Source: a virus (taxonomy: Duplodnaviria > Caudoviricetes). From it: a stretch of DNA of 64,000 nt. Every line of letters begins with the position of its first letter. Positions within the stretch are counted from its first letter, which is position 1. The notes under the pieces were generated by a model. The model worked only from the letters and a program-made list of their open reading frames with translations, did no database searches and was not told the DNA's origin. This document shows, one piece after another, positions 1 to 64,000 of the stretch. The stretch covers positions 64,001 through 128,000 of IMG/VR virus record IMGVR_UViG_3300032053_000004, one strand, 5' to 3'. The translations under genes were made by a program, and so were the position numbers.

Positions 1-87
1 CTTTTACCATTACCTCTATTTCCATCTGAATCTGATCAGTCTCTTCTTGCTAGAATCCGATCTGAAATCAAAGTAGTTTTCGCCTAG
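1..87 (+). CDS. 3' end of a gene truncated by the window edge
   Basis: Frame 1 is open from base 1 (LLPLPLFPSESDQSLLARIRSEIKVVFA) to TAG at 85-87. Confidence 0.4.
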   Translation, partial: LLPLPLFPSESDQSLLARIRSEIKVVFA

Positions 88-98
88 TATAGTTTGTC

Positions 99-308
99 AT
101 GTCTGACAACCCAATGGTTTCTGCTGAAGGGCACCCGATCAAATTTGCGAAATGCAAACGTGGTTCTGATCGAGCCACCACAGGCCAAGAGTGTGACGGG
201 AATTTAGCGGAGATTCTTTCCCCTCCTGGTTCTAATATTGTGCACTTCAGATGTCATAAATGTAAACATGCCTGGATCATTCCAGTAGGAGGAACATCTC
301 CAATATGA
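99..308 (+). CDS. small Cys-rich (zinc-ribbon-like) protein
   Basis: 69 aa with Cys at KC...EC and FRCHKCKH; G-TATAGT lies 5 nt before the ATG. Confidence 0.6.
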   Translation: MSDNPMVSAEGHPIKFAKCKRGSDRATTGQECDGNLAEILSPPGSNIVHFRCHKCKHAWIIPVGGTSPI

Positions 309-532
309 ACTTTTTTTGCATGAAAGATAGCTCCTGTCTCGAATCGACAGGAACCGTTAATATACTTAGTTGTCCCGAATGTAATACTAAGTATTCAATA
401 ACTGTTAGTATAACTGAAATCAATGATGCAAATTCACGGGAATTCCCAACAACAAGAGAAAATCAAATCTCTTTTAATTTCCCCAACTCCTCCGAATCCA
501 ATAATGATTTGTGGAGCTCAGGGAATAGGTAA
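305..532 (+). CDS. small putative zinc-ribbon protein
   Basis: CxxxxxC and CPEC motifs; ATGA overlap with the upstream gene; 110-nt overlap with the next gene lowers confidence. Confidence 0.4.
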   Translation: MNFFCMKDSSCLESTGTVNILSCPECNTKYSITVSITEINDANSREFPTTRENQISFNFPNSSESNNDLWSSGNR

Positions 533-1208
533 ATTTTCTTATATAAAACAACTCGTATCAGAAATCAATTCAGATACAGATATTCTCTTTCCCGGTTTAG
601 ATGTTGACAGCGCGAGAGAATCCGTTAAATTTTCATGTTTAGCTCCCGTATTTAATGATTATAAATTCATAGTCATAAATGACGGTGATTTTTTGAGTCT
701 TCAGGCTCAGGATGCTTATTTAAAATCCTGTGAAGAATCCCCTGATTGGTCTATTTTCATTTTTATTGCTAGTGATTCGTCTCATATCTCTTCAGCTTTG
801 TTGAGCCGAATTAGAGAAACTATAAGATGGTCTATTTTATCAAATGAAGAAATGCGAAACTTCATATCTAAAGACGTAAATGAAAACGTCATGGATATTT
901 GTAGAGGCAGACCTGGGATATATGAAACGATAATAAATAATGAATCTCTACTCTCATTTTCATCAGATGTTTCTGAATTTTTGTCTGATATCCCTAGGTC
1001 TTCAATTATTCCTAGTGCTATTATTGAAGCAAAGAAATCTGATAAAAATTATCGTTCTATAATATCTAGAATATGTTTCCATACTGCATTGAAACTAAAT
1101 CATAATGTAGACCGCGTTTGTTCTGTATTAGATTTTGCATCCAATTTATCTAAATATCCCTCCTTAGATATTGAGTCTTATTGGATTAAAGCAACTTTAA
1201 ATATCTGA
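423..1208 (+). CDS. holB: DNA polymerase III delta-prime-like clamp loader subunit (AAA+)
   Basis: GAQGIGK P-loop; FIVINDGD..SLQAQDAYLKSCEESP and ALLSR match the HolB/DnaX iiIde..m...AqnalLKtlEEP...I.SR pattern. Confidence 0.8.
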   Translation: MMQIHGNSQQQEKIKSLLISPTPPNPIMICGAQGIGKFSYIKQLVSEINSDTDILFPGLDVDSARESVKFSCLAPVFNDYKFIVINDGDFLSLQAQDAYLKSCEESPDWSIFIFIASDSSHISSALLSRIRETIRWSILSNEEMRNFISKDVNENVMDICRGRPGIYETIINNESLLSFSSDVSEFLSDIPRSSIIPSAIIEAKKSDKNYRSIISRICFHTALKLNHNVDRVCSVLDFASNLSKYPSLDIESYWIKATLNI

Positions 1209-1231
1209 ACGAATGTAATTTATTTATATTC

Positions 1232-2074
1232 GTGACTGTTTTAGTTATTGAGGGTGATGATGATTTCTTAGTTGAGCGTGCGGCTCGAGAAGAAGCCATA
1301 TCTTATCTTTCAGAAAACGAAAGTTTGGAGTTTTTTCTTCCTGGTGATTCTGATTCTTTTCAAGAGTATTTAAATGTTCCTTCTTTTAAAGAAGAAAGAC
1401 GTTCTGTTGTTATTCACGGAGCAACATTAATCCCTGATATTAAAAATGACGATCTATTGATTTTTACAAAAATTGGACAGAAACTAGACGCAACTAAACA
1501 TAAAATTGTAACAATTCGTTCTCCAAAAAATGAAAACGAAATTCTTCAATGGGTTTTAAGAGAAGGGGAAACGCTCAATATAGATCTAACGCGAGTCGCG
1601 CATGCTCTTTTTGTGAGCTGCGGATCTTGTCTCCGCAAAATCGTCATGGAAATTGAGAAAATTTCAATGATAACTCAAAAAGGAGGCGTTGTTACTCAAG
1701 AAGAAGCGAAATCTGTTTTATGTTTTTCAGCTGATCTTAAACCCATTCAAATGCTTGAAGCCATATTAGAAGGAAATTCTGCTAAAACATTAGCTTATTT
1801 TGACAAATTTGAAGAAAATAATGATATTGGATGGATTTTATCATACATGCATCGTCATGTATCTCAAGCTCTTCAATTTAAAAAGTTCCCAAATTCTAAA
1901 GTCCCATTTTTTGCGAAAGAGCTTTCATTTAAAATGAAATCTTTATCTCGTAGTGTAGACACATTTTGTGAATTAGACGGTCTTTTTCGTTCTGGAAAAC
2001 CGTCAGCTCGTTTAGGTTTGGGGTTTGAACTCGTGAGAATGGCGGAGGATATTAAAAATGTTAAGAGTGGTTGA
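1232..2074 (+). CDS. holA: DNA polymerase III delta-like clamp loader subunit
   Basis: N-terminal LVIEGDDDFLV, then LRKIVMEIEKI and VVTQEEAKSV, as in HolA; adjacent to the delta-prime gene. Confidence 0.7.
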   Translation: MTVLVIEGDDDFLVERAAREEAISYLSENESLEFFLPGDSDSFQEYLNVPSFKEERRSVVIHGATLIPDIKNDDLLIFTKIGQKLDATKHKIVTIRSPKNENEILQWVLREGETLNIDLTRVAHALFVSCGSCLRKIVMEIEKISMITQKGGVVTQEEAKSVLCFSADLKPIQMLEAILEGNSAKTLAYFDKFEENNDIGWILSYMHRHVSQALQFKKFPNSKVPFFAKELSFKMKSLSRSVDTFCELDGLFRSGKPSARLGLGFELVRMAEDIKNVKSG

Positions 2075-4853
2075 TAGTTCTCAAATTGATCAAATTTCTT
2101 CAAACATTATGCTTGAAGCCGGTCACTGGCCTCGCGTTTTTACAGCAGAAGGCATACATCCATTTGAACAAATTGAATGGAAAATAGTAGACGCTCGTAT
2201 TGAAGGGAAGGGCGGAAACGTCGTTTTTGAGCAAAAAGGAGTAGAAGTTCCTATTTGGTGGGGTCAGTCCGCCATAAATATTGTTGCTGATAAATATATG
2301 AGGGTCATTAATGGAGTTAGAGAAAATTCTGTTAAGCAAATTTTTTCCCGCGTAGCATCGACGATCCGTAAATGGGCAACCGAACAAGAATATTTTAATG
2401 TTGAGAAAGATGCTCAAATTTTTGAAGAAGAGCTGATTTTTGCTTTACTCCATCAATATGGAGCATTTAATTCTCCTGTCTGGTTTAATTTGGGTGTTCC
2501 AGATAGGAAACAAGCAGCTTCTGCGTGTTTCATATCGAGTGTTGAAGATACGCTTGATAGTATCATGAATTTTCAATGTTCTGAATTAAAAATTTTTGCT
2601 TTTGGCTCCGGATCAGGTGCTAATTTATCTAAGATTCGTTCGTCTTATGAAAAACTTTCTTCAGGTTCTTACACATCCGGGCCTCTTTCTTGGATGAAAG
2701 GTCTTGATGATTATGCCGGGGCTATGAAATCTGGCGGATCTACTAGAAATGCCGCTAAAATGGTTGTTCTTGATATTGATCATCCTGATATCCTTGAGAC
2801 TAAGGATGGACGTCCTGGTTTCATTAAGGCTAAGTCAGCAGCCGAGCAAATTGCCCATGATTTGATTCAAAAAGCTGGGTATACCGGATCTTTCGACGAT
2901 CCGAATTCAGCCTATAAGATAGTTCCACTGCAAAATGCGAATAATTCGATCAGCATAACTAACTCCTTCATGCAAGCAGTTATAGATGATGGTCTTTGGC
3001 AAACCAAAGAACGTTTAACTGGCAAACCAGTTCACACATATAAAGCACGTGATGTTTGGAAAGAAATTTCCATCGCAGCTTGGAAATGTGCTGATCCTGG
3101 TGTTCAATTTAATGATACTATGAATGAATGGCATACTACTCCAAAATCAGGAAAAATACGTGCCTCTAATCCATGCTCAGAGTATTTGAATATCGACAAT
3201 ACGGCTTGTAATCTTTGCGCTATTAATTTAACTAAATTCTTCGAAGGAAAGAAATTTAATCACGAAAGATTTGAACAGTCTGTTCGTTTGTTCGTTACTT
3301 CACAAAACGCTATCATAGCTAAGGCTGAGTATCCGACTGATGAAATAACTAAGAATAGTATAACGAACCGCCCCATAGGTTTAAATTACGGGGATCTTGG
3401 TGCGTTACTTATGAAATTCGGATACGGTTATGATTCTGATGAAGGTCGTGCTATTGCTGCTCGTATGGCAAGCCTTATGACCGGTCATGCTTATTTGACT
3501 TCTGCTCGTCTTGCGGCTCGAGTCGGAGCTTTTGAAGAATTTAAAGATAATCGAGACGATATGATGCGAATTATGCGAAAGCATAAAGAAGCGGATTCAG
3601 TCATTCTTTCTCGGTGGAATTTAGAGAATGATCCGATTTCGGATGATGTAGTTTCTGCTAGTTCCAAACTTTGGGATGACGTTATAGATTTTGGCTTGAG
3701 ATATGGATATAGTGTTTCTCAGGCCACTCTCCAAGCTCCTCTTGGGACTATCTCTTTCTTGATGGAAATGAATACGACCGGAATCGAACCTGCATTTTCT
3801 CTTGTTTCATATAAGACTATGGTCGGCGGCGGCTTCATGAAGCTTGTTAATGGGGCTGTCCGCGATGCTCTTGTAAATCTCGGATATTCACAAGAGTCTA
3901 CTGAAGAGATATGTCAGTATATTCATGACAATGATTGTATTGAGGGAGCTCCCGGGTTTAAAGAAGAAGATTTACCAGTTTTTGACTGCGCCATGCCTTC
4001 TGGTAGATCTAAGAGATCTCTTTCTCCTATGGCCCATATTAAGATGATGGCAGCGATTCAGCCGCTCATTACGTGCGCCCAAAGTAAAACTGTTAATTTA
4101 CCTAATTCCGTAACTCCTGAGGATATTGGCAATGTTTATATGGAAGCTTGGAAGCTTGGTTTAAAATGTGTTGCTCTTTATCGAGATGGTTGTAAACTTT
4201 CGCAACCTCTTGCGACCAAAGAACGCTCTGATGAGCAGCATGATATTAAGATGGTTGATGAACCGAGGAAAGACATTGAGCTATCGTTCGGTGCTAAACG
4301 TCGTCCTATGCCGAATGACGCAGAAGGTACCAGACATGTATTTCACATTGATGGGTATAAAGGTTATATAATAGTAAACGAATATGCTGATAAAACTCCG
4401 GGAGAAGTCTTCCTAAGACTTGGAAAACCAGGATCGACAGTTGCCGGTTTGATTGATGGTTTTACTAAGCTTCTCAGTATTTCTCTTCAATTTGGTGTTC
4501 CTCTTCCGAAATTGATCCATAGTTTTGTCGACACGAAATTTGAACCGGCTGGATTTACTCAAAATCCGAATATTCGATTTGCTAAGAGTTTTTATGATTA
4601 TTTATTCAAGTATCTTGATCTTAAGTATTACGATGGGGAAAATACTGGTTTAAATTTGAAGAAACTTGTTGCTGAAGAAAGTGAGTCTATAACACCAAAT
4701 TCTGTTGATAGTTTATACCCGACTCCTATTCCTGTTGCTCCGATTAAAAAGAATCTTGATTCTCCCCCGTGTACACGGTGCGGATCCATTACGATTCGTA
4801 ATGGATCTTGCCATCTTTGTACAAATTGCGGCATAACAACAGGCTGTAGTTAG
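2058..4853 (+). CDS. nrdJ: class II (adenosylcobalamin-dependent) ribonucleotide reductase with fused C-terminal NrdJb/TSCPD-like domain and Zn ribbon
   Basis: FNSPVWFN, ASACF, TRNAAKM, SNPCSE, ACNL, APLGTIS, SKTVN, YRDGCK; C-terminal CTRC..CHLCTNC..GCS; strong SD GGAGG. Confidence 0.96.
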   Translation: MLRVVDSSQIDQISSNIMLEAGHWPRVFTAEGIHPFEQIEWKIVDARIEGKGGNVVFEQKGVEVPIWWGQSAINIVADKYMRVINGVRENSVKQIFSRVASTIRKWATEQEYFNVEKDAQIFEEELIFALLHQYGAFNSPVWFNLGVPDRKQAASACFISSVEDTLDSIMNFQCSELKIFAFGSGSGANLSKIRSSYEKLSSGSYTSGPLSWMKGLDDYAGAMKSGGSTRNAAKMVVLDIDHPDILETKDGRPGFIKAKSAAEQIAHDLIQKAGYTGSFDDPNSAYKIVPLQNANNSISITNSFMQAVIDDGLWQTKERLTGKPVHTYKARDVWKEISIAAWKCADPGVQFNDTMNEWHTTPKSGKIRASNPCSEYLNIDNTACNLCAINLTKFFEGKKFNHERFEQSVRLFVTSQNAIIAKAEYPTDEITKNSITNRPIGLNYGDLGALLMKFGYGYDSDEGRAIAARMASLMTGHAYLTSARLAARVGAFEEFKDNRDDMMRIMRKHKEADSVILSRWNLENDPISDDVVSASSKLWDDVIDFGLRYGYSVSQATLQAPLGTISFLMEMNTTGIEPAFSLVSYKTMVGGGFMKLVNGAVRDALVNLGYSQESTEEICQYIHDNDCIEGAPGFKEEDLPVFDCAMPSGRSKRSLSPMAHIKMMAAIQPLITCAQSKTVNLPNSVTPEDIGNVYMEAWKLGLKCVALYRDGCKLSQPLATKERSDEQHDIKMVDEPRKDIELSFGAKRRPMPNDAEGTRHVFHIDGYKGYIIVNEYADKTPGEVFLRLGKPGSTVAGLIDGFTKLLSISLQFGVPLPKLIHSFVDTKFEPAGFTQNPNIRFAKSFYDYLFKYLDLKYYDGENTGLNLKKLVAEESESITPNSVDSLYPTPIPVAPIKKNLDSPPCTRCGSITIRNGSCHLCTNCGITTGCS

Positions 4854-4904
4854 GTTTATATTTCCATAATTAATATGATTAGGTTTTTTTTGTTATTAGT
4901 TAAT

Positions 4905-5324
4905 ATGAACCCTTCTCAGGTCGTCCAGTCCCTTCGTCGTATAGCTGCTGCCATCCAAGCTTCAAAGAATCCTGACCGAAGGCTTGTGGCTCGGGATTTA
5001 AAGAAGATTATTTCTATTCTTTTGAACAAACCGAAATCCGAAACATTTTATGTTGATTGGGAAGGGAGAGGTTATACATCAGATTTAATGAAATCTGACA
5101 TTCAAATAATGAAAAAAACAATAGGAGAAGGACCAATTTATGCTGGAAGTATTGATGATTTTACAGGTGAGTATTTTAGTTCAACAGGCGGACCTATTGA
5201 AAATTTGATAATTTTAAGAGGTGGACTTAAGAATACTGACAGTAGTCCTTTCATGAGAGACAATGTTCTTTGGAGAAAATTTTCTAATTGGGATGAACTA
5301 ATAAATGAATTTCAATTGTTTTAA
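4905..5324 (+). CDS. unknown protein carrying the shared 43-aa N-terminal leader (copy 1)
   Basis: Start reassigned to ATG 4905 (MNPSQVVQSL..) by alignment with the 21010 and 49390 genes. Confidence 0.8.
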   Translation: MNPSQVVQSLRRIAAAIQASKNPDRRLVARDLKKIISILLNKPKSETFYVDWEGRGYTSDLMKSDIQIMKKTIGEGPIYAGSIDDFTGEYFSSTGGPIENLIILRGGLKNTDSSPFMRDNVLWRKFSNWDELINEFQLF

Positions 5325-5337
5325 GTAATGTTGTTTT

Positions 5338-5577
5338 ATGTCAGATAATGAACGTGATAGATATGCTTATGGATATGACGCCGGGACAATTGTAGATGGC
5401 GTCGTTCATTTGGATTTATCTACAAATAAATTTGTTCTCATAGATGACGATGGAGAGGTTTTTGACCCCAACGCTGTTTTACAAACATTAATGGGGAAAA
5501 AGGTTCGTATAACTATGATTTCTTTCGAATCCATGGAAGCTTTAGAAAAGCTTCTCGCAAATCAGCCTAAGAATTAA
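5338..5577 (+). CDS. hypothetical protein
   Basis: 79-aa ORF; G-TAATGT 6 nt before the ATG; shares TTAA with the stop of the convergent gene. Confidence 0.7.
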   Translation: MSDNERDRYAYGYDAGTIVDGVVHLDLSTNKFVLIDDDGEVFDPNAVLQTLMGKKVRITMISFESMEALEKLLANQPKN

Positions 5578-6695
5578 ACTTGATCATCACTAAGATTTTT
5601 CTCCAAATATGGGATGCAGTCGTTTCTTCTAGATATTAAAACTCTGCATCCCTTGTGTAAATTAAGATCTTTAAACATTGAAAGATTATGGAGAGAAACA
5701 TTTGTAATTGTTACTCCTCCTATATTTATGGGTTCAACAACCGCTACACCGGTTACACGACCTGAAGATCCGACCTGCCATTTCACATCTATAACTCTTG
5801 ATTCTCTCATTGAAGGATCAAATTTCCAGGCCACTTGACCGTTCGGACGAAGATTTAATTCTCCTAACTCTTGGAGATCATTTAAATTATTAACGGAAAC
5901 AACCATTCCATCGATTTCGTACGGAACACTTTCTCGATCTATACCTTTGAATATTTTAACTATATATTCTTTATCTGTACATGCGGCAGCCTCCGGGACT
6001 TCAAACCCTAAGGACTTGAGTTCCTTAAAAGCATATGATAATGTCGATGGTTGGTCTATTTCTTTTACCATCCAATATGCTAGAAAATTTAGATTAACAC
6101 AATCCTTTCCTCCACCTTTTTTGTCCCGGACTTTGCCTGCGGCAGTATTTCTTGGATTAGCGTAAGATTCTGAATATTTTTCTTCAAAAACTTTCTTGAG
6201 TATAACTATTTCGCCGCGAACTATGACATCTATTTCTATTGGAAGTTTTTTCGGTATACTTGGAACCTTTGACATATTTGATAGGACTTCTTCTCCTATC
6301 ATCCCATCCCCTCTAGTAACGGCCGATATTAACACGCCTTTTTGGTATACTAACTCCATGGAGGATCCATCTATTTTATGGGTTATATGGATAGACCCTG
6401 TGTTTAATTTCTCTGCCCATTCTAAAAATTCTGCCTCAGAATTAACTTTATTAAGGGATCCCATTGGTATTTTGTGCGGAACTTTTTCCCAGACAGAAAT
6501 TTCAGTTGGGGCTGCTCCGACCAAAATTAGTTCTTTATGATTAGGGTCGAGAGATTTTAATTCATCAATTAATGCATCATATTCTTGGTCCGACAATATT
6601 GTATTTAAATTATAATAACCTTCTCTGGCTTCTCGGATCTTTAAAGATAACTCTTCTATTCTTTCTGAGTTCATTTGATAATATTTTACATCCAT
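5574..6695 (-). CDS. ligA: NAD-dependent DNA ligase, N-terminal half (domain Ia, adenylation domain, OB fold)
   Basis: YY..LSDQEYD, HKIPMGSLNK, motif I KIDG, TRGDG..GE, VRGE, NPRNTAAG, YEIDGMV, AWKF, WQVGSSGRVT, SLHN; ends RRNDCIP, equivalent to RAGDVIP. Confidence 0.95.
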   Translation of the reverse strand: MDVKYYQMNSERIEELSLKIREAREGYYNLNTILSDQEYDALIDELKSLDPNHKELILVGAAPTEISVWEKVPHKIPMGSLNKVNSEAEFLEWAEKLNTGSIHITHKIDGSSMELVYQKGVLISAVTRGDGMIGEEVLSNMSKVPSIPKKLPIEIDVIVRGEIVILKKVFEEKYSESYANPRNTAAGKVRDKKGGGKDCVNLNFLAYWMVKEIDQPSTLSYAFKELKSLGFEVPEAAACTDKEYIVKIFKGIDRESVPYEIDGMVVSVNNLNDLQELGELNLRPNGQVAWKFDPSMRESRVIDVKWQVGSSGRVTGVAVVEPINIGGVTITNVSLHNLSMFKDLNLHKGCRVLISRRNDCIPYLEKNLSDDQV

Positions 6696-6727
6696 AAGCT
6701 ATTTGTTAATTATAATTTAGAGGAAAT
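6696..6727. promoter_or_regulatory. candidate bidirectional promoter
   Basis: 32-bp divergent gap containing the palindrome AATTATAATT (6708-6717), which gives TATAAT on both strands. Confidence 0.4.
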
Positions 6728-7228
6728 ATGTCTCATCCTACATTCTCAAAAATAGCGGCCGAAATTTCAGTCATGATTCAGTCTCGGACTAGAATCAAAA
6801 CCGCAGCTGAAAGAGACGCTGAATGGCATCGAGTTAATAGTTATATAGCGGACATTTTGAAAGATGTTCATATGACTTATGCTAAACTCGCCCGACTTCA
6901 GAGCGATTTTACTGGGGATGAACTCGTTCAATTAGAAGAATTATCTGAAAGGATTCTTTCTCTCGGTTCTTCAATGTCTAAATTTTCTAAGGCTTTCTAT
7001 GAAGGTCAGTTTAATATGCTTCCTGCGGATACCACGTTTGGTGGCGGTGGCGGTGGCGGTGGTGGCGCTGGGATGCCCGGAGGAGGTTCTCCAATGCCCG
7101 AGGGCGCACCGGGTGGTATAGATATCTTCGAAGAGGAAGAAACCGCCCCGGGATCGGAAGAAGAGGTAGAGGTTGTAGAGGAGGATGAAGGTCAGGGTCA
7201 GGAAGAAGAGGAAGAGGAAGAGGAATGA
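6728..7228 (+). CDS. unknown helical protein with Gly-run and acidic tail; putative internal virion protein
   Basis: SD GAGG; FSKIAAEIS and KTAA motifs; poly-Gly from GGTGGC repeats; Glu-rich C-terminus. Confidence 0.75.
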   Translation: MSHPTFSKIAAEISVMIQSRTRIKTAAERDAEWHRVNSYIADILKDVHMTYAKLARLQSDFTGDELVQLEELSERILSLGSSMSKFSKAFYEGQFNMLPADTTFGGGGGGGGGAGMPGGGSPMPEGAPGGIDIFEEEETAPGSEEEVEVVEEDEGQGQEEEEEEEE

Positions 7229-8025
7229 TCAATATATTTCGAATTGCCAGCAGAATTGCTGGCAAGAGTCTTCTTTTAATGGAAGAAATGGGATACAATC
7301 CATATATTCGTGTAGATAATATAAGTTATTTATTGCCTGAGGAGTGCAGCAGTAGTGAAATTATTGAATCTATATTCAATGCTTGGATAAAGTCTGGATT
7401 TTCAGGTGATTCTCTCATTTCTCAGAAAAAATTATTTGATACCCCAAGTAATTTTCTTCATGAAATTGAACATCTTGTTTTAGATCCTAATTTTGATTTA
7501 AGACTCCAAGCCCATAAATCAAAATTAACTGATTCTCCGTCTCATCATGGGATAGAATCTATGATGGAAGAAGTTATGACTCAACGTCTCTTTCGTTTCA
7601 TTCTTCCTGATGAAGCAGATTGTCATGATGCAATAGATAATAGTATATGGTTTTCACACAATAGTCGTTTAGAAAATGATAAACTGTTGGATATGATTTC
7701 TTCTGCTCCAATGTCTAATTCTACTTTAGAAAATATTAGAGATTCAGCTATATATAAAACAAAACAAAAATATGAGAATGGTGAGATAAATACTAGCCCG
7801 GATCGACCGGGGGTGATAGAAATGAATGTTCAAATCTTAATTGATTTTCTCATGAATGCTTTGAGCAAATTTGATATATGGAAAGAAATTATTTCTGATG
7901 AACAGGAAGAAAAATGGAGAAAATTTGCTCTTAATTTAAGAAATGAATTCAAGAAACTTTCTCGAATTTACGGAATTTCTATGGATTGGGATACTGATCG
8001 AATGATTCAATACGAAGAACAGTAG
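7225..8025 (+). CDS. putative zincin-like metallopeptidase with IASRIA N-terminus
   Basis: FLHEIEH (HExxH) with a downstream MMEEV; N-terminus MINIFRIASRIAG. Confidence 0.5.
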   Translation: MINIFRIASRIAGKSLLLMEEMGYNPYIRVDNISYLLPEECSSSEIIESIFNAWIKSGFSGDSLISQKKLFDTPSNFLHEIEHLVLDPNFDLRLQAHKSKLTDSPSHHGIESMMEEVMTQRLFRFILPDEADCHDAIDNSIWFSHNSRLENDKLLDMISSAPMSNSTLENIRDSAIYKTKQKYENGEINTSPDRPGVIEMNVQILIDFLMNALSKFDIWKEIISDEQEEKWRKFALNLRNEFKKLSRIYGISMDWDTDRMIQYEEQ

Positions 8026-8051
8026 ATATTATCTCAATTGTAAGTTGGTGC

Positions 8052-8849
8052 ATGGTCACACCGACTGTTGAATATTTTCAAATACCTAGTATATGTCCTG
8101 TTTGTTCCGGTCTTTTAACGATAGACGGGCAATTTTTATTTTGTAAGTCCAAAACTTGCCCTGGAAAGCTTTCCGGGGCAATAAGAGTATGGGTGGAACG
8201 TCTTGGGCTCCTTCATTGGGGTGATACTCTCATAGATAAACTATGTGAGAATAAGATTTCTTCCATATCTGATTTATATCGATTATCGATTGAAGATATT
8301 GCTTCCTGTTGTTCAGGAGTCAAATTTGCTGCTAAATGCCATAAAGTTCTACATTTAAATAAGTCAATTCCTTTACAATTATTGATTTCTGCCTTAAATA
8401 TTCCGAATTTAGGTATATCTACTGCTACTGACATAGTTTCATCAGGAATAAGCACTATTAGTTCACTTCTTAGTGTTTCTGTTGAAGATCTTGAAAAAGT
8501 TCCGAATGTTGGAAAATTAACTGCTCAAAAAATATATGATGGTATTCAAGAAAAAAGAGTAGTTATTCTTGAATTAGAAAGTGTGCTAAATATAATCGTT
8601 CCTACATCCGGTCCTCTTGTTAACTTATCATTCTGTATAACTGGTCCTCTTTCAAAACCTAGAAAAGCTATTGAAAAATTGATAATGGATGCTGGAGGAA
8701 CTGTTAAAAGTTCAGTCGGTTCAGGTGTAACCCACTTAGTGACCAACGTTCCAGACACGACTTCTTCAAAGATGCAAAACGCAAAGAAGCATGGGACTCA
8801 GGTTATTTCAGAGATCAATCTTTATTCGCTCATTGAGGCTACGAATTGA
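8052..8849 (+). CDS. ligA: NAD-dependent DNA ligase, C-terminal half (Zn finger, HhH, BRCT)
   Basis: PSICPVC...CKSKTC; GLLHWG, LNIPNLG and VPNVGKLTA HhH motifs; BRCT FCITG..R...IMDAGG...SV...VTHLV..SSKMQNAKKHG. Confidence 0.93.
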   Translation: MVTPTVEYFQIPSICPVCSGLLTIDGQFLFCKSKTCPGKLSGAIRVWVERLGLLHWGDTLIDKLCENKISSISDLYRLSIEDIASCCSGVKFAAKCHKVLHLNKSIPLQLLISALNIPNLGISTATDIVSSGISTISSLLSVSVEDLEKVPNVGKLTAQKIYDGIQEKRVVILELESVLNIIVPTSGPLVNLSFCITGPLSKPRKAIEKLIMDAGGTVKSSVGSGVTHLVTNVPDTTSSKMQNAKKHGTQVISEINLYSLIEATN

Positions 8850-11056
8850 TGGAACAACTTAATTGCAAGATTTCCAGCATTGTTTTTTCCAATAAACAAA
8901 CGGGGTTTTGTATATTAAAAGCAGTTCCTGAAGGTAAATCATCAATGATTACGGTCAGGGGTAATTTCCCTGGCGTTTCTATGAATATTGGACTCAAAGC
9001 CACTTTTACTGGTGAATTTGTTGAACATGCTAAGTTTGGACGTCAGCTTCAGGCTTCATCTTGCGAAATTAAACCGGAAAAAGGAAAAAACGGAGTAGTT
9101 TCTTATTTACTTTCTTGTGTTCCTTCTATAGGTCCTATAACAGCTTCTAAACTTTATGGACACTTTGGGGATGAACTTCTTACTATCTTAGAAACAGATA
9201 TTGAAAAAGTACGTGATCTCAAATTTTTAACTAAAACGCAGATAGAAGCCATTATCGATGAGTGGTCAGAGTCATCTGAAACTAGAACATCTTCAGTCTT
9301 CTTAAGAGATCTCGGTTTAAATTTCAATCAAATAAAACTAATTTACACAGCATTCAGGGCAGATACGAAAAAAGAAGTAACGGATGATCCTTATTCCATA
9401 TGTGAATTCCGTGGAATAGGTTTTATTACTGCCGACCAAATAGCTAGAAAATTGAACGTTGGAGTCGATGACCTTCGTCGAGTTCGCGCATTAATCCTTG
9501 CCGCCTTAAGGGATCTTTCTTCTATAGAAGGCCACTCTTGTGCCACTTCCGATCAAATCAAAAATTATATAAATCGAATGTTTAAGCGACAAGGAATTGA
9601 ATCTTTTTCTCACGGTGATTATGTGTCTGACGTTGCTTTTTACCCGTCACTTATTGAACTTGAAGCCTCGGAAGAGATCCACTCATATAATGGTTTCTTA
9701 TATTTAATGTCAAATTGGCAGTATGAATCTGAAATAGCTAAATACATATCTGCTATCGTAAATAACACTCCGAGAAATCTTGGGGATTTTGACTCTATTC
9801 TTTCTGAATTTGAAAAACTAAAGAATTTAGAACTTTCTGAAGATCAGAAAAAGGCTTTTTCTTTATTAAAGGATGGTCGTATTTGTGTTATTTCTGGATA
9901 TCCTGGAACTGGAAAAACTCTTCTTATGAGTGCTTTCGTTCATTTATTTGAGAAAAATAATATTGATTATACTCTTCTTGCTCCGACTGGTATTGCTGCA
10001 AAACGTTTGTCTCAATTAACCGGAAAATCAGCCTATACTATTCACAGAGCTCTTGGATGCGATAGAGAAGGAAATTGGGAATTTAATAGTAGTAATAAGT
10101 ATATTGTTGACGCAATCGTTTTAGATGAAAGCTCGATGGTAGACAATCAAACTTTCTACCATTTGATTTCTTCCATTTCTGACACAACTATAGTGGTTTT
10201 AGTCGGTGACGCTGCTCAGCTTCCTTCTGTCGGTTCTGGACAGGTTTTAAAAAGTTTCTTAAACAGTCCTAAAGTTCCTCATGTTAGTTTAACTCGTATT
10301 TATCGACAAGAACATCAGTCTGGAATTATTGATATTGCTCATAAAATTTTAAATGAAGAATTAGTTAACACAAAATTTGATGAGAAAAATGAGTTTTTGT
10401 TCTTAAATTTCAATATTGATGAAGTTGTCGATGAAATTAAGAAGATGACTTCTGTTATGTTAGTTAAAAATTCGAATTTTCAAGTCATATCCCCAGTTTA
10501 TGACGGAGAACTTGGTGTTGATAACTTAAATATTAAACTTCGGAGTGTTTTAAATCCTGGATATGAAAACCTTTCTAAATTAAAACATGGTACTACCGGT
10601 TTATATGAAGGTGATCGCATCATGATCATCAAAAATGATTACGGTAGAATGATTTTTAATGGAGATGTTGGAAAAGTTCATCGTATTTCAATCAAATCAG
10701 ATGAAGTTGAAGTAAAGATTTTTAATTGGTTTGATCAAGAGTCAAAAGTCTCAAGATATGTTGACAAAATTTTTACATTCACTATTGAAGAAGCTAGATA
10801 TATAATGAAAGTTGCTTATGCTTGTACGGCTCATAGAGCACAAGGACAAGAGTTCGATTATGTTCTCATGCCAATGACCATGGCTTATGGCCCAATGTTA
10901 TATAAGAATTTAATTTATACCGCGATTACTCGTGCTAGAAAGAAAGTTTTCATATTCGGTGACCCGAAAGCGTTTCGTTTCGCTATTCAAAACAATCGTG
11001 AAATGGATAGAAACACGAATCTGAAAAATTTAATTGAGGACAGTTTAAGTGTTTGA
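8846..11056 (+). CDS. recD2: RecD2 (RecD/TraA family) SF1B helicase
   Basis: N-terminal OB fold plus HhH (GIGFITADQIA); GYPGTGKT, LAPTGIAAKRL, VLDESSM, LVGDAAQLPSVG, LTRIYRQ, AYACTAHRAQGQE, YTAITRARK. Confidence 0.93.
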   Translation: MMEQLNCKISSIVFSNKQTGFCILKAVPEGKSSMITVRGNFPGVSMNIGLKATFTGEFVEHAKFGRQLQASSCEIKPEKGKNGVVSYLLSCVPSIGPITASKLYGHFGDELLTILETDIEKVRDLKFLTKTQIEAIIDEWSESSETRTSSVFLRDLGLNFNQIKLIYTAFRADTKKEVTDDPYSICEFRGIGFITADQIARKLNVGVDDLRRVRALILAALRDLSSIEGHSCATSDQIKNYINRMFKRQGIESFSHGDYVSDVAFYPSLIELEASEEIHSYNGFLYLMSNWQYESEIAKYISAIVNNTPRNLGDFDSILSEFEKLKNLELSEDQKKAFSLLKDGRICVISGYPGTGKTLLMSAFVHLFEKNNIDYTLLAPTGIAAKRLSQLTGKSAYTIHRALGCDREGNWEFNSSNKYIVDAIVLDESSMVDNQTFYHLISSISDTTIVVLVGDAAQLPSVGSGQVLKSFLNSPKVPHVSLTRIYRQEHQSGIIDIAHKILNEELVNTKFDEKNEFLFLNFNIDEVVDEIKKMTSVMLVKNSNFQVISPVYDGELGVDNLNIKLRSVLNPGYENLSKLKHGTTGLYEGDRIMIIKNDYGRMIFNGDVGKVHRISIKSDEVEVKIFNWFDQESKVSRYVDKIFTFTIEEARYIMKVAYACTAHRAQGQEFDYVLMPMTMAYGPMLYKNLIYTAITRARKKVFIFGDPKAFRFAIQNNREMDRNTNLKNLIEDSLSV

Positions 11057-11090
11057 ACAAGTATGTGTTTTCAACTGTATACTTGTTTAG

Positions 11091-12092
11091 ATGTCGGAAA
11101 TCAGATTTGTTACGTCTTCTGATGAACATTTAGCCGATAATCCCCCTGGATATCGAAAAGACGATTATAGAGCTTCCATCTTCAAGAAACTTGTTTATCA
11201 GGGTGTTTTAGCCAGGAAATATCAAGCTAACGCTCTTTTAAGGGGTGGGGACTTTTTTCACATAAAGGCTGCGAATAAAACGACCCATTCTACTGTTTCG
11301 ATTGCAGCTAGAATTCATCAAGAGTATTCGTGCCCAACTTATGCTCTAGCTGGGAATCACGATATAGTCTATAGTGATTTAGAGACTATTTCTCGTCAAC
11401 CTCTTGGGGTTATGTATAACACTGGTGTTTTTAAAAATCTGAGAGATGAAGTATTCGAAGATGACTCCCTAAAAGTTCGTGTTGTTGGGATCCCTTATAC
11501 GGCCGGTTTAGATCCTGATTTCCTTCGTCAACAGGTGTGTAAGTTGCCGGATGATGGGTATGTTATCGCTTTTGTCCATGCACTAGCATCCATGGCTCCG
11601 AGTGAGAAGATCCAGTCATTTTTTAATGAACCAATTTTTGATTATCGAGATTTAGTTTTTGAAGGATGTCCTGATGCTTATGTTTTCGGTCATTATCATA
11701 AAGATCAAGGTATCGTAGATCATCTCGGAGTTAAATTCGTTAATTTAGGCGCTGTTTCTCGTGGAGCTTTAACTTTTGAAAATTTGGAAAGAAAACCGAA
11801 GGTTTCTTTAATTAAAGTTAACTCTCAAGGTCTTTTTATTGAAGAGCATATAGTTCCGCATGAAGATTCGAGCCAAATTTTCGATTTGGAAAGAAAACAA
11901 CAAATCGATAGAGAAATGAAGTCTCTCTCTGATTTCGTTGAACAATTTAGACTTAATGCTGCCATGAGTAAAGATAATGATTTGAAATCTAGATTGAATG
12001 GGACTGATTGGAATCTTTTTAGTGATGATTTAAAATCTTTGGCTATGGAAATTATTGAAGCTGCTGAATCCGGATCGATAGTAGATGAATAA
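11091..12092 (+). CDS. Mre11/SbcD-like metallophosphoesterase nuclease
   Basis: SDEH, GGDFF, GNHD, FVH and FGHYH phosphoesterase motifs; NLGAVSR. Confidence 0.85.
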   Translation: MSEIRFVTSSDEHLADNPPGYRKDDYRASIFKKLVYQGVLARKYQANALLRGGDFFHIKAANKTTHSTVSIAARIHQEYSCPTYALAGNHDIVYSDLETISRQPLGVMYNTGVFKNLRDEVFEDDSLKVRVVGIPYTAGLDPDFLRQQVCKLPDDGYVIAFVHALASMAPSEKIQSFFNEPIFDYRDLVFEGCPDAYVFGHYHKDQGIVDHLGVKFVNLGAVSRGALTFENLERKPKVSLIKVNSQGLFIEEHIVPHEDSSQIFDLERKQQIDREMKSLSDFVEQFRLNAAMSKDNDLKSRLNGTDWNLFSDDLKSLAMEIIEAAESGSIVDE

Positions 12093-12921
12093 CTATTTGA
12101 GTTATTCTGGTCGTTATTCTTATATTCTTTGTCCAAAGAAATATGAATATTGCTATATTAAAAGACTTAAAGTTAAATCGAATCCTAAAGACGTCATGTT
12201 CGGTTCGGTTATTGGAAAAATATTTGAGTGGTTCTACAATAAAAAACTTTGGAGTTATCCTCAAAGCACTATTCTTTCTCTTATAGAACCGGCTTTAGAC
12301 GAAATTTCTGTTCAGGAAGGGTTCAATATTAGACAAACAGATCCTGAATTTGTTAAAAAGTTGATTGAAGAGCTTAATACTTATACAATTTCTACTATCG
12401 AAACTATTAAATCACATGGTTTTTTAACTTCAAATAGTCGATCTGAAATTGATTTAACAACTGATTACTATAGCCCAAAATATGATATGAAAATTCGTCT
12501 CGGAGGGCGAGTAGACTTCATCCATTATAAAGATGGAGAATCTTGGATTTTAGACGGAAAAGGCAGTAAGTATAGAGAACGTTATGTAGATTCTGAACAA
12601 TTGATATGGTACGCCGTTCAACACTACATATTATACCATATGGCTCCAACACGTCTTGGATTCATATTTTTCAAATTTCCGGAAGACCCGGTTAAATGGA
12701 TCGAGTATGACGATGATAGTATAAGAAAAAGTATAGATACGACCTTTAGCATTGTGAAGAAAATTCATTTAAGTATCTTTCCAGCCAATCCTTCTTCAGG
12801 ATGTCGTATGTGCGGGTATACGTCAAAATGTGAAGAAGGAACTAAATTTTTAGCGGCAAGAAAAGTAGAAACTGGTGGTCGAGTTGACGTTGACTCTTTT
12901 TTCGGTTTAGATCCAGTCTGA
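12085..12921 (+). CDS. PD-(D/E)XK Cas4/RecB-like exonuclease
   Basis: SYS..Y..CPKKY, GRVDFI, ILDGK, QLIWY; C-terminal CRMC....C. Confidence 0.85.
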   Translation: MNNYLSYSGRYSYILCPKKYEYCYIKRLKVKSNPKDVMFGSVIGKIFEWFYNKKLWSYPQSTILSLIEPALDEISVQEGFNIRQTDPEFVKKLIEELNTYTISTIETIKSHGFLTSNSRSEIDLTTDYYSPKYDMKIRLGGRVDFIHYKDGESWILDGKGSKYRERYVDSEQLIWYAVQHYILYHMAPTRLGFIFFKFPEDPVKWIEYDDDSIRKSIDTTFSIVKKIHLSIFPANPSSGCRMCGYTSKCEEGTKFLAARKVETGGRVDVDSFFGLDPV

Positions 12922-12930
12922 GGAGGCAAA

Positions 12931-13218
12931 ATGGGACAATCAATTGAAGATCTCGAAGCTACGTATAAAGATTTGGTAAATCGTCGTTCAGTCCTTGTTC
13001 AGGGGAAGCTCAGAGTTGACGCTGAGCTTGCTTCTCGTAAGCGAACCCTGAAGGATTTGATGGAAGAAGCTAAAAAGGCAGGATTTAATCCTGATGATCT
13101 CCCAGAAGAAATCAGAAAGGCTCGAGAAATACTTGTAACAAAAATGGATATTTTTTCTTCAGATATTAAAGAAACGGAACAGATCATGAAGCCTCTTATT
13201 CAAGAAATTGAAAAATAG
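12931..13218 (+). CDS. short coiled-coil protein
   Basis: 95 aa of heptad-like charged helix; SD GAGGAGG. Confidence 0.75.
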   Translation: MGQSIEDLEATYKDLVNRRSVLVQGKLRVDAELASRKRTLKDLMEEAKKAGFNPDDLPEEIRKAREILVTKMDIFSSDIKETEQIMKPLIQEIEK

Positions 13219-13232
13219 AGATTTCATAGAAC

Positions 13233-14342
13233 ATGCCTAAATATACTTTTCAAGCCCAAGAACTAAAACACTCTCTGGTCACTGTTCGGTCTGTGAAACC
13301 AGAAGAAGGAAATTTATATTTGAAGTTTTTTGGGTCAAATATGATTGTAGCTTCTGCTGATAAACGAAGATATGCTCAGTGTTCAGTCTCCGCATCGTCT
13401 ACTGATGCGGAGACTGATTATGAATCGGATTTCTTCGTTTTACCACTAGAACGAAGGTCATTATTTGAACATGACACTGATTTTGTAACCATATCAGTTT
13501 CTGATGTCATCAAAGTAAACGCTATTGAGAACGGTCAATCTAAGAAAGCTACATTAAAGAAAAGAGTCGGGTCAAAGTTTTCTTTAATTTCTTGTCCTTC
13601 CAGCCCATATCCTTCAATTGATTCAGGTGTTTTTAATGAAATACTTCAACATGTTTCTTGTTCTGCTTCAGTACGTGAAACGAAGACTGAAGAAGATATG
13701 AAAGTGAACCAAGTTCACTTTTTTTCTGAACATTTATGCGCTTCTTCTCAATCTAGATACCATGTAACTCACGTTTATTATTCGGGGCTTCTTTATGATT
13801 TTTCTTTAGTCAGTTCTGATATTCCTATCTTTAAGTCTTTTTGCGATAAGACTTCAGGTCCTATTAATATAATCCATGATGATAAGAAAATTTTCTTGTC
13901 GGGAAACAAGTCATTTGTTTCAACCAGTCGAGTTTCAATTCGTCGTCCTCAATTTGTATCTTTAGATAGAAGCGGATTTAAATATGAACTTGAAGTAAAC
14001 TCTGAATTCTTCAAGAATAGTTTCGATTGGGCGAAAGTTGCTATTGAAGGAACTAATAAAATCAGCATAGATTTTAAAAAACAGACCGGTGAGAATGGTA
14101 TAATGGATACTTACTATGGGTCAGATCTTATATCAAGTATTCCAATTTTGTTTAAAAACGGAGAATCGTTTCAAGCGGATTTTCCGGCCAGTGTATTTAT
14201 TAAAATATCTGGGCACATGGGTGAAGAACCGGTTCGTATGAAATATTCTCATTCGAGTTCTTCTAATTTGTTTGAAATTTCTCAAACAAGTAAAAACTCT
14301 ATGGAGACTGTCCATATGCTACAAAGTATGAGGACTAAATGA
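13233..14342 (+). CDS. probable DNA polymerase III beta sliding clamp
   Basis: 369 aa (DnaN-like size); MIVASADKRRY and LCASSQSRY resemble clamp vatDghRl repeats; YPSID; replisome context. Confidence 0.55.
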   Translation: MPKYTFQAQELKHSLVTVRSVKPEEGNLYLKFFGSNMIVASADKRRYAQCSVSASSTDAETDYESDFFVLPLERRSLFEHDTDFVTISVSDVIKVNAIENGQSKKATLKKRVGSKFSLISCPSSPYPSIDSGVFNEILQHVSCSASVRETKTEEDMKVNQVHFFSEHLCASSQSRYHVTHVYYSGLLYDFSLVSSDIPIFKSFCDKTSGPINIIHDDKKIFLSGNKSFVSTSRVSIRRPQFVSLDRSGFKYELEVNSEFFKNSFDWAKVAIEGTNKISIDFKKQTGENGIMDTYYGSDLISSIPILFKNGESFQADFPASVFIKISGHMGEEPVRMKYSHSSSSNLFEISQTSKNSMETVHMLQSMRTK

Positions 14343-14980
14343 ACTTGGCTCAAGATAAACTAGACGGCATAATACACAATATCGAGAAACTTAAAAATTA
14401 TCGAGAATTTCTTCAAAACCGAGTTAATTTAGCTTCTGCTGAAGAGTCTAAATTAAGACATAAAGCTGATCTTTATCAAAAATGTTCAGAAATATTTAAA
14501 TCGTGGCTTGAAGAATCTATTGAAAAGAATATAACTTCTATTTCTGATTTGGCTACAAATGGTCTTCACCACATCATATATGATCAAAATTTAGAGTTTA
14601 AAATTACTCAAGAGATAAAATATAATCGTTTATCAATGAAATTTTCTTTAGAACAAGAGGGTGTCGAGGGTGATCCTTTAGATTCATTTGGTGGTGGAGC
14701 GGCCGTCATAGTTTCTTTAGTTTTACGTCTCGCTGTCATGGCTCGTCTAGGTATGAAAGATCTTCTTATTTTAGATGAATCAATGGTTGCTCTTGCTAAT
14801 CATTATGTTCCGTTTGCAGCTTCTTTCATGCGACGTCTTTCTGAACAGACTGGGATAAATATTCTCATGGTTACTCATAACCCTGAGTTTCTTCAACAAG
14901 CACATACTGCTTATGAAGGAACAAAGGACGATAGTTTAAAACTCAAGAAAATTAGAACTGAGGGGCATCGTGAAGTCTAA
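14339..14980 (+). CDS. SbcC/Rad50-like ABC ATPase, C-terminal half only
   Basis: Coiled coil followed by signature SFGGG, Walker B LLILDES and H-loop MVTH; no Walker A. Confidence 0.85.
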   Translation: MNLAQDKLDGIIHNIEKLKNYREFLQNRVNLASAEESKLRHKADLYQKCSEIFKSWLEESIEKNITSISDLATNGLHHIIYDQNLEFKITQEIKYNRLSMKFSLEQEGVEGDPLDSFGGGAAVIVSLVLRLAVMARLGMKDLLILDESMVALANHYVPFAASFMRRLSEQTGINILMVTHNPEFLQQAHTAYEGTKDDSLKLKKIRTEGHREV

Positions 14981-15530
14981 ATCTGACATCTCAAAAAGAC
15001 TTAGAAACCTTCGCGTTAGGTACGCAAAGCGTTTCATTTCTTTCTCTCAGGAAAGAAAACCGGAAAATTGTTCTTTTAATTTTGAACATAAACCGAATGG
15101 AATATATAATAACTCCAATTTTATGGAGATAGATCGCGCCCCGAAGACAAGCGTCACTTTAGTAGTTATTAACCCGGAAACTCCAACTCGTTTATGCATG
15201 TATGGATCGGAAAATCCGGAAACTTGGAATGGTGTTATTTGCGATCGAGATGAAATTTCGAAATCTTGTAAATATTTTAATCCAAAGAAAAGATTAAATG
15301 AAGCTAGAGAAGAATTTCTCAGCATCATGTCAGATGACGAATATGTCTATGAAAATTATAAAGATATCGCCACCCTCCAGTGGGTTTTAGGCGATAGAAT
15401 CCATAAATCTGGTTTAAATTTATTTGAAAAATTCATTTTTTGGATCCAATCCGTAAAGCTTCGATTATTTAAACCAAAGCTTATCCCTTCTAATGTAAAT
15501 ATATGGGAAGAAGAAAATGATAATCCATAA
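14970..15530 (+). CDS. hypothetical protein with scattered Cys
   Basis: 186-aa ORF coupled to both neighbours; NC..NF.H, LCMYG, ICD...CKYF. Confidence 0.75.
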   Translation: MKSKSDISKRLRNLRVRYAKRFISFSQERKPENCSFNFEHKPNGIYNNSNFMEIDRAPKTSVTLVVINPETPTRLCMYGSENPETWNGVICDRDEISKSCKYFNPKKRLNEAREEFLSIMSDDEYVYENYKDIATLQWVLGDRIHKSGLNLFEKFIFWIQSVKLRLFKPKLIPSNVNIWEEENDNP

Positions 15531-16098
15531 TGTTCTTCATTATGACTTTCATATTAAAAAGAAAGACACTGCTTTACCTTTGGTAACGGAGTCTCCTGCT
15601 CAAGAGTCTTATTTTCCAGCAGTAATAAGTAATACTCGAGGAAAGTTCATAGTAATCGAAAAGATGGGGAAGGATAAACTTATAAGATCTGGAATATTTA
15701 CATATGATTCAGATAAAATTGACGATATTATTCCTGATCTTTTTAAATGTGCTTATGATCTATCTGTAAAACAAAACTGGTTAAATATTTTTCCTGACAT
15801 TGATTCAGCTTTTAAATATGTACAAAATTCTAGTGGGTTGACTATACAACCTCATGTTTGTTTAATTCCTGATTCCTGGAACATGAAGAAGATAGAGAAA
15901 ATTTTCAAAAAAGATAAACTTGATATAAATGATAGTAAAATAAAATATGATAAAATATGCTCCGTACATAAATGCAAAGTTTCTTTTCCTATTTTTCTTT
16001 CTCGTCCCGATTTCGTTGGGATGTATACTCAATTTATGGGAGGCTTGTCTTCTATTGTTTTACACAACATAAAACAAGGTATCTCGTTTGTTAAATGA
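15517..16098 (+). CDS. hypothetical protein
   Basis: 193-aa ORF, translationally coupled to its neighbours. Confidence 0.75.
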   Translation: MIIHNVLHYDFHIKKKDTALPLVTESPAQESYFPAVISNTRGKFIVIEKMGKDKLIRSGIFTYDSDKIDDIIPDLFKCAYDLSVKQNWLNIFPDIDSAFKYVQNSSGLTIQPHVCLIPDSWNMKKIEKIFKKDKLDINDSKIKYDKICSVHKCKVSFPIFLSRPDFVGMYTQFMGGLSSIVLHNIKQGISFVK

Positions 16099-16874
16099 GT
16101 TTTGTTGATAAATTTGTTGACTGGGCTTATGAAGGGTTGCTTCAAAGTCCGGAAGCCCAAGAATATCTTCTTGGTCGTGGCATATCGAAAGATCAGTGGA
16201 AAAGACATAAACTTGGATATGTAATTGGTGATTTTGAAGTTGATCCAGATTTAGACTCAAAACATAGTTTCATATGCTCAGAATCAAATAAAGAAACCGA
16301 ATGCGATAGTTGTAAATATAATAGGTGGTCTTCTTCTTGGGAATTACAAGAAGGGATTCGACATAAAGTAATAGGTAGTCGTATCAAAAATTGTGTTGTT
16401 TTCCCGTTAACAACTTATTCTGGGACGATCATTGGATTCCAAGTTCGTTCTCTTGTTGAAAAGTCATATGACACTTTTGCCGTAAAAAGGCGTCCGGAAG
16501 GTTATTTTTTCGGTATTGCCGCAAATATTGAGTCTATTTGGTCTAAGAAAGAAGTCTGGCTTGTTGAAGGCCCGGCAGATATGTTGATTATGGAGAGATT
16601 AGTTATTCCTAATGTTTTGGCATTGACTACAAACGCTGTTAACCCAAATCAGTTTAGGTTTTTAGAACGTTTTGTTCATACGATAAATATGTGTTTAGAT
16701 CTCGATAAAGCTGGGAGAGAAGGCGTCCATCGTTTTATGGAAAAAACCGGTGGACGATTTAAAATAAATGATATAAAGTATCCTAAAGCCAACGAAACTT
16801 CGAAAGATCCTGGGGATCTTTGGAAAAATTGGGGAGATACGAAATTTAAAAATTATTTTAATCGGAAAGTTTAG
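16095..16874 (+). CDS. dnaG: DnaG-type primase catalytic core (TOPRIM)
   Basis: EYLLGRGI..LGY, VVFPL...G.IIGFQ.R, LVEGPAD, LDLDKAG, KDPGDL; no N-terminal CHC2 Zn domain. Confidence 0.85.
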   Translation: MSFVDKFVDWAYEGLLQSPEAQEYLLGRGISKDQWKRHKLGYVIGDFEVDPDLDSKHSFICSESNKETECDSCKYNRWSSSWELQEGIRHKVIGSRIKNCVVFPLTTYSGTIIGFQVRSLVEKSYDTFAVKRRPEGYFFGIAANIESIWSKKEVWLVEGPADMLIMERLVIPNVLALTTNAVNPNQFRFLERFVHTINMCLDLDKAGREGVHRFMEKTGGRFKINDIKYPKANETSKDPGDLWKNWGDTKFKNYFNRKV

Positions 16875-16958
16875 TTTTTTATCATTCGGAAGGCTACTGA
16901 AGAAATTTTGAACATTTTCAGTTTGAACTGAAATTAAAATTCGATGTAATTTAAGATA

Positions 16959-18296
16959 ATGCTTGATATTAAATATCGTCCGAAATCTTTTAAAGAAGTT
17001 GTTGGCAATCTAGGTATCGTCAAACTTCTTCTAACTAGGAGTAAAAACAAAACTCTTGGTTCTCGTTCTATAATGTTTGGCGGTCCAAAGGGTTGTGGGA
17101 AAACAACTCTCGCTCGAATAGTTAGTCGAGCTATATATTGTGAAAATTTAAATGAAGGAGAACCCTGTAATTCTTGTATATATTGCCAATCTATAATTGA
17201 TGGGAGTTCTTCCAGCTTTGAAGAATTTGATGCTGCCTCCCAAGGAACTGTGGATAAGATTCGATCTATTGTTCAAGATCTTGATTATATTTCTCTTGAT
17301 GGGAAACCAAAAATTTGTATTTTGGACGAAGCTCAAAGACTTTCTGCTCAAGCCCAAGATGCTCTTCTTCGTCCTATAGAAGATAGGAGATTAGTTATTA
17401 TTTTATGCACAACTGAACCGAATAAAATTCGTCCTGCTGTTCGTTCAAGACTTGAAGAACATAGTGTATCCTCTCCTAATACAGATGATCTAGTTTCATT
17501 TTTGGTTAGAGTTTGCGATATAGAGTCCATAAAATATGACTTACCGGCTCTCAAGCTTTTACCGAATTTTTTAGAGAATTGTCCAAGAGTTTGTTTAAAT
17601 TCAATAGATACTATTTCTTCATATGGCCCAATATCTGTAGATGCAGTTCGTTCCTTTCTTAGGACTGAAAATTATGAATCTTTATCTCGATCTCTCACTT
17701 TTATGAAATTGGATCCCGCGAAGTCTTTTTCTTCTCTAGATAAACTGGAAGCCTCTGAAGGAGTGACTTGGATCCGTGATACTATTGTTTCCATCGTTGT
17801 AAATGAAATTCGAGTCCGAGTCGGGGCTAAATCGAAAATTAATACTAAAACTGATTTAGTTGATTTTTCATCCCATCAACTTTCAACTCTTGCTATGAAA
17901 CTTTCAGATTTAGATAAATTCAACATTTATGATTTGAGTTCAATTCTATTCTCTATACTAAATAAAGTTGAACTTGCTTCCGCTCCAGTTTTCGTTCCCT
18001 CCATTACTCCTACCTCTTCCTCTCCTATTCCAGTTTCTGTTCCCATATCATATAGAATACCGAAATCTGTTTCTAATGGAAAATCTGATTTTAAACAAAA
18101 AAAGTCTGTTGAAGTAGATGGGGTCATATATTCTTCGGAAGAAACATTGACTAGTTTGGATCATAAAATCGAGAAAGAATCTAATATTCATATTGAGCAA
18201 GAAAAATTAAGTTCTGTAGAGTATGATGGTAGGTTTCTACCTATTCCGGAGAAAGAATTTGCTCGTGGCCTTATCAAAAGAATTAAAGGTTCGTAA
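16959..18296 (+). CDS. dnaX: DNA polymerase III gamma/tau clamp loader ATPase
   Basis: KYRPKSFKEVVG, GPKGCGKTT, C....EPCNSCIYC, EFDAAS, ILDEAQRLS.QAQDALL, LCTTE, VRSR. Confidence 0.92.
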   Translation: MLDIKYRPKSFKEVVGNLGIVKLLLTRSKNKTLGSRSIMFGGPKGCGKTTLARIVSRAIYCENLNEGEPCNSCIYCQSIIDGSSSSFEEFDAASQGTVDKIRSIVQDLDYISLDGKPKICILDEAQRLSAQAQDALLRPIEDRRLVIILCTTEPNKIRPAVRSRLEEHSVSSPNTDDLVSFLVRVCDIESIKYDLPALKLLPNFLENCPRVCLNSIDTISSYGPISVDAVRSFLRTENYESLSRSLTFMKLDPAKSFSSLDKLEASEGVTWIRDTIVSIVVNEIRVRVGAKSKINTKTDLVDFSSHQLSTLAMKLSDLDKFNIYDLSSILFSILNKVELASAPVFVPSITPTSSSPIPVSVPISYRIPKSVSNGKSDFKQKKSVEVDGVIYSSEETLTSLDHKIEKESNIHIEQEKLSSVEYDGRFLPIPEKEFARGLIKRIKGS

Positions 18297-18918
18297 AGGG
18301 AAATCTAAGGTTAAAAAACCTGAACCTGTCCCGAAGCCGCAGATTAAAGCGCGTAGAAATTCTGAAATCCCGAAACCGCCTGATCCAAATTCTGAATCGA
18401 TAAAATGGGCTATTGTTGAACTTACTTCTACCGGGGAAAAAGAAAAAAATCTTTCTTTAGTAATCAAATCGATCCGTCATCTTTTGAAGAGCAAAGTGGA
18501 AGTGTTTATACCTTCGGTTTCTCAAAAAGTTAGAGATGAATCTCATATCATGCCATATTTGGAAGGATATATTTTCGTGAGACATACTGAAGGAACGAAT
18601 TATTCCAGAGTTCAAGATACTATGTATTTCAGATCAGTTCTATCTAGACCTGTCGATTCAGCTCGTAAAAGAATTCTTTGTTTACTTGATGATAAAGATT
18701 TGGATAGAACTCGTGACGGGATGAAAAAAGTTGGGTCCGGGGTTTTTAAAGAAAATGAAAATGTTAAAATAGTTAGAGGTAACTACAAAAATTTAATAGC
18801 TCAAGTCATCCAGTCTTATGAAGATGGCCAACACGTTCAGGTTTATGTAAAATTGTCCTCAAAACAGCTTTTGTTAGATTTTCCAGTTTCATATTTGGTA
18901 AAACATGAAGTTGAATAG
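18223..18918 (+). CDS. NusG-family transcription elongation factor (NGN + KOW)
   Basis: WAIV, VFIP, PYLEGYIFV (NGN domain); FKENENVKIVRGNYKN (KOW); start uncertain. Confidence 0.75.
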   Translation: MMVGFYLFRRKNLLVALSKELKVRKGKSKVKKPEPVPKPQIKARRNSEIPKPPDPNSESIKWAIVELTSTGEKEKNLSLVIKSIRHLLKSKVEVFIPSVSQKVRDESHIMPYLEGYIFVRHTEGTNYSRVQDTMYFRSVLSRPVDSARKRILCLLDDKDLDRTRDGMKKVGSGVFKENENVKIVRGNYKNLIAQVIQSYEDGQHVQVYVKLSSKQLLLDFPVSYLVKHEVE

Positions 18919-19858
18919 AAGCATTTTAGTTGATGGAAATAATCTTCTTCATCGTTCTAAATACGTATTTGTTACAAACAGACAAGAAGACCCACTAACT
19001 AATGATTTCGGCTATCCGACTGGTATCACATACGGAACTCTCTCCATACTTTTTTCTTGGATTTCAAAAATGCCTAAATGGGAAAAGGTCGTCTTTTTCC
19101 TTGACGGCTCTCCGACACGTCGTTTGGCTTTATACGAACAGTATAAAGAAGGTCGAGACAGTTCTGAACTTTTTGAAAATAGACCAATAACTCTTTGTGA
19201 TGGGACAGAGTGTCATTCAGAGCGCGATGTTTTAGTTCATATACTCAAACTTGTCGGTATCGATATTTATTTTAATCCAGATGAAGAAGCTGATGATCTA
19301 ATATCTAAATATGTAAAAACTAACCCCGGACATCATGTCATAATTTCTTCTGATAAAGATTTTTACCAATTAGTTGATGACAAAACTATTCTTTATAGAC
19401 CTGATGCACCTGGTAGCAGATTTTATGATTCTGAAAGAATTTTTAAAGAATTTGGAGTTTATCCAGAATTCGTTAGATTATATAAGAGTTTGATTGGTGA
19501 TAAATCCGATAATATAACTGGGGTACCGAGAATCCGTAAAAAAGTTGCTGCTGACTTAAGTATGAAGTATAAGACTGTGGAGTCTTTACTTTCTTCAAAT
19601 ATGTCTGAGTGTTCTGTTAAAGAAAAATCTTCAATCAAAGAACTTGAAGACAAAATTCGTTTAAATTATGAACTTGTCGGATTTTTTGATGAATTTGATC
19701 TATCCTCTTATCAACAAGAAGGTAAATCTGATTACGATTTAGCCAATAAAATATTAACTAAAGATCTGAATATTAAGGATATTAATGTTTCTTCTCTTAA
19801 AAAATCAGAGGGAAGAGTCATAATCTCTGATTTCTTCGGGTCTTTAGATTTAGTGTAA
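18905..19858 (+). CDS. 5'-3' exonuclease / flap endonuclease (Pol I N-terminal type)
   Basis: LVDGNNLLHR, YKEGR, EADDLI, SSDKDFYQL, LIGDKSDNITGV. Confidence 0.93.
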   Translation: MKLNRSILVDGNNLLHRSKYVFVTNRQEDPLTNDFGYPTGITYGTLSILFSWISKMPKWEKVVFFLDGSPTRRLALYEQYKEGRDSSELFENRPITLCDGTECHSERDVLVHILKLVGIDIYFNPDEEADDLISKYVKTNPGHHVIISSDKDFYQLVDDKTILYRPDAPGSRFYDSERIFKEFGVYPEFVRLYKSLIGDKSDNITGVPRIRKKVAADLSMKYKTVESLLSSNMSECSVKEKSSIKELEDKIRLNYELVGFFDEFDLSSYQQEGKSDYDLANKILTKDLNIKDINVSSLKKSEGRVIISDFFGSLDLV

Positions 19859-19866
19859 CATTTGAT

Positions 19867-20076
19867 ATGAGAGATATAGAAATACCAACATTTGAAGATA
19901 TTTATAACATCTCCCTTTTGGTTAAAAACGGATGGAAGCTTATTTTTGATGACAATTGGGAGCATCCTGAAAAATTAAAATATACTCCTAAAGACAAATG
20001 GGACTATAAAGGAGATGAAAGACCATCTCAAGATTACTGGCCTTATGAAGATGCTTTGGAAGAATTAAACAAATAG
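19867..20076 (+). CDS. small hypothetical protein
   Basis: 69 aa; G-TAACAT 5 nt before the ATG. Confidence 0.65.
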   Translation: MRDIEIPTFEDIYNISLLVKNGWKLIFDDNWEHPEKLKYTPKDKWDYKGDERPSQDYWPYEDALEELNK

Positions 20077-20100
20077 ATTGTTTTTTCAGTAGAGTTAAAA

Positions 20101-20204
20101 CGACGCTGTTGCTCTAGTTCAGCGTGATACCTATACAGAGAATTAAATCAGCTGCTCGGCTGAAACCCAGACCAATATTTACACAACGATCGGAAACCCC
20201 GATC
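20101..20204 (+). other. three-hairpin structured intergenic leader
   Basis: ACGCTG/CAGCGT (20103-20125), TCAGC/GCTGA (20148-20163), GATCGG/CCGATC (20188-20204). Confidence 0.3.
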
Positions 20205-20217
20205 AACTGGAGCATTC

Positions 20218-20985
20218 ATGTCCTCACACATTTTGATACAGAACCCTAGTGATATGTCCTCAAGATTTAGTACTCAGGACGGGCTCGGGCAGGAAGAATC
20301 TAACATTGAAGACGCTATGGGGGCTCTTATTGATCGGAGCCTAACCGTAAAAATTGAGGAGATTGATTATAAAAAATTAGAATTTGATGCAGTATCAAAA
20401 TACTTAGATAGAATTCCCGATAGAGAAGCCGATTTGATCCGGTTATATCATCGAGATAAGATGAAGCAAGAACAAATAGCAAGACTTTTTAGTATTACTC
20501 AAGCCGCCGTCTCTTATCGTTTACATCGTGGTATTAAGAGGATTCAATTTTTAAGGACTATTCCGGAACTTGATCAAGAAGAATTTGATGTTGATTTAGG
20601 CCATGTTTTTAATAATCAAGATCGAGAAATTCTTTGGCGGATGTATGAAACGACTTGTCAAAGTGAAATTGCTAAACAGATGGGTTTAACCCAAGGTCGG
20701 GTTCGTCATCGGTTTTTTAGGTCTTTGGCAAAGATAAAAGATCTTATTGCTGGCGAAGTTCGAGAAAAACAAACATATCTCGATGCCTTGAAAAAACATA
20801 ATAAGACGTCTGAGTACATTGAATCTGCTCAAACTGAACTTGATAATTGCATTGTAAATAGTAAATATGCTAGATATTATAGGGTATTCTTTGCCATTAG
20901 TGATAAACATTTCAACCTCTTACATGAGGTGAAATTTCCACAATTTGCTGATCGCGGCGACGCCCAGGTTTTGCCGATCGATTAA
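20218..20985 (+). CDS. protein with two tandem sigma70 region-4-like HTH domains
   Basis: IPDREADLIRLY...KQEQIARLFSITQAAVSYRLHRG and QDREILWRMY...QSEIAKQMGLTQGRVRHRFFR; SD GGAG. Confidence 0.75.
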   Translation: MSSHILIQNPSDMSSRFSTQDGLGQEESNIEDAMGALIDRSLTVKIEEIDYKKLEFDAVSKYLDRIPDREADLIRLYHRDKMKQEQIARLFSITQAAVSYRLHRGIKRIQFLRTIPELDQEEFDVDLGHVFNNQDREILWRMYETTCQSEIAKQMGLTQGRVRHRFFRSLAKIKDLIAGEVREKQTYLDALKKHNKTSEYIESAQTELDNCIVNSKYARYYRVFFAISDKHFNLLHEVKFPQFADRGDAQVLPID

Positions 20986-21009
20986 ATTTTTTTTTGATTT
21001 TAAATTAAT

Positions 21010-21510
21010 ATGAAGCCTTCACAAGTCGCTATGGCTCTACGCCATATCGCTTCAGCTATTCAGGCTTCAAAGAATCCTGATCGAAAGCTTGTGGCCCGGG
21101 ATTTAAAGAAAATAATCTCGGTTTTATTAAACAAACCTAGAGAATTAGTTCACAAAAAATTTGTTGAAGCGTGGAAAAAGATCACGGAACCGTTCCGTGA
21201 TCTGGGTGTTAGCGACGAGCCTCTTTACACTGATCCTAAACAAATACCATCCTCAAAAAGAATAAAATATATTGACTTCGGGGATGGATTGGTATTTGTT
21301 TTAAAAGCCCAACCTGGAGTTTATGATAATAAAGATGAGTATAGTATTATATTAGATTTTATGAATCCTATCACTAAATCAGTTGAGCGAGTTTATACAG
21401 GTCCAAAGTGTACCTTGGGAATAACTAAAGATGAATTTGCTGAAATGGTAGACGCAGCATCTGATATTATGAATAATAATCAAAAAAATAAAGCATTTGA
21501 TATAAATTGA
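21010..21510 (+). CDS. unknown protein carrying the shared 43-aa N-terminal leader (copy 2)
   Basis: MKPSQVAMALRHIASAIQASKNPDRKLVARDLKKIISVLLNKP followed by an unrelated C-terminus. Confidence 0.85.
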   Translation: MKPSQVAMALRHIASAIQASKNPDRKLVARDLKKIISVLLNKPRELVHKKFVEAWKKITEPFRDLGVSDEPLYTDPKQIPSSKRIKYIDFGDGLVFVLKAQPGVYDNKDEYSIILDFMNPITKSVERVYTGPKCTLGITKDEFAEMVDAASDIMNNNQKNKAFDIN

Positions 21511-21544
21511 TGTTTGGGCTTCTTTTAGCCTGTTCCGATGAATA

Positions 21545-22456
21545 ATGTCCTCGACTGTTGTAGGTGGCGGTTCATTTCAGTTCTCATTATCCTCTACTGG
21601 GGGTATTTGGCGCTGGTCTGTTCAGGCTGATAATATTCAAGGTGCTGGTCAATTTTATTCAGTCACTGATATTTTAACTCCATATGGGAAAATCATAGAC
21701 GCGGCCATTCCTCTCCCAGGGAATGTAGTTCTTTCCATGGCTGGTTCAATTGAACAAGTCATGCAACAGTTATCTTCTTATCTGGATGTTATTGGTCCGG
21801 TTATTTTCAATGTCATTGTAACTGAAGGCGGACCCCAAGTTATTGTGGGGGTTACTCAAATTCAGAATTCTGGAGCCATCGGTTCCTTCCTCACAGCTCT
21901 TTCTTCTTCAGATTCTCCTTGGCTGTTTTCTAACCCGACTGCCATAAGCGGGCTTGGGCGTGGACAATCGGGACAGTTTTCTTTAAAGATTAACCCTGGT
22001 ATCCTTTTGTTTACAGATTCGCCATATACCGGTCGCGTAAATCTCCAAAATAGTCAAAATTTGTCTACTGTTATTCCAATATTAGTAAATGTTACAGTTC
22101 TCCCAAGACCGGAAATTTTGGTTTCCCCAATAGTTATTAATCTATTTTTTAGTTTAATAACTGAATCTTCAAATGGTGCTCAACAACTCACTGTGACCAA
22201 CGATGGTCCTGTCGGATCTGTTTTGGATTTCACTACTGCTAAACTACAAAATAATAGCCCCTGGTTGGCTATCATACCCACCACAGGCGGTCCTTTAAAC
22301 GCTGGAGAGAGTTCCATCATAACTCTTTCCCTTATGAATTCTAATGTTCCGAGAATACCCGGAACATATTCTGATATACTTCGGGTGCAATCTTCTACTG
22401 CTTCCAACAATCCTATAGATGTGCCAGTCAATCTAATCGTGACTGGTCCGATTTGA
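21545..22456 (+). CDS. virion protein with two BACON/Ig-like beta-sandwich repeats
   Basis: Duplicated motif ..QIQNSG......SSDSPWL.. / ..TVTNDG......NNSPWL..P.TGG.L..GES; beta-strand-rich. Confidence 0.6.
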   Translation: MSSTVVGGGSFQFSLSSTGGIWRWSVQADNIQGAGQFYSVTDILTPYGKIIDAAIPLPGNVVLSMAGSIEQVMQQLSSYLDVIGPVIFNVIVTEGGPQVIVGVTQIQNSGAIGSFLTALSSSDSPWLFSNPTAISGLGRGQSGQFSLKINPGILLFTDSPYTGRVNLQNSQNLSTVIPILVNVTVLPRPEILVSPIVINLFFSLITESSNGAQQLTVTNDGPVGSVLDFTTAKLQNNSPWLAIIPTTGGPLNAGESSIITLSLMNSNVPRIPGTYSDILRVQSSTASNNPIDVPVNLIVTGPI

Positions 22457-22496
22457 TCCTAAGCTTGTTGTCTTCCGTGTTAATAGGTTAGGTAAT

Positions 22497-22754
22497 ATGG
22501 TACTCAAGATAGAGAATTTCCGGTTTTCATCGAGTTCAGTCGATGATTTCCCATCTCCTGATTCTTCAACCATAAGATCTGCCAGTGGGCGGGTCAGAAT
22601 CGCCAGTTTAAATGATCTTGGTGGTTTCCGTGTCGCAGAAGATGACACTTTAGTTCGTATTTCCCAAAAAGATTTTTGGAAATTAGGTCAAGACGAAAAC
22701 GGGTTTTTCATAGAAAGACTTGTTGATGACGATTTAGGTCCGATATTAGGATAA
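22497..22754 (+). CDS. small conserved-looking hypothetical protein
   Basis: 85 aa, first gene of the head-associated cluster. Confidence 0.75.
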   Translation: MVLKIENFRFSSSSVDDFPSPDSSTIRSASGRVRIASLNDLGGFRVAEDDTLVRISQKDFWKLGQDENGFFIERLVDDDLGPILG

Positions 22755-22757
22755 CTC

Positions 22758-24008
22758 ATGCCTATGGATATCCGTAAAGTAGCTTCCAGAGTTGCGATCG
22801 CTAGTGGTCAAGTTAGGACCGCTGGTGTTATTCAATTCCAAAAAGACCAAGGCCCGGTTCGACGTGACATCCGTGTTGATGGGTATGAATGGACTCCTGA
22901 TAGTCTCCGAAATCTAGCCAAAATCCTGTGGGCGTCTCAAAGAGCCCATAGTTATGCCATGTCGGCGTTTAGAATTTTTTCTAAAATGCCATCCTCTCAG
23001 TTCAGCCCTGATGGTCTCATGGGCGGTCGTGGATATATACAATCTATCAAAGATTTGCGTGCGAATTTAGCAAGCTCTGTTGAAATATTATCTTCTTTTA
23101 CTGATACTGTCCATGACGAGATAAACGCGGATCACTGGCGTACAGCTGGTGATTCAGAAGAAGTTTCAGAAGAAGTTTCGGACGCTGTTGAAGACGCTGC
23201 AGATATTAAAGCAAACCCTGAACAATTTGTAGAAAACGAATATACTGAAGAAATTAAGAATCCGGATCCGGATGATTATAATCCATCTGTTGAGTCGGAT
23301 GAGGAAGAAGAAGACGACGAAGAGGATGAAGATTCCTCCGGATTTTCGCAGACTTCTTCAAAAAGAGAAAAAGACGAAGAATTAAAAAAAAAGTTAAGTC
23401 AATCGGCTTTGCCGACTGATGAGAAAGAACAAAGCGTCGGTCTTTCTGATGTAGAAAAACTGATGCATACAACTTCTAGTTATGATGAAATCATCAAGAA
23501 AAAACATATAATTCGTCGTATTGCCAATTCTATCCAATCAATCCCTGGCGGACTATATCCGAACCCTGTTCTTGATCGTCGTGGCCCGGGAGCAGGTACT
23601 GGAGACTTCGGATCCGGTTATAATCCGCCTTGTGATGCTCCATCCGATGATCCGATGGGCGATGGTATGTCTAGCGGAGTTGAAGAAACTCAGTATTTAT
23701 ATGAAGGTCCTGATGCTAATGGAGATGGCGTTACAGGGTACGATGCTCCAACGACCGGGGATCTGACTAAATTAAAAACTTCTGCGGAAAGAGTTGCTAG
23801 AGTTGAAGGATATTCTTGGCTTCCTGGTTCCAGGAACGAGAAGAGTATGGATTATTATCAAAGAGGTTTATCCGATATTGATGTAGCATGGATGCGCGCC
23901 CATGATTCTCCCAATTTAGGAGAGATTGATCCTGACGCTGTGCAGCGGAGGAAAGATAGGGAAGTTTCCAGTCTATTTTGGGATAAAGGAATAAATCGTG
24001 CCTTCTAG
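22758..24008 (+). CDS. acidic putative internal head protein
   Basis: 416 aa; KVASRVA at the N-terminus, RTAG twice, D/E-rich tracts. Confidence 0.8.
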   Translation: MPMDIRKVASRVAIASGQVRTAGVIQFQKDQGPVRRDIRVDGYEWTPDSLRNLAKILWASQRAHSYAMSAFRIFSKMPSSQFSPDGLMGGRGYIQSIKDLRANLASSVEILSSFTDTVHDEINADHWRTAGDSEEVSEEVSDAVEDAADIKANPEQFVENEYTEEIKNPDPDDYNPSVESDEEEEDDEEDEDSSGFSQTSSKREKDEELKKKLSQSALPTDEKEQSVGLSDVEKLMHTTSSYDEIIKKKHIIRRIANSIQSIPGGLYPNPVLDRRGPGAGTGDFGSGYNPPCDAPSDDPMGDGMSSGVEETQYLYEGPDANGDGVTGYDAPTTGDLTKLKTSAERVARVEGYSWLPGSRNEKSMDYYQRGLSDIDVAWMRAHDSPNLGEIDPDAVQRRKDREVSSLFWDKGINRAF

Positions 24009-25146
24009 TTTACCTACAGAAAGTGCTCTTCCGAAAGCTGTTAAGGATTTCGGAATTGGCCCTTATGATGCTTCTTTATCCGATTCACTTCATGGGGAAG
24101 ACGATGAAGGTCGGGACGGTCCGAAAACATCTTTACCAGATGGTGGCGGATCAACTGCTATCTCCCCCGAACTTTTAATTAGTTATCCATCCAATAGTTC
24201 TCCTAGATCTTCATCTGCATTAATTCCTGGAGACTATGATAGACCGCCCTCTAGTCCTCATGATGACAGAAAAAGAGGAATTTATTTATCTCAATCCAAG
24301 CTTCCTGACGGGTTAGAACCCTCAGCAAGATCAGATTATTATGATCATATGACTACTGGACAAAATGGGAAACATCCTCCCGGGCAAAGTATAAATGATA
24401 TATGGCCCTCAGAAAACTCTGGGGTTTATGCTCAAGAAGATAAAGAGGGATGCGATTCACTCCCATCTCCTAATAAAAACGATTTTTCTCATGGAAATAC
24501 TTTAGAACCTTATGGAAACGCTTGGTCTGGTTATGGGGTTGAAGATTTAAGTCAATTTACTGGAGCTCCGAATGCTCCCGATTTATATTACGAGCAGACT
24601 AACGAGCCGAACTCTGGAGGTACGATTTTGTCGAACATTAAACCGTTTCATTTAAACTCGGTTCTTTCATCTTTCGCAAAAGATGAAATTTCTCTTGGAG
24701 AAACTGTAGATCAATTGGATATTTATTTGAATAGTGCAGACAAGGTTAAATCAAATTTAAAAGTGTCTAAGACAGCCACTGATTTGGAAGCTTCAGGTAA
24801 GCTTGCTTCTGAAGTTTTGAAAGAATATGGGAAGAAGGATTTAACTCGTCGTCAAATCCTTGAATACCTCCAAAATAATGGTCTCGGTCATAAACAGTTT
24901 TTAGCCAGTGATATTATACGGTGTCTTAAACACCGGCATGAAGTTTACGTACAGGATAATATGGATACCTTCCCAATCGCCAAAAACGCTAGTGAGAATA
25001 GTTTAAGAGGTATTCACGCACAGCTCGTGAATCTTCATGTTGCTCATTCTCATATCCCTGAAGCTTCCGAAATTCTTTTAGAGTGCTCTGCCAGGATAGC
25101 CAAATCAATGGCTTTGGCTGAAAAGTCCGAGAGTCAAAATGGCTAA
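23998..25146 (+). CDS. low-complexity putative head-associated protein
   Basis: 382 aa; S/P/D-rich N-half, then KTAT and a helical C-terminal domain. Confidence 0.75.
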   Translation: MPSSLPTESALPKAVKDFGIGPYDASLSDSLHGEDDEGRDGPKTSLPDGGGSTAISPELLISYPSNSSPRSSSALIPGDYDRPPSSPHDDRKRGIYLSQSKLPDGLEPSARSDYYDHMTTGQNGKHPPGQSINDIWPSENSGVYAQEDKEGCDSLPSPNKNDFSHGNTLEPYGNAWSGYGVEDLSQFTGAPNAPDLYYEQTNEPNSGGTILSNIKPFHLNSVLSSFAKDEISLGETVDQLDIYLNSADKVKSNLKVSKTATDLEASGKLASEVLKEYGKKDLTRRQILEYLQNNGLGHKQFLASDIIRCLKHRHEVYVQDNMDTFPIAKNASENSLRGIHAQLVNLHVAHSHIPEASEILLECSARIAKSMALAEKSESQNG

Positions 25147-27055
25147 GAAAATAGACGTATCAACCGGAATTGGTGATATAACGGACATCCTGAATGATCA
25201 GGGTGTTGCGGATCTTTCCTGGTTGAATGTCAGTGAAGCTGACTATAGAGCTTTGGAAACTCTTCCTAAGCAGAATCTTGATATGATTCCTGAGCTTTCT
25301 CATGCCTTGACTAGAGAGCCGGGTAGCAATGTCCCGTTTGTAATTCCTATACGTCCTAATGTTATTGTAAATCAACAACCGAGTCTTGGATGGAGTCCTC
25401 CTCGGGATACAACCTCTCCTGTTCGTGATCGGGTTTCCCGCCTTGTTATGGCCGGACATAAGCCGTCTGAAATTCAAGAGAAGCTTTCTCTTGAATTTTC
25501 TAATAAACAAATTCAGCTAGCCGGCTCCTTGATCAAGGAGGTTATCCAGGAGAGAGGTCTTCTGGGAAACGTTTATATAAATTCTGCTCATTTTCCTCGT
25601 TGTTCTCAAGGTTACTCAGAAGATAAAAAATTCGTAGCTTCTCACGCTAAGGAAGCTCTTTTTATTCTTGCAAAAGATGAGTGTGCTGGGTGCGTATGTG
25701 CTCGAGGCGGTACTTGTTCGGTATTTAAGAAGAGAATCACTAGTTCCATACCATATGATGATAAGACTCTTTCCTATTATTCTCCAAAATTAGCTTCCGA
25801 AGGGAAGACTATTTCTAAGGATGGTAATGCGAAGGTTCGTCTTCGTATGGCCTTCTTGGATAATCCAAGAAGAGTGTCTTCTGAGCCTGTCCTTAGGGTC
25901 CAAGAACAACACCATCCTAAACCCGTTCAAGCATCTGAAGCATCCGTCAAAGCCTATTTGGAGCGTGCGGCGACCCCTTCAACGAAGGTAGAACCTCTTC
26001 CAAGCCCGTCTTATATGGCTTATGCCCGCCGGATGATGGCAGGAGCTAATGATACTAAGATTTTAACCGGTTCCCCCGACCCTGATCTTCGGAAGCTTGC
26101 TGGTTTATATGGAATATTAGGACATACGTATCTAGATATGGATGTTCTTGGAGGATGTCGGAATACCGTTGCTTTTGTTAAAAAATATGGGTCTCCGGAT
26201 TTTATTATTCGCAGAAGAGCTGTTTGTGAAATATGTAAGGGGCTTCCTGACGGTGGTTGTGCCCAACTCTGCCATTCGTCAAGAATCGTTTCCAATACCC
26301 CTACTGTAGGGAAGGTTGCGTTTTTAGGCGCTGTTGAACGAGCAGTTCTTGAGAATCGTTTAACTACTAAATTAGCATCTTCTATTGTTTCTTCAATTAA
26401 ATCTGACTCTAATAATTGGGGTCGTTTAACTGCTACCATCAACCTTTTTAAGCCTGGGAATAAAGAAACCCCTATATATGAAAAGGGCAGCGTTTCTTTC
26501 TTCCATGGGAGCACCAGTTCTGAAAATACTTCTGTCGATATAGACCCTGAAGAAATTCGGAGATTTATATCTCATCTTATGAATACCGGAATGCGTGGTC
26601 AGAGTTTGACTTCTGCAGTCCTTAGTCGCTATACTAAATCAAATTTATCTGAAAATCCTACGGCAGTCCGTTCAGCGGCTGAAAACAATGGAATTCAAGG
26701 TTTCTATTATATAGATCCTACTGCTTATAACGATTACGGTCATGGTTGTACAGCGGGTTCTTCTCAATTTAGGAAGCGCGGAGCTAAATATATATTAGCT
26801 AGTTCTTCTTGCACCGGGTGTGTTCTTCAAACATCTCCTGGATGGTGCTCTAAATATGCTAAAGAAATGATCCGGCAGGTGCCGGAGTCAGTAAAAGCTG
26901 ATTTTAAGAAAAAGTCCCTACCGGTAATTCATGCCGCTGTTGAAAATCCGGTTGAAAAATATCAACTTGATGATGGCATGAATTTCGATGTTTCGGGTAG
27001 TTCGAAATCTGTTTTAGATATAAATATTTCGCATCCTGAATTGCAAAACATATAA
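25139..27055 (+). CDS. protein with three internal 4-Cys repeats (putative Zn or Fe-S)
   Basis: Three copies of G-x-x-G-x-x-Y-[IL]-[ND]...C...CxxC-x6-7-C. Confidence 0.8.
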   Translation: MAKKIDVSTGIGDITDILNDQGVADLSWLNVSEADYRALETLPKQNLDMIPELSHALTREPGSNVPFVIPIRPNVIVNQQPSLGWSPPRDTTSPVRDRVSRLVMAGHKPSEIQEKLSLEFSNKQIQLAGSLIKEVIQERGLLGNVYINSAHFPRCSQGYSEDKKFVASHAKEALFILAKDECAGCVCARGGTCSVFKKRITSSIPYDDKTLSYYSPKLASEGKTISKDGNAKVRLRMAFLDNPRRVSSEPVLRVQEQHHPKPVQASEASVKAYLERAATPSTKVEPLPSPSYMAYARRMMAGANDTKILTGSPDPDLRKLAGLYGILGHTYLDMDVLGGCRNTVAFVKKYGSPDFIIRRRAVCEICKGLPDGGCAQLCHSSRIVSNTPTVGKVAFLGAVERAVLENRLTTKLASSIVSSIKSDSNNWGRLTATINLFKPGNKETPIYEKGSVSFFHGSTSSENTSVDIDPEEIRRFISHLMNTGMRGQSLTSAVLSRYTKSNLSENPTAVRSAAENNGIQGFYYIDPTAYNDYGHGCTAGSSQFRKRGAKYILASSSCTGCVLQTSPGWCSKYAKEMIRQVPESVKADFKKKSLPVIHAAVENPVEKYQLDDGMNFDVSGSSKSVLDINISHPELQNI

Positions 27056-27077
27056 GTTTATAGTATAGTTTTAAAAT

Positions 27078-27647
27078 ATGGGTAATGTTTCGAACCGTAA
27101 TAATGGAAAAATCTTAAGATTACCTGGCGGATCGGAGGTAAATTCTTCAGATATAGGGGCAGAATATGTCGTTGGGCAAGGCGGGGACATGCCTTTGTCC
27201 GAAATCGTTGATCCAACTGACGCTAGTAAAGATTATAGAGAACGTGAGATATTTGTCCAAGATGAACAAATAGTTCAAGCTGTCATCAATAAATCTTCAA
27301 CCTCCGACTTAATTGATATTGTTTTATTAGAAATATCAGAAGAATTATCCCATCTAAAATGGGAGAGAAAACAATCAGCTCTGAATGGGAAATCAACCAT
27401 AAATCATACTATAGCTAGAATAGCTAGTCTTAAACAATTATCTGAAATTTTGATTAAAAGAAAAGAAATTAATTTAAATGATGATTTTAATTTAAAATCC
27501 CCCAAATTCCAAAAAGTATTTGAAATTTGGATGAATTTCTTCTATGACTCTATGGTTAAAGTTGGTGTAGACGAAAAAATCATAGATTTAGTTTTCAATC
27601 AAATGAAGGCAGATATGGTGGATTGGGAGCTTCAAATGAAGTCTTAA
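27078..27647 (+). CDS. helical protein, candidate terminase small subunit
   Basis: Product call rests on position upstream of TerL, size and predicted helicity only. Confidence 0.35.
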   Translation: MGNVSNRNNGKILRLPGGSEVNSSDIGAEYVVGQGGDMPLSEIVDPTDASKDYREREIFVQDEQIVQAVINKSSTSDLIDIVLLEISEELSHLKWERKQSALNGKSTINHTIARIASLKQLSEILIKRKEINLNDDFNLKSPKFQKVFEIWMNFFYDSMVKVGVDEKIIDLVFNQMKADMVDWELQMKS

Positions 27648-27660
27648 TGCTACTACCAAG

Positions 27661-28431
27661 GTGAATCCATTGATAGTTTATTGTCATATTCACGTTGAAT
27701 CAAACAGACGTTATATTGGTTTAACTAAACATTCCACCTTTTCAACGTGGAACAGACATGTTTATTCCGCAAATAAGATAAAGAATGGGAAATTTTATAT
27801 AACTAGTCATTTTTCGAATGCAATTAGAAAATATGGAAAGGATGCATTTTCCCATGAAATTTTAGGAAAAAATTTAACTTTGGAAGAAGCTAATGAATTA
27901 GAAAAAGAGAAAATTTTAGAATTTGATACTAGAAACCCAGAAAAGGGTTTTAATATAATGAAAGGAGGCGGATTTTATCAATCAAATAAAATAAAAAATC
28001 CTTGGGATAGACCAGAGTATAGAGCGAAGATGTTACCATTACTTCGTAAAACCCCAAAAACAAAAGCTAAAATATCCGCTTCTTTAATGGGCCACGTTAT
28101 GAATGAAGATACGAAGAAAAAAATATCTATCGCTGGTAAAGGAAAAATATTAAACTCTGAAATCAGGAAAAAAATCGCAGTATCAAATACTGGAAAATTT
28201 CATACTGTAGAATCGAAATTAAGAATGTCTAATATTCAAAAATCTATTGCGGCAACATCAGATTCTAAGGTTAAGAGATCAAAAGCGACTAAAGGCAGGA
28301 TTTTGAGTTTTGAAACTAAATTGAATTTATCGAAAATAAATACTGGAAAATCGATCTCTATTGAAACGCGATTAAAAATTTCCAATTCTATGAAGAAATA
28401 TAAAATGGAAAATTTATCATGCCTAGTGTAG
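27661..28431 (+). mobile_element. free-standing GIY-YIG homing endonuclease with NUMOD3-like repeats
   Basis: IVYCH......RYIG, AIRKYG, ANELE, GFN; repeated K.KIS.S..GK motifs; overlaps the TerL start. Confidence 0.9.
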
Positions 28432-30359
28432 AGAAGATCGAACAAAGCGTTTTAACGGGAACCATATCTGGTTTCTTGGATAAAAAACGATCTTCTCGAG
28501 CTCGAACCGAACAAGATTCAAATTTTCTAAATATTATTGATTTCATTGAAAGGTTTAAACTCCTACCTTATGGACTTTTTCCGGTTCAAAAATTTTTAGT
28601 CAAATTATATTATAGTATTCCCTTAGAAGATAAAGAAAAAACTATTAAAATAACTGATAGATTTAATACTAAAACTCTCTATAATTTGACTGAAGTTGAG
28701 TATCTTCATTATTTACACGACCAAGGTCGTTGCAATATTAAAGAACAAGATGAACGAATTCGAAATGAGTTAATTTTAGTTCTCGGAAGGCGTTCCGGTA
28801 AAAGTACTTTAAGTGCTCTTTTTGCAGTTTACGAAATGTATAAGCTTCTTTGTCGGGGAAACCCTCAAGCTTATTACGGTCTTCCTGCTGGTAACGAAAT
28901 ATTGCTTTTTTGTGTTGCTAACGATAAAGATCAAGCCTCTATCGTATATAACGAAATGAGTGGTCATATTGAGCAGATGGATTTCTTTAAATTTGCTCGA
29001 GCTAATTTTACTCAAACATATATTAGATTTAGAACTGATGCTGATAGACAAAAATTCGGAGAACGTGGAAAAGCTACTTTAAAAGCTACTTTCAAGAGTT
29101 CTATTGCTAAAGGCCTCCGTGGTCGCGGAACTATTCTTTTAATTTTAGACGAGCTTGCATTCTTTGTTGATAAGGGTAACTCTTCCGGAGAAAAAGTTTA
29201 CCGAGCGATTGTTCCTTCTACTGCTGCATTTTCTCCTAAAGACCCGATTAATAGACATATTCCACTAGGCCCATCTGACGGAAAAGTTGTTTCTATTTCA
29301 TCTCCCGATGCTAAAGAAGGGTTTTTTTATAAATTATATCAAACCTCTATGGAAAACTCTCCGGCCTCTAGAAATATGCTTATGATTCAAGCTCCGACTT
29401 GGGAAGTGAATCCAACTATTTCCAGTGATTATTATGAAGTTGAATATAGTAAAGATCCGAAGAAATTTGGAACTGAATTTGGGTCTGAGTTCTCTGACCG
29501 TGTTCGTGGTTGGATAGAAGATTCTAAAGATTTAACCGATTGCATAATTCCTGACCTTCGTCCTAAAACTCGTGGGATTCCGAGAAAGCCTCACTTTGCC
29601 GGGGTAGACTTTGGAATAGTTAACGACGGAACTAGTGTATCTATAACTCATTTAAATAATGGGAAAATTGAACTTGCATATCATGAAGTTTGGTATGCAA
29701 AAAAGAAATGGAAAGAATCAAACCCACATCTAGAGCATCCTCTTGTAGATTATGCGTTAACTCTTCAAGACAGAAACCGATTAGACCTCGATGCCATATC
29801 TGAGTGGCTAAAGATTCTTGCTAAAAATTTCTTTATTTATAAAGGAATTTTTGATCAATGGGCAGGTCCCGTTTTTGAGCAGGCGTTACATAAAAATGGT
29901 CTGACTCAGTTTGAACAACGAAATTTCTTTCCAACTGATTCTTCTAATATGTATCAGACATTCAAAATGTTTATGTACAATAAACAATTAGCACTATATG
30001 ACTGGCCTGTTCCTGAAGCTATATCATTTGATGCTAGTGCTTCCGTATTTCGTCATTCTCCGTTAATCTCAGAAATTCTTGAACTTCAGGCTTCTTCTGA
30101 AGGTAAAAATATAATTATAGTAGAAGCTCCGAAGGTTCCTGGAAAACACGATGATCAGTCTGACTCTATAGCTCGAAGTGTTCTTTTAGCTTCGGAGTAT
30201 ATTAAAGCTAACCCTGGTATATTGGAACATAACGTCACTATGTCAAATTTACCCCCAGGCGGGCCGTCTACCGGTTATCATCAATATTTGAAAATGAGGA
30301 ACAGGATGCATGGAGTTGTCCGGGAAAGAATTCCTCCTAGAATTCAGCGACGTCGCTGA
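28419..30359 (+). CDS. terL: terminase large subunit
   Basis: LFPVQK Q-motif, LGRRSGKS Walker A, LILDELAF Walker B, ISSP; nuclease motifs GVDFG, FDQW, HDDQSD. Confidence 0.95.
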   Translation: MPSVEKIEQSVLTGTISGFLDKKRSSRARTEQDSNFLNIIDFIERFKLLPYGLFPVQKFLVKLYYSIPLEDKEKTIKITDRFNTKTLYNLTEVEYLHYLHDQGRCNIKEQDERIRNELILVLGRRSGKSTLSALFAVYEMYKLLCRGNPQAYYGLPAGNEILLFCVANDKDQASIVYNEMSGHIEQMDFFKFARANFTQTYIRFRTDADRQKFGERGKATLKATFKSSIAKGLRGRGTILLILDELAFFVDKGNSSGEKVYRAIVPSTAAFSPKDPINRHIPLGPSDGKVVSISSPDAKEGFFYKLYQTSMENSPASRNMLMIQAPTWEVNPTISSDYYEVEYSKDPKKFGTEFGSEFSDRVRGWIEDSKDLTDCIIPDLRPKTRGIPRKPHFAGVDFGIVNDGTSVSITHLNNGKIELAYHEVWYAKKKWKESNPHLEHPLVDYALTLQDRNRLDLDAISEWLKILAKNFFIYKGIFDQWAGPVFEQALHKNGLTQFEQRNFFPTDSSNMYQTFKMFMYNKQLALYDWPVPEAISFDASASVFRHSPLISEILELQASSEGKNIIIVEAPKVPGKHDDQSDSIARSVLLASEYIKANPGILEHNVTMSNLPPGGPSTGYHQYLKMRNRMHGVVRERIPPRIQRRR

Positions 30360-30380
30360 ATTGCTTATGCTCCATTACTG

Positions 30381-30647
30381 TTGATGGATGATTTAGGTCT
30401 TAAGGATACTATTGCTTGGCGGATAATTCGTCAAGTAGTAGATCATACTTGGGGTGATGAAGAATTTGACGATGAAGAATTTTTAGAGTTGTGTGTTAAC
30501 TTTGTGAAAAATGGCGGCTCTTGGCAAGCTCTTATGGACGGGGATATGGATAGCGTTAAAGCTCTTGAGAATTCTATAGACTCTTTTATGAAAGAAAGAT
30601 CTAAATCGGATGACCCGTCTGACCTTAAAGAATTTCTAAATTGGTAA
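30381..30647 (+). CDS. small acidic hypothetical protein
   Basis: 88-aa ORF between TerL and portal (TTG 30381 or ATG 30384). Confidence 0.7.
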   Translation: MMDDLGLKDTIAWRIIRQVVDHTWGDEEFDDEEFLELCVNFVKNGGSWQALMDGDMDSVKALENSIDSFMKERSKSDDPSDLKEFLNW

Positions 30648-30985
30648 GGTTGTCCGTGGTTAAGAATAATCTCGCTAATAACCTCGAAATCCAAGAAAAA
30701 GTCGAAGAAATACTCTCAGCACTTAAAAGTGTTCAATCTGATATTGATCACCAAGACTCCTCATTAAATAATATTATGATTAATCTTTCAAGGTTGGAAA
30801 GAACTATTAAATCGGACCGGAATCTAAGACGGTTTAGGTTTGATAAAAGAATTCATTTAGATACTTTTCTAAAATCTATACAATCTATGAAATCCCAGCT
30901 TTCCAAGACCTCTAAAGATATGGAAAAGGTTTGCGCTTCTCATAAGGATTCTTCGTGGATACCTGAAGAATCGGTATTTGAATAA
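30641..30985 (+). CDS. small helical hypothetical protein
   Basis: 114-aa ORF whose stop overlaps the portal start. Confidence 0.65.
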   Translation: MVRLSVVKNNLANNLEIQEKVEEILSALKSVQSDIDHQDSSLNNIMINLSRLERTIKSDRNLRRFRFDKRIHLDTFLKSIQSMKSQLSKTSKDMEKVCASHKDSSWIPEESVFE

Positions 30986-32799
30986 TGGCAAGTAAGAAAA
31001 AAATAGGGGTTAACCCTGCTGCTCAAACAACTAGTGGCGGAAGAGTCATTAAACACGTTGATGAACAGGAAGTGCCGAAAAGGCGCTTGACTCGTTTAGA
31101 GAAACAAGCTCGTCGTGAGATGTCTCAGTCTATTCGTTTAGCAACTGGTGGTGGTGGGAATGGGAATTTCGGGAACGCTGGAAGTTCTTCCATAACCAAT
31201 GCTGATTTTTCTTTTTATAGCCCGCAGTTATCTACAGATTTCCTTGAACTCCCCCAATCAGAACGTGAAAAAAGAGAACTTTTTCGTTTTTGGTACAATA
31301 CCCACCCTATAGTTGGAGCAGCCATAGATTTTCATACAGATGTTCCTATGAGCAAGGTTCGTCTTTCCCTTCCTAAAGGGAAAGACATGAAAAGAAATCG
31401 TCAGATTCAACATTTTTACGAGAACATGTGTAAACGTCTGAGGCTTTTTCAGACTTTATATGATGCTACTCATGAATACTGGCTACACGGGAATGTGTTT
31501 GTTTTTTGTGAAGATCAGGAAGTTGATATTCCTGAAGAAATGCTTGTTGACGTAAAACAGGAAGAGGTCGGAGAAGTCGATTATGCCGGGAGGCCTCAAA
31601 AACGTATTGAAGTAGTAAGAGAACCAAAATCTCAATCTGAACAAATTTCAGCTATCAAAGATTATGTTGCAAAACATTATGAAGGATGGCAACGTCTTCA
31701 AATTTTACCCCCGGAACAAGTTAAACTTGAGGTGTTTCAATATACGAACAAAGTTAAGATGGAGCTCATACCATCTGAAAAAGATCGTTTAGTTGTCTTA
31801 AGAGCCCAAGAACAGCATGATGAGGAGGCTGCTCGTATCGCAGATGATATCCCTGAACAGATCAGGGAAAATCTTCTTAACGGTCAGCCAATACCGTTAA
31901 ACTCCAGTCCTTATGATGACTTTTTCTGTTCTTCTTTTTGTTATCATTTAGCGCATAAGAAAAGTCCATATGATGATCGTGGTATTTCAATTCTCGAGAG
32001 ATGCTTAAGAACTCTCCTATATAGTGATAAACTTCGTCAGTCTCAGACGAGTATAGCGAGTCGTGCTATGACGCCCAAACGTGTTGTTTGGGCGGATAAG
32101 ATGAGCTCTACAGACGTTGATGACTTAAGAGACCAAGTAGACCAAGCCCTAATAGATCCTGATTTTAGCATCATAACGAACTTTGAAGTCCATTGGGACG
32201 AGATAGGATCCAGAGACCGTCTTCTCGATCTCGGGACGGAGTATGAAATAAACAACAAACTTCTCATGATTGGGCTTAGAGTCACTGAACCTATGCTCAC
32301 CGGGGAGTCTTCATATTCTGGAGAAAGAATTCATTTAGATGTTATGAACACTATGTATCTGCTATATCGTGAAACTATATGTGAATTTGTTGAGCAATAT
32401 TTATTTGCCCCGGTGGCTGAAAAGAAGGGTTTCTTTGAAGAGGATGAATATGGAAATAGGAATCTTCTATATCCTAAATTACAATTTACTCGTTTAGCTC
32501 TCCGCGACAATACTGAACTTCAGGATTTCATGTTTAATCTTTATCAAAAAGGGTCTTTACCTATTTCTTTTATTCTTGATCTCCTCAATATTGATTCTGA
32601 TGAAGCTTCTGCTCAACTCAAGAAAGATATGTTTACCCCGAATGATTCTAAGTTTAATGATTTGATAACGAAAATTCTTGAATCGGTTGGTGAAGAAATA
32701 GCTAAAGAAACTGATGTTAAAGAGAGACTTATCAAAAATATGGGACTAAAAACGGTAACTAAAAAAGGAGATCGGTTTGCTGAAAAGGAGGAGGGCTAG
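30985..32799 (+). CDS. portal protein
   Basis: 604 aa downstream of TerL; HPIVGAAIDFH, YWLHGNVF, RGISIL, LKLQFTRL resemble portal motifs. Confidence 0.8.
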   Translation: MASKKKIGVNPAAQTTSGGRVIKHVDEQEVPKRRLTRLEKQARREMSQSIRLATGGGGNGNFGNAGSSSITNADFSFYSPQLSTDFLELPQSEREKRELFRFWYNTHPIVGAAIDFHTDVPMSKVRLSLPKGKDMKRNRQIQHFYENMCKRLRLFQTLYDATHEYWLHGNVFVFCEDQEVDIPEEMLVDVKQEEVGEVDYAGRPQKRIEVVREPKSQSEQISAIKDYVAKHYEGWQRLQILPPEQVKLEVFQYTNKVKMELIPSEKDRLVVLRAQEQHDEEAARIADDIPEQIRENLLNGQPIPLNSSPYDDFFCSSFCYHLAHKKSPYDDRGISILERCLRTLLYSDKLRQSQTSIASRAMTPKRVVWADKMSSTDVDDLRDQVDQALIDPDFSIITNFEVHWDEIGSRDRLLDLGTEYEINNKLLMIGLRVTEPMLTGESSYSGERIHLDVMNTMYLLYRETICEFVEQYLFAPVAEKKGFFEEDEYGNRNLLYPKLQFTRLALRDNTELQDFMFNLYQKGSLPISFILDLLNIDSDEASAQLKKDMFTPNDSKFNDLITKILESVGEEIAKETDVKERLIKNMGLKTVTKKGDRFAEKEEG

Positions 32800-32836
32800 A
32801 ATTAAGCTTGTTGTGAAATATTGATTATGTACCGGC

Positions 32837-35473
32837 ATGCGATTTTTACAATCCGATTCTTCATTGAGTCCGAGCGAAAAGGAAGAAAAAGAAGTCGAAA
32901 GACTGATAGGACGGAAGCCTGCTCCAAGTAGAAAATCTGCCCCGAGAAAAGGTCCTAAATTTGATAATAGAAGAAAAAGGATGAAAACTGACGACTCAGA
33001 TACTAAATCTGGGGATAAAGATCTATCTATGAAAAATTCCTCTTTAGCCGATTTGGCCTTAAGAGTTTTCATTTCTACTACAATAGCTGCTGATGAACCT
33101 GATAAATTTGAAGACATTCTTAAATACCCTGGAAGGATTCATGATAATGAATCCTTTGAATATAAATATAAATATGTAGTAGACAAATTAGAAAAACTTG
33201 ACCCTGAAAAATTAAAATTATTTAAAAATACATACGATATACCATTTGGTAAATATATTAAAGAAAAGAAATGGGACATAATTGATTTTGAATTAGGTAA
33301 GGCTTTAAGTTATATTAAAAAAGAAGAAAAAAGCAAGAAAAGCCCGGAAGAAATCCTTGAAGAGAAAGTAGAAAATAAGAAAGATATAAGTAAGAAGAAA
33401 AAAGATCTATTTTTTAAATTTAAGAGAGTTTCTCCAAAACTCGCTGAAGAATTTGAAAATACCGAACTCAATGAAGAAAAATTAGATGAAATAAAGTCTG
33501 ACGCTTTAGATGGTAAGCTTCGTAATAAATTATCTAAAACAAATGATGTTGGAGAAATCCTATCATTAGTTGAGAGAAGATGGCCAGAGGGTTCTTCTCT
33601 TTCATTTGGTATTAAATATAATATTTTAAACGCTTTAAATGATCGTATTGAAGATATGGGGGATTCTATACCAACTTGGTTATACGCTTCTTTTTTCAAA
33701 ACTAGCCCGGATGTTGAAGAATTACATAATAAAATAATTGAAAATTCTGAACACGGGTCTGATTCCTTCAATAAAATTAGACCCGGAGATTTATTAATAT
33801 TTGCAACCATAGCATCCCTCTTCCAAAAATTAAGTAAAAATCCTAATGTTGATGCTAAAAATCTTTCCCTTAAAAAGGATATTGATGTTGTAAGAAAACA
33901 AATAGAGTCAGAATCAGAATTGATTTCTGATACCCAAGCTTTCATGAAAGCTTGGGATCAAGCTGCTGAACAATTTAAAACCCATGAAGGGAAAGAAGGA
34001 TGGAAATGGGATGATGGTCATGGTAAATTATTAAAAAGTGTTGAGAGTTTATTTAATCTTAAGAATGAAGAGAAAAAATCTGAAGTTGATCCCTTTCTGT
34101 TGATGGAAAACTTTAGAGATAAAATTACTAAAAAATATGGTAAACTACCTAAAGAAGCAGAAAATATGTATAACGGATTAATGAGAAAGAGTAAACAAGC
34201 TTCTAATAAAGCTTCTGTTTCAGGACCAATGTCTGTTAAGACGGCAACTTTCCATGGATTGGTTGAACAGGGCCATCCTTCTGGTCCAACTAATACTGGA
34301 TATAAATCTTATCATAAGAGATATTTCGGTAAACCTCAATATGAATCTATACTTAAATTTGCTAAGGAATTATTAGATGAGGATTGGTTTAAATATGGAT
34401 GGGATGATGGTTCTATTGATGCCCAGCAGAGGGCAGCTTTAGATATATCCATTCAGACCGGCGATGATAATTTATATCAGAGTAAGATAGACGCAGAAAC
34501 ATATGATATGTTATTGAACAGACTTGCTGGGTGGGGTCACGATTCATTTTCAGAAACTGTTTTCCCTGTGGAAAAAGGTTCCAGACGGAGCGCATCGATC
34601 ATGCAAAATCAGATCAAGAACATACTTCGCATAGCCAGTGATATACGTAATGATAATCCGAAGGCTGCCTTCGAGATCGTAAAGAATCTGCGTTCTTTAG
34701 TTGGAAGAACTGCTGAGGACCAGCAGCAAGGTCAGCAACAGGAGCAGCAAGGCCAGCAGCAAGAGCAGCAGGGTGGGAAGAATATAAAAGATAAAAAAGA
34801 TTCTGGGTTTAATAGGGAGGATGAAGAAATACTTGATGAAACAGAACAAAATGTTTTTAAAGGTGGAGAGCATAATCCTCAAAAGACCATAAACGATCTT
34901 AAGGAAGCTTTAGATAGTTTAGATATTGACGATTTTGTTTCGGCTTTTGAAGAATTAGGAAGTCTTGCTGATTTTTTGAAAAAAAATAAAGGTAAAAAAG
35001 AGGCTTCTGTTAATCACAAAATTGCTATAATGGAAGCCCTAGAAGGCTTAGAAGATATATCTGAAGATGAAATAGAGAAGGCCTTTAAGAACATGCAGAA
35101 GGTTCTTAAAGATGACATTGATGATCCGAAGGATATTGACTCGGAAGACATTGAAAAGTTGATAAAAGACATGATAGACCAACTCAGTAAAGATGTTAAA
35201 CCCTCTTCAAAAGAGGCTTCGGAAGCAACTGTTGGGGTTGGCGTTTTAATACGTCTAGCCCATAATAATCCAGGGATTCGTCGGGTTCTTCTTCCTGTCA
35301 TCTTGGCAGCGAAAAAGAAACCCAGTAAGAAAAAGAAGCCCGTTCCTCCAGCTTTCTTGAAAGGCAAGAAAGATAAGAAGGAAGAGGACAAGAATAAGCC
35401 GAAAACTTCTAAGAAGAAAAAGAAGAAGAAGGTTTCTTCGGTTATCCTTACGAAGGAAGACGGAAACTGGTGA
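32837..35473 (+). CDS. large charged putative internal head/core protein
   Basis: 878 aa; K/E-rich with a Q-run after RTAE, several [KR]xA motifs and a Lys-rich C-terminal tail. Confidence 0.8.
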   Translation: MRFLQSDSSLSPSEKEEKEVERLIGRKPAPSRKSAPRKGPKFDNRRKRMKTDDSDTKSGDKDLSMKNSSLADLALRVFISTTIAADEPDKFEDILKYPGRIHDNESFEYKYKYVVDKLEKLDPEKLKLFKNTYDIPFGKYIKEKKWDIIDFELGKALSYIKKEEKSKKSPEEILEEKVENKKDISKKKKDLFFKFKRVSPKLAEEFENTELNEEKLDEIKSDALDGKLRNKLSKTNDVGEILSLVERRWPEGSSLSFGIKYNILNALNDRIEDMGDSIPTWLYASFFKTSPDVEELHNKIIENSEHGSDSFNKIRPGDLLIFATIASLFQKLSKNPNVDAKNLSLKKDIDVVRKQIESESELISDTQAFMKAWDQAAEQFKTHEGKEGWKWDDGHGKLLKSVESLFNLKNEEKKSEVDPFLLMENFRDKITKKYGKLPKEAENMYNGLMRKSKQASNKASVSGPMSVKTATFHGLVEQGHPSGPTNTGYKSYHKRYFGKPQYESILKFAKELLDEDWFKYGWDDGSIDAQQRAALDISIQTGDDNLYQSKIDAETYDMLLNRLAGWGHDSFSETVFPVEKGSRRSASIMQNQIKNILRIASDIRNDNPKAAFEIVKNLRSLVGRTAEDQQQGQQQEQQGQQQEQQGGKNIKDKKDSGFNREDEEILDETEQNVFKGGEHNPQKTINDLKEALDSLDIDDFVSAFEELGSLADFLKKNKGKKEASVNHKIAIMEALEGLEDISEDEIEKAFKNMQKVLKDDIDDPKDIDSEDIEKLIKDMIDQLSKDVKPSSKEASEATVGVGVLIRLAHNNPGIRRVLLPVILAAKKKPSKKKKPVPPAFLKGKKDKKEEDKNKPKTSKKKKKKKVSSVILTKEDGNW

Positions 35474-35517
35474 TTGATGGGGCTTCTATGCTGAAGCCAA
35501 ATAGGACGGAGATTTCA

Positions 35518-36000
35518 ATGGACAAGACTACGGCCAACAAAATTTTAACTGCTCTCGATCGCACTGCTGACGAGATCCAGACCCTCATAAAATCCAAGAA
35601 GATTGATCCGAAGGTAGCCGCTCAGGTTATCAAGAATATCGATTCTTTTGCGGATAAGTTTGAGGTTACGGCTTTTGGTGCGAAGAATCTCGCATCTCGC
35701 AAGGCGAAGGTTATCCAGCAGGATAACGATGAGCCATACATGAAGGCTTTTGAAAACACTGTCGGTCCTCTTCAGACAGAGCCTGATGAGCCGTACATGA
35801 AGAAGATCGGTCCTTCTTTTAATTCGAAGGAAATTAACACTTATGACACGGACCGTTCATCTGTGGTAGAGAACCGGAATGAATATGATGTTCGTGATCT
35901 GAGCGAATGGACCGATAAGACCAAGAAGCAACCTTCTTGGGAGCACGGTTCGTCCGGGAAGAGCACGCGTCAGGGTTCGTCTAAAACTTGGGCCCCCTGA
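35518..36000 (+). CDS. putative head-associated protein
   Basis: Probable start MDKTTANK at 35518 (SD GGAG); internal repeat DEPYMK twice. Confidence 0.75.
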   Translation: MDKTTANKILTALDRTADEIQTLIKSKKIDPKVAAQVIKNIDSFADKFEVTAFGAKNLASRKAKVIQQDNDEPYMKAFENTVGPLQTEPDEPYMKKIGPSFNSKEINTYDTDRSSVVENRNEYDVRDLSEWTDKTKKQPSWEHGSSGKSTRQGSSKTWAP

Positions 36001-36024
36001 TCATCCCATCAAGGGAAGCAAAAT

Positions 36025-36732
36025 ATGTTCCGGAGAGCCTTTGTTGACGATCAACTTTTAGCCCGTGAATTTCACACGGGTGATTTTGTTCGTCATTCAG
36101 ATCTCCACGATCTACTTTTGTCTCCTTATGCTGGACGGGTTCTTTATTCAAACCCAGATACAGGCAAAGTTTCTGTCCAATGGCCATGGGGGGCCGAACA
36201 AGACTCTCCGTCCCAGCTTGTTCGGCTCAATATGGAATTATTGGAGTTCTTCCCTCCAATGCTAATTGATCAAAGTTACTCCTCCTGGGAAGGAGCGAGA
36301 AACATTGATGATAAACAGACTTTAAAAGAAGATGACAAGTGGCGTAAGTCTCTAGCTTCTCGAGTGGCTTCTCGTTTTGAGGAAGCTACTGGCCCTATTT
36401 GGCGTTCTGCCTGTAAAGCTTGGCGTCAAGGGAAGAACGAAATACAAGCTTTTACGAGTCTCCATTCTATTTTCGGAGATCAATTCGGGACCGACACGGT
36501 TCGTTTAACTGTCTCAAATTTATACGAACATAGTCGCAGGCTTTCCATATACTATAAGAATAATAAAAGAAAATATAAAGTAACTCAAAAAGAAAAAAAT
36601 TCAGGAGACTTGAAATGCCCTCGATGTAGGACTCCAGGCTCCATTAAGCCAAGAGTTTACCGTCAGGGAAAACGTGTTCTTCAGTGTAGAAACTGCGGAT
36701 TTTCCATACATCCCGGTGATCTTGTAAAATAG
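36025..36732 (+). CDS. protein with SH3/KOW-like N-domain and C-terminal Zn ribbon
   Basis: FHTGDFVR...GRV...GKVSVQWP; LASRVASRF; CPRC...CRNC. Confidence 0.75.
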   Translation: MFRRAFVDDQLLAREFHTGDFVRHSDLHDLLLSPYAGRVLYSNPDTGKVSVQWPWGAEQDSPSQLVRLNMELLEFFPPMLIDQSYSSWEGARNIDDKQTLKEDDKWRKSLASRVASRFEEATGPIWRSACKAWRQGKNEIQAFTSLHSIFGDQFGTDTVRLTVSNLYEHSRRLSIYYKNNKRKYKVTQKEKNSGDLKCPRCRTPGSIKPRVYRQGKRVLQCRNCGFSIHPGDLVK

Positions 36733-36755
36733 AAGTTTTATGACACCGTTCAAGT

Positions 36756-36985
36756 GTGAAAATCTGGACAGTTTATTGTCATACTCATATTGAATCAGGC
36801 CGTAAATACATAGGGCTTACTTCTCAAACTATGGAGAAGCGTTGGAATCTGTCATTAGTAAAGAATTGTGGAAAAATCCGGAATTTAGGTCTAAAGGTTT
36901 AAATAGTCTTAAACTAGCTTTTAAAAAATCTCAAATATTAGAATCAAAAATATCTCAAAAGTGTGTAAAATATGTAATAAAATAA
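36756..36985 (+). pseudogene. decayed GIY-YIG homing endonuclease remnant
   Basis: GTG 36756 gives VKIWTVYCHTHIESGRKYIGLTSQTMEKRWN; a second frame from 36851 gives ISKELWKNPEFRSK...; not in the ORF track. Confidence 0.8.
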
Positions 36986-37020
36986 GAAAACTTAATAGAA
37001 CTTTGATTTGTGTTTAGTAT

Positions 37021-38007
37021 GTGAATCAGAATTTGCAAAATCTTCTTAAGATTTCGAATGAGATTGACCCTGTTCTCGGGGAATCTCTGAGAAAGAATCT
37101 TATTAATATAACTAAATTTAAGAAGATTTCTGTCGTAAACCCTGACGTTCAAAAATTTGAAGAGCGTCTTCAGACTCTCGTAAATTCTCTAAAATCAGTC
37201 AATAAAGATATCAAGAAGGCTCTTGATAATTTAGACGTTGAAGAAATTGATGAATGGTTTACTAAAGAACTTGATAAAATTAATGAATTAGATGAAGCGG
37301 CTGAAAGAATAGAAGTTTCTAAATTTAGCAGTATTGCTTCCCGTATAGCTGAAATAGAAGATACTGCCGGTATTAAAGACTGGGTTAAGAACAAGTTCAA
37401 GAAAAAGCCAAAAGCCGAACCAAAATCAGAAGAATCTGAATCTATGGCTCCGTCCTATCAAATGGATGAGAGTCGGATGGATGATTTTGTTGAAGGCAAA
37501 GATGATTGGGGCGATGCTTCTGCTTACATAGAAGCGGAATCCCGTGAAAAGAATGAGTTACTAGGTGAAATTGATAATTTCCTAAAAGAGTTTAAAGAGA
37601 CAGAAAAAGGTAAGCCTGTCAGGAAAAATCTTGAAAAACTTTTCGAAAAGTCCAAAGGCCTAATTAAGCGTGGAGAGAAGTTCGTAAAAGGTTTCCGTGA
37701 TCACCTAAAAGAACCCGGGGCTTGGCTCCCTCGTGATGAGGAGAAGTCCGATGCCAAGCCGAAAAATCTCAAGAAAACTGTTGAGCATTATTCTGATATG
37801 CTCCGGGAAAATCTCGGAGACGAAGATAAAACCATCCAGTCTTTAAGAGAATTCTTTAAAGCTGTCGGACCCATGATCAAAGAAGAAAAACAGGCTTCTA
37901 CTACTTCTTCCATCATAAAACAACTTTCTAGAAAAGCTTCTGAAGACCCTTCTTTGAGGAAGAAGCTCATACCCATAATCAATTTAGCCTTGAATTTCAA
38001 TTCTTAA
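37021..38007 (+). CDS. charged putative internal head protein
   Basis: 328 aa; SIASRIAE, KQAS, and C-terminal LSRKASEDPSLRKKLIPII. Confidence 0.8.
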   Translation: MNQNLQNLLKISNEIDPVLGESLRKNLINITKFKKISVVNPDVQKFEERLQTLVNSLKSVNKDIKKALDNLDVEEIDEWFTKELDKINELDEAAERIEVSKFSSIASRIAEIEDTAGIKDWVKNKFKKKPKAEPKSEESESMAPSYQMDESRMDDFVEGKDDWGDASAYIEAESREKNELLGEIDNFLKEFKETEKGKPVRKNLEKLFEKSKGLIKRGEKFVKGFRDHLKEPGAWLPRDEEKSDAKPKNLKKTVEHYSDMLRENLGDEDKTIQSLREFFKAVGPMIKEEKQASTTSSIIKQLSRKASEDPSLRKKLIPIINLALNFNS

Positions 38008-38028
38008 TAGTATGGTTTTTCCAGGAAC

Positions 38029-39552
38029 ATGGCCTGGAAAAAGACCGCTAAAGCTATAGTTACTCATAATAATATTCAGTTTGATGAGTGGATGGATGAA
38101 CTCCGTCGTAATAACGAGGGGGCCGTACCTGAATCTCAAATAACTCGAGTAGCTAAAACAGTTTTACGTAAGGCTGACCCGAAGCAGTTTCTTTTAAGTC
38201 ATGCGACTATAGTCGCATCAGTTGATACTTTTACTCCGAAAAATGCTAAGACTGGGCGTCAAATGGCCCAGGGAATCCAAATTGATGTCAGATATCCGAA
38301 TTTCCGGATCAATAAAGAATGTCAAGAATTAATCAATAATAATGGAGATGCCTGGGATCGTTCTTTGCTTCTTTCTACGTATCGAACCTTCATAGGTGCT
38401 CAAAATTATTTAGAGCATATACAAGTTCCAGAGCTCTCAAAGGGATTTATTGTTGACGCTATTGCCCGTGATTTAGGTCATACTTGCTATATAGATATAT
38501 TAGTCGCTACTGATAGGAAACATCAAAAATTAGTTAATGATATTTTATCTGGGGATATTTCTGGTCTTTCAATGGGTTGTGTCTCTCTTTTTACTATTTG
38601 TACGAAATGTGGGAACGTAGCTGCTGACGACACTCAACTTTGTCCGTGTATTCAATATGAAGGAAAAGGAACCATTTTCAAAGATGAAAATGGGATGGAC
38701 AGTAAAATTGCTGAACTTGTCGGACATGTGAGTTCGCCAAATTCTAATCAATTTATTGAAGCTTCTTGGGTTCGTAACCCTGCCTTCCGTGGAGCTGTTC
38801 GTCGAAATATATTAAATCCCAACACGGATCAAATTGCGGCTAAACTTGATGTTGCTTCTCAAGTTTATGAAATACGTTCATCTCAACCATTACCTGACGG
38901 TTTGAAGAAAGCGGCTTCAGTTAGATTTGCAGAAGGGCAAGAAGATGATTCCGCCCAAGATGATTCCGCCCAAGATGATTCGGATTCTCAAGATCAATCT
39001 CAAGATCAGGGTGATGAATCATCAGACTCCGGGGCTGAATCTAAGATTGATGAACTTGTAAACAAAACTCAAGAGCTTTTGCTTGAGGGAATTGTTAAAT
39101 CCTTAACTGATAAACTCGGTCCAAAGCCGGAAGATGTCGGATTTGTACAAGCTCCTATTGATTTAACTAACGAAAACGACAATCTAGTCAGATCTTCAAT
39201 AGATTTTAATCGAAAGCTTCAGAAGGCTTTCCCGAAAAATGTTAAGTTGGTTAAATGGGCGACTCGAGCTTATAAAATTGTACATGAAGGTGGAGTAAAA
39301 TCCATTCGTGCAAACAAAATGAATCCACGTGATTTAGTCGCACTTTCTTGGATTGAAGACCGAATAAACAATAAAGTTTATAGTCCAATTTTATATAAAG
39401 CAGTCATGTCTGCCGGGCCGATCATCAAGTATCCAAGCCCAAAATCTTATTTGGCAGCTTGCAGAGTTAGGATTGGAAGAAACGTCTCTAATAAAGAGTC
39501 TAAGTTTCTTATTTGGAAGGGGAAAATTGCGTCTTTTGCAATTTCCAATTGA
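38029..39552 (+). CDS. prohead (capsid maturation) serine protease with C-terminal extension
   Basis: NYLEH, LSMGC and FIEASWVRNPAF resemble HK97/U35-type protease motifs; directly upstream of scaffold and MCP. Confidence 0.8.
   Translation: MAWKKTAKAIVTHNNIQFDEWMDELRRNNEGAVPESQITRVAKTVLRKADPKQFLLSHATIVASVDTFTPKNAKTGRQMAQGIQIDVRYPNFRINKECQELINNNGDAWDRSLLLSTYRTFIGAQNYLEHIQVPELSKGFIVDAIARDLGHTCYIDILVATDRKHQKLVNDILSGDISGLSMGCVSLFTICTKCGNVAADDTQLCPCIQYEGKGTIFKDENGMDSKIAELVGHVSSPNSNQFIEASWVRNPAFRGAVRRNILNPNTDQIAAKLDVASQVYEIRSSQPLPDGLKKAASVRFAEGQEDDSAQDDSAQDDSDSQDQSQDQGDESSDSGAESKIDELVNKTQELLLEGIVKSLTDKLGPKPEDVGFVQAPIDLTNENDNLVRSSIDFNRKLQKAFPKNVKLVKWATRAYKIVHEGGVKSIRANKMNPRDLVALSWIEDRINNKVYSPILYKAVMSAGPIIKYPSPKSYLAACRVRIGRNVSNKESKFLIWKGKIASFAISN
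38942..38981 (+). repeat. 15-nt tandem repeat (QDDSA)
   Basis: AAGATGATTCCGCCC x2 plus a partial third copy. Confidence 0.9.
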
Positions 39553-39672
39553 TGGACTTTTCATGATGAAATTTGATAAGCAGCGGTTTCTGACAATTTC
39601 GAAATTATCAGGCAAAACCGTGAATAGTTTTAAGACATTGATAAACTCGGTCTCTCAGGAGGCGAACTGAAC

Positions 39673-40911
39673 ATGCGCCAGCGTTCAACTTGGATCCGAT
39701 CAGCAAATGCACTACCCACTGCCCCGAAAGGGAAAGGGCGTCGTGCGGATATCTACAATATGAACCAGGAGCATCCACAGCCGTCTCCTGTTGAATACGA
39801 GAACGGAAGTCCGGACTCATGGGCAGAATCTCTTGCTCCGTATTCTCATATTGAAAAAGAATACGAAGGCGGCCATGTTAAGCGTAATGAGCTTAACTTT
39901 GCTGAATTCCGCGATGATACGTGGGATCACAAAGATGCCGATAAGTGGAACGGCAAAGGCAAGTACGATAACCATCGTAGTGCTTCCGAGCGTAAGGCTC
40001 AGGCTTGTGAGAAATTGGCGCGTGGTCTTCTTAAGACTGCCAATCCTAAGCTGATTGAAGATCAGGCTCTTGATTTCATGTGCCTTCCTCCTAACGTTGT
40101 AACGGCGACGATCAAGCGGATTCAGGAGACTTCTCCTGCAGCGCTTGCCCCCGCGAATCGTTACAATCGTGCATTGGCTTGCACTAAGCTTTCAGCTAAG
40201 ATGCTCGGAGACGAAGCTCCGGAGAATCTCGTTGAGAAGCTTGCCACGTTGTTCATGAATATTGATGACCCGACTCTGAAGTCCATGGTTCGGGTTGTTG
40301 CCTCGGTTCGTTTTGCTGAGCAGGATGAACAAGAGGAGCAACAGGAGCAACAGGGCCAGCAGGAGCAGCAGGGCCAGGATGAAGAGCAGCAGCAGGAGCA
40401 ACAGGGCCAGCAGGAGCAACAGGGCCAGCAGGAGCAACAGGGCCAGGATGAAGAGCAAGAGGAACAGCAAGAACAGCAAGCGCAAAATGAAGAATGCGCT
40501 ACTGGTTTGACGTCTGAAGAGATGTCCATGCTGGACCAAATGCTCAACCCGGGAATGGGTCAAGAAGCTCCGGGAATGGGTCAAGAAGCTCCGGGAGCTG
40601 AAGTTTCTCCACCGGCCATGCCAGCGATGGCCAGCGATTTCTCCATCTCCTTTGACGGAGATGATGACGGCTCAGAAGGTCTCCCTCATATATCGTCACT
40701 TGACGTTTTGTTCAATGACGATCCTGAGGTCCAGGCTCAACGTGAAATCGTTGCCGCTTCTCAGGAGCAACGGGCTCGTGAGCAAGGTGGATACTCGATC
40801 AGTCGTACTGCCTCTGCTAAGGGCGCAAAAAAGCTTGGTCAAGTCACTAAGCCCAAGGCCTCGAGCATTGATACGGCGCTCGAGAATCTCTGGGAGCGCC
40901 CAGGCGCGTGA
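39673..40911 (+). CDS. scaffolding protein (putative)
   Basis: Lies between protease and MCP; helical with a Q/E low-complexity tract; SD GGAGG. Confidence 0.7.
   Translation: MRQRSTWIRSANALPTAPKGKGRRADIYNMNQEHPQPSPVEYENGSPDSWAESLAPYSHIEKEYEGGHVKRNELNFAEFRDDTWDHKDADKWNGKGKYDNHRSASERKAQACEKLARGLLKTANPKLIEDQALDFMCLPPNVVTATIKRIQETSPAALAPANRYNRALACTKLSAKMLGDEAPENLVEKLATLFMNIDDPTLKSMVRVVASVRFAEQDEQEEQQEQQGQQEQQGQDEEQQQEQQGQQEQQGQQEQQGQDEEQEEQQEQQAQNEECATGLTSEEMSMLDQMLNPGMGQEAPGMGQEAPGAEVSPPAMPAMASDFSISFDGDDDGSEGLPHISSLDVLFNDDPEVQAQREIVAASQEQRAREQGGYSISRTASAKGAKKLGQVTKPKASSIDTALENLWERPGA
40318..40488 (+). repeat. Gln/Glu-rich tandem coding repeat (EQQGQQ)n
   Basis: Repeated GGAGCAACAGGGCCAGCA-type units. 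Confidence 0.9.
40549..40596 (+). repeat. 21-nt tandem repeat (PGMGQEA)
   Basis: CCGGGAATGGGTCAAGAAGCT x2 plus CCGGGA. Confidence 0.9.
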
Positions 40912-40915
40912 AATT

Positions 40916-40960
40916 CTGGTCTGTCCTTCATGATCCGAAAGGAAGTGAAGGACAGACTGG
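40916..40960 (+). other. long RNA hairpin just after the scaffold stop
   Basis: GTCTGTCCTTCA (40919-30) pairs with TGAAGGACAGAC (40946-57); internal loop and TCC-GAAA-GGA cap; no U-tract. Confidence 0.7.
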
Positions 40961-41129
40961 CGAGATTGAATACTCAAACGTAGATAATTCTAACAGCGAC
41001 GGAGGTCTTAGCGGGATAACTGGAAGGTTCAGAAGAAATAATAGAATTCGCAACTAGGTTGGACTGAATTCGTTGTTTTGGAAGAATTGAAAGTATGTTC
41101 TAGCTTGGACCGAAGGAGACTGGGTTAAA

Positions 41130-41798
41130 ATGGGAACGATTGGTGGACAGGCATCGGGCGATTTTCGCCTCTCAACAAGTGCCCTGCGTATTCTGTATTC
41201 GCTCATAAAGGACTCAATTGAAGTTCTTGCGACGGATGCGTTTACTCAGGCAAACCCGTCTGTGGTGATCACGCCTTCAGCTCGTTCGACGACGCTTCCT
41301 GCTAACGTAAAGCGGGGCGTTCTCGGTGGGTCGATTGCGTTTGTTCGCCCAGACATTGGCTCGAACACCGTTGGTGGTGCGGCCGTTACGGGTGGTGGTG
41401 CATTCTTTGCACGTACTCGCCCTCTCGGTCTGTTCATCAACGATTCTCTGGGTAATGCCTATGAGAATACACCAGGCGTGGCATCCGGTAAGGGTCCATT
41501 CCTTCGCGGTGGCTCGATTGGATTGAAGGTCTATGAGACCCAGGTCCAGACGACTGTCGGTGGCGGCGTTGTTGGTACGGCGTTAGTTTATAACGTCGGT
41601 GATATCCTTTACGCTAGCGTAAATGGATTTGCCACCAATCGCTGGCAGGACTCATACGAGACGCAATGGATTACCGTTGCGACAACTGGTTCTGGCGCGG
41701 CTGGCGCGGCCATTGAGCCGGACGTAACTCGTGTTGGTGTTGTCATTTCGCCCCCGGATGCTAACAGCACCGAAATTTTCATAGCTCTCTATCTCTAA
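41130..41798 (+). CDS. putative head decoration/cement protein
   Basis: 222 aa, G/A/V/T-rich, immediately upstream of MCP; SD GAAGGAG. Confidence 0.55.
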   Translation: MGTIGGQASGDFRLSTSALRILYSLIKDSIEVLATDAFTQANPSVVITPSARSTTLPANVKRGVLGGSIAFVRPDIGSNTVGGAAVTGGGAFFARTRPLGLFINDSLGNAYENTPGVASGKGPFLRGGSIGLKVYETQVQTTVGGGVVGTALVYNVGDILYASVNGFATNRWQDSYETQWITVATTGSGAAGAAIEPDVTRVGVVISPPDANSTEIFIALYL

Positions 41799-41823
41799 TA
41801 GATAGAAGGAGAAAGCATACCAA

Positions 41824-42708
41824 ATGTTCGGCGTTCAAGCAGTTGATAACTCCGTTAAGGAGTCAGTCGTTGACAAATTCATTGGTAGCCCGTCAGGACG
41901 TAAGCGTCTTGCGGCTTCCATGGTCCAGCCGCTCCGTGAGCGGAGGGACTACTCGTCCGTTGGCCGTAAGACCTTTTTGGTTGAACAGCTTCCGGATGGC
42001 GCTCTCCCGATTTACGATAAGGACCCCGATGTGGTCGCTTACGTGATCGGTGAGGAAGGCGAGTCGATCACCGCCGTGGCTAAGCCACGCCGTGTGATTT
42101 TCCCGCTTTTCGAGATCGCGGCCCTCCCCAAGGCCCCACTTACGCAGGTTAAGGAGCGTCGCTACGACCTTCTCAAGCGTATGCAGGATCTTGGTAAGGC
42201 TCAGATCCAGGCCGCAGAAGACGATCGAGTTTTCTCGATTCTCGATGCGATCGCGGTTAACGGATTCGACTCGCTTCCGGGCGGGACGAACCCGGATATC
42301 CCGGTTGTGGCTCCGCTCTCGCCGGCCGTCCTCGCGGACGCGTACGCCGAGATCGAGCGTCACGATCTCCGGGTGGCCCGCGTTTACCTGAACGCTACGG
42401 ATTATGCTGATATCCGTAAGTTCGGTCGCGACGTCCTGGACATTGAGTCCCAGGCGTCCCTCTGGAAGACCGGTATGATGGCAACTGGGTGGAACGCCCA
42501 GTTCATCGTGTCGCGTCTCGTTCCCGCAGGTGTCGTGTATTGTTGCTGCGAGCCCGAGAACTTCGGTCGAATCCCGGTCCGTACGGAGCTTACGGTTCTC
42601 TCGGCGGACAATCCCGAAGACCGGACAATCGGATTCTCGATGTTTGAGAACCTTGGGATTGGAGCATTCAATCCCCGCGGTCTCGTTCGTCTGATCATCA
42701 CCCGCTGA
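41824..42708 (+). CDS. major capsid protein (HK97-fold presumed)
   Basis: 294 aa after protease, scaffold and decoration genes; strong SD; strongly biased codons; followed by a terminator; C-terminal GIGAFNPRGLVRL. Confidence 0.85.
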   Translation: MFGVQAVDNSVKESVVDKFIGSPSGRKRLAASMVQPLRERRDYSSVGRKTFLVEQLPDGALPIYDKDPDVVAYVIGEEGESITAVAKPRRVIFPLFEIAALPKAPLTQVKERRYDLLKRMQDLGKAQIQAAEDDRVFSILDAIAVNGFDSLPGGTNPDIPVVAPLSPAVLADAYAEIERHDLRVARVYLNATDYADIRKFGRDVLDIESQASLWKTGMMATGWNAQFIVSRLVPAGVVYCCCEPENFGRIPVRTELTVLSADNPEDRTIGFSMFENLGIGAFNPRGLVRLIITR

Positions 42709-42712
42709 AGAT

Positions 42713-42779
42713 GAGCCCGAAAGGGCTCTCTCAACTAAGCCCCGGCGGACTTTAGTTCACCGGGGCTTAGTTGTATTTT
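42713..42779 (+). terminator. tandem hairpins / rho-independent terminator after MCP
   Basis: GAGCCC-GAAA-GGGCTC (42713-28), then a perfect 13-bp stem AACTAAGCCCCGG/CCGGGGCTTAGTT (42733-72) followed by GTATTTT. Confidence 0.85.
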
Positions 42780-42786
42780 ATATTAA

Positions 42787-42945
42787 ATGGAATGTGATTA
42801 TATTATAAATATAGATCCTGGTCCGACCGAACCAGGATCTAATGGAGAAAAGAGAAATTTTATCATAAATAGATGCACATTAAAGGCAGCTTTTTTCTTT
42901 ATCATGGAACAACAGTTAATCATGAGATGTCAACGACGACTCTAA
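42787..42945 (+). CDS. possible 52-aa ORF
   Basis: ATG 42787 to TAA 42945 with G-TATTTT 7 nt upstream; contains an 11-bp inverted repeat (42812-42841); below the ORF-track cutoff. Confidence 0.25.
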   Translation: MECDYIINIDPGPTEPGSNGEKRNFIINRCTLKAAFFFIMEQQLIMRCQRRL

Positions 42946-43036
42946 AGAAGTAGTTATTTATATTAGAGGGAAAAAAGCCATACTTATTTCTGAAGAAGAG
43001 GCCAAAACTTTTGAAGTTCTCAGTGTATAGTGTAGT

Positions 43037-43348
43037 ATGAGATCGATTTTAATTGAAGATGGTGATATATTTATAATTCTTAAAAAACGGAAGGAATCTA
43101 TGGTTCCTACCATTAAAATTGAAAATGAGTCAGGACTCTTAGGGATGATCTCCAAGTTTTCTTTTGAGATTTCTGCAGATAAATTTGTTCCTAAGATTGA
43201 GGTTGATGTTTGTTCAGATCTCACAGAAGAAGCTTGGAAAAATCTGTCTGAGTCTTCTAAAGAAGTTATATTCAAGACGGTCGGTGCCTTCTTCAATTTT
43301 ACCGGGGTAAAGATTTTGTCTCCGAACTACAAAGAAGAAATTAAATGA
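43037..43348 (+). CDS. hypothetical protein
   Basis: 103 aa; G-TATAGT 5 nt before the ATG. Confidence 0.7.
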   Translation: MRSILIEDGDIFIILKKRKESMVPTIKIENESGLLGMISKFSFEISADKFVPKIEVDVCSDLTEEAWKNLSESSKEVIFKTVGAFFNFTGVKILSPNYKEEIK

Positions 43349-43899
43349 AATTAAAAAGTTTTTCCGGACTGACCCGTAGAAGTGCATATGAGAAATATGA
43401 GTCAGACCAAAGTTTAGCAACGGAAGAAATTCCCACTCCTGAAGATTTGTCTGAAGAACAAAAAGATATATATCGTCAAATATATGCATCGTCAAATAAT
43501 CGGAACTTAGGATTCACAGAATCCATGGCAGATGTTATTTCTCGAAGTCCTGAATTATATAAACAATTTCTGGAAAAACATCGACATTTTACCATTAATA
43601 CCATCGGGTGCTTATTAGCCAACAATCCGAATCTTCAATCTCTTTCCCATGATGTTTTGATACAAGTTCTCTCCCTCCCTGGGGATGAGATCAGTTCTAT
43701 TTCTCAAATTTCTCACTGTTTACAGAGTTCTAATTACAAATTAACCCGAGAAGATGTCCCGGAACTTTTAGACATTGCTCATACAACAGAAGTTATAGGT
43801 AAAGAAACCATCATAGATGATTTGGAAAATCCCCAAGCATCGCAAGCATCAAACCCTGGATATTCTTCTCAACCTTTCCCAATGCAACCTCTTCGTTAA
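43345..43899 (+). CDS. hypothetical protein
   Basis: 184 aa; ATGA-type coupling to the upstream gene. Confidence 0.75.
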   Translation: MKLKSFSGLTRRSAYEKYESDQSLATEEIPTPEDLSEEQKDIYRQIYASSNNRNLGFTESMADVISRSPELYKQFLEKHRHFTINTIGCLLANNPNLQSLSHDVLIQVLSLPGDEISSISQISHCLQSSNYKLTREDVPELLDIAHTTEVIGKETIIDDLENPQASQASNPGYSSQPFPMQPLR

Positions 43900-43922
43900 C
43901 TCTTTCATGCTGTTTTAAATAT

Positions 43923-45092
43923 GTGAACTTTTTTGACATCGCTCGAAAAATATTTTCAGCCGATCCCGAGAAGAAAAAGGGGCCGGGACCGGCAGCCGCA
44001 AAAACTCTTCTTAAAGAATTAATATCAGATCATTTAGACAAATTGGAGGAAGAACATCTGAAATCATCGGATGTTGAACCTCGGACTATTTCTCAACTCG
44101 AGCTCAATTTTCTTCTTAAAAAAATTAGAACTTCTCCTTATTACAGCATACTTTTTAAAGGTGATGACGAAAGATCTCATAAATTTGTTCAGGAATTTTT
44201 ATATGATTTAAATAAAGAAGACTTAAGGAAATCAAGGAAAAATAAAGAAAACTCAAGGAAAAAGGATCAGTGGATCATGGATTATTCAAGAGATCCGATT
44301 AAGCGTGCAAACGTTGCTTCTCTCATAAAACAGATCGCTTTTAAAATATCAAGCGATAGAACTCTTTCGAATTCTGTTCGAGATGCTTTCGTTTTTGACG
44401 CTGCCCAGGTAGTACCCGGGGAGCTTTCTAATGGCTTGTATGACACAAATCCTGCAGGAAAAGGATTTGACGTTCATGGTAAAAAAGGATTCGTATCTTT
44501 TGCTATAAAAGCAGACTCTTTTTCATCAAACTATTTAATAGGAGGGATTCTATTTAAATTAGAATATGACTCTAGCTTATATAAATCAGAATCTGATGAC
44601 TCTGGAAAATATCCCACTGGGCTCAAACATTCAAAGGGTTTGCAGACTGTCACATTTAGTACAAAAGCTGGATACTATAATAAACTTTTAGAAGGTGGTT
44701 ATTCTTCTCCTAAAGATTTAGGTGGATATATAATTGATCTTGATGATCAAGAAAATATAATCGATTCAATTATTGTTGATCCAGCTAAGTTTAAAGCTGG
44801 TGTTAATGGAATAGTAAATGATGTTCTTTCAAATCCTCCTCCCAGCTCTCAGTCTACTAAATATAAAGGTGTTGTTTTAAAAAAACAACAACAACAAATA
44901 GCACCGACAACTAGTGCAAGAGCACTCTTGCAGTGGATTGTAGGTCAAAAACAAACTGAAGTATTTGGTAGTCAAATAAATAATCTTGCTCAAGCTTTAT
45001 CTGCAGGGTCTGGATCTTCATTTGCAACAGAACACCAAAAAGTAACTGACTATTTCAAAAATCGTAATTGGGTGATAAATCATAATAAATGA
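43923..45092 (+). CDS. putative internal virion/cargo protein
   Basis: 389 aa; N-terminus NFFDIARKIF and internal IKQIAFKIS motif. Confidence 0.75.
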   Translation: MNFFDIARKIFSADPEKKKGPGPAAAKTLLKELISDHLDKLEEEHLKSSDVEPRTISQLELNFLLKKIRTSPYYSILFKGDDERSHKFVQEFLYDLNKEDLRKSRKNKENSRKKDQWIMDYSRDPIKRANVASLIKQIAFKISSDRTLSNSVRDAFVFDAAQVVPGELSNGLYDTNPAGKGFDVHGKKGFVSFAIKADSFSSNYLIGGILFKLEYDSSLYKSESDDSGKYPTGLKHSKGLQTVTFSTKAGYYNKLLEGGYSSPKDLGGYIIDLDDQENIIDSIIVDPAKFKAGVNGIVNDVLSNPPPSSQSTKYKGVVLKKQQQQIAPTTSARALLQWIVGQKQTEVFGSQINNLAQALSAGSGSSFATEHQKVTDYFKNRNWVINHNK

Positions 45093-45355
45093 AAAATTAT
45101 TATGCGAAAGATGAGGGTTTGAATTGGGAAATGTCTCAGGCTTTGGCTGAGACATTTCTTAACGGTGCTAAGAAACTTCAGAATGCTGCAAAGCAAGAAG
45201 ATTCTCAAAAATTTTTGAGGATACTTATTATAATTTTTCAAGATTCTATTGATTTGTTTGAGCAAATGGGACTTAGTGGTGCTTCTTCTTCTATGAAGAC
45301 AGTTTTGAATAAACTTAAATCGGACAAAAGGGAAATATTAACTAAAGCTAAATAA
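45089..45355 (+). CDS. small helical hypothetical protein
   Basis: 88-aa coupled ORF. Confidence 0.65.
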   Translation: MKNYYAKDEGLNWEMSQALAETFLNGAKKLQNAAKQEDSQKFLRILIIIFQDSIDLFEQMGLSGASSSMKTVLNKLKSDKREILTKAK

Positions 45356-45369
45356 CTGTAATTTTTCGT

Positions 45370-45591
45370 ATGAAAAATGGAGATTATTTTCGTGTAATAA
45401 ACGAAAAATCTAAATATTTTAATTATTATGGAAAAATAATTCGTTCAGGCCCTCCGGGGCAAGCTAAATGTTTAGTTCAAAATAGAAATATGGATTTGAG
45501 TGACGATATAGGAGGTATGGTTAATTTTGATTTATCGGAACTTATCATAGCAAATGATGAAGTTGAAACTTATAAGCTCTTAAATAGTTAA
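45370..45591 (+). CDS. small KOW/SH3-like protein
   Basis: MKNGDYFRVI.....YFNYYGKII pattern; G-TAATTT 5 nt before the ATG. Confidence 0.55.
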   Translation: MKNGDYFRVINEKSKYFNYYGKIIRSGPPGQAKCLVQNRNMDLSDDIGGMVNFDLSELIIANDEVETYKLLNS

Positions 45592-45782
45592 TTAAGTTCT
45601 TCGGAGCCTTCAAATAATTCTTTTTCAGCTAAAAGCTCAACTTTATACCCATCAGCGGTGAATTCTGAAATTACCCAGTCCATTTTTGAAACATAATCAG
45701 GGATACTATCTATGTCTAGAATACGTTCTTGAATACGTTCTTTTCCTTCTTTCTTTATTCTGAGAGTTATTAAAATCTTCAC
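45588..45782 (-). CDS. small hypothetical protein
   Basis: 64 aa; G-TAAAGT 5 nt before the GTG. Confidence 0.65.
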   Translation of the reverse strand: MKILITLRIKKEGKERIQERILDIDSIPDYVSKMDWVISEFTADGYKVELLAEKELFEGSEELN

Positions 45783-45807
45783 CCGGTACTTTACTGTCTT
45801 TCGGTTT

Positions 45808-46152
45808 TTAAACCGAAAGAAGAGCCATCGTCGTTTCTTCGTCGGAGGCTCGTCGGAGCTTTTCTAAAATAACTTCTTCTGGACCATAAAAAAAGAATAC
45901 TTCTCGTCCAAATTTATGATAAAATATTTCTCGTCCTTCTGCCTTTTCTTGAAAATTCACGCCTCTTAAGAAAATATTGTAAGGGCTGCTCGTATCAGAT
46001 TCTTTTCTATATTTGTTGGCCCTGTCAGATAAAGTTGAGTCTGACAGTTTATATAATAATCTTTCCCCTATACTCTCGTCCGTAACATTTTTCCCAGCTA
46101 TGGAAGTTAGTCTTCGGAATTCTTTATCTATTGATTTCGACTGCTTTACCAT
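45808..46152 (-). CDS. hypothetical protein
   Basis: 114-aa ORF in the minus-strand block. Confidence 0.7.
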   Translation of the reverse strand: MVKQSKSIDKEFRRLTSIAGKNVTDESIGERLLYKLSDSTLSDRANKYRKESDTSSPYNIFLRGVNFQEKAEGREIFYHKFGREVFFFYGPEEVILEKLRRASDEETTMALLSV

Positions 46153-46190
46153 ATACTAATATACAATTTTCGATCTCTCATTTACAAAGA

Positions 46191-46514
46191 CTAAGAGTCA
46201 ACGACTTCTTCGCATAAAGCTTCATTCATCATTTTCTCAATTTCTTCTTTTTCCATTCCCGATTTAATTGCTGCTTTCATTGCTTCATTAAGGGCAAATT
46301 TTGGATTAATAAAATTTCCGAAATTTGTATTTCCAATAGTTATATGTTGCCCTCCAGGCATTCCATTATATGGGATAGTTTGTTGACCCATCGGATCTAT
46401 TATCCAAGTTCCGTTCATATTCGGATATATAGCGGTATCCCCAATAGTAATCGTTGTTTGAGAAATATTTGTTGATGTTTGAGGAATATACAAGTTGTGA
46501 TCACCTAATGACAT
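46191..46514 (-). CDS. hypothetical protein
   Basis: 107 aa; SD GGAGG. Confidence 0.7.
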   Translation of the reverse strand: MSLGDHNLYIPQTSTNISQTTITIGDTAIYPNMNGTWIIDPMGQQTIPYNGMPGGQHITIGNTNFGNFINPKFALNEAMKAAIKSGMEKEEIEKMMNEALCEEVVDS

Positions 46515-46532
46515 GTTGGCCTCCGTAAAACT

Positions 46533-48461
46533 TTACTTTTCTTGAGCAAATCCTCCTAGTGGGGTGACTTGCTCTTCGTCATTTATCTCGTATGGGGATA
46601 TGTCTCTTGATGGAATGAAGTCATCATCTTCAGACCCTTTCCCATTTACTCCAGGTTTTCCATAAACAGGCTGCTCTTTTTTCCCCTTAATTAATTCTTC
46701 TTCGGTTATCCAGCCTCGATTTCCCATAACATCCATATTCATTCTTAAAAATAGCATTCTGTCTTGCGATAACTCAGATCCTTCCACAAATTTAACAGAT
46801 TTCGGGTTCGGGAGAATAGACGCTAAAAACATTGATTGGCTGAGACTTAGTTGATAAGGCTCTTTCTTAAAATAATAATAGGATGCTGGTCCTATTCCGT
46901 ATAAATTCGGACCATATTCGATTATGTTTAGATAGGTTTCTATAATTTGGTCTTTAGATAAAGACTGTTCAAGCCATTTGGCTAAAACAAGCTCTTGTAA
47001 TTTTCTCGCGATGTTTTTATTTCTATCTAGCCAAAGATTTTTGGCTAATTGCATTGTTATAGTGCTTCCTCCTCGTATAAATTTCCCGAACACTAAATTA
47101 TCTCTTAAAGAACCTTCTAAGGCTTGAAATATGATCCCGCCATGCTTTCGAAACCCCGGATCTTCGAATAATCGAACTCCTAATTCTACATATGGAGACA
47201 TTTCGGATATTGGAGTCCAGTCAGATGTCCCTGGACCTACAATAACTTCTTTCGGTTTCCCGTCTGAAGAGTATATCTTATGCTTAAATGTCTTTCTAAA
47301 TCTTTTCGTATCAAGTTCTTCTGGAACTTTTGTTATACTGCAGTCTATTTTTTGTTGAATCCAAGCGTCTGATTTGCTTAATCTTCCAAAATTCTTGTAA
47401 TCATATAATATTTTTATTTTTCCTTTTATTTTTCCATCAGATTCAATCCCTTTAATTTTTTCGTTCATTCCATCGGGAATTGAGTCTAGCAAATTTTGAC
47501 AAGGAGTTTCGGGTAAATCAATTTCGAAAAGAATTAAATATTTATCCTTGCTGAAAGATATCGGTGTTTTAATTTTCATGAATTCTAACATATTATCTGT
47601 GTGTAATATTGTTCCATCTAAACTTATATGCCCTGTTGTTTCTATTTTAAATTTTGGTATATCTATGGTCTCTTTGGATAAAACCCTATGGTTTATCTTG
47701 ATCGGACCAATTTCCGCATTTGTTTTGAATTCTATTTTTTCTCCTTCATCTAATTTTAAAAATATGTTAGAATCTATAGATGTACATTCTAAATCCACAA
47801 GTTTGGGAGGATTTTCTTTTGAACATTCTTTCAATAGTTTAAAAGAGATCCCAGACTCATTCGGATTTATTGATATTTTTGCTGGTCCATAAGAATTTAT
47901 GGAGAAAGATTCAATTTCTGTTTTGAATTTAGATACTTTTTCATAAATTCTAAAAAGTTTTTCTAAATTTCTCGGTTCTTCTGATTTTTCTTTTTTCTTA
48001 GTTTTTATTGATAACTCTTTGGAATTTATAGATTTTATTTGTTTTTGATTCAATTCTATTTTTGTATTTTTTGAATTTATAACGAAAGACTCATTCTCAA
48101 ATAAAATTCTTTCCATATCTATGAATATTTGTTCTCCAATTTTCTTTATATTCCGAACATTAGTTATGAATTTTCCTCTCTTATCAGTATAAATAACCTC
48201 TCCTGCTCCTGTCTCTATATTTTGACTTGTAAAATTAATCTTTAATAGTTTGAATTTAGCGTTATTTTTATTTTTATCAAATACTTGAACATCTGATATT
48301 TTCACTTCATGCAGAGACGGCCAAGCCCACCCCATCTTTACTTCTAAATCAAATTCTTGAGCTTTTGCTTTAATTTTTGTATGAGCAAAAGAATTAAACC
48401 AAATTAAAGCGATTGATATTATTATGAATAGGAATATTGAAAACTTGATCAGTTTTTTCAC
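46533..48461 (-). CDS. membrane-anchored monofunctional peptidoglycan transglycosylase (GT51)
   Basis: N-terminal TM helix; GT51 motifs EDPGFRKHGG, GGSTITMQLAKN, RKLQE, KDQIIETYLN, LASILPNP; no transpeptidase domain; start moved to GTG 48461. Confidence 0.92.
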   Translation of the reverse strand: MKKLIKFSIFLFIIISIALIWFNSFAHTKIKAKAQEFDLEVKMGWAWPSLHEVKISDVQVFDKNKNNAKFKLLKINFTSQNIETGAGEVIYTDKRGKFITNVRNIKKIGEQIFIDMERILFENESFVINSKNTKIELNQKQIKSINSKELSIKTKKKEKSEEPRNLEKLFRIYEKVSKFKTEIESFSINSYGPAKISINPNESGISFKLLKECSKENPPKLVDLECTSIDSNIFLKLDEGEKIEFKTNAEIGPIKINHRVLSKETIDIPKFKIETTGHISLDGTILHTDNMLEFMKIKTPISFSKDKYLILFEIDLPETPCQNLLDSIPDGMNEKIKGIESDGKIKGKIKILYDYKNFGRLSKSDAWIQQKIDCSITKVPEELDTKRFRKTFKHKIYSSDGKPKEVIVGPGTSDWTPISEMSPYVELGVRLFEDPGFRKHGGIIFQALEGSLRDNLVFGKFIRGGSTITMQLAKNLWLDRNKNIARKLQELVLAKWLEQSLSKDQIIETYLNIIEYGPNLYGIGPASYYYFKKEPYQLSLSQSMFLASILPNPKSVKFVEGSELSQDRMLFLRMNMDVMGNRGWITEEELIKGKKEQPVYGKPGVNGKGSEDDDFIPSRDISPYEINDEEQVTPLGGFAQEK

Positions 48462-48474
48462 ATGAGAAAGTACA

Positions 48475-49017
48475 TCACGAAGCTGCAATTTTTGCTGCTA
48501 TGACCCGAATTTTTTCTTGAACTTCGTGGATTAAAGCAATTTTCTTTATAGAACCTGTTCTCCCCATATCGTTTATTATTTCTTTCGCAACTGATCCTAT
48601 CAGATCTGTTGTTATATACTTCTTTACGATTTTTTCAAGATATGGGTCATCTTCTTGTTCTGAAAAAGGTATTTCACTTGGTGGAACTGGTTTTGCTGCA
48701 AGTGCGTAATCGAGATCACCTTGCAGTTTTCTTACCATCAATTTTAAAGTAGAATCTTTTGGTCTAATAAAAATATCTTTAACTATTGAATTACTAATTT
48801 CGTCATCTAGTATTCTTTCCGCATCTTGACGAATTTTAACCGGGTCTTTTTGACTTTTTGCTGGCATACCTTGAGTTATATTTTGAAATATTAAATTGAC
48901 TAATGTTTCATTTAATGAATCTAAAGCGTCGTATATAGCTCCTTCTATTAATTTGGTTCCAAATTCTTTTTGAAGATAGTCTTGTAAATCGTGGCTGAGT
49001 GCAGCAATTCTTCCCAT
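48475..49017 (-). CDS. helical hypothetical protein ending in an IAAKIA motif
   Basis: Probable start ATG 49017; C-terminus RTGSIKKIA...IRVIAAKIAAS. Confidence 0.7.
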   Translation of the reverse strand: MGRIAALSHDLQDYLQKEFGTKLIEGAIYDALDSLNETLVNLIFQNITQGMPAKSQKDPVKIRQDAERILDDEISNSIVKDIFIRPKDSTLKLMVRKLQGDLDYALAAKPVPPSEIPFSEQEDDPYLEKIVKKYITTDLIGSVAKEIINDMGRTGSIKKIALIHEVQEKIRVIAAKIAAS

Positions 49018-49040
49018 GAAAACCACAATTTACAAGAATT

Positions 49041-49328
49041 TTATGCTTCAAGCATTTCTCTGGTCAGAAGAATTTCCTTTAGTGGAAACTCACTCTCCCA
49101 GTCTATACTTATCCTAGATCCATCCCAAATCATGGGGACTGAGATATCATCCGTAAGGAGACGCCCGGAGAACGATCTCAGGTATTCCATTGTCTCTATG
49201 AGATCGTCTGGACACTCTATAGATATTTCGTTTGAAGACGCGTCCGTTAGGAGAATATTATATATCCCATTGGAATGAGGTCCTTTCGGCTGCAGTCTAG
49301 TGATTTCGATTAATTTATAATTTTTCAT
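49041..49328 (-). CDS. hypothetical protein
   Basis: 95 aa; G-TAAAAT 5 nt before the ATG. Confidence 0.7.
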   Translation of the reverse strand: MKNYKLIEITRLQPKGPHSNGIYNILLTDASSNEISIECPDDLIETMEYLRSFSGRLLTDDISVPMIWDGSRISIDWESEFPLKEILLTREMLEA

Positions 49329-49389
49329 AAAATATTTTACTCTTGAATAGATTTGATTTACATGGACTTTTGATAATCTTTTGTATCTG

Positions 49390-49848
49390 ATGACACCCGA
49401 TCAAGTTGCCAAGGCTCTTCTCCAAATTGCTGATGGGATTGAGAAATCGAAGAAGCCTCAAGTTTCTTTGGTGGCTCAAGATATATCTAAAGTTATTTCT
49501 GAGATTAGCGCTTCCCCTATTCAGATAAGGAAAGCCGCTTGGAGGGTAAGTGGGCCCCCCGCTTCTTTCACTGTTCGTTCTTCTAAAAAATCTGCGGAAG
49601 AAACCTGTCGCAGAATAGCTGGCTTGATGATGCGTCTTGCAGAAGACGAGGAACTTGGTCCTTGGGATTTAGAAGAAGGCGAGCGAACTGAAGATAAATG
49701 GGAAGACGCTCGTAAAGAAACTTCAAACGAGGAAAAACTCGAGTCTAAGTTGAAATTTCTTAAGCGCCAAATAGATAAATTTATAAGTGCTATTAAGAGT
49801 GGTGAAGAACCTGAGGGAGAATCTGAAGTTTTTACTTCCGCTAAATAA
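49390..49848 (+). CDS. unknown protein carrying a divergent copy of the 43-aa leader (copy 3)
   Basis: MTPDQVAKALLQIADGIEKSKKPQVSLVAQDISKVISEISASP aligns without gaps to copies 1 and 2; then RKAA and an acidic tail. Confidence 0.8.
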   Translation: MTPDQVAKALLQIADGIEKSKKPQVSLVAQDISKVISEISASPIQIRKAAWRVSGPPASFTVRSSKKSAEETCRRIAGLMMRLAEDEELGPWDLEEGERTEDKWEDARKETSNEEKLESKLKFLKRQIDKFISAIKSGEEPEGESEVFTSAK

Positions 49849-49921
49849 TATTTTAAAGCTTTTATAACCGACGTTCCATCATTACAGTACAATTTATCAG
49901 GCCAATAAGGAGGTCTGATAG

Positions 49922-50968
49922 ATGGAAGCTATTATTTGGAAACGTGGTGATTATCAAAAGTTTTACGCCAATATGAAAGTGCGTATTGGCGCTAATACTC
50001 ATAATCTTGTTGCTATTGAAGCTGGAGACGAACTTGAATATGATGGGACTATGCTCCGCTATGCTGGAGCAGAGGTTCCCCAACCTTCACTTCGTGGGGC
50101 GGTGAAGGCTGGATGGCTTTCTTCCGCTTCCGATCAACAAGGCGTCCATATAGCTACTACTAACCCAAGTAGGAACATAGCTAAAGCTCAAACAGTTAAT
50201 ACTGATCTTTCCCGAGTCCAGCGTGGAGTTCCGAGGGTTATGGAGACGGATTCTCTTGATGAAGAGACTGTTCTTCGAGTTGATGATCGCGGGCGTGATA
50301 ATGGGACTAGGCACGGGGACCGGAAAATTTTGACATCCTCGGATCGTCGTTCTGTTAGGGGCATGGAAGTACAAAATAGTGCTGATGATTCTCAAGATGG
50401 GGCCCCTGTTGGTCGTATCAGATCAGCGGCAAAAGCTTCTTTTGATGTTTCAAAAGATACTGCGTATAGCAATACGATGAGGAAGTTGAATGAGCCTGAT
50501 GCAATAGGTAAGGCTAAAATAAATAAAATTACTAGAGAAGGTGTTGAAATAACTACTAATGTCGGGAGAGTCGACCGAACAATTACGGAAGATATCGGAG
50601 ATGAAGGGGTAACCGTTGCCTCAGTCCGTCATACCTCTAGAGCATCAAGCGAAGGTATTGATATAGAGGATACTAGTGGAACTCATCGGAAAGCCGATAA
50701 GAAATCTCAAAAAGTAGAATCGTATAGAAATGAAACAACGGATCTGGTAATAAATACGAAAATCCCTGCAAGGGTTAGAATTGCTAGACACATAGACCCC
50801 AGTTTCCCGGCCAGTTGGCCCTTTGAAGGGAAAATGGCGGAGAGACTTGAACGTGTGAAGAACTATGACTCACTTTCTCCTCTTTTCCTCGAGGCTCTTT
50901 ATGCGGCCGAAGGCGATAATTTTAGGAAAGTTCTCCATACTGAATATTCAAAACAATTTCCTAAGTAA
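49922..50968 (+). CDS. hypothetical protein (globular termini, low-complexity middle)
   Basis: 348 aa; SD AAGGAGG with GTACAAT upstream. Confidence 0.8.
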   Translation: MEAIIWKRGDYQKFYANMKVRIGANTHNLVAIEAGDELEYDGTMLRYAGAEVPQPSLRGAVKAGWLSSASDQQGVHIATTNPSRNIAKAQTVNTDLSRVQRGVPRVMETDSLDEETVLRVDDRGRDNGTRHGDRKILTSSDRRSVRGMEVQNSADDSQDGAPVGRIRSAAKASFDVSKDTAYSNTMRKLNEPDAIGKAKINKITREGVEITTNVGRVDRTITEDIGDEGVTVASVRHTSRASSEGIDIEDTSGTHRKADKKSQKVESYRNETTDLVINTKIPARVRIARHIDPSFPASWPFEGKMAERLERVKNYDSLSPLFLEALYAAEGDNFRKVLHTEYSKQFPK

Positions 50969-50992
50969 ACCATTTATCGGCTCGTCTGAACG

Positions 50993-51355
50993 ATGAGCCA
51001 TAATAAAACTGCTGGCATAACGATATATATACAAGAGGAACTTTCCGACGCTCGTTTGCGTTGTGATGAACTCAAGTCTTATATTGTTAAAGCCATAAAT
51101 CTAATTCATTCTAGCGATAAGAAGGATCATATATATGCCGTAGCCGGAGATCTCGTTCATGCTGCTCCAGAAGCTTTGCTTAAACTGGAGAGAGCTCTCG
51201 AGGCTACGGCTATGGCTGTAAATAAAATGGATTATGAAGAGTTGCGCCAAATTCTTCGTCCCGAAAAAGTCGATGAACTTGAAAGAGTTTTAGATGATAT
51301 AAGAATAAATATACCCCGGAGAACTGGGGATAAAATGAAATTTAACGAGGATTGA
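50993..51355 (+). CDS. helical hypothetical protein
   Basis: 120 aa; N-terminal KTAG. Confidence 0.75.
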   Translation: MSHNKTAGITIYIQEELSDARLRCDELKSYIVKAINLIHSSDKKDHIYAVAGDLVHAAPEALLKLERALEATAMAVNKMDYEELRQILRPEKVDELERVLDDIRINIPRRTGDKMKFNED

Positions 51356-52782
51356 ACTTAGTGTATGTTTGTGGTGTGAACGAGAAAGGATTGGATAACA
51401 AATCAAAGATTAGTATTAACTGTATATGTGGAAAATTGTTTCTTATTTCGTTTAAACAGTTAAAACACAATAAGAAAATTAATAGATCAAATATTTGTAG
51501 AAGTTGTTCAATCAAAAAACTCTGGGAAAACCCTGATTATAGAATTAGGGTTAATGATTCTCTTAAATCGCTTGATAAAACACTGTTAAAACAAAAAATA
51601 TCTAAAAAATCCAAGTTAATGTGGGAAAATTCTGAATACAGGGAAAATCAAAAAAATATCCATACGAGTTCCGACTATATTAAAGAGACTTCTGAACGAT
51701 CAAAAAAACTATGGGACAATGATGATTTCAGAACAAATCAACTAAAGATAAGAAACGATCCGATTTGGATTGAAAAACAATCCAAATCTATGAAGAAACT
51801 ATGGGAAAACTCTGACTATCAAAATAGAGTTTCTAGTTCTTTATCAAAAGTTTTCATTAAGGGTTACAAGTCATCACTGGAAATAGTTACGCATAATATA
51901 CTTGAGTCCATGCATGTTCGTTTTGAAGAGCAAAAACCTTTAGGCCCTTATATTTTTGATTTTTTCTTACCAGAACATGATACTTTCATAGAATGTCAAG
52001 GTGAATACTGGCACTCAATCAAAAAGGCTTCGTCTAAAGACGCTTCTAAGTTTTCTTACTTTGAAAAATCTCGTCCTAATTCTAAAATTTTATATTTGCA
52101 TGAACGAGATTTTTTAAATCCGAAGATTGTAGAGAAAAAAATAGAAGAAATACTGAAAATTAAAATTAAAGTTGATATCGTTGATTTTTCTTTTTCTGAA
52201 GTAATACTGAAGGAGTTGGACCCTAAGATAAAGAATAAATCACACAATTCCTTACCGAAAGAATTTTTAGACTCATTCCATTATGCTCAGTTCGGTAGGT
52301 CATCCAAGGTAATATATGGAGCTTTTTTGAAAGAGAAATTAATTTCTGTTTGTAAATTTTCTACTCCTATAAGAAAAGAAGTTGCAACTTCTTTAAATTA
52401 TTCTTACTCGGAAGTTTTAGAACTCGATCGTTTTTGCATACATCCGGAGTATCAAAAGAAAAACTTCGCCTCTTGGTTTATTTCGAAGTGTATGAAAATG
52501 GTTTTTGAGAAATACTTAAAGATCAATCATTTAGTATCATTCGCTGATTCGACCTATGGACACTCCGGGGTCATATATAAAGCCGCAAATTGGAAAGAAA
52601 TTGGAAATACTAAGCCAGATTATCATTACATAAATGATGGCGGTTGGATATTGCATAAAAAAACTCTTTATAATCATGCGGTTAAAATGGGGAAAAATGA
52701 AAAAGGGTACTCATCAGAGTATGGATATAAGAAAGTATATGGAAAGTTAAAAACAAAATTTATATTTTCTCGGTTTAATTGA
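51352..52782 (+). CDS. fusion: Zn ribbon + WxNxxYR repeats + Vsr/DUF559-like endonuclease + Mom-like GNAT acyltransferase
   Basis: CICG..CRSC; LWENPDYR, MWENSEYR, LWDNDDFR, LWENSDYQ; GPYIFDFF...FIECQGEYWH; ELDRF...LVSFAD...GHSGVIYKAANW..IG. Confidence 0.8.
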   Translation: MNLVYVCGVNEKGLDNKSKISINCICGKLFLISFKQLKHNKKINRSNICRSCSIKKLWENPDYRIRVNDSLKSLDKTLLKQKISKKSKLMWENSEYRENQKNIHTSSDYIKETSERSKKLWDNDDFRTNQLKIRNDPIWIEKQSKSMKKLWENSDYQNRVSSSLSKVFIKGYKSSLEIVTHNILESMHVRFEEQKPLGPYIFDFFLPEHDTFIECQGEYWHSIKKASSKDASKFSYFEKSRPNSKILYLHERDFLNPKIVEKKIEEILKIKIKVDIVDFSFSEVILKELDPKIKNKSHNSLPKEFLDSFHYAQFGRSSKVIYGAFLKEKLISVCKFSTPIRKEVATSLNYSYSEVLELDRFCIHPEYQKKNFASWFISKCMKMVFEKYLKINHLVSFADSTYGHSGVIYKAANWKEIGNTKPDYHYINDGGWILHKKTLYNHAVKMGKNEKGYSSEYGYKKVYGKLKTKFIFSRFN

Positions 52783-52794
52783 GAATTTATTTAG

Positions 52795-53850
52795 ATGTCC
52801 AGTAATTCTCCTCGTGGTTTTATATTATCTGATGCGGCAATGTATGCGTTTGAGTGTCAAGAAGTATATCCTGATTTATTGAGTTTTGCTGTTGCAATTC
52901 CCGATCATTTAAAACAGTTATTTTTAGTCCCAGTTACGGTTGAACCGATGTCGATTGCATCGGTGGCTTCTCGTGTTGCATTTGATGATAGTGGGGCCGG
53001 ATATGAAACAGATTCGGCTGATTTGTTTGGGACCAAAACTTTTGTTGTTGAAAATGATCCGGAGCCAACCGTAACGGATTCCGACCCCGGATCTATGTTT
53101 GATATTGATGGATATTGGGGAAAGACCCATCAAGATGATGGGACGGACGAAAATTGGCAAGTCCCGTCAGACACAAGTTACATGTCTGACATTGATATCA
53201 CCAATTATTGGTCTTACCCTTATAGATCTGAAGAAAAACCTCGTCATTCTTCATTACGGCAAGTAGCATTCTTCAAATTGTCTCTTAAACCTGAGAGGCT
53301 AATTACTGAAGTCCCGAAGAAAATCAAAGAAAATGCGGAAGTTTGTTCTGTTAGTTTAGTATCATATGATAAGCGTGGTCGGATTTTTTCTTTTAAAGTT
53401 GATTGCGGGAATAAACCGAAAAATGTCCGAGCTTCTTTAACTAGTTTAAATGAAGTTGCTATGACTTGTTCTTGTCCGTTCTGGAGATGGAACGGACCCG
53501 AATTTAATGCTAAATCAAATAAATTTTTGCTAGGAAAACCTAACGGAAAGGCTTCTCCTCCGAATGTTCGTGATCCTGATCGGGAGTTTTGGCTCTGTAA
53601 GCATACTTTTGCTGTTTTAAAACGTTTAGACACTTTCGTCCAACAGATAGTTGATGAAAACTGGGGTTTGGACGATGATGATCTTCTTAGAGAAATAGAC
53701 GAAGAATGGGATAGATTAATTGCAGTTTCTGAAGAGACTTCAGAAGAACTAGAAGAAGAAAACCCAGAGATAGAAGTTAAAATTGAGGAGGAGGAACCAG
53801 AGGAGGAACCCGAGGTTGAGGAGGAACCTGAGGAGGAATTGAAAAAGTAA
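52795..53850 (+). CDS. SWIM zinc-finger protein with acidic termini
   Basis: MTCSCPFW...LCKH (CxC-xn-CxH); SVASRVA motif; Glu-rich tail. Confidence 0.8.
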   Translation: MSSNSPRGFILSDAAMYAFECQEVYPDLLSFAVAIPDHLKQLFLVPVTVEPMSIASVASRVAFDDSGAGYETDSADLFGTKTFVVENDPEPTVTDSDPGSMFDIDGYWGKTHQDDGTDENWQVPSDTSYMSDIDITNYWSYPYRSEEKPRHSSLRQVAFFKLSLKPERLITEVPKKIKENAEVCSVSLVSYDKRGRIFSFKVDCGNKPKNVRASLTSLNEVAMTCSCPFWRWNGPEFNAKSNKFLLGKPNGKASPPNVRDPDREFWLCKHTFAVLKRLDTFVQQIVDENWGLDDDDLLREIDEEWDRLIAVSEETSEELEEENPEIEVKIEEEEPEEEPEVEEEPEEELKK

Positions 53851-53869
53851 AGTATTCTAAGAGGTCATT

Positions 53870-54265
53870 GTGCAATACGATTACGCTTGTTCAAAATGCA
53901 AAAACGTCCAAGAAGAAAGTTGTTCTGTAAAGGATTTTAAGGATTTCCATCCTAAATGTAATAAATGTAAATCTTCATGTAATTATCAATTTAATCCATC
54001 TGGCATACAATTTGTTTTAAAAGATGGGCCGTCCGGATCTTGGCCATCTAAAGGTAATAGGATTAAAGGACAAATGAATAAAAAGAACGATCAAATGATC
54101 CGTCGCCAACGGGATCGTTATGGTGAGGGTCAAAAAGCTATACCAAATTTTGAAGGTAAAGAAACTGAGTCTTGGAGAGAGGCTAAAAATATAGCCATGA
54201 AGGAACGCGGGGCTCAATCCGCGGCCACTTACGATAAAATCATCAAAAAAGACAAGAGAGTTTGA
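53870..54265 (+). CDS. FmdB-family zinc-ribbon protein
   Basis: YDYACSKC.....CNKC......PSGIQFVLKG-like segment, GSWP. Confidence 0.8.
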   Translation: MQYDYACSKCKNVQEESCSVKDFKDFHPKCNKCKSSCNYQFNPSGIQFVLKDGPSGSWPSKGNRIKGQMNKKNDQMIRRQRDRYGEGQKAIPNFEGKETESWREAKNIAMKERGAQSAATYDKIIKKDKRV

Positions 54266-54290
54266 TTTTTAATATCCTGTTTTATCCGAG

Positions 54291-54932
54291 ATGGCTAGAA
54301 TTTTTAGTGTTTACAGGCGTAAAAATAAGTTAGTTGACTTGAATTGGCCTTATCGGCCGGGTGTTGCTAGCTATCGAATGAAATTTGCTGGTAATTTTGA
54401 CGGGGTATTTGCTTTATTTGAGACCGTTTCCTTAAATGGAAAACAATCTTTAACCGTCCTAAATAACGGTTATACTGATAATCAATTTCGTGGTAAAACG
54501 AGATTTTTATTTAATCCAGATGATTATACAGCTTCTGGGTTGGATGATACCAAACCAATGTATATAAAGTTAGCCCCGGTAGATTTTGCTGGAGTCATCG
54601 GGGCTGACGAGGCCATGCAGTTAATTCTTCCATACAGCCCGGAGCCGAATCGAGCTTTGGTTTTGAATGGAAATGCTCCTACTCCAGGCCCTCTTGAAAT
54701 TCAACTCCCAATGCTTGTCCATAATATGATATTTACAAATTTAGACCCTGCCAACGTACTTAACGTTTCTTTTGAACCGACCGGTCCTGTATATGAAATT
54801 GGACCTTTGGCTACTACTAGTTCCATATATCCTTCAATATATCCTAACGCTAGTCAATTATTCATATCTGGAGCAGGTGGGGTCGTACCCATTAACGTTC
54901 TAGCATCGATCAGAAATAACCCAACCACTTGA
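54291..54932 (+). CDS. putative virion structural protein
   Basis: 213 aa, beta-rich, start of the structural cluster. Confidence 0.6.
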   Translation: MARIFSVYRRKNKLVDLNWPYRPGVASYRMKFAGNFDGVFALFETVSLNGKQSLTVLNNGYTDNQFRGKTRFLFNPDDYTASGLDDTKPMYIKLAPVDFAGVIGADEAMQLILPYSPEPNRALVLNGNAPTPGPLEIQLPMLVHNMIFTNLDPANVLNVSFEPTGPVYEIGPLATTSSIYPSIYPNASQLFISGAGGVVPINVLASIRNNPTT

Positions 54933-54969
54933 TTCGATTTTTATTACACAGTTACATCAGGAGATAGCG

Positions 54970-55521
54970 ATGTCGATCACCCTCTTTAGAGTCACGAATC
55001 AACAAACTTTAAACCGATCTATATTGATAGATAAGTGTGATGATGGTCAGTCTAACTCCCCTGGGTATGCTCAGAGGGCGAAGCAGAGGGTGTATATTCC
55101 TTATGTTAATCCCCTAAATACTGCCGTTAAAGGTTATACGGATTTCGTTCCTTCTGATCGAGTCCTTCTTTCAGCAAATAATGGAACTATTGCCGGTTTA
55201 ACTACTGCTGGTCGGGTTTCTTTGGCCGTATTTGCCTCTTCTTTGATTGCAACCCCAGTAATAACTGGAGACGCTCTCGCCGGCGCAAGTACAACTGTAA
55301 CCGGTACGACTTTCGTCTCTCTCGCTCCTGATATAACTTATATAACCCTGACTAATCTTGTTGCAGTATCTCAAACTATTCCTCAGACAAGCTTTACAGT
55401 TCTTAATGCAACTACGATTACTTTCCTTGATGCCACATCGACTATTGGCGTCCCCGCAGCCGGATGGACAGCTAAAGTGTTTGCTAATTCGAAGTTTAGC
55501 AATACTTTCACTCTTGTGTAG
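54970..55521 (+). CDS. putative virion protein with C-terminal IPT/Ig-like segment
   Basis: PVIT...ST.VTGTTF..T.TSFTVLNATTITF; SD AGGAG. Confidence 0.6.
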   Translation: MSITLFRVTNQQTLNRSILIDKCDDGQSNSPGYAQRAKQRVYIPYVNPLNTAVKGYTDFVPSDRVLLSANNGTIAGLTTAGRVSLAVFASSLIATPVITGDALAGASTTVTGTTFVSLAPDITYITLTNLVAVSQTIPQTSFTVLNATTITFLDATSTIGVPAAGWTAKVFANSKFSNTFTLV

Positions 55522-55582
55522 TCCTTTATAGGATCGTCTGGGTGCCTTTAGAATCTAACCCCAAGGTAATGAGGTAAGGAAA

Positions 55583-56395
55583 ATGCGCGTAGGATTTGTT
55601 CGATCAGACATTAGTCATCTTTACTTGAACGACATTGAAAATCGCTCTCAACGAGCTTTTTCGATGGAACCGGCTGGGCAAAGCCGTTATTTCCATCAGC
55701 CGACAAGTGCAGAGATCACTACGACTCTGAACACGTACGCTTTCCTATCTGTTCTTGCAACAGATGTGGCGGCAACTGTCGATACGTCAGTTAACAATAC
55801 GCTTCGAATTCGGAAGCTTGCCGCTGACGCATTTTCGATCATTGCTGTTCCTGCCGGCGTTGCTACGGCTAAGACGGATATCCGAGATTCTTTGAATCTC
55901 TCCTTCATAAATCTCGGGCTTCCATTTGTGGCTTCGATTACTGCACCGAATAAATTGCAGATAGATACGGCCGGTACGAATGCTGGTCCGACTGCTCGTA
56001 TGGAGATTGATTCCGTTGCTAACGGATCAACTCTTAACACGGCAGTCGGGTTCCCGGTTGGCGTTACGATCGTTTCTGGTATTTCGGCTGCCACTTTGAT
56101 CGCCACCGTTTACCCAACGTCAGTCACGATCAACGTGAGTACTGCCGCTATTACGGCCCTTTCAACGTTCGTGTTGCTTAGCGCGACGAAGCAAACGAAT
56201 TTGGTGAATGGAATTGCGAACACGATAGCTCCGCAGCTTGTGGAGTCTGGTCCTGTTCTTCTTTCGTTCGTTTACGGTGTGATTTCGAAACTTCGCTCGG
56301 CTACTTTCCAGCCTGGTGGAACTCGTTCTGGACTTCCAGCTGGAATCGCAGCTGCCGTGGTTCAGAATGATGGCGTGACAGTATATACTGTTTAG
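55583..56395 (+). CDS. abundant virion structural protein (putative)
   Basis: A/T/V-rich; codon style like MCP; strong SD; followed by a strong hairpin. Confidence 0.6.
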   Translation: MRVGFVRSDISHLYLNDIENRSQRAFSMEPAGQSRYFHQPTSAEITTTLNTYAFLSVLATDVAATVDTSVNNTLRIRKLAADAFSIIAVPAGVATAKTDIRDSLNLSFINLGLPFVASITAPNKLQIDTAGTNAGPTARMEIDSVANGSTLNTAVGFPVGVTIVSGISAATLIATVYPTSVTINVSTAAITALSTFVLLSATKQTNLVNGIANTIAPQLVESGPVLLSFVYGVISKLRSATFQPGGTRSGLPAGIAAAVVQNDGVTVYTV

Positions 56396-56426
56396 TCCAA
56401 TATGGATTTGGTTCTGTATGAACCCA

Positions 56427-56456
56427 AGATGAACCCTCCATTTGGAGGGTTCATCT
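56427..56456 (+). terminator. perfect hairpin, probable terminator
   Basis: AGATGAACCCTCC-ATTT-GGAGGGTTCATCT, 13-bp stem; U-tract weak. Confidence 0.7.
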
Positions 56457-56493
56457 GTATTAGACTTCTGTTTAGTATAGTCTTATAGATAAG

Positions 56494-56736
56494 ATGTCAG
56501 ACATACTAGACGAAGAACTTGAGACTCATGATATTTATTTATCAGCTTATTTGCTGATTTCCGGTTGTGTTTTAGTCAGACAACGTATGCAGGGTGCTCG
56601 TAAATATTTCATTTTTAAAAATCCGGCCGGCTCTATTAAAGATCTCCAAACGGCTTATTATTCAAATCAAACTTCTGTTAAACCACATCAATATGCGCAA
56701 CAGATAGTGGCTGTGAAGCAGATGTGCTTCAGCTAA
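56494..56736 (+). CDS. small hypothetical protein (DUF5659-like by eye)
   Basis: ETHDIYLSAYL...G...YFIF pattern. Confidence 0.6.
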   Translation: MSDILDEELETHDIYLSAYLLISGCVLVRQRMQGARKYFIFKNPAGSIKDLQTAYYSNQTSVKPHQYAQQIVAVKQMCFS

Positions 56737-56785
56737 ACGTTTGTTCAGTATTTACCCTCTAAGATTAATTTTCTTAATAAGGTTT

Positions 56786-57454
56786 ATGATGCACGGAGTA
56801 TCTATTTATGAATCGTATGACGGTCCGCCAATAGACGCGACCGAGTTCTGTCTTCATTCTGGGAATATAAACACTAGAAAAACAATTCTCGATAGTTTAT
56901 ATGGCCGATTTAAAAGTATCAGTGCTCATCTACCATCGTTTCTTCCTAGTTCTCAAATTGCTCAAGAAGTAGCTTTTGATGATGGAAGAATTGATTATTT
57001 TGTAGCTCATGTGACTAAGTATACCCCCTTCGCTGAATGGAAAAAGTACTTAGAACCAGGTAAGCGTATACTATTTGAAAATCATAATCAAGATTGGCAC
57101 CCGACAGATGCTGGTTGGTGTCGAGCTTCAGATTTTTCACCTATTGTAGACGCAGGTCATGAAATTTGTTTGGATTTAGGGCATATTTTATATAGTTGTT
57201 ATTCTCGTGGGAATATCGGAGAATCAGAACAAATATTTCAAGAATTTCTACAATTACCGATTGCTTCTGTTCATGTTCATACAATGGATTCTACTATGGA
57301 CCATAGTTTGACTGGTTATGACATAGGCCCTTGGGTTCGGGCTATTGAGACGAAATGGCCTAAAGCTATTTTATTGGTGGAAGTCATGGACCCAAAATAT
57401 TCGGTTGAAGATAAAATCCAAGCTTTATCGGCTTGGAGTACCATTTCTGGTTAG
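56786..57454 (+). CDS. xylose-isomerase/AP-endonuclease-2-like TIM barrel metalloenzyme
   Basis: ILFEN, CLDLGH, VHVH..D...DH and LVEV metal-ligand spacing; start probably ATG 56786. Confidence 0.7.
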   Translation: MMHGVSIYESYDGPPIDATEFCLHSGNINTRKTILDSLYGRFKSISAHLPSFLPSSQIAQEVAFDDGRIDYFVAHVTKYTPFAEWKKYLEPGKRILFENHNQDWHPTDAGWCRASDFSPIVDAGHEICLDLGHILYSCYSRGNIGESEQIFQEFLQLPIASVHVHTMDSTMDHSLTGYDIGPWVRAIETKWPKAILLVEVMDPKYSVEDKIQALSAWSTISG

Positions 57455-57476
57455 CTCTTTATCATCGTTTAAATGT

Positions 57477-57881
57477 ATGAGCCGTCTTTTACCAGCAGGC
57501 ACAGTCGTGTATGATATAACGGAAGTATTTTTTCCCGTTAATACTGTGAATCGGGTTTCCGGTTTAACCTATTCTTCAGTCATATCGACAAATTTTGTAA
57601 ATAATAACCCATTGAATTGGCCAATTGCTGACGGGACAGCAATTCAAAGCGGTCAGATTCTTTCTGGAAAAATTTATTTTAATGAAATTTCCGGAAATCC
57701 TGGTTTTTATTCCATTCGGTTCTTACCGGACCGAATGGGCTTTTGGAGGTTGGTACTGAATTTCGCTGCATATAGCACTGAATTTTCTGCAGACTATGAT
57801 ATAATCCCGGCTGGAGCCTTTACCCCAAGTGCTTCAACTGGTGGTTTAACTGCTTCTTTTCTCAACAATTCAACTTGCTAA
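57477..57881 (+). CDS. putative virion Ig-like protein
   Basis: Start reassigned to MSRLLPAG; YFNEISGNPGFYSIRFLPDR.GFWRL beta pattern. Confidence 0.6.
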   Translation: MSRLLPAGTVVYDITEVFFPVNTVNRVSGLTYSSVISTNFVNNNPLNWPIADGTAIQSGQILSGKIYFNEISGNPGFYSIRFLPDRMGFWRLVLNFAAYSTEFSADYDIIPAGAFTPSASTGGLTASFLNNSTC

Positions 57882-57884
57882 AAA

Positions 57885-59153
57885 ATGGCAATTTTTCTTG
57901 TCGGATCAACTTTAACTCGTGGAGATTTACAGATCAAACTCCACAACGATCTTGGTTATCTCCAAGATGGGATAGACGTACGTTGGTCAATAACTACATT
58001 TAATGGAGAACCCGTATCAGGTTCAAAACTTCCCGCCATAAAACAAGATACGGGAACTTATTATGCTCCATGGCAGTCTAACGTTAAAAACGGAAACTAT
58101 ATAATTAAATGGGAATATCAAGAAAATCATTGTGAATCTGTAAAATGTGCAGAGCAAAATTTCTTTATTGTTGATCCTTCAAGCTATAATTGTAATCCTT
58201 GTCGTGTTTGTGATACTGGTTTCCCAGAAAAAGGCGGGTATGCTTTCTTAACCGGTTCTCTTTTAGGAAGGAACGATCTTCCTCTTTATTTGAAAAACAG
58301 TGCCGGTTTACCTGCTGATGCTTTCATGGTTTTTTGGACCATTTTGAATGCAGCAGGTCGTCCTATCAACCCACGAACGATTGCTGATCGTGCGACAATA
58401 GGGGAATATTTTGCAAGTTGGTTTGTTGCTGTTCAAAGTGGGGATTATAGGATAAAGTGGGATTGGCAAGAAACTTCTGATTCTCCTCAAACTTCATCTT
58501 GTATTGATTTTTCTGTCATAAATCCGCCGCTTCCATACGCAGTTATGATTTTAGTACCATGCAATGTTATTACTCCTGATTGCGCTCTTAATCCGATAGT
58601 TGTTCCTGGCGTTCTTGTTGCGTGTTGTGATCAGGTCCGTGTTTGTCCAACACCGATGGCTCCTTGTCCTTGTCCTTCTCCAATTTTTGCAACGATTCCT
58701 ATTCCTATGCCAGGTCCTTCAAATTGTTGTGATTTTGAGATCCCGAGAGTTGTTCATCTCGCTTCTCAAGCTTTACCATCGGGCGGTGGATACACGAATC
58801 AACCATCGTACATAATCCCTTCTGGTGTTAGAAAAATTTGTTTTTATATCAATTATACACGTGGTGTTGTTGGCGGTTTTGCAACTTATAGAATCATGTG
58901 GGGGAATGGAACAGAAGAAACTCAAGAAACTTTGATTGATACCTTCGTAGTTGGAGATGATCAAAATGCTTCTCAAGCCATGTTCTTACAAGATCTAGAA
59001 GGTCCTATACCTCAGTCTAACTCTTCAGTTAATTTTATGATTGAAGTCAGCGTTCCCGGAGGACCTAAGACAGTAAGAGTTTTAGCAGCTGAAAAAGGAA
59101 AACCGGGATCACCGGGAACTACTGCAATAACTTTAACAGCCTCTTCGGATTAA
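57885..59153 (+). CDS. virion protein with two tandem Ig-like repeats, Cys/Pro linker and C-terminal beta domain
   Basis: LTRGDL.I.L.N..G...G.YYA.W.....GNY.IKWEYQ is duplicated as LGRNDL...KN..G...GEYFA.W.....GDYRIKWDWQ. Confidence 0.75.
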   Translation: MAIFLVGSTLTRGDLQIKLHNDLGYLQDGIDVRWSITTFNGEPVSGSKLPAIKQDTGTYYAPWQSNVKNGNYIIKWEYQENHCESVKCAEQNFFIVDPSSYNCNPCRVCDTGFPEKGGYAFLTGSLLGRNDLPLYLKNSAGLPADAFMVFWTILNAAGRPINPRTIADRATIGEYFASWFVAVQSGDYRIKWDWQETSDSPQTSSCIDFSVINPPLPYAVMILVPCNVITPDCALNPIVVPGVLVACCDQVRVCPTPMAPCPCPSPIFATIPIPMPGPSNCCDFEIPRVVHLASQALPSGGGYTNQPSYIIPSGVRKICFYINYTRGVVGGFATYRIMWGNGTEETQETLIDTFVVGDDQNASQAMFLQDLEGPIPQSNSSVNFMIEVSVPGGPKTVRVLAAEKGKPGSPGTTAITLTASSD

Positions 59154-59156
59154 TTT

Positions 59157-62100
59157 TTGTCAGTAGACAACCCAAGAGGTGCAAGAGGCTTTATCGGACC
59201 GACAGGCCCGGCTGGATCGACAGGTCCAACGGGCGCTATTGGGCCTGTCGGTACTCAAGGCTCTCCGGGTGCTCCTGGTCCAACTGGTCCAACTGGTGCT
59301 ATTGGTCCTATTGGTACTCAAGGTGTTACTGGGCCTCAAGGATCTCCAGGCCCCACAGGCCCGATAGGTCCGACAGGTCCGACAGGTCCGCAGGGTTCAC
59401 CTGGTTCACCTGGTTCCACTGGATTGATTGGACCTCAGGGGTCTCCTGGTTCACCTGGTCCCACAGGGCCTCAAGGTTCTCCCGGTGTAACCGGTTTAAC
59501 CGGAGCAACGGGTCCTCAAGGTTCCCCTGGTTCCCCTGGTTCCCCTGGCCCCACAGGACCTCAGGGATCACCTGGATCACCTGGCCCCACTGGACCTCGA
59601 GGAACTCAAGGGTCACCTGGTCCAACAGGACCACAGGGGTCTCCTGGTTCCCCCGGCCCCACTGGTGTAACAGGGCCTCAGGGCTCTCCTGGTTCCCCCG
59701 GCCCCACTGGACCCCAGGGTTCTCCTGGCCCCACTGGACCTCAAGGATCGCCGGGTAGTCCTGGTCCAACTGGACCACAAGGTTCACCTGGTTCACCTGG
59801 TTCACCTGGATCACCTGGCCCAACTGGCCCACGTGGTTCTCCCGGTTCACCTGGTTCTCCCGGTTCACCTGGTTCTCCCGGCCCCACTGGACCCCAGGGT
59901 TCTCCTGGCCCCACAGGGCTTCAAGGAACCCAGGGTTCACCTGGTTCTCCTGGACCAACTGGACCAACTGGACCCCAGGGTTCTCCTGGCCCTACAGGCC
60001 CTCAGGGTTCTCCAGGTTCTCCTGGCCCAACTGGTCCTACTGGACCCCAGGGATCACCTGGCCCCACTGGACCCCAGGGTTCTCCTGGCCTGCGTGGGGT
60101 TACTGGAGCTACCGGTCCAACCGGAGCGCGTGGCCCCACTGGACCAACGGGGCCAGTTGGACCAACGGGGCCTCAGGGTTCTCCTGGTAGTCCCGGTCCT
60201 ACTGGTCTGCAAGGCCCGATAGGATCCCCTGGTCCAACCGGTCCTCAAGGTTCTCTTGGATCCCCAGGTCCCGCCGGTCTACAAGGGCCGGTTGGTTCAC
60301 CTGGATTAACTGGACCTCAAGGCCCTCAGGGTTCTCCTGGCCCAACAGGACCAACAGGACCAATTGGTCCTGTACCTTCTTTTTATCCTGCTCCTGTTAG
60401 TACAGCTGTCTTTTCTGGTTTTCAGGCTACACATTCAATATTCACTTCAATTCCTAGCTCTTATATATCTTTAAATTTAAATTCTGAAGCTGATATTATT
60501 TCTTTCTTAAATGTTGCTATTGATTCTTCTGGTGGATCGGTAAACAACACTCCAATAATAAGAATTGTTATCGATAACATACCTGGACCCGAATTTCAAT
60601 TATTCAACGCAAACGCTCAACCTGAAAATTCTTCGGCGGCTTATGTTCTTCGTCGTCCTGCTGGCGTTCACACTTTATGGGGAGAGTGGCGTCGCTCGGC
60701 TGGTAATCGAGTTATGGTTTTGGAGAATGGCTCTCTCGTAGCTTTCTCCAATCAAGGGGTTCAAGGAGCGACTGGCCCACAAGGGCCAACCGGTCCCGCA
60801 GGTGCAACCGGTTCCCAAGGATTAATAGGTTCTCAAGGATTCCAAGGTTCTCCTGGTCCTATTGGACCTCAAGGTGCAACAGGACTGGTCGGACCGACAG
60901 GACCGATTGGTTCTCCAGGCCCGACAGGTCCTCAAGGTGCAACTGGTTTAGCAGGTGAAACTGGTCCTATCGGTCCTCAAGGAACTCAAGGAACAACAGG
61001 AACTCAAGGAGCAACAGGTGTCCAAGGCGTAACTGGATCGACAGGTCCTCAAGGCTCGATTGGTTCCCAAGGATCACCCGGGCCACCTGGTCCAACTGGT
61101 GCCCAGGGTGCAACTGGTGCCCAGGGTGCAACTGGTGTCCAGGGTGCAACTGGATCGACAGGTCCTATCGGTCCACAAGGAACTCAGGGTTCTCCAGGGC
61201 CAACCGGTCCGCAAGGTTCTCCAGGATCAACTGGTGCTGCAGGGTCTACGGGTGTTACAGGACCGCAGGGAAACCCTGGCTCACCGGGTCCTACTGGTCC
61301 AACCGGTCCTCAGGGTTCTCCCGGTCCGACTGGACCTCAAGGATCACCAGGTTCAACCGGACCACAAGGTTCCCCTGGTTCTCCAGGATCGACTGGCGCA
61401 GCAGGTTCCACAGGTCCTCAGGGTTCCCCTGGCTCACCTGGCCCCACTGGACCTCAGGGTTCCCCTGGGTCTCCAGGTCCGACTGGTCCTGCTGGGTCCA
61501 CTGGTGTTACTGGGCCCCAAGGCTCACCGGGGTCTCCAGGACCAACAGGTCCTCAGGGTTCCCCTGGGTCTCCAGGTCCGACTGGTCCTGCTGGAGCCAC
61601 TGGAGCCACGGGTCCTCAGGGCTCTCCAGGTCCTACAGGCCCAGTGGGTCCGACTGGAGTAACTGGGGCCACAGGGCCACAGGGTTCACCTGGTTCTCCA
61701 GGGCCAACTGGCGCACCGGGTCAGACCGGGGTTACTGGACCTCAAGGTTCACCCGGTCCGACTGGTCCTCAGGGTTCACCCGGTAGTACAGGACCAACAG
61801 GTCCTCAGGGTTCCCCTGGCTCACCTGGCCCCACTGGACCTCAGGGTTCCCCTGGGTCTCCAGGTCCGATTGGTCCTCAAGGTTTCCCAGGCTCACCAGG
61901 TCCAACTGGCGCCGCTGGCCCCCAAGGAAGTCCAGGTTCTCCAGGGCCAACTGGCGCAGCTGGGCCTACCGGTGTTACAGGTGCGACTGGGCCTCAAGGT
62001 TCACCTGGGTCTCCTGGCCCCACAGGCCCTCAAGGCTCACCTGGCCCCACAGGCCAAGCTGGTGCTACTGGCGCTCAAGGAAGCTCCGGATCCCCAGGGC

Positions 62101-64000
62101 CTACAGGAGCAGCAGGTCCAACAGGTCCAACAGGTTCCATCGGTCCTCAAGGAACTCAAGGAACTCAAGGTTCACTTGGCTCCCCAGGCCCAACGGGACC
62201 TCAAGGCTCCCCTGGACCGACAGGTCCCCAAGGTCTCACGGGTGTAACTGGTCCACAAGGCTCACCAGGTCCAACTGGTGCAGCAGGTTTTACTGGGGTT
62301 ACTGGACCTCAGGGTTCACCTGGTCCCACCGGTCCGGCAGGGCCTACTGGCGTTACGGGGCCTCAAGGTTCTCCTGGTCCGACTGGCCCACAGGGTTCTC
62401 CAGGAAGTCCTGGACCCACGGGAGCAGCAGGTCCAACCGGAGTTATTGGAGCCACTGGGCCTCAAGGTAGTCCTGGACTTACGGGACCGCAGGGCTCACC
62501 CGGTCTTACAGGTCCTCAAGGAAGTCCAGGCTCCCCAGGTCCAACGGGTCCTGCTGGATCTACTGGAGTAACGGGAGCAGCTGGCCCCGCAGGTGTCACT
62601 GGTGCAACTGGTCCTCAGGGTAGTCCAGGAAGTCCTGGGGCTACTGGACCTCAAGGATCACCTGGATCGCCAGGACCTACTGGACCTCAAGGCTCCCCAG
62701 GCTTGCCTGGCCCGACTGGACCTCAAGGCTCACCAGGCAGTCCGGGATCGCCTGGCCCTACGGGGCCACAAGGTAGTCCTGGTCCAACAGGACCACAAGG
62801 CTCACTTGGTTCTCCGGGCCCAACAGGTCCCCAGGGATCTCCTGGTAGTCCAGGTGTAACTGGAGTGGCCGGGCCTATTGGTGCAACTGGAGCTACTGGT
62901 CCTCAAGGCTCCCCCGGTCCTACTGGTCCTCTTGGATCTCCAGGTCCCATTGGACCTCAAGGGTCTCCTGGATCACCTGGCCCCACTGGTGCTGCGGGTC
63001 CACAAGGGTCTCCTGGAAGTCCAGGCCCCACTGGAGCAGCTGGCCCCACAGGTGTCACTGGTGCGACTGGGCCTCAAGGCTCACCTGGGCCACAAGGACC
63101 TCAGGGAACTCAAGGTAGCCCTGGTCCCACTGGGCCTCAGGGCTCACCAGGCTCGCCTGGTCCCACTGGAGCTATTGGAGCTATTGGAGCCACTGGTCCT
63201 CAAGGCTCCCCCGGTCCTACTGGTCCTCAGGGATCACCTGGCCCCACAGGCCCCTTAGGTAGCCCAGGAACACAGGGATCCCCAGGCTCGCCTGGTCCTA
63301 CTGGTCCACAGGGCTCTCCAGGACCTACTGGTCCACAGGGAAGTCCAGGTAGCCCTGGACCAACGGGTGCTGCTGGACTTACTGGTGTTACAGGCGCTAC
63401 TGGTCCACAGGGCTCTCCAGGACCTACTGGTCCACAAGGTTCACTAGGTAGTCCTGGTCCAACCGGTCCTCAGGGTAGTCCGGGATCAGCGGGGCCTCAG
63501 GGTTCGCCAGGACCAACCGGACCTCAAGGAGCAACTGGACCGCAAGGTTCAACAGGGCCACAAGGATCTCTTGGATCCCCAGGACCAACTGGGCCTCAGG
63601 GATCACCAGGACCAACTGGTATAGCTGGCCCCACTGGTGTCACAGGAGCAACTGGACCTCAAGGGTCACCTGGGTCCCCAGGTCCGACTGGTCCTCAGGG
63701 ATCACCTGGTAGCCCTGGACCAACCGGTCCGCAAGGTTCCCTTGGATCCCCTGGACCAACGGGAGCTGCTGGAGCCACAGGTGTCACTGGAGCCACTGGA
63801 CCTCAGGGTTCTCCGGGTCCAACCGGACCTCAAGGTTCTCCAGGTTCACTTGGCCCCACTGGGCCTCAGGGTAGCCTGGGTCCCACAGGGCCACAAGGTA
63901 GCCCTGGTTCTCCAGGTCCAACTGGCCCTCAAGGATCACCAGGAAGTCCTGGTCCTACAGGAGCAGCTGGCCCTACTGGTGTTACCGGTGCCACAGGCCC
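59157..64000 (+). CDS. very long collagen-like fibre protein with an internal globular domain (3'-truncated, missed by the ORF track)
   Basis: Frame open from TTG 59157 ([16 protein letters not shown]..) and still in Gly-X-Y phase at base 64000; about 128-aa non-collagen beta domain at 60375-60755. Confidence 0.93.
59178..60374 (+). repeat. collagen Gly-X-Y block 1 (about 133 triplets)
   Basis: Gly codons at 59178 and 60366 are 1188 nt = 132x9 apart; GPT/GPQ/GSP dominate. Confidence 0.95.
60756..64000 (+). repeat. collagen Gly-X-Y block 2 (at least about 360 triplets)
   Basis: Gly codons at 60756 and 63960 are 3204 nt = 356x9 apart. Confidence 0.95.

What the first reader, a model, noticed from the sequence alone, without database searches (positions are those of the whole stretch)
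4905..49518. A 43-aa N-terminal leader fused to three unrelated C-terminal domains: candidate capsid-cargo addressing cassette
Seen: genes at 4905, 21010 and 49390 begin MNPSQVVQSLRRIAAAIQASKNPDRRLVARDLKKIISILLNKP, MKPSQVAMALRHIASAIQASKNPDRKLVARDLKKIISVLLNKP and MTPDQVAKALLQIADGIEKSKKPQVSLVAQDISKVISEISASP. They align without gaps and then diverge completely. Copies 1 and 2 match at 44 of 47 nt (4959-5005 vs 21064-21110), both follow a T-run plus TTAAT-ATG, and both sit at module boundaries (after nrdJ; after the sigma4 gene). A weaker echo is LDRTADEIQ..SK in the 35518 gene. Established: T4 internal proteins use an N-terminal capsid-targeting sequence that is removed by the prohead protease. 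Inference: this is a shufflable promoter+leader module that loads variable cargo into the head for injection, i.e. a modular effector-delivery system.
Basis: partly seen in the sequence, partly recalled or inferred. Interest (0 to 1): 0.85.

Follow-up and report, generated by a model that had tools for sequence, protein, structure and literature searches.

The report
Shared 40-residue adaptor on phage proteins
A huge sediment phage puts the same 40-residue, positively charged helical hairpin on many small, acidic, otherwise unrelated proteins; the hairpin is an undescribed protein module that probably docks them to one common partner, perhaps the assembling phage head, but that partner has not been shown.

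Summary
The three window genes share a gap-free ~40-aa N-terminal module. The 202-kb phage record holds 11 copies, and 740 protein clusters in public metagenomes carry it. Other first readers of this scan noted the same module in neighbouring windows of this genome.

- **The module:** a basic helical hairpin (helix 3-19, SKNPD turn, helix 25-40). It is under strong purifying selection and matches no Pfam, PHROG or PDB entry.
- **The partners:** short (median 93 aa), acidic (median pI 4.4) and nearly all unrelated to each other.
- **The conserved unit:** it runs from about -30 nt to codon 39 and ends sharply.

The module is not a short, strictly N-terminal, cleaved signal. It also occurs at C-termini, internally, in tandem and alone, and no cleavage motif marks the junction.

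Some circumstantial links to head assembly exist:
- In one relative, a double-module gene sits in the scaffold-like gene's slot beside the prohead protease.
- One payload family carries either the module or a short "IASRIA" N-terminal tag.
- That tag motif is also found in four consecutive head-cluster genes.

My best reading is a docking adaptor that recruits variable small proteins to the prohead (confidence 0.4). Docking to a partner outside the virion is nearly as likely.

The parts
4875..4904 (+). Conserved upstream element of copy C (T-run, then TTAGTTAAT before the ATG)
   Evidence: The -30..-1 region is 63% identical among 7 copies against a 28% background. No sigma-70-like site lies here.
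4905..5324 (+). Module gene C (P0001, 139 aa): module in codons 1-40 (4905-5024), then an acidic payload (pI 4.7)
   Evidence: Payload homologues carry either the module (P0160) or a short KIATYIA N-terminal tag (P0159).
20980..21009 (+). Conserved upstream element of copy D (stop codon of the sigma-like gene, T9, GATTTTAAATTAAT)
   Evidence: No sigma-70-like site and no terminator.
21010..21510 (+). Module gene D (P0002, 166 aa): module at 21010-21129, then an orphan payload
   Evidence: The payload has no homologue outside its own cluster.
49390..49848 (+). Module gene E (P0003, 152 aa): the most divergent module (47% identity to D) and a charged helical payload. It is conserved as an ortholog in relatives.
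   Evidence: L021, L032 and L034 carry the same payload type.
35488..36000 (+). It is not a module copy.
   Evidence: Module HMM E = 14. Conserved at 49-60% identity in relatives.
37021..38007 (+). Scaffold-like 328-aa protein (GTG start) immediately upstream of the prohead protease. Its N-terminal hairpin faintly resembles the module, and it has an internal IASRIAE motif at 37333-37353.
   Evidence: The hhalign P of 0.005-0.02 is barely better than reversed controls (0.03-0.04).
38029..39552 (+). Prohead protease (507 aa) with the conserved motif AASVRFAE at 38911-38934, before an acidic linker
   Evidence: PHROG head maturation protease. Motif.
39673..40911 (+). Q/E-rich 412-aa protein with the motif VASVRFAE at 40297-40320
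36025..36732 (+). 235-aa zinc-ribbon protein of the head cluster with the motif LASRVAS at 36352-36372
41824..42708 (+). 294-aa protein, the likely major capsid protein. It is the most conserved gene of the cluster.
   Evidence: 90-93% identity in G001-G003. No Pfam or PHROG match, so the assignment rests on position and conservation only.
22758..24008 (+). 416-aa protein with the short N-terminal tag MPMDIRKVASRVA (motif at 22779-22796)
7225..8025 (+). 266-aa protein with the short N-terminal tag MINIFRIASRIA (motif at 7243-7260)

Best explanation
The 'leader' is a small mobile protein domain: a basic two-helix hairpin of about 40 residues. It acts as a docking adaptor. It tethers a large and fast-changing set of small acidic proteins to one conserved partner. 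I take that partner to be part of the assembling prohead, either the scaffolding core or the inner shell surface, so that the payloads are enclosed in the capsid and can enter the cell with the DNA.

**Shown:** the domain, its fold prediction, its selection regime, its mobility, and the diversity and acidity of its partners.

**Inferred:** that it binds a common partner (from strict conservation of surface residues R11/R12, K21, D31, K33/K34 across unrelated fusions), and that this partner belongs to the head. Cleavage is not required and is not indicated. The closest working analogy is a scaffold-type coat-binding helix-loop-helix or an encapsulation peptide, rather than the cleaved T4 signal.
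For: **Family and selection**
- 11 copies in the record and 740 clusters at E <= 1e-3 among 1.8 billion representatives.
- Mean column identity of 61% over 90 diverse copies, while 141 payloads fall into 110 BLAST clusters.
- Synonymous sites are near saturation against pN 0.12.
- The AF2 model is a hairpin with pLDDT 87.
- Module pI is 10-12 in 10 of the 11 copies; payload median pI is 4.4.

**Links to the head**
- In G003, a module-LRV repeat-module gene occupies the slot between the zinc-ribbon gene and the prohead protease. In G000, G001 and G002 that slot holds the scaffold-like gene, and G003 has no detectable scaffold-like homologue.
- The payload family of window gene 4905 occurs with the module (P0001, P0160) or with a short N-terminal KIA[ST]xIA tag (P0159).
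- That short motif, [ILVA]A[ST].?[RK][IVF]A, occurs 11 times against 0.34 expected. Five are at the extreme N-termini of unrelated proteins. Four are in four consecutive head-cluster genes: zinc-ribbon protein, scaffold-like protein, protease and Q/E-rich protein. It is conserved in orthologues of the protease and the Q/E-rich protein.

**Precedent**
- T-even internal proteins are a diverse set of defence-countering proteins that share only a capsid-targeting sequence (PMC3012670, read).
Against: - There are no virion data; the phage is known only from sediment metagenomes.
- Module genes are scattered. The window copies lie after nrdJ, after a sigma-like gene and at a strand switch, mostly outside the head cluster.
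- Another double-module LRV gene (P0005) is not in a head cluster.
- The upstream element is private to module genes and is not shared with head genes.
- Similarity of the module to the scaffold-like N-terminus is marginal.
- A PSSM of the short motif does not pick out module helix 1 (rank 33).
- The strict short motif is almost absent from relatives.
- Only one payload family links the two tags.
- There is no conserved cleavage site.
Confidence: 0.4

Rival explanations
1. The hairpin docks its payloads to a conserved partner that has nothing to do with the virion. The partner could be a host machine (polymerase, ribosome, nucleoid, protease) or a phage-made intracellular hub. The family would then be a set of interchangeable regulators or anti-defence proteins working inside the infected cell.
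For: - The same conservation and diversity pattern applies.
- The genes are dispersed among replication and nucleotide-metabolism genes.
- They have a private upstream element that suggests their own expression class.
- Proteins with two modules and little else look like bivalent linkers.
Against: - No candidate partner was identified.
- This reading does not explain the double-module gene in the scaffold slot of G003.
- It does not explain the sharing of a payload with a tag whose motif marks head-cluster proteins.
Confidence: 0.3
2. The hairpin is mainly a self-association (dimerisation or bundle-forming) domain that makes small acidic proteins multivalent. There is no separate partner.
For: - The heptad-like hydrophobic pattern of helix 1 gives weak matches to designed coiled-coil barrels (E 0.25-1).
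- Tandem-module proteins exist. Their AF2 model is four helices with pTM 0.56 and pLDDT 75.
- Fold hits are generic hairpins, including designed homo-oligomers.
Against: - None of these matches is significant.
- Strict conservation of charged surface positions across hundreds of lineages is more than a dimer interface usually needs.
- Self-association was not tested directly.
Confidence: 0.13
3. The basic hairpin binds nucleic acid or anionic membrane, and so places the acidic payloads on DNA, RNA or the membrane.
For: Module pI is 10-12 in 10 of the 11 copies, with conserved Lys/Arg.
Against: - No match to any DNA-binding family in Pfam, in PDB sequences or by fold.
- A two-helix hairpin with an SKNPD turn is neither a helix-turn-helix nor a helix-hairpin-helix motif.
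- The invariant Asp31 and the buried hydrophobic face point to a protein interface.
Confidence: 0.07
4. These are ordinary paralogues whose C-terminal parts are homologous but have diverged beyond recognition.
For: Payloads have similar size and charge. Remote fold similarity was not tested.
Against: - Nucleotide identity drops from 76-80% to the 28% background within a few codons.
- There are 110 payload clusters among 141 proteins.
- The module occurs at N-termini, at C-termini, internally and in tandem, and on LRV-repeat proteins.
- One payload occurs with a different N-terminus.
Confidence: 0.04

Closest known systems
T4 capsid-targeting sequence (CTS) of the internal proteins IPI-III and Alt
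   Same: A conserved terminal element is shared by otherwise diverse small proteins, and the payload genes are hypervariable. In T-even phages only the CTS is conserved among internal proteins, which counter host defences (PMC3012670).
   Different: From my own knowledge, the CTS is about 10 residues, strictly N-terminal and removed by gp21 after an L/I-x-E site. Here the element is a folded 40-aa hairpin, it is found at either end or inside proteins, and no conserved cleavage site follows it. The short KIASRIA N-terminal tags of the same genome look more like a CTS than the module does.
C-terminal helix-loop-helix coat-binding domain of the phage P22 scaffolding protein
   Same: A basic helix-loop-helix that works as a docking unit. 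It can carry foreign cargo into procapsids without being cleaved (the P22 facts are from my own knowledge).
   Different: There is no sequence match in the PDB profile search. The module is mostly N-terminal on small non-scaffold proteins. The C-terminal hairpin of this phage's own scaffold-like protein shows no similarity to the module (P 0.5).
Encapsulation peptides of bacterial microcompartments and cargo-loading peptides of encapsulins
   Same: Position-independent (N- or C-terminal) address elements joined by a variable linker to unrelated cargo (from my own knowledge).
   Different: Those are single short helices or extended peptides of 10-20 residues that bind shell proteins of non-viral compartments. 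No sequence relation was found.
Polymorphic toxin / effector architecture (conserved N-terminal trafficking domain with a variable C-terminal effector)
   Same: A sharp boundary between a conserved delivery or docking part and an exchangeable payload, with many payload families per module.
   Different: The payloads here are about 90-aa acidic orphans with no toxin domain. No immunity genes were identified.
RIIa / Dpy-30 docking-dimerisation domains and J-domain helical hairpins
   Same: About 40-aa helical hairpins with a Pro-Asp-containing turn that serve as protein docking units (a resemblance recalled from memory).
   Different: Pfam finds no RIIa, Dpy-30 or DnaJ match, even at E <= 1. The turn is SKNPD, not HPD, and the spacing differs.

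Membership tests
T4-type capsid-targeting sequence | Short (about 10 aa) peptide at the extreme N-terminus only | tested here: not met
   The module is a 40-aa folded hairpin. Of 166 copies, 12 are C-terminal and 15 internal.
T4-type capsid-targeting sequence | Followed by a prohead-protease site (hydrophobic-x-Glu) at which it is removed | tested here: not met
   [ILVM]xE near the junction in 25 of 138 copies. No column beyond position 40 is conserved.
T4-type capsid-targeting sequence | Carrier proteins are found inside proheads and virions | not testable with these tools
   The phage is uncultured and from sediment. No module was found in cultured relatives or in INPHARED records.
Scaffolding-protein coat-binding helix-loop-helix (P22 type) | Basic helix-loop-helix of 30-40 residues | tested here: met
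   AF2 gives helices 3-19 and 25-40. pI is 10-12 in 10 of the 11 copies.
Scaffolding-protein coat-binding helix-loop-helix (P22 type) | Sequence or profile homology to a scaffolding protein | tested here: inconclusive
   No PDB sequence hit. hhalign to the N-terminus of the local scaffold-like family gives P 0.005-0.02 against reversed controls at 0.03-0.04. Its C-terminal hairpin gives P 0.5.
Scaffolding-protein coat-binding helix-loop-helix (P22 type) | Binds the inner face of the major capsid protein | not tested
   The single complex job went to the scaffold-like protein and gave no verdict. The shell protein was not tried.
   Pfam and PHROGs: no significant match, and none on the module. 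PDB profile: best E 0.25, to designed coiled coils. Foldseek PDB: best E 3.6. Atlas: nothing.
Mobile domain (as opposed to a leader peptide) | Occurs in several positions and architectures with unrelated partners | tested here: met

The most novel reading that the evidence does not exclude
Huge phages of this clade run a tag-based loading system. A 40-aa hairpin, with a shorter IASRIA-type helix as an alternative tag, addresses hundreds of families of small acidic orphan proteins to the prohead. Each virion would then deliver a strain-specific mix of pre-made effectors with its DNA. This would be a modular, position-independent and uncleaved counterpart of the T4 internal-protein system, on the scale of polymorphic toxin repertoires.
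Probability: 0.3. Interest if true: 0.85.

Novelty: new variant of a known kind. Interest (0 to 1): 0.62.

Why it matters
If the hairpin is an address tag, it gives a one-step way to list candidate packaged or hub-bound effectors in uncultured huge phages. It would also be a compact, portable 40-residue handle for loading foreign proteins. The payloads are hundreds of small acidic orphan families under rapid turnover. That is the profile expected of anti-defence or host-takeover proteins, so the module flags a large unexplored pool of them. Even without the capsid link, this is an abundant, strongly conserved and so far undescribed protein domain with an unusually sharp fusion boundary.

Tried and rejected
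- **Complex prediction:** module against the scaffold-like 328-aa protein gave no verdict (score 0.02, mark 0.32). It counts neither for nor against binding.
- **RNA evidence:** no RNA holder is listed among the sequencing runs, so nothing can be said about expression timing.
- **Fold and feature searches:** Foldseek against the PDB found only generic hairpins (E >= 3.6). The Atlas feature search found nothing.
- **PDB profile search:** only non-significant matches to designed coiled coils.
rejected, E = 14.
- **Module helix 1 as the same motif as the short IASRIA tag:** not supported by a PSSM scan; the module ranks 33rd at 7 bits.
- **Short tag as a clade-wide feature:** the strict pattern has one match in five related records.
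- **Cleavage after Glu in the head-cluster motif:** unlikely, because orthologues have Gln there.
- **T-run element as a sigma-70 promoter or terminator:** no such site.
- **Cultured relatives:** INPHARED has no close DNA match. The nearest TerL relatives (LR745208.1 at 45% identity, Tunturiibacter phage Tunturi_5 at 27%) lack the module.
- **Consistent head-cluster context for double-module LRV proteins:** P0005 lies near a Mom-like gene instead.
- **Pfam on payloads of 150 relatives:** only LRV/HEAT repeats in 2, plus one weak Mu-like_Pro hit that I could not trace to a member.
- **RIIa/Dpy-30 and J-domain ideas:** recalled from memory and not supported by Pfam.
Full report
**1. Observation**

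The three ORFs exist as described: 4905-5324, 21010-21510 and 49390-49848, all on the + strand. Their first ~40 residues align without gaps. After that, similarity is gone.
- The quoted 44/47-nt identity is exact.
- Both near-identical copies follow a T-run and TTAAT-ATG.
- The 'weaker echo' in the 35488 gene is not supported: module HMM E = 14.

**2. Extent in this genome**

The window is bases 64001-128000 of a 202,143-bp IMG/VR virus record. CheckV estimates it at 47% complete, which implies a phage of roughly 400 kb. The record comes from sediment metagenomes.

The record holds 11 copies of the module.
- Ten head proteins of 111-166 aa. Four of these form an array at 146.8-150.4 kb.
- One closes a 331-aa protein, after a long acidic Glu/Ser/Pro-rich (ESEPE-type) linker.

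Other first readers of this scan noted the same module in neighbouring windows of this genome. I confirmed those copies.

**3. Extent elsewhere**

- A profile of the 11 copies finds 740 clusters (50%-identity representatives) at E <= 1e-3, and 160 at E <= 1e-10, among 1.8 billion proteins.
- Related IMG/VR records carry 3-7 copies each. They range from small fragments to two complete 393- and 436-kb genomes with terminal repeats.
- The module is absent from the two nearest phage records found through the terminase: LR745208.1 (45% identity) and Tunturiibacter phage Tunturi_5 (27%). It is therefore confined to a subclade with no cultured member.

**4. What the module is**

- AlphaFold2 with a 90-sequence alignment gives a two-helix hairpin: helix 3-19, turn S-K-N-P-D, helix 25-40, mean pLDDT 87.
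- S20 and P23 are invariant. P3, L10, I13, A14, I17, L27, V28 and D31 are nearly invariant.
- The module is basic, with pI 10-12 in 10 of the 11 copies.
- Among the seven closest paralogues, synonymous sites are close to saturation (mean pS 0.53) while pN is 0.12. The copies are therefore old and the peptide is under purifying selection.
- It matches no Pfam or PHROG family, no PDB sequence (best E 0.25, to designed coiled coils) and no solved fold beyond generic hairpins.

It is a domain, not a leader peptide in the strict sense. In the 150 best relatives there are 166 copies: 139 N-terminal, 12 C-terminal and 15 internal. Sixteen proteins carry two copies. Some are just two modules joined by a linker, and some have a module at each end of LRV/HEAT-like repeats. 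Some of the 'internal' copies begin with Met and may be miscalled starts, but others are genuine.

**5. The partners**

- Payloads are short (median 93 aa) and acidic: median pI 4.4, with 89% below 6.
- They are almost all unrelated. 141 payloads fall into 110 single-linkage BLAST clusters, and within this genome the best pairwise E is 0.13.
- The payload of the 21010 gene has no homologue outside its own cluster in 5.8 billion proteins.
- Payloads carry no Pfam domain apart from LRV repeats in two proteins.

**6. The boundaries of the conserved unit**

- Mean nucleotide identity among seven copies is 28% at -60..-31, 63% at -30..-1, 76-80% over the module, and 28-29% from codon 41 onward.
- The upstream element is a T-run followed by GATTTTAA(A/T)TTAAT. 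It is almost private to module genes and recurs in the closest relatives, but not in distant ones.
- It is not a sigma-70-type promoter, and no terminator precedes it. It could be a phage-specific promoter or a U-rich translation enhancer; this is open.
- In one relative, the locus syntenic with the 161765 copy keeps the module but ends after 41 codons (L014).
- In a more distant phage, the module and its upstream ~20 nt are the only recognisable similarity within +/-3 kb (L011 and L012).

**7. Test of the capsid-targeting reading**

Against a T4-type signal:
- The size, the fold and the positional freedom of the module.
- No conserved cleavage motif at the junction: [ILVM]xE in 25 of 138, and no conserved column after position 40.
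- Scattered gene locations.

Circumstantial links to head assembly:

(a) **The head cluster and the scaffold slot.** The window holds a head cluster:

| Window start | Gene |
|---|---|
| 28419 | Large terminase |
| 30985 | Portal |
| 32837 | 878-aa protein |
| 35488 | P0004 |
| 36025 | Zinc-ribbon protein |
| 37021 | Scaffold-like 328-aa protein (GTG start) |
| 38029 | Prohead protease |
| 39673 | Q/E-rich 412-aa protein |
| 41130 | 222-aa protein |
| 41824 | 294-aa protein, 90-93% identical in relatives; probably the shell protein |

In G003 the slot of the scaffold-like gene, next to the protease, is taken by a module-LRV-module gene and a 155-aa gene. No scaffold-like homologue is detectable in that record.

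(b) **A payload shared between two tags.** The payload of the 4905 gene has homologues that carry the module (P0160). One homologue instead carries a short N-terminal tag, MDLFKIATYIAAG (P0159).

(c) **The short tag motif.** That tag belongs to a motif, [ILVA]A[ST].?[RK][IVF]A, found 11 times in this record against 0.34 expected (maximum 3 in 200 shuffles).
- Five copies are within the first 15 residues of unrelated proteins, including two kinase-like paralogues and the window genes at 7225 and 22758. Codon usage differs among the N-terminal copies, so the conservation is at peptide level.
- Four lie in the four consecutive head-cluster genes from the zinc-ribbon protein to the Q/E-rich protein.
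- The motif is conserved in orthologues of the protease and the Q/E-rich protein, just before their acidic low-complexity parts.

**8. Limits of that evidence**

- Similarity of the module to the N-terminal hairpin of the scaffold-like family is marginal: hhalign P 0.005-0.02 against 0.03-0.04 for reversed controls.
- A PSSM of the short motif does not single out module helix 1.
- The strict short motif is nearly absent from relatives.
- Another double-module LRV gene is not in a head cluster.
- Only one payload family links the two tags.

**9. Reading**

- The conservation pattern argues for a docking adaptor with one conserved partner: charged surface residues are kept across hundreds of unrelated fusions.
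- I favour the assembling prohead as that partner (0.4). In that reading the module works like a scaffold-type coat-binding hairpin or an encapsulation peptide, without cleavage.
- An intracellular partner unrelated to the virion is almost as likely (0.3).
- Pure self-association (0.13), nucleic-acid or membrane binding (0.07) and diverged paralogy (0.04) follow.

**10. Novelty**

The logic of a conserved address with variable cargo is known from T-even internal proteins (PMC3012670) and from polymorphic toxins. The element itself is not in Pfam, PHROGs or the PDB. It differs from the known phage signal in size, fold, position and lack of cleavage. I rate it a new variant of a known kind, with interest 0.62.

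Noticed in passing
window 7243-7260, 22779-22796, 36352-36372, 37333-37353, 38911-38934, 40297-40320, 52963-52980; also genome 33907, 34627, 35302 and 164559: A short peptide motif, [ILVA]A[ST].?[RK][IVF]A ('KIASRIA'), occurs 11 times against 0.34 expected. Five copies are at the extreme N-termini of unrelated proteins, and four are in four consecutive head-cluster genes. It may be a second address tag or a binding site, and it looks closer to a T4-type signal than the 40-aa module does.
   Followed up: partly
window 37021-38007: The gene upstream of the prohead protease is 328 aa with a GTG start, not the 187-aa ATG ORF. Relatives confirm the longer form (33-39% identity). It is helical and charged, which makes it a likely scaffolding protein.
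   Followed up: yes
L016 1855-3135 (G003): In a related phage, the scaffold-like gene's position is occupied by a 155-aa gene and a 251-aa protein with the module at both ends of LRV/HEAT-like repeats. A reverse-strand 220-aa gene follows.
   Followed up: partly
genome 34627-35958 (L064 4627-5955): Two adjacent paralogues (223 and 218 aa) carry the N-terminal KIASR[VI]ARVE tag and weakly match the APH phosphotransferase family (E about 1e-3). They are possible tagged kinases.
   Followed up: no
genome 147945-148454 (L062 4945-5451): A 169-aa protein inside the four-copy module array has an HCxxGxxRS signature, typical of Cys-based protein phosphatases. I identified it by eye only.
   Followed up: no
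whole record: Only 69 of 256 genes have even a loose Shine-Dalgarno-like word upstream, so the host probably relies little on SD pairing. The host is unknown. The nearest cultured phage by terminase infects an acidobacterium.
   Followed up: no
genome 36906-41219 (upstream of the window): Small proteins next to two module genes end in a common C-terminal peptide (..EVLES, ..EILEA, ..DVLDC, ..SIVEG), as other first readers noted. None of the 11 module proteins has it, but a relative's module protein ends in ..SVLEA.
   Followed up: no
window 51619-52782: A 387-aa protein combines HNH or homing-endonuclease-like and Mom-like DNA-modification PHROG matches.
   Followed up: no

Follow-up and report, generated by a model that had tools for sequence, protein, structure and literature searches.

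The window analysed here is a stretch of 64,000 nucleotides from an uncultured sediment phage with a genome of roughly 400 kb. Within it, the domains of an NAD+-dependent DNA ligase (LigA) are divided between two open reading frames (ORFs), one on each strand, and each frame has a stop or start of its own. This raises the question of whether the two ORFs still make one enzyme, and of how the arrangement arose. A preliminary description had proposed a functional two-subunit LigA, broken at the OB-fold/Zn-finger junction and laid out by one inversion carrying two virion-type genes. Both ORFs were present at the coordinates it claimed, among the following features.

5338-5577, plus strand: conserved flanking gene (79 aa), outside the inversion
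5574-6695, minus strand: LigA N-half (373 aa), with domain Ia (NAD+ site), adenylation domain and OB fold
6696-6727: divergent intergenic region, 32 nt between the starts of the N-half and the acidic-tail gene
6728-7228, plus strand: acidic-tail gene (166 aa), with a helical N-terminal part, a Gly/Pro-rich linker and an acidic tail
7225-8025, plus strand: orphan gene (266 aa), flanked by the acidic-tail gene and the C-half
8026-8051: right junction, 26 nt from the orphan gene stop to the C-half ATG
8052-8849, plus strand: LigA C-half (265 aa), with a Cys4 Zn finger, HhH domain and BRCT domain
8846-11056, plus strand: RecD2-type helicase (Pfam), the conserved neighbour directly downstream of the C-half

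The position of the break was determined by alignment to E. coli LigA (2owo/4glx). Residue 364 of the N-half corresponded to E. coli residue 387 and residue 11 of the C-half to residue 404, which places the break in the OB/Zn-finger linker (E. coli residues 388-403), as had been claimed. The residues left unaligned at the break (9 + 10) take the place of 16 in E. coli, so nothing was lost or duplicated, again in agreement with the preliminary description. In phrog_3869, a phage family of full-length ligases with 656 profile positions, the two halves covered the consecutive stretches 5-383 and 386-651, and the C-half aligned with residues 402-656 of T. filiformis LigA. The N-half ends five residues past the conserved ...YLEKNL, and the C-half starts eight residues ahead of the conserved FQIP..CPVC. 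The sequence beyond conserved LigA amounted to an N-tail of 5-9 aa and a C-head of 8-10 aa, and both were homologous between subclades. A split intein was rejected, since extensions of this size leave no room for one at the broken ends and no intein match was found in Pfam. Association of the halves would consequently have to be non-covalent.

Each half carries the residues expected of its part of the enzyme. In the N-half, Pfam matches were obtained to DNA_ligase_aden (PF01653, 1.2e-47) and to DNA_ligase_OB (PF03120, 3.6e-21, residues 299-369), together with a weak match to Nlig-Ia (0.0026). In the alignment, the NMN-binding residues Y22, D32, Y35 and D36 of E. coli corresponded to Y27, D36, Y39 and D40. 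The active-site lysine of the KxDG motif was K107, with K107-I-D109-G110 matching K115-L-D-G of E. coli. Across 28 clade members, Y27, D36, D40, K107, D109, G110, E162 and K291 did not vary. The C-half matched HHH_5 (5e-12) and BRCT (2.8e-12), and its Zn-finger cysteines (C15, C18, C31 and C36) as well as HhH and BRCT positions were unvarying in 25 clade members.

For both halves, pN was 0.11-0.32 against a saturated pS of 0.67-0.97. Synonymous sites were saturated even between the closest pairs, which made an exact dN/dS unobtainable, and pN is therefore given against pS instead. By this comparison both halves are under purifying selection and are equally constrained, so that neither shows the relaxed selection that would have spoken against a two-subunit enzyme. 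Decay to a pseudogene was ruled out by this conservation and by pN lying well below pS in each half. Strain SNPs in the N-half comprised eight synonymous and two conservative changes.

The arrangement is also not a product of assembly. In two sediment samples other than the source (X3 and X4), one contig of ~35 kb each spanned positions 5470-9300 with 7-8 mismatches. In a third (X5), two contigs each spanned one junction. Both junctions are thus covered by independently assembled contigs from three other sediment samples, and misassembly was excluded. The stretch occurs in 24 runs, none of the 24 being on record as RNA.

Based on these sequence data, the best reading of the locus is a functional two-subunit LigA. 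The two ORFs would be the subunits of a single NAD+-dependent ligase, the N subunit (Ia, adenylation and OB domains) carrying the chemistry and the C subunit (Zn finger, HhH and BRCT domains) supplying the DNA clamp. As in the T5-type LigA/LigB heterodimer, the two would most probably be held together non-covalently by the contact between OB fold and Zn finger, which is intrachain in ordinary LigA. A structural model of the complex scored 0.64, compared with 0.00 for the best control; of 80 solved complexes 58 attained the mark used for such models, as did 2 of 110 mismatched pairs. Its runs shared at least 59% of contacts, with a partner pLDDT of at least 79. The modelled interface was OB residues 301-350 against Zn-finger residues 6-46. 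The result as a whole may echo the solved structures of LigA and 9HU3.

T5 already provides an example of LigA in two subunits divided at this point (ligA/ligB, AAU05253/AAU05254; PMC3632103), and a two-chain homologue has been solved (PDB 9HU3/9I5I), with a chain A of 339 aa and a ‘DNA ligase subunit B’ of 248 aa. Residues 14-337 of 9hu3 chain A aligned with residues 19-368 of the N-half, and residues 3-236 of chain B with residues 9-252 of the C-half, so that the ends of the two chains coincide with those of the two ORFs. As in the T5-type LigA/LigB, the enzyme family and the cut are the same and the halves are translated separately, with no intein. The T5-type genes are, however, adjacent and co-directional, whereas here each is on a different strand and 1.36 kb containing other genes separates them. 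The N-half scored 354 bits against full-length phrog_3869 and 174 bits against half-length phrog_3359, and overall the full-length family outscored the half-length families phrog_3359 and phrog_3498. Together with the fused sister and outgroups described below, this shows that the split is not shared by descent with T5-like phages, and its origin is independent of theirs.

To establish how widely the layout occurs, viral contigs were scanned. A single-protein query returned one close relative, and an alignment query was needed to recover the others. The opposite-strand layout was present in all 21 IMG/VR loci that have an N-part at least 48% identical, on contigs reaching 436 kb, and the halves were always 0.5-2.5 kb apart. 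Stand-alone clusters at 47-63% identity numbered at least 120 for N-halves and about 120 for C-halves. The layout did not arise as an isolated event in this genome; it is of long standing and has become fixed throughout a large clade of huge phages.

The un-inverted relatives comprised three lineages with a fused ligA and one in which the gene is split in place. In the fused L016 and L022, ligA is full-length and the acidic-tail gene diverges from it on the minus strand. In the split genomes the order is N-half (minus), acidic-tail gene (plus), C-half (plus), and neither the 79 aa gene at the flank nor RecD2 has changed. Whether the genome was fused or split, homologues of the 79 aa gene were in plus orientation (L016_78, L018_84, L020_86 and L002_93), and in every relative RecD2 followed directly downstream of the C-half or, where the gene is fused, of LigA. 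In the window, the stop of the 79 aa gene overlaps that of the N-half by 4 nt (5574-5577), which constitutes the left junction, and the N-half is the sole minus-strand gene inside a plus-strand block. In the in-place split (L024/L045), the two cistrons are separated by a stop, 1 nt and an ATG, with a GGAGG (internal Shine-Dalgarno) inside the N-tail.

These comparisons changed the account of the inverted segment. The acidic-tail gene is the constant divergent neighbour of the 5' end of ligA and belongs to the segment; homologues 47-69% identical occurred in L002, L018 and L020, where they are on the plus strand if the C-half sets the direction, and on the minus strand in fused L016. The orphan gene had a homologue in none of ~90 related loci. 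The distance between the N-half and C-half starts was 1357 nt here and 531-760 nt in most relatives, which leaves space for the acidic-tail gene alone. The orphan is accordingly a lineage-specific insertion confined to this phage, and the unit inverted was the N-half with the acidic-tail gene, not a segment with two passenger genes. Nor did the label ‘virion-type’ hold for the two intervening genes: they showed no virion features and no Pfam or PHROG matches, and for the acidic-tail gene a protein Atlas search likewise gave no lead. A gTAAGTT element five nucleotides ahead of the C-half ATG had also been pointed out. TAAGTT occurred within 22 nt of just 2 of 58 gene starts, and this non-recurring element was rejected as a translation or promoter signal.

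In the phylogeny, the sister and outgroups of the flipped clade were fused. On the ligase tree, fused forms were also placed inside the flipped clade (AU p = 0.0015 and 0.0046). RecD2 served as an independent marker for both synteny and tree; its best topology was the same, and a single flipped clade was not rejected (p = 0.215). The nesting, significant on the ligase tree only, suggests re-fusion. In a wider tree, at least 28 state changes were counted, the OB/Zn linker having been split repeatedly and independently.

From these data a history can be proposed. First, a stop and an ATG would have divided the ancestral single-chain gene in situ, within the OB/Zn linker. The acidic-tail gene and N-half would then have been inverted at the tiny intercistronic gap, an event without cost, since each half would by then have been a cistron of its own, and the flipped state would have become fixed in the crown clade. 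Later, as the two nested fused genes suggest, the segment may on at least two occasions have returned to its first orientation and re-fused. The single inversion of the preliminary description does relate this layout to the un-inverted L016, L022 and L024; it probably does not account for the split, which is likely to have come earlier, given the same cut in place in a basal relative, an order that rests on one basal lineage and long branches. Overall, a two-subunit LigA that was split in place, later inverted and fixed in the crown clade, with possible re-fusions, is the account that we consider probable. A bolder version, in which the linker acts as a reversible hinge that was cut, flipped, kept across the radiation, then flipped back and re-fused in frame at least twice independently, is tentative, and we place it slightly below an even chance. 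The re-fused linkers would then look like the start of an N-tail joined to the end of a C-head.

The inversion might instead itself have cut an intact ligA in the OB/Zn linker, the stop and start coming from juxtaposed sequence and the L024 split being parallel and unrelated. A single inversion does suffice to connect the fused layout of L016 and L022 with the flipped one, and the linker has been split independently elsewhere, as the state changes in the wider tree and the endonuclease lodged in L056/L081 indicate. Such a cut would, however, have required a working C-half start at the moment of breakage, whereas the basal relative displays a two-cistron stage without inversion. In addition, the N-tail and C-head of flipped genomes together read as a single continuous linker of normal composition. 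This course of events is therefore unlikely. A programmed invertible segment of the Gin/Hin type, flipping during infection to rebuild a single-chain ligA, would be feasible in geometry, and the arrangement has changed more than once in the clade. Against it, the junctions of 20 genomes showed no inverted-repeat homology (z < 1.5 throughout), no resolvase-type invertase (PF00239) was found in the 202 kb record (47% complete), and each half retains its own stop or start. The flipped-back form was seen in no contig of four other samples, although rare variants are invisible in contigs. A switch of this kind is already largely refuted, and we regard it as extremely improbable.

The remaining alternative is that the halves no longer cooperate, the N-half acting alone in self-adenylation or as a minimal ligase and the Zn-HhH-BRCT protein serving as an independent DNA-binding or scaffold protein, possibly for other enzymes. 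N-terminal LigA fragments can still self-adenylate, and the opposite strands mean that the halves are not translationally coupled. The record also carries two further ATP-ligase-type frames (PF01068, 45 and 43 bits), so LigA need not be the sole or essential ligase. Yet nick sealing requires the Zn and HhH domains of LigA, both halves were retained close together in every one of the 21 related loci under equal constraint, and their interface was modelled confidently against controls. The fused genes nested among split ones further imply that the halves stayed compatible. Independent halves are thus very unlikely, and the two-subunit enzyme is retained as the preferred reading.

What is new at this locus is the flipped layout on opposite strands, kept by a whole clade of huge phages; no new enzyme or mechanism is revealed. 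It is a natural experiment in which LigA would tolerate both the OB/Zn cut and the full uncoupling of its cistrons, one on each strand, throughout a long radiation of ~400 kb phages, which supports the view of the catalytic core and DNA clamp as autonomous modules joined by a portable OB/Zn interface. For annotation, a ‘truncated’ LigA in these phages should not be taken as a pseudogene, as its partner is encoded upstream on the opposite strand. Given the possible re-fusions, the clade is useful for the study of gene fission and fusion. If the hinge interpretation is true, gene fission by inversion would be reversible in nature, and selection would make little difference between a replication enzyme in one chain and the same enzyme in two.

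With respect to expression, the C-half is probably co-transcribed with the upstream plus-strand genes and the N-half may be transcribed from the 32 nt divergent region. Promoter-like sites lie back to back there, on the minus strand at 6736-6709 (10/12 matches) and on the plus strand at 6685-6713 (9/12). They are only a hint, since the sigma-70-like scan gave 15 sites in total with 13.7 expected from shuffled sequence.

Several other split phage and bacterial genes resemble this one in part. Free-standing homing endonucleases produce phage ‘genes in pieces’, as in nrdA-a/mobE/nrdA-b of Aeh1. Similarly, in the distant L056 and L081 the ligase is split at the same OB/Zn linker with a TnsA-like endonuclease ORF (PF08722) in the gap. 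In the window, no nuclease was recognized in the gap, its two ORFs (6728-7228 and 7225-8025) being without Pfam or PHROG matches, and the LigA halves differ from such genes in lying on opposite strands. In cyanobacteria, dnaE-n and dnaE-c are likewise opposite-strand halves of a replication enzyme; these are joined by a split intein, unlike the LigA halves, which have no intein parts. Jumbo phages have been reported to carry NAD+ ligases, and the available part of that report does not mention a split or inverted LigA (PMC7824862). The same part describes, in group 2.2 jumbo phages, a minimal Pol III alpha in pieces encoded by distant genes (PMC7824862), and to that extent the present locus is a further case, with a different enzyme, of huge phages tolerating splits at domain boundaries.

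The window comprises bases 64001-128000 of a 202 kb IMG/VR virus record, which CheckV estimated to be 47% complete; this suggests a phage genome of roughly 400 kb. The N-half of the NAD-dependent DNA ligase (LigA) was the lone minus-strand gene inside a long plus-strand block, in which the ligase region was arranged as follows:

5338-5577, plus strand: flanking gene, 79 aa
5574-6695, minus strand: LigA N-half, 373 aa; adenylation domain (1.2e-47) and OB fold (3.6e-21), domain Ia match weak
6728-7228, plus strand: acidic-tail gene, 166 aa
7225-8025, plus strand: orphan gene, 266 aa
8052-8849, plus strand: LigA C-half, 265 aa; HhH (5e-12) and BRCT (2.8e-12)
8846-11056, plus strand: RecD2 helicase, 736 aa

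The N-half covered positions 5-383 and the C-half positions 386-651 of phrog_3869, a full-length phage LigA profile of 656 positions. When aligned to E. coli LigA, N-half residue 364 corresponded to residue 387 and C-half residue 11 to residue 404. Based on these alignments, the cut lies in the linker from OB fold to Zn finger, with no residues missing or duplicated. ORFs, domains and alignments therefore agreed with the preliminary description of two clean halves on opposite strands, split at this junction with nothing lost or repeated. The gTAAGTT element that had also been ascribed to the C-half start did not hold up, as gTAAGTT was near only 2 of 58 starts. Promoter-like sites were well placed in the 32 nt divergent region, although the overall scan was not above chance.

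The stretch was present in 24 sediment-metagenome runs. One contig of ~35 kb spanned 5470-9300, with 7-8 mismatches, in each of two non-source samples, and in a third, two contigs each crossed one junction. Since the layout was reproduced across both junctions in contigs from other samples, misassembly of the split ligA was excluded. Strain differences within the N-half comprised eight synonymous and two conservative changes (V210I, V121M). Decay of either half was likewise ruled out by invariant residues and by pN well under a saturated pS. Invariant among 28 N-parts were Y27, D36 and D40 at the NAD site (Y22, D32 and D36 in E. coli), K107, D109 and G110 of the KxDG motif and other motif residues; among 25 C-parts, all four Zn cysteines and numerous positions in the HhH and BRCT domains were. 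For nine genome pairs, pN was 0.11-0.32 and pS was saturated at 0.67-0.97 in both halves, with the C-half slightly more conserved.

Separately, the dominant-strain contigs of three non-source samples (X3, X4 and X5) matched the window from 5470 on and, between the positions equivalent to 5032 and 5470, carried ~11.7 kb that differs from it. A minor strain agreed with the window. This region, just left of the ligase junction, is therefore a strain-variable insertion hot spot.

The proposed two-subunit LigA was modelled as a complex using both alignments. The model scored 0.64 against 0.00 for the best control; 58 of 80 solved complexes attained this mark, as did 2 of 110 mismatched pairs. At least 59% of contacts agreed between runs, with a partner pLDDT of at least 79. 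The modelled interface, between OB residues 301-350 and Zn-finger residues 6-46, was the within-chain contact of ordinary LigA. Because LigA and the two-chain ligase 9HU3 are already solved, this pass may reflect those known structures, and demonstrates likeness rather than binding.

In a protein search, C-halves standing alone formed at least 120 clusters (223-299 aa, 47-63% identity), and N-halves standing alone likewise at least 120 (360-412 aa, 52-63% identity); contigs of 300-440 kb carried many of them. IMG/VR was then scanned with an N-part alignment and 80 loci were classified. Relatives shared the opposite-strand layout in 21/21 loci whose N-part had 48% or more identity to that of the window, the start codons of the halves being 531-2496 nt apart. 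In one locus at 46% identity (L045, of the L024 type) the halves were adjacent on one strand, and at 42% or less almost all loci were fused, with a few same-strand splits leaving 67-810 nt between halves. In two same-strand gaps (L056, 6087-6776; L081, 6109-6909) a gene for a Zn-ribbon and TnsA-like PD-(D/E)xK endonuclease (PF08722) was present, likely a selfish element that caused the cut or preserves it. In L067 (IMGVR_UViG_3300009514_000001), an N-half-type LigA of 41% identity ended after the OB fold and no C-half was detected in the 5 kb flanking it on each side; its partner may lie farther off, or the protein may be an N-only ligase.

The layout had been attributed to one inversion carrying two genes. 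Two related loci, L016 (382 kb contig) and L022, encode a full-length plus-strand ligA (P0200, 630 aa, and P0242, 654 aa) followed by RecD2, with a small minus-strand gene diverging from the ligA start. In L016 this gene was a homologue of the acidic-tail gene (47-69% identity among five genomes compared); in L022 a 202 aa minus-strand gene occupied the corresponding position. In split genomes the acidic-tail gene was on the plus strand and still diverged from the N-half start; it was always divergent from the 5' end of ligA, whether ligA was fused or split. The 79 aa gene and RecD2 kept their strand in all genomes compared. Because the acidic-tail gene flips with the N-part between unchanged flanks, inversion of the segment containing both would interconvert the fused and flipped layouts. 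An inversion, of this segment, was thus retained. The second gene, the 266 aa orphan, lacked homologues in all related loci and is a later insertion. The split probably preceded the inversion. In the basal L024, and identically in L045, the same cut was found in place as a stop, 1 nt and ATG, with GGAGG within the N-tail codons and a 157 aa minus-strand gene still upstream. L024 ligA is a two-cistron gene of T5 type, with translational coupling. In P0200 the linker between the two parts is 7 residues long; at this point the window has an N-tail of 5 residues and a C-head of 8. The most economical order would be fused, split in place, then inverted at the intercistronic gap.

The acidic-tail protein (window 6728-7228(+); also L002, L016, L018 and L020) has ~150-180 aa; its N-part is helical, and a Gly/Pro-rich linker leads to a tail that is strongly acidic. 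Its fixed pairing with ligA suggests a replication-linked role.

In a tree of concatenated N- and C-parts, L016 and L022, both fused, were nested within the crown clade of flipped genomes, behind starred branches (96 and 98). A single clade of flipped genomes was rejected by the AU test (p = 0.0015, or 0.0046 once the unstable L043 row was removed). The RecD2 tree gave the same best topology, with L022 in a 99-supported and L016 in a 90-supported group of flipped genomes; its AU test did not reject monophyly of the flipped clade (p = 0.215). The N-tails (NLD plus LEEAA, AKEAA, LEAA or AEAA, then stop) and C-heads (MTESAGHEL or MTEGSRPDL before F; MG[ND]QD.) were recognisably homologous between the two subclades containing fused forms, which argues that the stop/start pair arose once. 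The linker of fused L022, A-EGRPS..., resembled the L037 N-tail AKEAA* plus C-head MT-EGSRPD, and that of L016, NLD-H-G.GN, the L033 N-tail NLDHSL* plus C-head MGNQDI. As the peptides are short, this likeness is only suggestive of N-tail starts joined to C-head ends. Overall, we put the chance that the segment flipped back and ligA was joined again at about even. A programmed switch was largely ruled out: junctions showed no inverted-repeat homology in 20 flipped genomes (all z < 1.5), and the record, at its 47% completeness, revealed no invertase of the resolvase type.

A two-piece LigA cut at the OB/Zn linker is of a known kind, since T5 has an NAD-dependent ligase of subunits A and B (PMC3632103), as annotated also in T5-like phages, the chain ends of the two-chain ligase PDB 9HU3/9I5I coincide with the ends of the window's two ORFs, PHROGs contains half-length LigA families, and a wider tree of 268 N-parts required at least 28 changes of half/full state. 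New are the placement of the halves on opposite strands, the fixation of this state across a large clade of huge phages, the constant pairing of split ligA with a conserved acidic-tail gene and, possibly, reversion to a fused gene. Outside the window, at G000:C1:5987-6478(-) and 143105-143506(-) of the phage record, two frames (open frames of 376 and 271 aa) matched PF01068 (45 and 43 bits) and could be DNA or RNA ligases of the ATP-dependent type; this phage may therefore have ligases besides LigA.

Adjoining the ligase locus was a class II ribonucleotide reductase (window 2058-4853, 931 aa), which was ~400 aa longer in L002 (7432-11448, 1338 aa) and L022 (1-3855, 1339 aa). The L022 protein carries an intein with its homing endonuclease, given its Intein_splicing and LAGLIDADG_3 matches. 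RecD2 frames in L029, L034 and L038 were 1187, 1093 and 980 aa compared with 736 aa in the window, and these large insertions are possibly inteins. Collagen triple-helix repeats (PF01391, 2e-225) made up an open frame (59157-63998(+), at least 1614 aa) that ran off the window end and accounted for a G+C jump to 0.50-0.63, the rest of the phage being about 35%. The window's only other minus-strand block (45808-49026(-)) encodes, among others, a transglycosylase-domain protein of 651 aa (PF00912, 1.1e-44).

Follow-up and report, generated by a model that had tools for sequence, protein, structure and literature searches.

In phage T4, the capsid-targeting sequence (CTS, MKTYQEFIAE) is carried by IPI, IPII, IPIII and Alt and is removed by the gp21 prohead protease; these packaged proteins are encoded by genes (ipI-III and alt) that lie away from the head genes. 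Herpesvirus assemblin (MEROPS S21) acts on the release (R) and maturation (M) sites of pUL26 and pUL26.5, which have the consensus (V/L/I)-x-Ala|Ser, herpesvirus proteases cutting after the Ala. Encapsulin targeting peptides are rich in Gly, Ser and Leu and are usually C-terminal. In the giant phages phiKZ and SPN3US, head propeptides are cut at (S/A/G)-x-Glu by gp175/gp245, with cleavage proven by mass spectrometry (PMC10052503, PMC7411985). The literature on phage G does not give cleavage sites.

We analyzed a stretch of 64,000 nucleotides (positions 64,001 to 128,000 of IMG/VR virus record IMGVR_UViG_3300032053_000004; hereafter the window) together with the whole 202,143-bp genome to which it belongs. 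The first-pass annotation of the window had reported a motif, [IV]A[SA][RK][IV]A, recurring across otherwise unrelated proteins, and this recurrence is confirmed. In its strict form, [ILV]ASR[IV]A, the motif occurs nine times genome-wide, with five copies inside the window. Across the 269 greedy ORFs (64,471 aa) of the whole genome, composition alone predicts 0.032 copies, an excess of about 280-fold, and in 200 shuffles within proteins the mean was 0.025 copies and the highest count one, which bears out the suspected enrichment over a composition-matched background. The pattern as first written is also found nine times, against approximately 0.08-0.1 expected, while looser patterns are just 2-3 times enriched once the strict sites are masked. 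Both TCN and AGC are used for the Ser and both CGN and AGA for the Arg, differing between sites, and the synonymous codons of the copies differ by up to three bases; it is therefore the peptide, not the DNA, that is conserved and under selection. The motif is a functional short peptide rather than a chance pattern.

Copies fall into two classes, in line with the earlier remark that the motif lies at termini or module joints. The first is a tag at the N-terminus, some 11 residues long (M-x-Φ-x-[KR]-IASRIA); the second comprises internal copies at module joints, usually with a Ser just before the motif. Five of the nine strict matches begin at ORF residues 6-15. No strict copy was found in RNR, RecD2, the ligase halves, GT51, TerL, portal or MCP of this genome, which agrees with the first-pass remark that the recognized replication enzymes lack the motif. 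About half of the instances originally listed are loose variants outside the pattern they were meant to illustrate. RRIANSI, SARIAKS and QIAFKIS, all internal, find no support, and RRIAAAI/RHIASAI belong to a paralogous 40-residue leader module. FSKIAAEIS and FDIARKIF fall outside the pattern as well, yet look like diverged N-terminal tags. The positions attached to these instances were ORF starts, not motif positions; the sites themselves, with the two genes considered below, are as follows.

7243-7260, plus strand: N-terminal tag IASRIA, residues 7-12 of ORF 7225-8025 (start MINIFR-IASRIA-G)
22779-22796, plus strand: N-terminal tag VASRVA, residues 8-13 of ORF 22758-24008, with RTAG 7 residues downstream
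36352-36369, plus strand: internal LASRVA within the head module, residues 110-115 of ORF 36025-36732
37333-37350, plus strand: internal IASRIA, residues 105-110 of ORF 37021-38007, directly upstream of the protease gene
52963-52980, plus strand: internal VASRVA, residues 57-62 of the SWIM-finger protein of ORF 52795-53850
48484-48501, minus strand: C-terminal IAAKIA, residues 176-181 of ORF 48475-49026, fitting the first-pass pattern but not the strict form
6752-6769, plus strand: probable diverged N-terminal tag IAAEIS (MSHPTFSK-IAAEIS), ORF 6728-7228
43938-43955, plus strand: probable diverged N-terminal tag IARKIF (MNFFD-IARKIF), ORF 43923-45092
33053-33070, plus strand: LALRVF, a degenerate copy at residues 73-78 of the 878-aa post-portal protein (ORF 32837-35473)
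38914-38934, plus strand: protease/linker junction ASVRFAE, residues 296-302 of ORF 38029-39552
40300-40320, plus strand: junction of scaffold N-domain and Glu/Gln-rich tract, ASVRFAE, residues 210-216 of ORF 39673-40911
38029-39552, plus strand: prohead protease gene (phrog_18299), proposed reader of the motif
39673-40911, plus strand: gene of a scaffold-like protein, judged by position and composition, between protease and MCP

Conservation differs among these sites. No homologue of the ORF 7225-8025 protein was found among 5.8 billion proteins. The families of ORF 22758 and ORF 52795 keep the motif in approximately 120 homologues each (45-60% identity), with variable flanks. In the former, 113 homologues give the consensus L-x-[KR]-I-A-x-R-[VI]-A-[SG], followed by a linker of 3-10 residues and VRTAG; the third motif residue, Ser in the strict form, is freely variable, and Ser or Gly directly follows the motif in 88 of the 113. 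The AF2 model of the ORF 22758 protein places the tag in a predicted helix (residues 2-14), joined by an unstructured tether to a helical bundle (47-165). Among 120 homologues of the SWIM-finger protein, the motif columns hold A in 99, S in 66 or A in 18, R in 100 (plus K in 9), V, I or L in 117 and A in 108; the motif stands between variable linkers, is sometimes tandemly duplicated and is often followed by RR[YF]ADG. Orthologues of the 878-aa protein have I-A-x-R-[IV]-A (IAARVA, IALRVA, IAFRIA) at the place aligned with LALRVF, and this family conserves the motif at residues 70-85, after a conserved basic N-terminal domain. With the window counted, the ORF 36025 copy is weakly conserved, R-V-A being kept in 3 of 15 orthologues, and this LASRVA may be a structural helix; the ORF 37021 copy keeps A-S-R in 4 of 10, within a linker of variable length that leads to a conserved [TA]AG-x-KDW. 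Of the two diverged tags, IAAEIS lies as far from the start as other tags do and has Φ at -3 and K at -1, without a strict match, and weak relatives of the ORF 43923 protein in L023 and L026 begin with a canonical IASRVA tag.

Two observations point to the function of the motif: the near-identical peptide of the protease and the scaffold, and the leader that takes the tag's place on certain cargo domains. The product of ORF 38029-39552 matches the phrog_18299 head maturation protease (E = 2.7e-10), and Foldseek searches with its AF2 model return T4 gp21 as best match (5jbl, probability 0.97-0.99) and then herpesvirus proteases, with E-values of just ~2e-3. Orthologues of the scaffold-like protein are conserved in 32 loci. 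In both proteins A-S-(x)-R-Φ-A, near-identical to the tag, precedes an acidic linker: across more than 20 relatives the protease junction has the consensus G-Φ-K-K-A-A-S-(x)-[RK]-x-A-[QED], and the scaffold junction, compared in 11 relatives with 10 distinct sequences, has Φ-A-[SA]-(x)-R-[VIFL]-A-[QED]. In L023/L024 the two junctions read KKAASRIAQ and AASRVAQ. An HMM built solely from the protease and scaffold junctions of other genomes, run on this proteome, placed seven of the nine tags in its top 20 (ranks 3, 4, 6, 7, 10, 15 and 20). The only family-wide carriers of known role are head-assembly proteins, namely the protease, the scaffold and the large post-portal protein. These comparisons support a tie between the motif and the head-assembly machinery, and because of the junction peptide and the HMM ranks, the docking or protease-recognition helix proposed at first pass is the best reading of its role. 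The wider first-pass suggestion, that the motif identifies its carriers as internal components of the virion irrespective of gene location, is not supported at this stage. The protease junction stretch (residues 286-337) has low pLDDT and is probably flexible. Its most invariant part is KKAAS, more so than R-x-A, so a cut could lie elsewhere, between A and S.

Complete relatives of 360-390 kb have 6-11 motif copies each, mostly N-terminal and on unrelated proteins, and N-terminal tags stand at a fixed distance from the start in the present genome and in relatives G004 and G006-G011. When tagged proteins from the genome and relatives were clustered by BLAST after removal of residues 1-16, 24 N-terminally tagged proteins gave 21 clusters. 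In 13 IMG/VR relatives, the DNA pattern matched 52 times vs 8 for a reversed control; about two-thirds of the matches, read by eye, encode Ser-Arg, where random degenerate positions would give ~28%. The motif is absent from the more distant relatives LR745208.1 and Tunturi_5. Tagged proteins include kinase-like, ferritin-like and zinc-ribbon proteins as well as orphans, and mosaic proteins have 2-4 copies at module joints, their modules occurring elsewhere as separate tagged genes.

We give about an even chance to what appears to be the best explanation: a head-assembly signal specific to this lineage, approximately 10 residues long, with the motif at its core (Φ-x-[KR]-[IV]-A-S-R-[IV]-A). It would resemble the T4 CTS and serve for both head targeting and processing, read by a prohead protease with Ala/Arg specificity. 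This mechanism postulates binding, a scissile bond and packaging. The short amphipathic helix would carry a protein into the assembling procapsid along with scaffold and protease; the protease, with its predicted T4 gp21/herpesvirus assemblin fold, would recognize the tag peptide and cut after R-Φ-A, with Arg at P3 and Ala at P1, or alternatively a little further downstream, at another [KR]-x-A (RTA-G, RYA-DG). Such a cut would remove the tag or, in mosaic proteins, split the modules. Directly behind the hexamer, the tags of this genome have I, R, G, S, E, F or Q, a variety that would be unusual at a scissile bond and counts against the motif end in that role. Also counting against a head signal are the poor conservation of the ORF 36025 and ORF 37021 copies, the variable Ser in the ORF 22758 family, the lack of enrichment of bare [RK]-Φ-A-[QED] (22 vs 19.6), and the scatter of tagged genes outside the structural module, among which no shared late promoter was found.

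Set beside the T4 system, the present tag is likewise an N-terminal peptide of about 10 residues on unrelated proteins whose genes lie apart from those of the head, it resembles sites in the phage's own protease and scaffold (processing sites in T4, linker junctions here), and the protease is modeled with the same fold. The two have no sequence likeness, T4 ending in Φ-x-Glu and the present tag in Arg-Φ-Ala; the present motif also occurs internally at module joints, in tandem, and interchangeably with the 40-residue leader; and packaging and clipping are proven in T4 and proposed for the present tag. The assemblin arrangement is shared: a protease domain is followed by the motif, a linker and a C-terminal domain, and the scaffold has the motif too. 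Also shared are a likely P1 Ala often followed by Ser or Gly and, in the model, the fold. Unlike assemblin sites, the motif would place Arg at P3, has a conserved I-A-S upstream and doubles as a portable cargo tag; protease and scaffold are encoded by separate, non-nested genes, and their C-terminal parts are unrelated. In the jumbo phages phiKZ and SPN3US, many head and ejection proteins similarly begin with stretches of 10-200 residues delimited by a single protease motif, but there the motif is another one, the lineage is unrelated and the sites have mass-spectrometry proof, while the proposed signal here includes a conserved helix and not just a three-residue site.

We consider it rather unlikely that the helix is never cut and serves purely for docking, as an encapsulin-like cargo-loading peptide binding the inner face of the HK97-fold shell, the scaffold or the portal; protease and scaffold would then carry the peptide for their own recruitment, with any cleavage at separate [KR]-x-A sites nearby. 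The motif often lies inside a longer predicted helix, IASRVA-x-R-[WFY]-L, a setting more suited to docking than to cleavage by a protease, and internal copies follow Ser or Thr, typical helix N-caps, before continuing as this amphipathic helix. The ORF 22758 tag models as an isolated helix with a flexible linker of 3-10 residues before the conserved RTAG, the tag occurs in tandem (IASR)n expansions, and it is interchangeable with the two-helix leader of 40 residues in front of shared cargo domains. As with encapsulins, a short terminal peptide is found on unrelated cargo, including a ferritin-like protein, a classic encapsulin cargo, in a system with an HK97-fold shell. However, the tag is mostly N-terminal and has no likeness to the Gly/Ser/Leu consensus of encapsulin targeting peptides, known autoprocessing and polyprotein layouts are matched both by its place where the protease and the scaffold meet their linkers and by the bead-like mosaics, and most ORF 22758 homologues have Ser or Gly after the motif.

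Less probable still is an address tag for a hub outside the capsid, such as the phage's AAA+ ATPase/metallopeptidase pair, a compartment in the cytoplasm, or a machine of the tail or for injection; its resemblance to the junction peptides of protease and scaffold would then be convergent or unrelated. Most tagged genes do stand apart from the head module (in G004 at ~66, 89, 175 and 324 kb, with head genes near 255-265 kb), but the packaged proteins of T4 are likewise encoded away from its head genes, and it is head-assembly proteins alone that carry the motif family-wide with a known role. We regard as very improbable a hexamer without function, whether an N-terminal cassette spread by duplication and recombination or simply a favored helix-forming sequence. 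Adjacent tagged paralogues (genome ORFs 34627 and 35302; three neighboring genes in G004 L084), a 12-nt tandem repeat encoding (IASR)6, and near-alike starts on unrelated bodies (MINIFRIASRIAG in the window vs MDIFIRIASRIAG in G011) would fit such spread. The synonymous divergence between copies, the ~280-fold enrichment and the retention of the motif in the two large families, while flanks vary in both length and sequence, speak against it.

Should the head-signal reading be true, a sequence rule would predict the head-borne proteins of these uncultured 200-450 kb phages, including enzymes encoded far from the structural genes, and these proteins could possibly enter the host with the DNA. 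It would also imply a new specificity of the gp21/assemblin fold in phages (Arg at P3, Ala at P1), connect head assembly with the 40-residue leader of the lineage, so far unexplained, and provide a small transferable label by which large capsids could be loaded with foreign proteins. A broader version is possible, if doubtful: in the huge phages of this clade, one peptide code would serve scaffold, protease and fast-changing cargo, with a single docking-and-clipping signal loading the capsid with a programmable set of proteins and with tag and leader as two versions of one address. Its cargo, under the same doubt, would be the kinase-like, ferritin-like and SWIM-finger proteins and the orphans. 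This would amount to an encapsulin-like cargo system within a virus, under a herpesvirus-like Ala-specific protease rule undescribed for phages.

Helix 1 of the leader, L-R-R-I-A-S-A-I-Q-A-S, shares the Φ-x-[KR]-I-A-S-x-I pattern of the tag, and certain leaders terminate in S-K-I-A-G/E. The tag is a single helix, without the NPD (Asn-Pro-Asp) turn and second helix of the leader, in which the Arg of the tag is not conserved, and a PSSM from the strict sites did not pick up helix 1 of the leaders. Tag and leader occupy the same position on the same cargo domains: residues 297-420 of G004 L081, with IASRVA ahead, match genome ORF 146874, with the leader ahead (E = 7e-16), and ferritin-like homologues carry either the short tag or the 40-residue leader.

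Five ORFs of the window (7225, 22758, 36025, 37021 and 52795, named by their start positions) carry the strict hexamer [ILV]ASR[IV]A in frame. The window represents bases 64,001-128,000 of one 202,143-bp virus contig, and the greedy ORF set of that genome (64,471 aa) contains nine copies where composition predicts 0.032; 200 within-protein shuffles gave a mean of 0.025 and a maximum of one. The recurrent motif noticed in the first-pass annotation is thus real and strongly non-random against the composition background, in a stricter form than the one given there, and about half of the instances originally listed fall outside their own pattern. No strict copies were found in other frames, one repeat-encoded small ORF excepted. 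Because the codons differ between sites (TCT, TCA, TCC and AGC for Ser; CGC, CGT, CGA and AGA for Arg), constraint acts on the peptide, and a DNA-level repeat is ruled out as the origin of the motif. A PSSM built from the nine strict sites produced a few extra near-matches (IANRIA in genome ORF 7550, MNIFSLAS-IAIRIA opening ORF 144942, and SAERVARVEG inside ORF 22758). Once the strict sites are masked, enrichment of the loose patterns drops to just 2-3 times, partly from paralogous 40-residue leaders, and bare [RK]-Φ-A-[QED] was discarded as a genome-wide code for showing no enrichment.

The copies fall into two positional classes. N-terminal tags, such as MLNLSK-IASRVA, MDLHK-IASRVA, MNFHK-IASRIA, MINIFR-IASRIA and MDIRK-VASRVA, begin at residue 6-8 after Met (if ORFs 34627 and 22758 are taken to start at an internal Met); position -3 is hydrophobic and position -1 is Lys or Arg. 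Internal copies (KFSS-IASRIA, KISS-IASRIA, WRKS-LASRVA, SIAS-VASRVA) lie at residues 57-154 with Ser directly before them. The first 15 residues make up about 6% of proteome positions, yet hold five of the nine sites, for which we put the binomial probability at about 1e-4. Outside the window, a 53-aa minus-strand ORF of the same genome (L052:4964-5125; genome 37963-38124) reads MNFSR(IASR)6IAS, its (IASR)6 being encoded by a 12-nt tandem repeat that expands the tag six times.

At least 196 homologues of ORF 22758 were found, with 113 alignable N-termini. Among these, position -3 is Leu in 89 and position -1 is Lys or Arg in 73, followed by Ile (92), Ala (106), a free third residue, Arg (76, plus 16 with Lys), Val/Ile/Leu (108), Ala (90) and Ser/Gly (88). 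A linker of 3-10 residues then leads to a near-invariant VRTAG, and in the AF2 model residues 2-14 are helical and residues 47-165 form a confident bundle, with residues 15-46 unstructured between them. Pfam, PHROGs, the ESM Atlas, a PDB profile search and comparison of the AF2 model with BFVD returned nothing usable on the function of this family. For ORF 52795, which carries a SWIM finger, homologues number at least 160, and its motif columns (n = 120) hold Ala in 99, Ser in 66 or Ala in 18, Arg in 100, Val/Ile/Leu in 117 and Ala in 108. Linkers of variable length lie on both sides of the motif, which is sometimes doubled in tandem and often followed by S-R-R-[YF]-A-D-G. In the family of ORF 32837, I-A-x-R-[IV]-A is found at about residue 70-85 behind a basic N-terminal domain, and the window copy is degenerate. 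Orthologues of ORFs 36025 and 37021 conserve their copies poorly, and ORF 7225 is an orphan.

Relatives were collected by a metagenome scan with the protease, yielding 47 loci, and by querying IMG/VR with the family of ORF 22758, yielding 21 further loci including complete genomes of 360-436 kb. The hexamer was counted with a degenerate DNA pattern and its reversed control.

Hexamer pattern matches in IMG/VR relatives
G004, 393 kb: 11 matches, 1 in the control
G007, 377 kb: 9 matches, 0 in the control
G009, 363 kb: 8 matches, 2 in the control
G011, 308 kb: 6 matches, 1 in the control
G005, 436 kb: 4 matches, 4 in the control
All 13 IMG/VR records: 52 matches, 8 in the control

Judged from the matched letters, about two thirds of the matches encode Ser-Arg, where about 28% would be expected with degenerate positions random. 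The majority of copies sit at the N-terminus in the layout M-x(3-6)-[RK]-IASR[IV]A; others are at the C-terminus, and some occur 2-4 times per protein. With the tag removed, 24 tagged proteins form 21 BLAST clusters, and paralogy was therefore rejected as the origin of most copies. The closest phage-collection records are the uncultured 485-kb phage LR745208.1, with one copy, and Tunturiibacter phage Tunturi_5, with none, so the motif belongs to one clade. Farther records are Bacillus phage G gp19, which has LEKVAS and LLKIAS close to its C-terminus, and cluster C mycobacteriophages; a 20-kb piece of the window had no megablast match in the phage collection.

Besides a class II ribonucleotide reductase, a RecD2-type helicase, a GT51 transglycosylase and a Mom-like protein, the window encodes a head module.

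Head module of the window
ORF 28419: large terminase
ORF 30985: portal
ORF 32837: 878-aa protein
ORFs 35470, 36025 and 37021: head module ORFs
ORF 38029: prohead protease (phrog_18299)
ORF 39673: scaffold-like protein
ORF 41130: head module ORF
ORF 41824: major capsid protein (phrog_2522)

Tunturi_5 annotations ('DNA ejection protein', 'virion structural protein') were not transferred to ORFs 32837 and 36025 because BLAST found no homology. Between terminase and portal, a protein of about 90 aa ends in IASRVA or IAARIA in relatives (L061:17051-17323; L066:17561-17821; L067:17094-17381; L074:17039-17296), and the window copy (30381-30647) does not.

Both the protease and the scaffold carry a peptide similar to the tag where their domains meet a linker. 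The folded domain of the protease ends G-Φ-K-K-A-A-S-(x)-[RK]-x-A-[QED] before an acidic or Gln/Gly-rich linker (KKAASVRFAEGQEDD in the window; KKAASRIAQ in the relatives' loci L023 and L024), and the scaffold N-terminal domain ends Φ-A-[SA]-(x)-R-[VIFL]-A-[QED] (VVASVRFAEQDEQ in the window; TVAASRVAQ in L023), with a Glu/Gln tract next. Read side by side, the tag F-H-K-I-A-S-R-I-A aligns over its full length with the protease junction L-K-K-A-A-S-(V)-R-F-A. An HMM built solely from junctions of other genomes and run on this proteome placed the protease junction at rank 1, the scaffold junction at rank 2 and tags at ranks 3, 4, 6, 7, 10, 15 and 20; single tag scores are non-significant, and the evidence lies in the ranking. 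No relationship was found between the C-terminal parts of protease and scaffold. In the protease AF2 model (mean pLDDT 70), the junction lies within low-confidence residues 286-337, and Foldseek ranks T4 gp21 (5jbl, probability 0.97-0.99) and herpesvirus proteases highest, at weak E-values. Ser181 is the presumed catalytic residue, and residues 390-507 make up a helical C-terminal domain. The portal C-terminus (window 32770-32796) reads ...KKGDRFAEKEEG, whose R-F-A-E resembles the protease and scaffold junctions. Intein-like large inserts interrupt the protease gene of several relatives (L001:8504-11281; L002:10001-13054; L021-L026), giving ORFs of 880-1020 aa; the window's gene is without such an insert (507 aa).

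The best-supported reading is that the motif is a putative signal for head targeting and processing. On this account the amphipathic peptide would carry its protein into the procapsid together with scaffold and protease, and the prohead protease would then cut after R-Φ-A, or at a second [KR]-x-A site nearby. The first-pass annotation had suggested a docking or protease-recognition helix marking internal virion proteins, a view that the junction peptides and the high HMM ranks of the tags support in part. In its putative working, the tag may be likened to the T4 capsid-targeting sequence, and the motif to herpesvirus R/M sites, without being a sequence member of either. Herpesvirus assemblins cut after Ala. 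The literature search did not find the hexamer in a phage context, nor a cleavage rule in the phage G literature.

The chief competing account is a docking helix that does not itself undergo cleavage. The two accounts are mutually compatible, and the T4 capsid-targeting sequence both docks and gets cut. A complex prediction of protease residues 45-285 with ORF 22758 residues 1-45 scored 0.01 (mark 0.32), which weighs on neither side of the question of binding. Less likely is that the peptide serves a hub other than the capsid, and spread of the motif without function is also less likely. Neighbours of ORF 52795 have no structural annotation in PHROGs, and by-eye inspection of upstream regions saw no promoter common to tagged and head genes.

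Leaders of the window's genome, two-helix N-terminal modules of 40 residues (MKPSQVAIALRRIASAIQASKNPD...LVARDLKKIISKIAG), follow Φ-x-[KR]-I-A-S-x-I in helix 1, and some end S-K-I-A-G/E. A C-terminal helix-(N/D)P-helix hairpin resembling the leader ends ORFs 32837 (window 35380-35460; LIRLAHNNPGIRRVLLPVIL) and 37021 (37930-38000; LSRKASEDPSLRKKLIPIINL). In LR745208.1, MTTLRSKLIRLAHENPALRPQLLPL begins two genes flanking the major capsid gene (L050 ORFs 22734 and 30361). Bead-like mosaic proteins of G004 (554 aa; L081:1639-3303, minus strand) and G006 (345 aa; L103:1627-2664, minus strand) have 2-4 IASRVA copies at module joints, and in the window's genome their modules stand alone as tagged genes (ORFs 146874 and 164559). 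The G004 protein has four motif copies; its residues 297-420, with IASRVA ahead, match the leader-bearing small protein of genome ORF 146874 (E = 7e-16), and another module equals the stretch of genome ORF 164559 behind its IASRIA.

Tagged proteins include a ferritin-like (Dps-type) protein of G004 (L079:1566-2060, minus strand; PF00210, E = 3e-11), whose closest homologues carry the short tag (5-6), the long two-helix leader (about four) or a third type of N-terminus (six). In this family (L079; proteins P0242-P0259) the third extension is a Pro-rich ...TASEGxHP... stretch, and a related ferritin-like domain opens many proteins of 600-1100 aa. Two adjacent tagged paralogues (L052:1655-2296 and 2303-2956; genome 34654-35298 and 35302-35958) are weakly kinase-like (Pfam APH, E ~1e-3, under the cutoff), with a C-terminal HPGN...IDWE of aminoglycoside/protein-kinase-like type. 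At window 60001-64000, G+C rises from about 0.37 to 0.60 within an open frame of 1614+ aa that runs off the window.

Follow-up and report, generated by a model that had tools for sequence, protein, structure and literature searches.

Tandem four-cysteine domains in a protein family of huge phages encoded at a fixed position next to the terminase genes

Gene content and gene order at the locus

The window analyzed here is the 64,000-nucleotide stretch at positions 64,001 to 128,000 of the 202-kb record IMGVR_UViG_3300032053_000004, which comes from a huge uncultivated phage. At 25139..27055 on the plus strand, it contains an open reading frame for a protein of 638 amino acids (P0001, here called the Cys-repeat protein), which has more than 110 full-length homologs at 38-79% identity. 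Since the plus frame is conserved in all of these homologs, two minus-strand open reading frames in the same region (25160-25510 and 26020-26514) were taken as spurious. The gene is present in a single copy in the 202-kb record and shares a compact block, read in one direction, with the packaging genes. Its ATG shares 8 nt with the stop codon of the upstream gene, to which it is translationally coupled, and a gap of 22 nt separates it from the next gene.

The next conserved gene is always one for a helical protein, here of 189 amino acids (27078..27647, plus strand), which has no family match and is a candidate small terminase (TerS) or packaging partner. It is followed by a gene for a GIY-YIG/NUMOD3 homing endonuclease (27661..28431, plus strand), which is inserted between the 189-aa gene and the gene for the large terminase subunit, TerL, and is missing from the corresponding place in the relatives. 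The TerL gene (28419..30359, plus strand) was identified by a match to phrog_2 (E 1e-21), in agreement with the original prediction, which placed the Cys-repeat gene in a cluster directly before the terminase. The TerL protein is 45% identical to that of LR745208.1 and 27% identical to that of the Tunturiibacter phage Tunturi_5. The portal protein is encoded at 30985..32799 on the plus strand (phrog_16240, E 5e-27).

The order of the Cys-repeat gene, a gene for a helical protein of 160-200 amino acids and the TerL gene was found in the loci L001, L002 and L012, in LR745208.1 and in Tunturi_5. The shared order persists at TerL identities of only 34-63% and with differing upstream genes. The related locus L011 ends before TerL; there, too, a 160-aa gene comes after the Cys-repeat gene. 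The Cys-repeat gene is thus a fixed-position core gene of a clade of huge phages (200-480 kb), in which hundreds of relatives carry it, and it was present in every relative examined. The genes to which it is most deeply linked by conservation are the terminase pair rather than the head-core genes that follow the portal. Gene order is conserved overall in these phages, and the adjacency to the terminase is therefore weaker evidence of a shared function than it appears. A protein with tandem sigma-70 region-4 domains is also a conserved upstream neighbor, one to five genes from the Cys-repeat gene.

The identities to the homologs in L001 are 46% for the Cys-repeat protein, 50% for its 189-aa neighbor, 63% for TerL and 74% for the portal. 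Judged from these sequence comparisons, the Cys-repeat protein evolves faster than TerL and the portal and as fast as its 189-aa neighbor, possibly reflecting co-evolution with a partner or with a site on the DNA. A search near the gene for DNA repeats and palindromes as potential binding sites gave none beyond chance. The predicted complex of the Cys-repeat protein and the 189-aa neighbor obtained a score of 0.00 ("no answer"), which speaks neither for nor against binding.

Three copies of a repeated domain

According to the original prediction, the protein is built on three copies of a four-Cys domain. The three segments proposed, corresponding to aa 140-204, 325-388 and 518-582, read as quoted, and the repeats are homologous. 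The extents had been set too short, however, and the true units of about 125-155 amino acids each cover aa 89-246, 285-440 and 468-593, beginning at the helix ending in M-x-G that had been described as preceding each repeat. Comparisons with hhalign of profiles built from 50 homologs gave E-values of 1.3e-16 for repeats 1 and 3, 1.4e-11 for repeats 1 and 2, and 5.9e-8 for repeats 2 and 3. The repeat is invisible in a BLAST search of the protein against itself, and profiles are needed to detect it. No repeat was found at the DNA level inside the gene, and the triplication is therefore old.

The AlphaFold2 model contains three confident domains (pLDDT about 90) with an identical order of secondary-structure elements. 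In this model, each unit is predicted to combine a four-helix head with a small alpha/beta lobe behind it that carries the cysteine pattern C-x21-27-C-x2-C-x8-9-C. The signature of the domain, of about 125 amino acids, is the helical head, a strand with the motif G-x-x-G-x-x-Y-x-D, and the tetra-Cys lobe. Repeat 1 (25403..25876, plus strand) contains the four-helix head, the strand GLLGNVYI(D/N), the Cys lobe (C155, C182, C185, C193 and, as an additional cysteine, C187) and two trailing helices. Repeat 2 (25991..26458, plus strand) has a shortened helical head, the strand GILGHTYLD, the Cys lobe (C340, C363, C366, C374 and the additional C378) and a three-helix bundle. Repeat 3 (26540..26917, plus strand), with C537, C558, C561 and C570, is the best conserved copy, and its single-domain model has a pLDDT of 87 and a pTM of 0.80.

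At 50% identity, the family forms at least 687 clusters; the number of domain copies per protein ranges from one to eight, and the family looks restricted to phages. When three members of the family were compared by tblastn with 50,697 phage records, LR745208.1 was the sole match. Huge phages are known almost solely from metagenomes, with no role assigned to most of their core genes.

Sequence and structure comparisons

The original prediction had described the domain as unrecognized. Consistently, searches of Pfam, PHROGs, NCBIfam and PDB sequences gave nothing significant, whether the query was the full protein, an individual domain, a distant member or a profile. A match to TerS_N (E 0.0015-0.003; 18-19 bits against a cut-off of 27) was regarded as chance because it was seen in only one of 108 domain sequences, and sequence matches to eL42 (E about 0.3) were insignificant. 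Foldseek searches of the PDB with the whole model and the domain gave no match at E ≤ 0.001, and realignment of its own matches gave Z 2.0. The best match in BFVD had an E-value of 0.06; in the ESM Atlas, the TM-score by shape was at most 0.44, and no usable match was found among the look-alikes of the protein. VIA-align against 48,161 chains gave a best Z of 4.0 for the domain and Z 5-6 for the whole model, the latter to generic three-helix bundles only. The Cys lobe had no match in four structure libraries (best Z 4.0). The repeats thus share one predicted architecture and match no known domain, as the original prediction demanded.

The helical head resembles PDB structures only as a generic helical bundle (Z 4-5). 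For example, the head of repeat 1 (aa 88-136) aligned to the three-helix repeats of RecX with Z 4.9 (rmsd 2.4 Å, 49 residues, 14% identity) and also with Z 4.6, and one distant family member had a weak Pfam match to RecX_HTH3 (E 0.04). These scores are in the chance range for helical bundles, and the Cys lobe is not covered. A sigma-4/LuxR-like reading of the head, suggested by the sequence pattern, was dropped because hhalign against the phage's own sigma-4 protein family gave a probability of only 1%.

Classical Cys4 zinc modules are the zinc ribbon and the treble clef, and they include phage zinc-finger regulators such as Ogr of phage P2. The Cys lobe is similar to them in having four Cys ligands, one C-x2-C knuckle and a small size, presumably arranged around a metal. 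However, a zinc ribbon contains two CxxC/CxxH knuckles on two beta-hairpins, whereas each unit here has one C-x2-C and two isolated cysteines, of which the first precedes the knuckle by 21-27 residues and opens a helix, and the last follows it by 8-9 residues within a hairpin. The matches listed by the Foldseek-PDB search and the wide VIA-align search included no zinc-ribbon or treble-clef structure. Terminase-associated HNH endonucleases of the HK97 gp74 type combine a beta-beta-alpha-metal motif with a catalytic His and an Asn or His, but the conserved columns of the pooled repeats are Gly, Cys, aromatic, Asp, Lys and Pro only, with no His or Asn column, and no HNH match was obtained in Pfam or PHROGs. 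With so few residue types conserved, no catalytic constellation is seen.

The domain thus represents a new family, the huge-phage Cys4 tandem-repeat proteins, whose members contain at least one copy of the domain, have acidic conserved ends and are encoded upstream of the 160-200-aa gene and TerL; the Cys-repeat protein shows all of these features. The family is large and occupies a fixed place next to the DNA-packaging motor genes; its domain has no match in the sequence and structure libraries and merits a family entry whether it is a packaging factor or a packaged protein.

The cysteine site

All 14 cysteines of the protein are located in three clusters (155/182/185/187/193, 340/363/366/374/378 and 537/558/561/570). 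The pattern C-x15-30-C-x2-C-x6-10-C matches three times in the protein; among 100,000 composition-preserving shuffles, one match was obtained in 597 and two or three matches in none. The four cysteines of repeat 3 are invariant in all 50 sequences compared. In repeat 2, all four are lost together in 15 of the 50 (about 30% of the homologs), with clean replacement by hydrophobic residues. Proteins that lack C155 and C182 in repeat 1 have gained a new cysteine and fixed C187, giving the pattern C-x5-C-x-C-x5-C, while residue 187 alternates between Cys and His where it is not needed as a ligand. Across 671 instances of the domain, the full set of four cysteines is present in 605, at most one cysteine in 34 and a partial set in 32.

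The conservation pattern indicates that the tetra-Cys site is under selection. Either the whole set of cysteines disappears at once or a rewired set of four takes its place, as would fit a structural metal site, probably for zinc, and we infer that the four cysteines of each module bind one metal ion, most likely a structural Zn2+. The original prediction had considered the cysteine pattern compatible with a metal site, and both the spacing and the conservation agree with this.

Terminal peptides and charge

The modules are flanked by acidic end peptides. The core of the N-terminal peptide (aa 24-57; 25208..25309, plus strand) has the conserved motif DLSWL..Y..LPxQNLD..PEL and falls in a low-confidence region of the model, in which aa 1-88 are probably disordered (pLDDT <50). 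W28, Y36, P43, Q45, N46 and D48 are invariant in 50 sequences, and the motif is retained in distant family members. The C-terminal tail (aa 594-638; 26918..27052, plus strand), with the motif NPVEKY(E/Q)L, is likewise acidic, conserved and predicted to be disordered. In the 50 homologs, the mean net charge is +7.4, +2.5 and +6.7 for modules 1, 2 and 3, and -8 and -3.9 for the N- and C-terminal tails, respectively. No other protein of the 202-kb record was found to carry the N-terminal or the C-terminal motif.

A distant member in a cultured phage

The only relative found in a cultured phage is gp348 of Tunturi_5 (XOB77791.1, annotated as "hypothetical protein"), a distant family member that matches the profile of the 671 domain instances with 33.6 bits (E 1.7e-12). 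Similar to the protein studied here, gp348 contains the Cys domain and an acidic C-terminal motif of the EEFDM type. It differs in having two modules rather than three and in that its N-terminal end lacks the DLSWL motif and instead contains KTAS repeats. The gene order in Tunturi_5 (exonuclease, small gene, gp348, 170-aa gene and then TerL) is the same as in the window, except that a DarB-like gene is inserted before TerL, two genes downstream of gp348. The culture of Tunturi_5 on Tunturiibacter makes the question of function bench-testable; the Tunturi paper contains no proteomics (PMC11924767).

Possible functions of the Cys-repeat protein

We tentatively favor a function as an accessory factor of the packaging machine that binds DNA. 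The protein would be a non-enzymatic core protein in which basic globular modules are strung between two acidic, probably disordered end peptides, each module consisting of a four-helix head and a small alpha/beta lobe clamped by four cysteines around one metal. The basic modules may bind DNA multivalently, and the end peptides may dock onto packaging partners (TerL, the portal or the product of the neighboring 160-200-aa gene). In this way, the protein could help to recognize, hold or hand over the phage DNA as packaging starts, in a role akin to a partner of, or a substitute for, the small terminase, or to a packaging accessory factor with zinc fingers in the herpesviruses. The old triplication, the selected tetra-Cys site, the basic modules with acidic tails and the lack of a catalytic constellation are consistent with such a role, as are the deep synteny, the fast evolution, the co-directional block with the packaging genes and the herpesvirus precedent. 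What speaks against it is that the domain matches no DNA-binding or packaging protein by homology or fold, that the head is a generic helical bundle, and that no repeated DNA motif is found nearby as a potential binding site. A packaging factor would reveal how genomes of 200-480 kb are recognized and fed to the motor.

Like a small terminase, the protein has its gene directly before the large terminase region and evolves fast; its helical heads are predicted to be of a DNA-binding type, and it may present DNA-binding units multivalently. However, it is three to four times larger and would be multivalent through its tandem repeats instead of through a ring. It has no terminase match in PHROGs, and the alignment to Sf6 gp1 (Z 2.0 at an rmsd of 10 Å) is meaningless. 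By its position and a feature-search lead (0.84), the 189-aa neighbor is the better candidate for the small terminase.

The herpesvirus factor (KSHV ORF68, EBV BFLF1, HSV-1 UL32, HCMV UL52) is a candidate only for a protein that works alike. ORF68/UL32 is a packaging accessory factor of novel fold that is stabilized by zinc fingers and binds dsDNA; some lineages can do without one of the three fingers, and phages are said to have no counterpart (bioRxiv 10.1101/2020.07.16.206755). In ORF68, the fingers are of the CCCH type and scattered through one helical domain, and the protein forms a pentameric ring (bioRxiv 10.1101/2020.07.16.206755). Both proteins are Cys-rich and basic, and each has a fold without known match. 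The herpesvirus factor, which is needed for genome packaging, has three zinc sites, of which one is dispensable in some lineages, as is the putative site of repeat 2 here. In contrast to ORF68, the sites here are of the Cys4 type, one in each of three tandem homologous domains. The homopentameric ring of ORF68 has a basic DNA-binding channel and is not found in virions; of the Cys-repeat protein, the net basic charge of the modules is shown. The ORF68 and BFLF1 structures were not among the fold matches listed, and no sequence match was seen. A bolder and more doubtful suggestion is that phages here have their first counterpart of the herpesvirus factor, alike in function but not in ancestry, or that the protein is a "linear small terminase", in which one to eight tandem metal-clamped DNA-binding modules would take the place of a subunit ring and the acidic end peptides would tether the DNA to the terminase-portal machine. 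The phages would then gain a counterpart of a factor said to have none, and the domain would be a new metal-binding and DNA-binding fold, core to the huge-phage clade.

Nearly as likely as the packaging accessory, and thus also only a possibility, is a packaged protein inside the head, in line with the original prediction of a metal-containing head-core or DNA-organizing protein. Its ends would direct it into the prohead, to the core, the portal or the coat, and its metal-stabilized basic modules would bind and organize the packaged genome or be ejected with it, making it a new metal-containing component of giant capsids. The gene is located at the head of the head-morphogenesis block, the combination of basic modules and acidic ends suits this function, and a variable number of one to eight modules between fixed ends, as in structural spacer proteins, would be just as suitable for a structural virion protein. 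In Tunturi_5, a DarB-like protein is encoded two genes downstream of gp348; the DarB protein of phage P1 is packaged and acts against restriction. Three KTAS motifs in the N-terminal 85 residues of gp348 resemble [KR]-x-A-[SAGTE], a putative protease site. However, the Cys-repeat protein lacks RFAE, a putative cleavage site common to the protease, the scaffold and the C-terminal end of the portal. Its loose matches to [KR]xA[SAGTE] occur at background density and mostly within folded helices, and its linkers contain no conserved site. Moreover, the candidate core proteins with acidic and Gln blocks are all encoded downstream of the portal, whereas the constant neighbors of the Cys-repeat gene are the terminase genes.

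It is improbable that the protein regulates transcription of late genes or at a module boundary, as a multi-domain metal-finger DNA binder acting with the sigma-4-like protein. The zinc-finger protein Ogr, which activates the late genes of phage P2, is comparable, and the late activator RinA has its gene directly before terS. The conserved sigma-70 region-4 neighbor and the basic modules with helical heads would suit such a regulator, but the sigma-4 gene is absent from the L012 neighborhood, where the link to the terminase is retained. Furthermore, the known activators do not resemble a protein with as many as eight modules and with long, conserved acidic tails, no helix-turn-helix family was detected, and the 22 nt to the next gene leave no space for a promoter.

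It seems quite unlikely that an iron-sulfur cluster, [4Fe-4S] or 2Fe-2S, is bound by the four cysteines, as in a redox-active or cluster-dependent DNA-processing factor. Cluster sites with the spacing C...C-x2-C-x5-C occur in AddB/Cas4/Dna2, EndoIII/MutY and WhiB-like proteins, and the ligand pattern C...C-x2-C-x8-C is compatible with a cluster; three clusters in a row would be plausible in a DNA-associated protein. However, the exchange of Cys and His at residue 187 and the all-or-none loss in repeat 2, where hydrophobic residues replace all the ligands, are typical of structural zinc and make us lean towards zinc. The WhiB-like spacing (PF02467; C-xn-C-x2-C-x5-C) differs from that of all three units, in which the last spacer is 8-9 residues, not 5. 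The WhiB-like fold is all-helical around its cluster; the model places the ligands here in an alpha/beta lobe with three strands. There was no Pfam match to WhiB (at E up to 5), Cas4 or Fe-S families. The host of Tunturi_5 is aerobic, and an oxygen-labile cluster would therefore be a liability if the protein is packaged.

Finally, an effector for host takeover or anti-defense that merely sits in the packaging block would fit a fast-evolving protein that appears phage-restricted and has a fold without known match, but it is very unlikely for a single-copy gene that occupies its fixed position in every relative examined and is not a patchy accessory.

Domain architecture of the Cys-repeat protein

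The gene at positions 25139-27055 on the forward strand translates into a protein of 638 amino acids. Its 14 cysteines are all grouped in three clusters, 12 obeying one common pattern: C155-x26-C182-x2-C185-x7-C193 in the first repeat (R1), C340-x22-C363-x2-C366-x7-C374 in the second (R2), and C537-x20-C558-x2-C561-x8-C570 in the third (R3). When the sequence was shuffled 100,000 times, one motif was obtained in 597 cases, and two or three motifs in none. A BLAST search of the protein against itself detected no repeat. Profiles of R1, R2, and R3 inferred from 50 homologs aligned end to end, with E-values of 1.3e-16 for R1/R3, 1.4e-11 for R1/R2, and 5.9e-8 for R2/R3. The gene contains no repeat at the DNA level, and the triplication is therefore ancient.

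The AlphaFold2 model of the whole protein (mean pLDDT 76.6) contains three confident domains, at residues 89-246, 285-440, and 468-593, each near pLDDT 90, and the ends (residues 1-88 and 594-638) and both linkers are modeled with low confidence. R3 modeled by itself reached a pLDDT of 87.3 and a pTM of 0.80. The predicted order of elements is the same in all three domains: a four-helix head, which is shortened in R2, is followed by a strand that coincides with the G-x-x-G-x-x-Y-x-D motif, by a helix with its start just past the first cysteine, and by a second strand that leads to the C-x2-C knuckle; the last cysteine lies in a hairpin or turn, after which come a strand and a closing helix. 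The profile alignments, the shuffle test, and the three like-ordered modeled domains thus confirm the original prediction of three copies of a four-cysteine domain.

Conservation of the cysteines

All four cysteines of R3 are invariant in the 50 homologs, as are C185 and C193 of R1. C155 and C182 are jointly absent from 11 of these homologs, and exactly these 11 contain a new cysteine in a GGCGG insertion and always a cysteine at position 187, giving the pattern C-x5-C-x-C-x5-C. Because the loss coincides with the new cysteine and the fixed Cys187, R1 retains four cysteines by rewiring. In the remaining sequences, position 187 is occupied by C, H, K, or R. In 15 of the 50 homologs, R2 lacks all four cysteines at once, and hydrophobic or small residues stand in their place. 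A census of 671 domain instances in 255 proteins identified 566 canonical patterns, 39 rewired patterns, 34 with at most one cysteine, and 32 partial patterns. All-or-none loss, ligand swapping, and C/H exchange are the behavior of a structural zinc site in metalloproteins. These sequence patterns suggest that the tetra-Cys motif is a metal site under selection. It is unlikely that the four cysteines hold a 4Fe-4S cluster and that the function is Fe-S-dependent, a reading that is partly independent of the other roles considered below.

A widespread gene family of huge phages

A word-indexed search retrieved more than 110 full-length homologs with 38-79% identity; the contigs carrying them reach 436 kb. 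The pooled-repeat profile, searched against 1.84 billion cluster representatives, matched 687 proteins at E ≤ 0.001, 526 of them at E ≤ 1e-10. The proteins in the family contain from one to eight matched stretches, with eight in a protein of 1583 amino acids, and the single-domain matches that were inspected appear to be partial genes on short contigs. Among 185,579 prokaryote species, each represented by one genome, the domain was present on only two MAG contigs (JBAZJM010000002.1 and DATBQC010001048.1, assigned to Lentisphaeria and Methylobacter bins). Both probably derive from huge phages and were mis-binned with bacteria, and may as such hint at hosts; the family therefore looks phage-restricted. 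It represents a widespread and uncharacterized core gene family of huge phages.

Outside the repeats, an acidic N-terminal peptide (DLSWL or DLDWL, followed by Y, LPxQNLD, and P-x-L) is kept across the family, with W28, Y36, P43, Q45, N46, and D48 invariant in the close set, as is a C-terminal tail, also acidic, whose core is E-[FY]-x-L. The mean net charges of R1, R2, and R3 are +7.4, +2.5, and +6.7, and those of the N- and C-terminal ends are -8.0 and -3.9. The Cys-repeat protein contains no conserved catalytic-looking residues. Its gene is single-copy in the 202-kb record, and the end motifs were found in no other protein of that record.

The domain is not recognized by current libraries, and its description as unrecognized was borne out. 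The whole protein, single domains, distant relatives, and profiles were used as queries in sequence searches of Pfam, PHROGs, NCBIfam, and PDB, and none gave a match above noise. A match at 18-19 bits to the HTH at the N terminus of the G20C small terminase was attributed to chance, being seen in one of 108 domain sequences. Foldseek returned nothing at E ≤ 0.001 in PDB, and the best hits in BFVD and the ESM Atlas had an E-value of 0.06 and a TM-score of 0.44. Against 48,161 PDB representatives, the R3 model reached a best Z of 4.0, covering the helical head alone; the whole model reached Z 5-6 only in two parts, the generic three-helix bundle that follows R2 and the R1 head, the latter also aligning with RecX repeats at Z 4.9 (rmsd 2.4 Å, 49 residues). 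All of these scores are inside the chance range by the method's own calibration. The cysteine lobe had no match in the PDB, BFVD, or ESM Atlas structure searches, which is not proof of a new fold.

Conserved gene order with the terminase

The window covers positions 64001-128000 of an IMG/VR virus record that comprises 202,143 bp and is 47% complete according to CheckV, which points to a phage of some 400 kb. The Cys-repeat gene is located in a single co-directional, tightly packed block, where it is preceded, in order, by a clamp loader (16959), a 5'-3' exonuclease (18905), a protein with tandem sigma-70 region 4 (20218), and five proteins without family match. It is followed by a gene for a 189-aa protein (27078-27647), a GIY-YIG/NUMOD3 homing endonuclease (27661-28431), the large terminase subunit, TerL (28419), the portal (30985-32799), head proteins, the prohead protease (38029-39552), the scaffold (39673-40911), and the major capsid protein (41824). 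The start codon (ATG) of the Cys-repeat gene overlaps by 8 nt with the stop codon of an upstream 382-aa gene, which is translationally coupled to it. This gene and a 416-aa gene overlap each other (22758-25146), and searches of PHROGs, Pfam, and NCBIfam gave no match for either. The locus L001 has two genes of comparable length (431 and 395 aa) at this place, and L002 and L012 have no counterparts there.

A Cys-repeat gene, then a 160-200-aa helical gene, then TerL is the order that recurs in L001 (436-kb contig), L002 (205 kb), L012, the uncultured 485-kb phage LR745208.1, and the cultured Tunturiibacter phage Tunturi_5, a myovirus of 309 kb that infects Acidobacteriota (PMC11924767). L012 differs widely in its upstream genes (thymidylate kinase, LexA-type protein, RecD2-type helicase, and PRPP synthetase). 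L011 ends short of TerL, and its eight-repeat member also precedes a 160-aa gene. The homing endonuclease is not present at the corresponding junction of L001, L002, and L012, so this insertion looks mobile; TerL of L002 contains, instead, an intein that includes a LAGLIDADG domain.

Among 50,697 phage records, LR745208.1 has the nearest TerL (45% identity), followed by Tunturi_5 (27%). The family member in LR745208.1 is located about 2.8 kb upstream of TerL with three ORFs between; two extra ORFs precede TerL. In Tunturi_5, gp348, annotated as hypothetical, matched the pooled-repeat profile weakly and a broader profile of the 671 domain instances with 33.6 bits (E 1.7e-12, two domains). It contains two tetra-Cys motifs and an acidic EEFDM tail, and three KTAS motifs within its first 85 residues replace the DLSWL motif. 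As in the window, the order is exonuclease, small gene, gp348, and a 170-aa gene, here followed by an inserted DarB-like anti-restriction gene (1080 aa) before TerL (PP885688.1, 302926-308281).

The 189-aa family is always located between the Cys-repeat gene and TerL, and is helical, with a disordered N-terminal end that contains a conserved LIxFPGGK motif. It evolves at about the rate of the Cys-repeat protein, and both evolve faster than TerL and the portal. It had no Pfam, family, or PDB match; its position and a weak feature-search lead to T5_Terminase_small (score 0.84) make it a candidate small terminase.

Possible roles

Of the roles considered, the most likely for the Cys-repeat protein is, tentatively, that of a DNA-binding accessory to the packaging machine. 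Its basic modules, clamped by metal, would be strung between the two conserved acidic peptides; the modules may hold DNA multivalently, and the tails, which probably fold only on a partner, may bind to the 189-aa protein, to TerL, or to the portal. As a functional precedent, by analogy and not homology, herpesvirus ORF68/UL32 would come closest: it has a novel fold, binds dsDNA, is essential for packaging, and is absent from virions. Three zinc fingers stabilize it, one of the three being non-essential in some lineages, and phages are said to lack a counterpart (bioRxiv 10.1101/2020.07.16.206755). The ligand types and architecture of ORF68/UL32 differ from those of the Cys-repeat protein, and no fold match was seen.

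It is possible, and nearly as likely, that the protein is packaged in the head and organizes the DNA, as originally predicted from the sequence alone. The basic charge and the variable number of modules between fixed ends are consistent with such a role, but the constant neighbors are terminase genes rather than core genes, and the protein lacks the RFAE motif common to the protease, scaffold, and portal. No virion proteomics is reported for Tunturi_5 (PMC11924767). A late-transcription role is improbable, and a role as an accessory effector is very improbable.

The RFAE tetrapeptide is followed by an acidic run in the prohead protease (VRFAEGQE, residue 299), the scaffold (VRFAEQDE, residue 213), and the C-terminal end of the portal (DRFAEKEE, residue 597). 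As a candidate maturation cleavage site, it is more sharply defined than the loose pattern [KR]-x-A-[SAGTE]. The G+C content jumps from about 0.35 to 0.58-0.63 at the end of the window because of an ORF of more than 1600 codons (59157-63998, running off the window) that encodes collagen-like G-x-y triplets (GSPGPTGPQ...).
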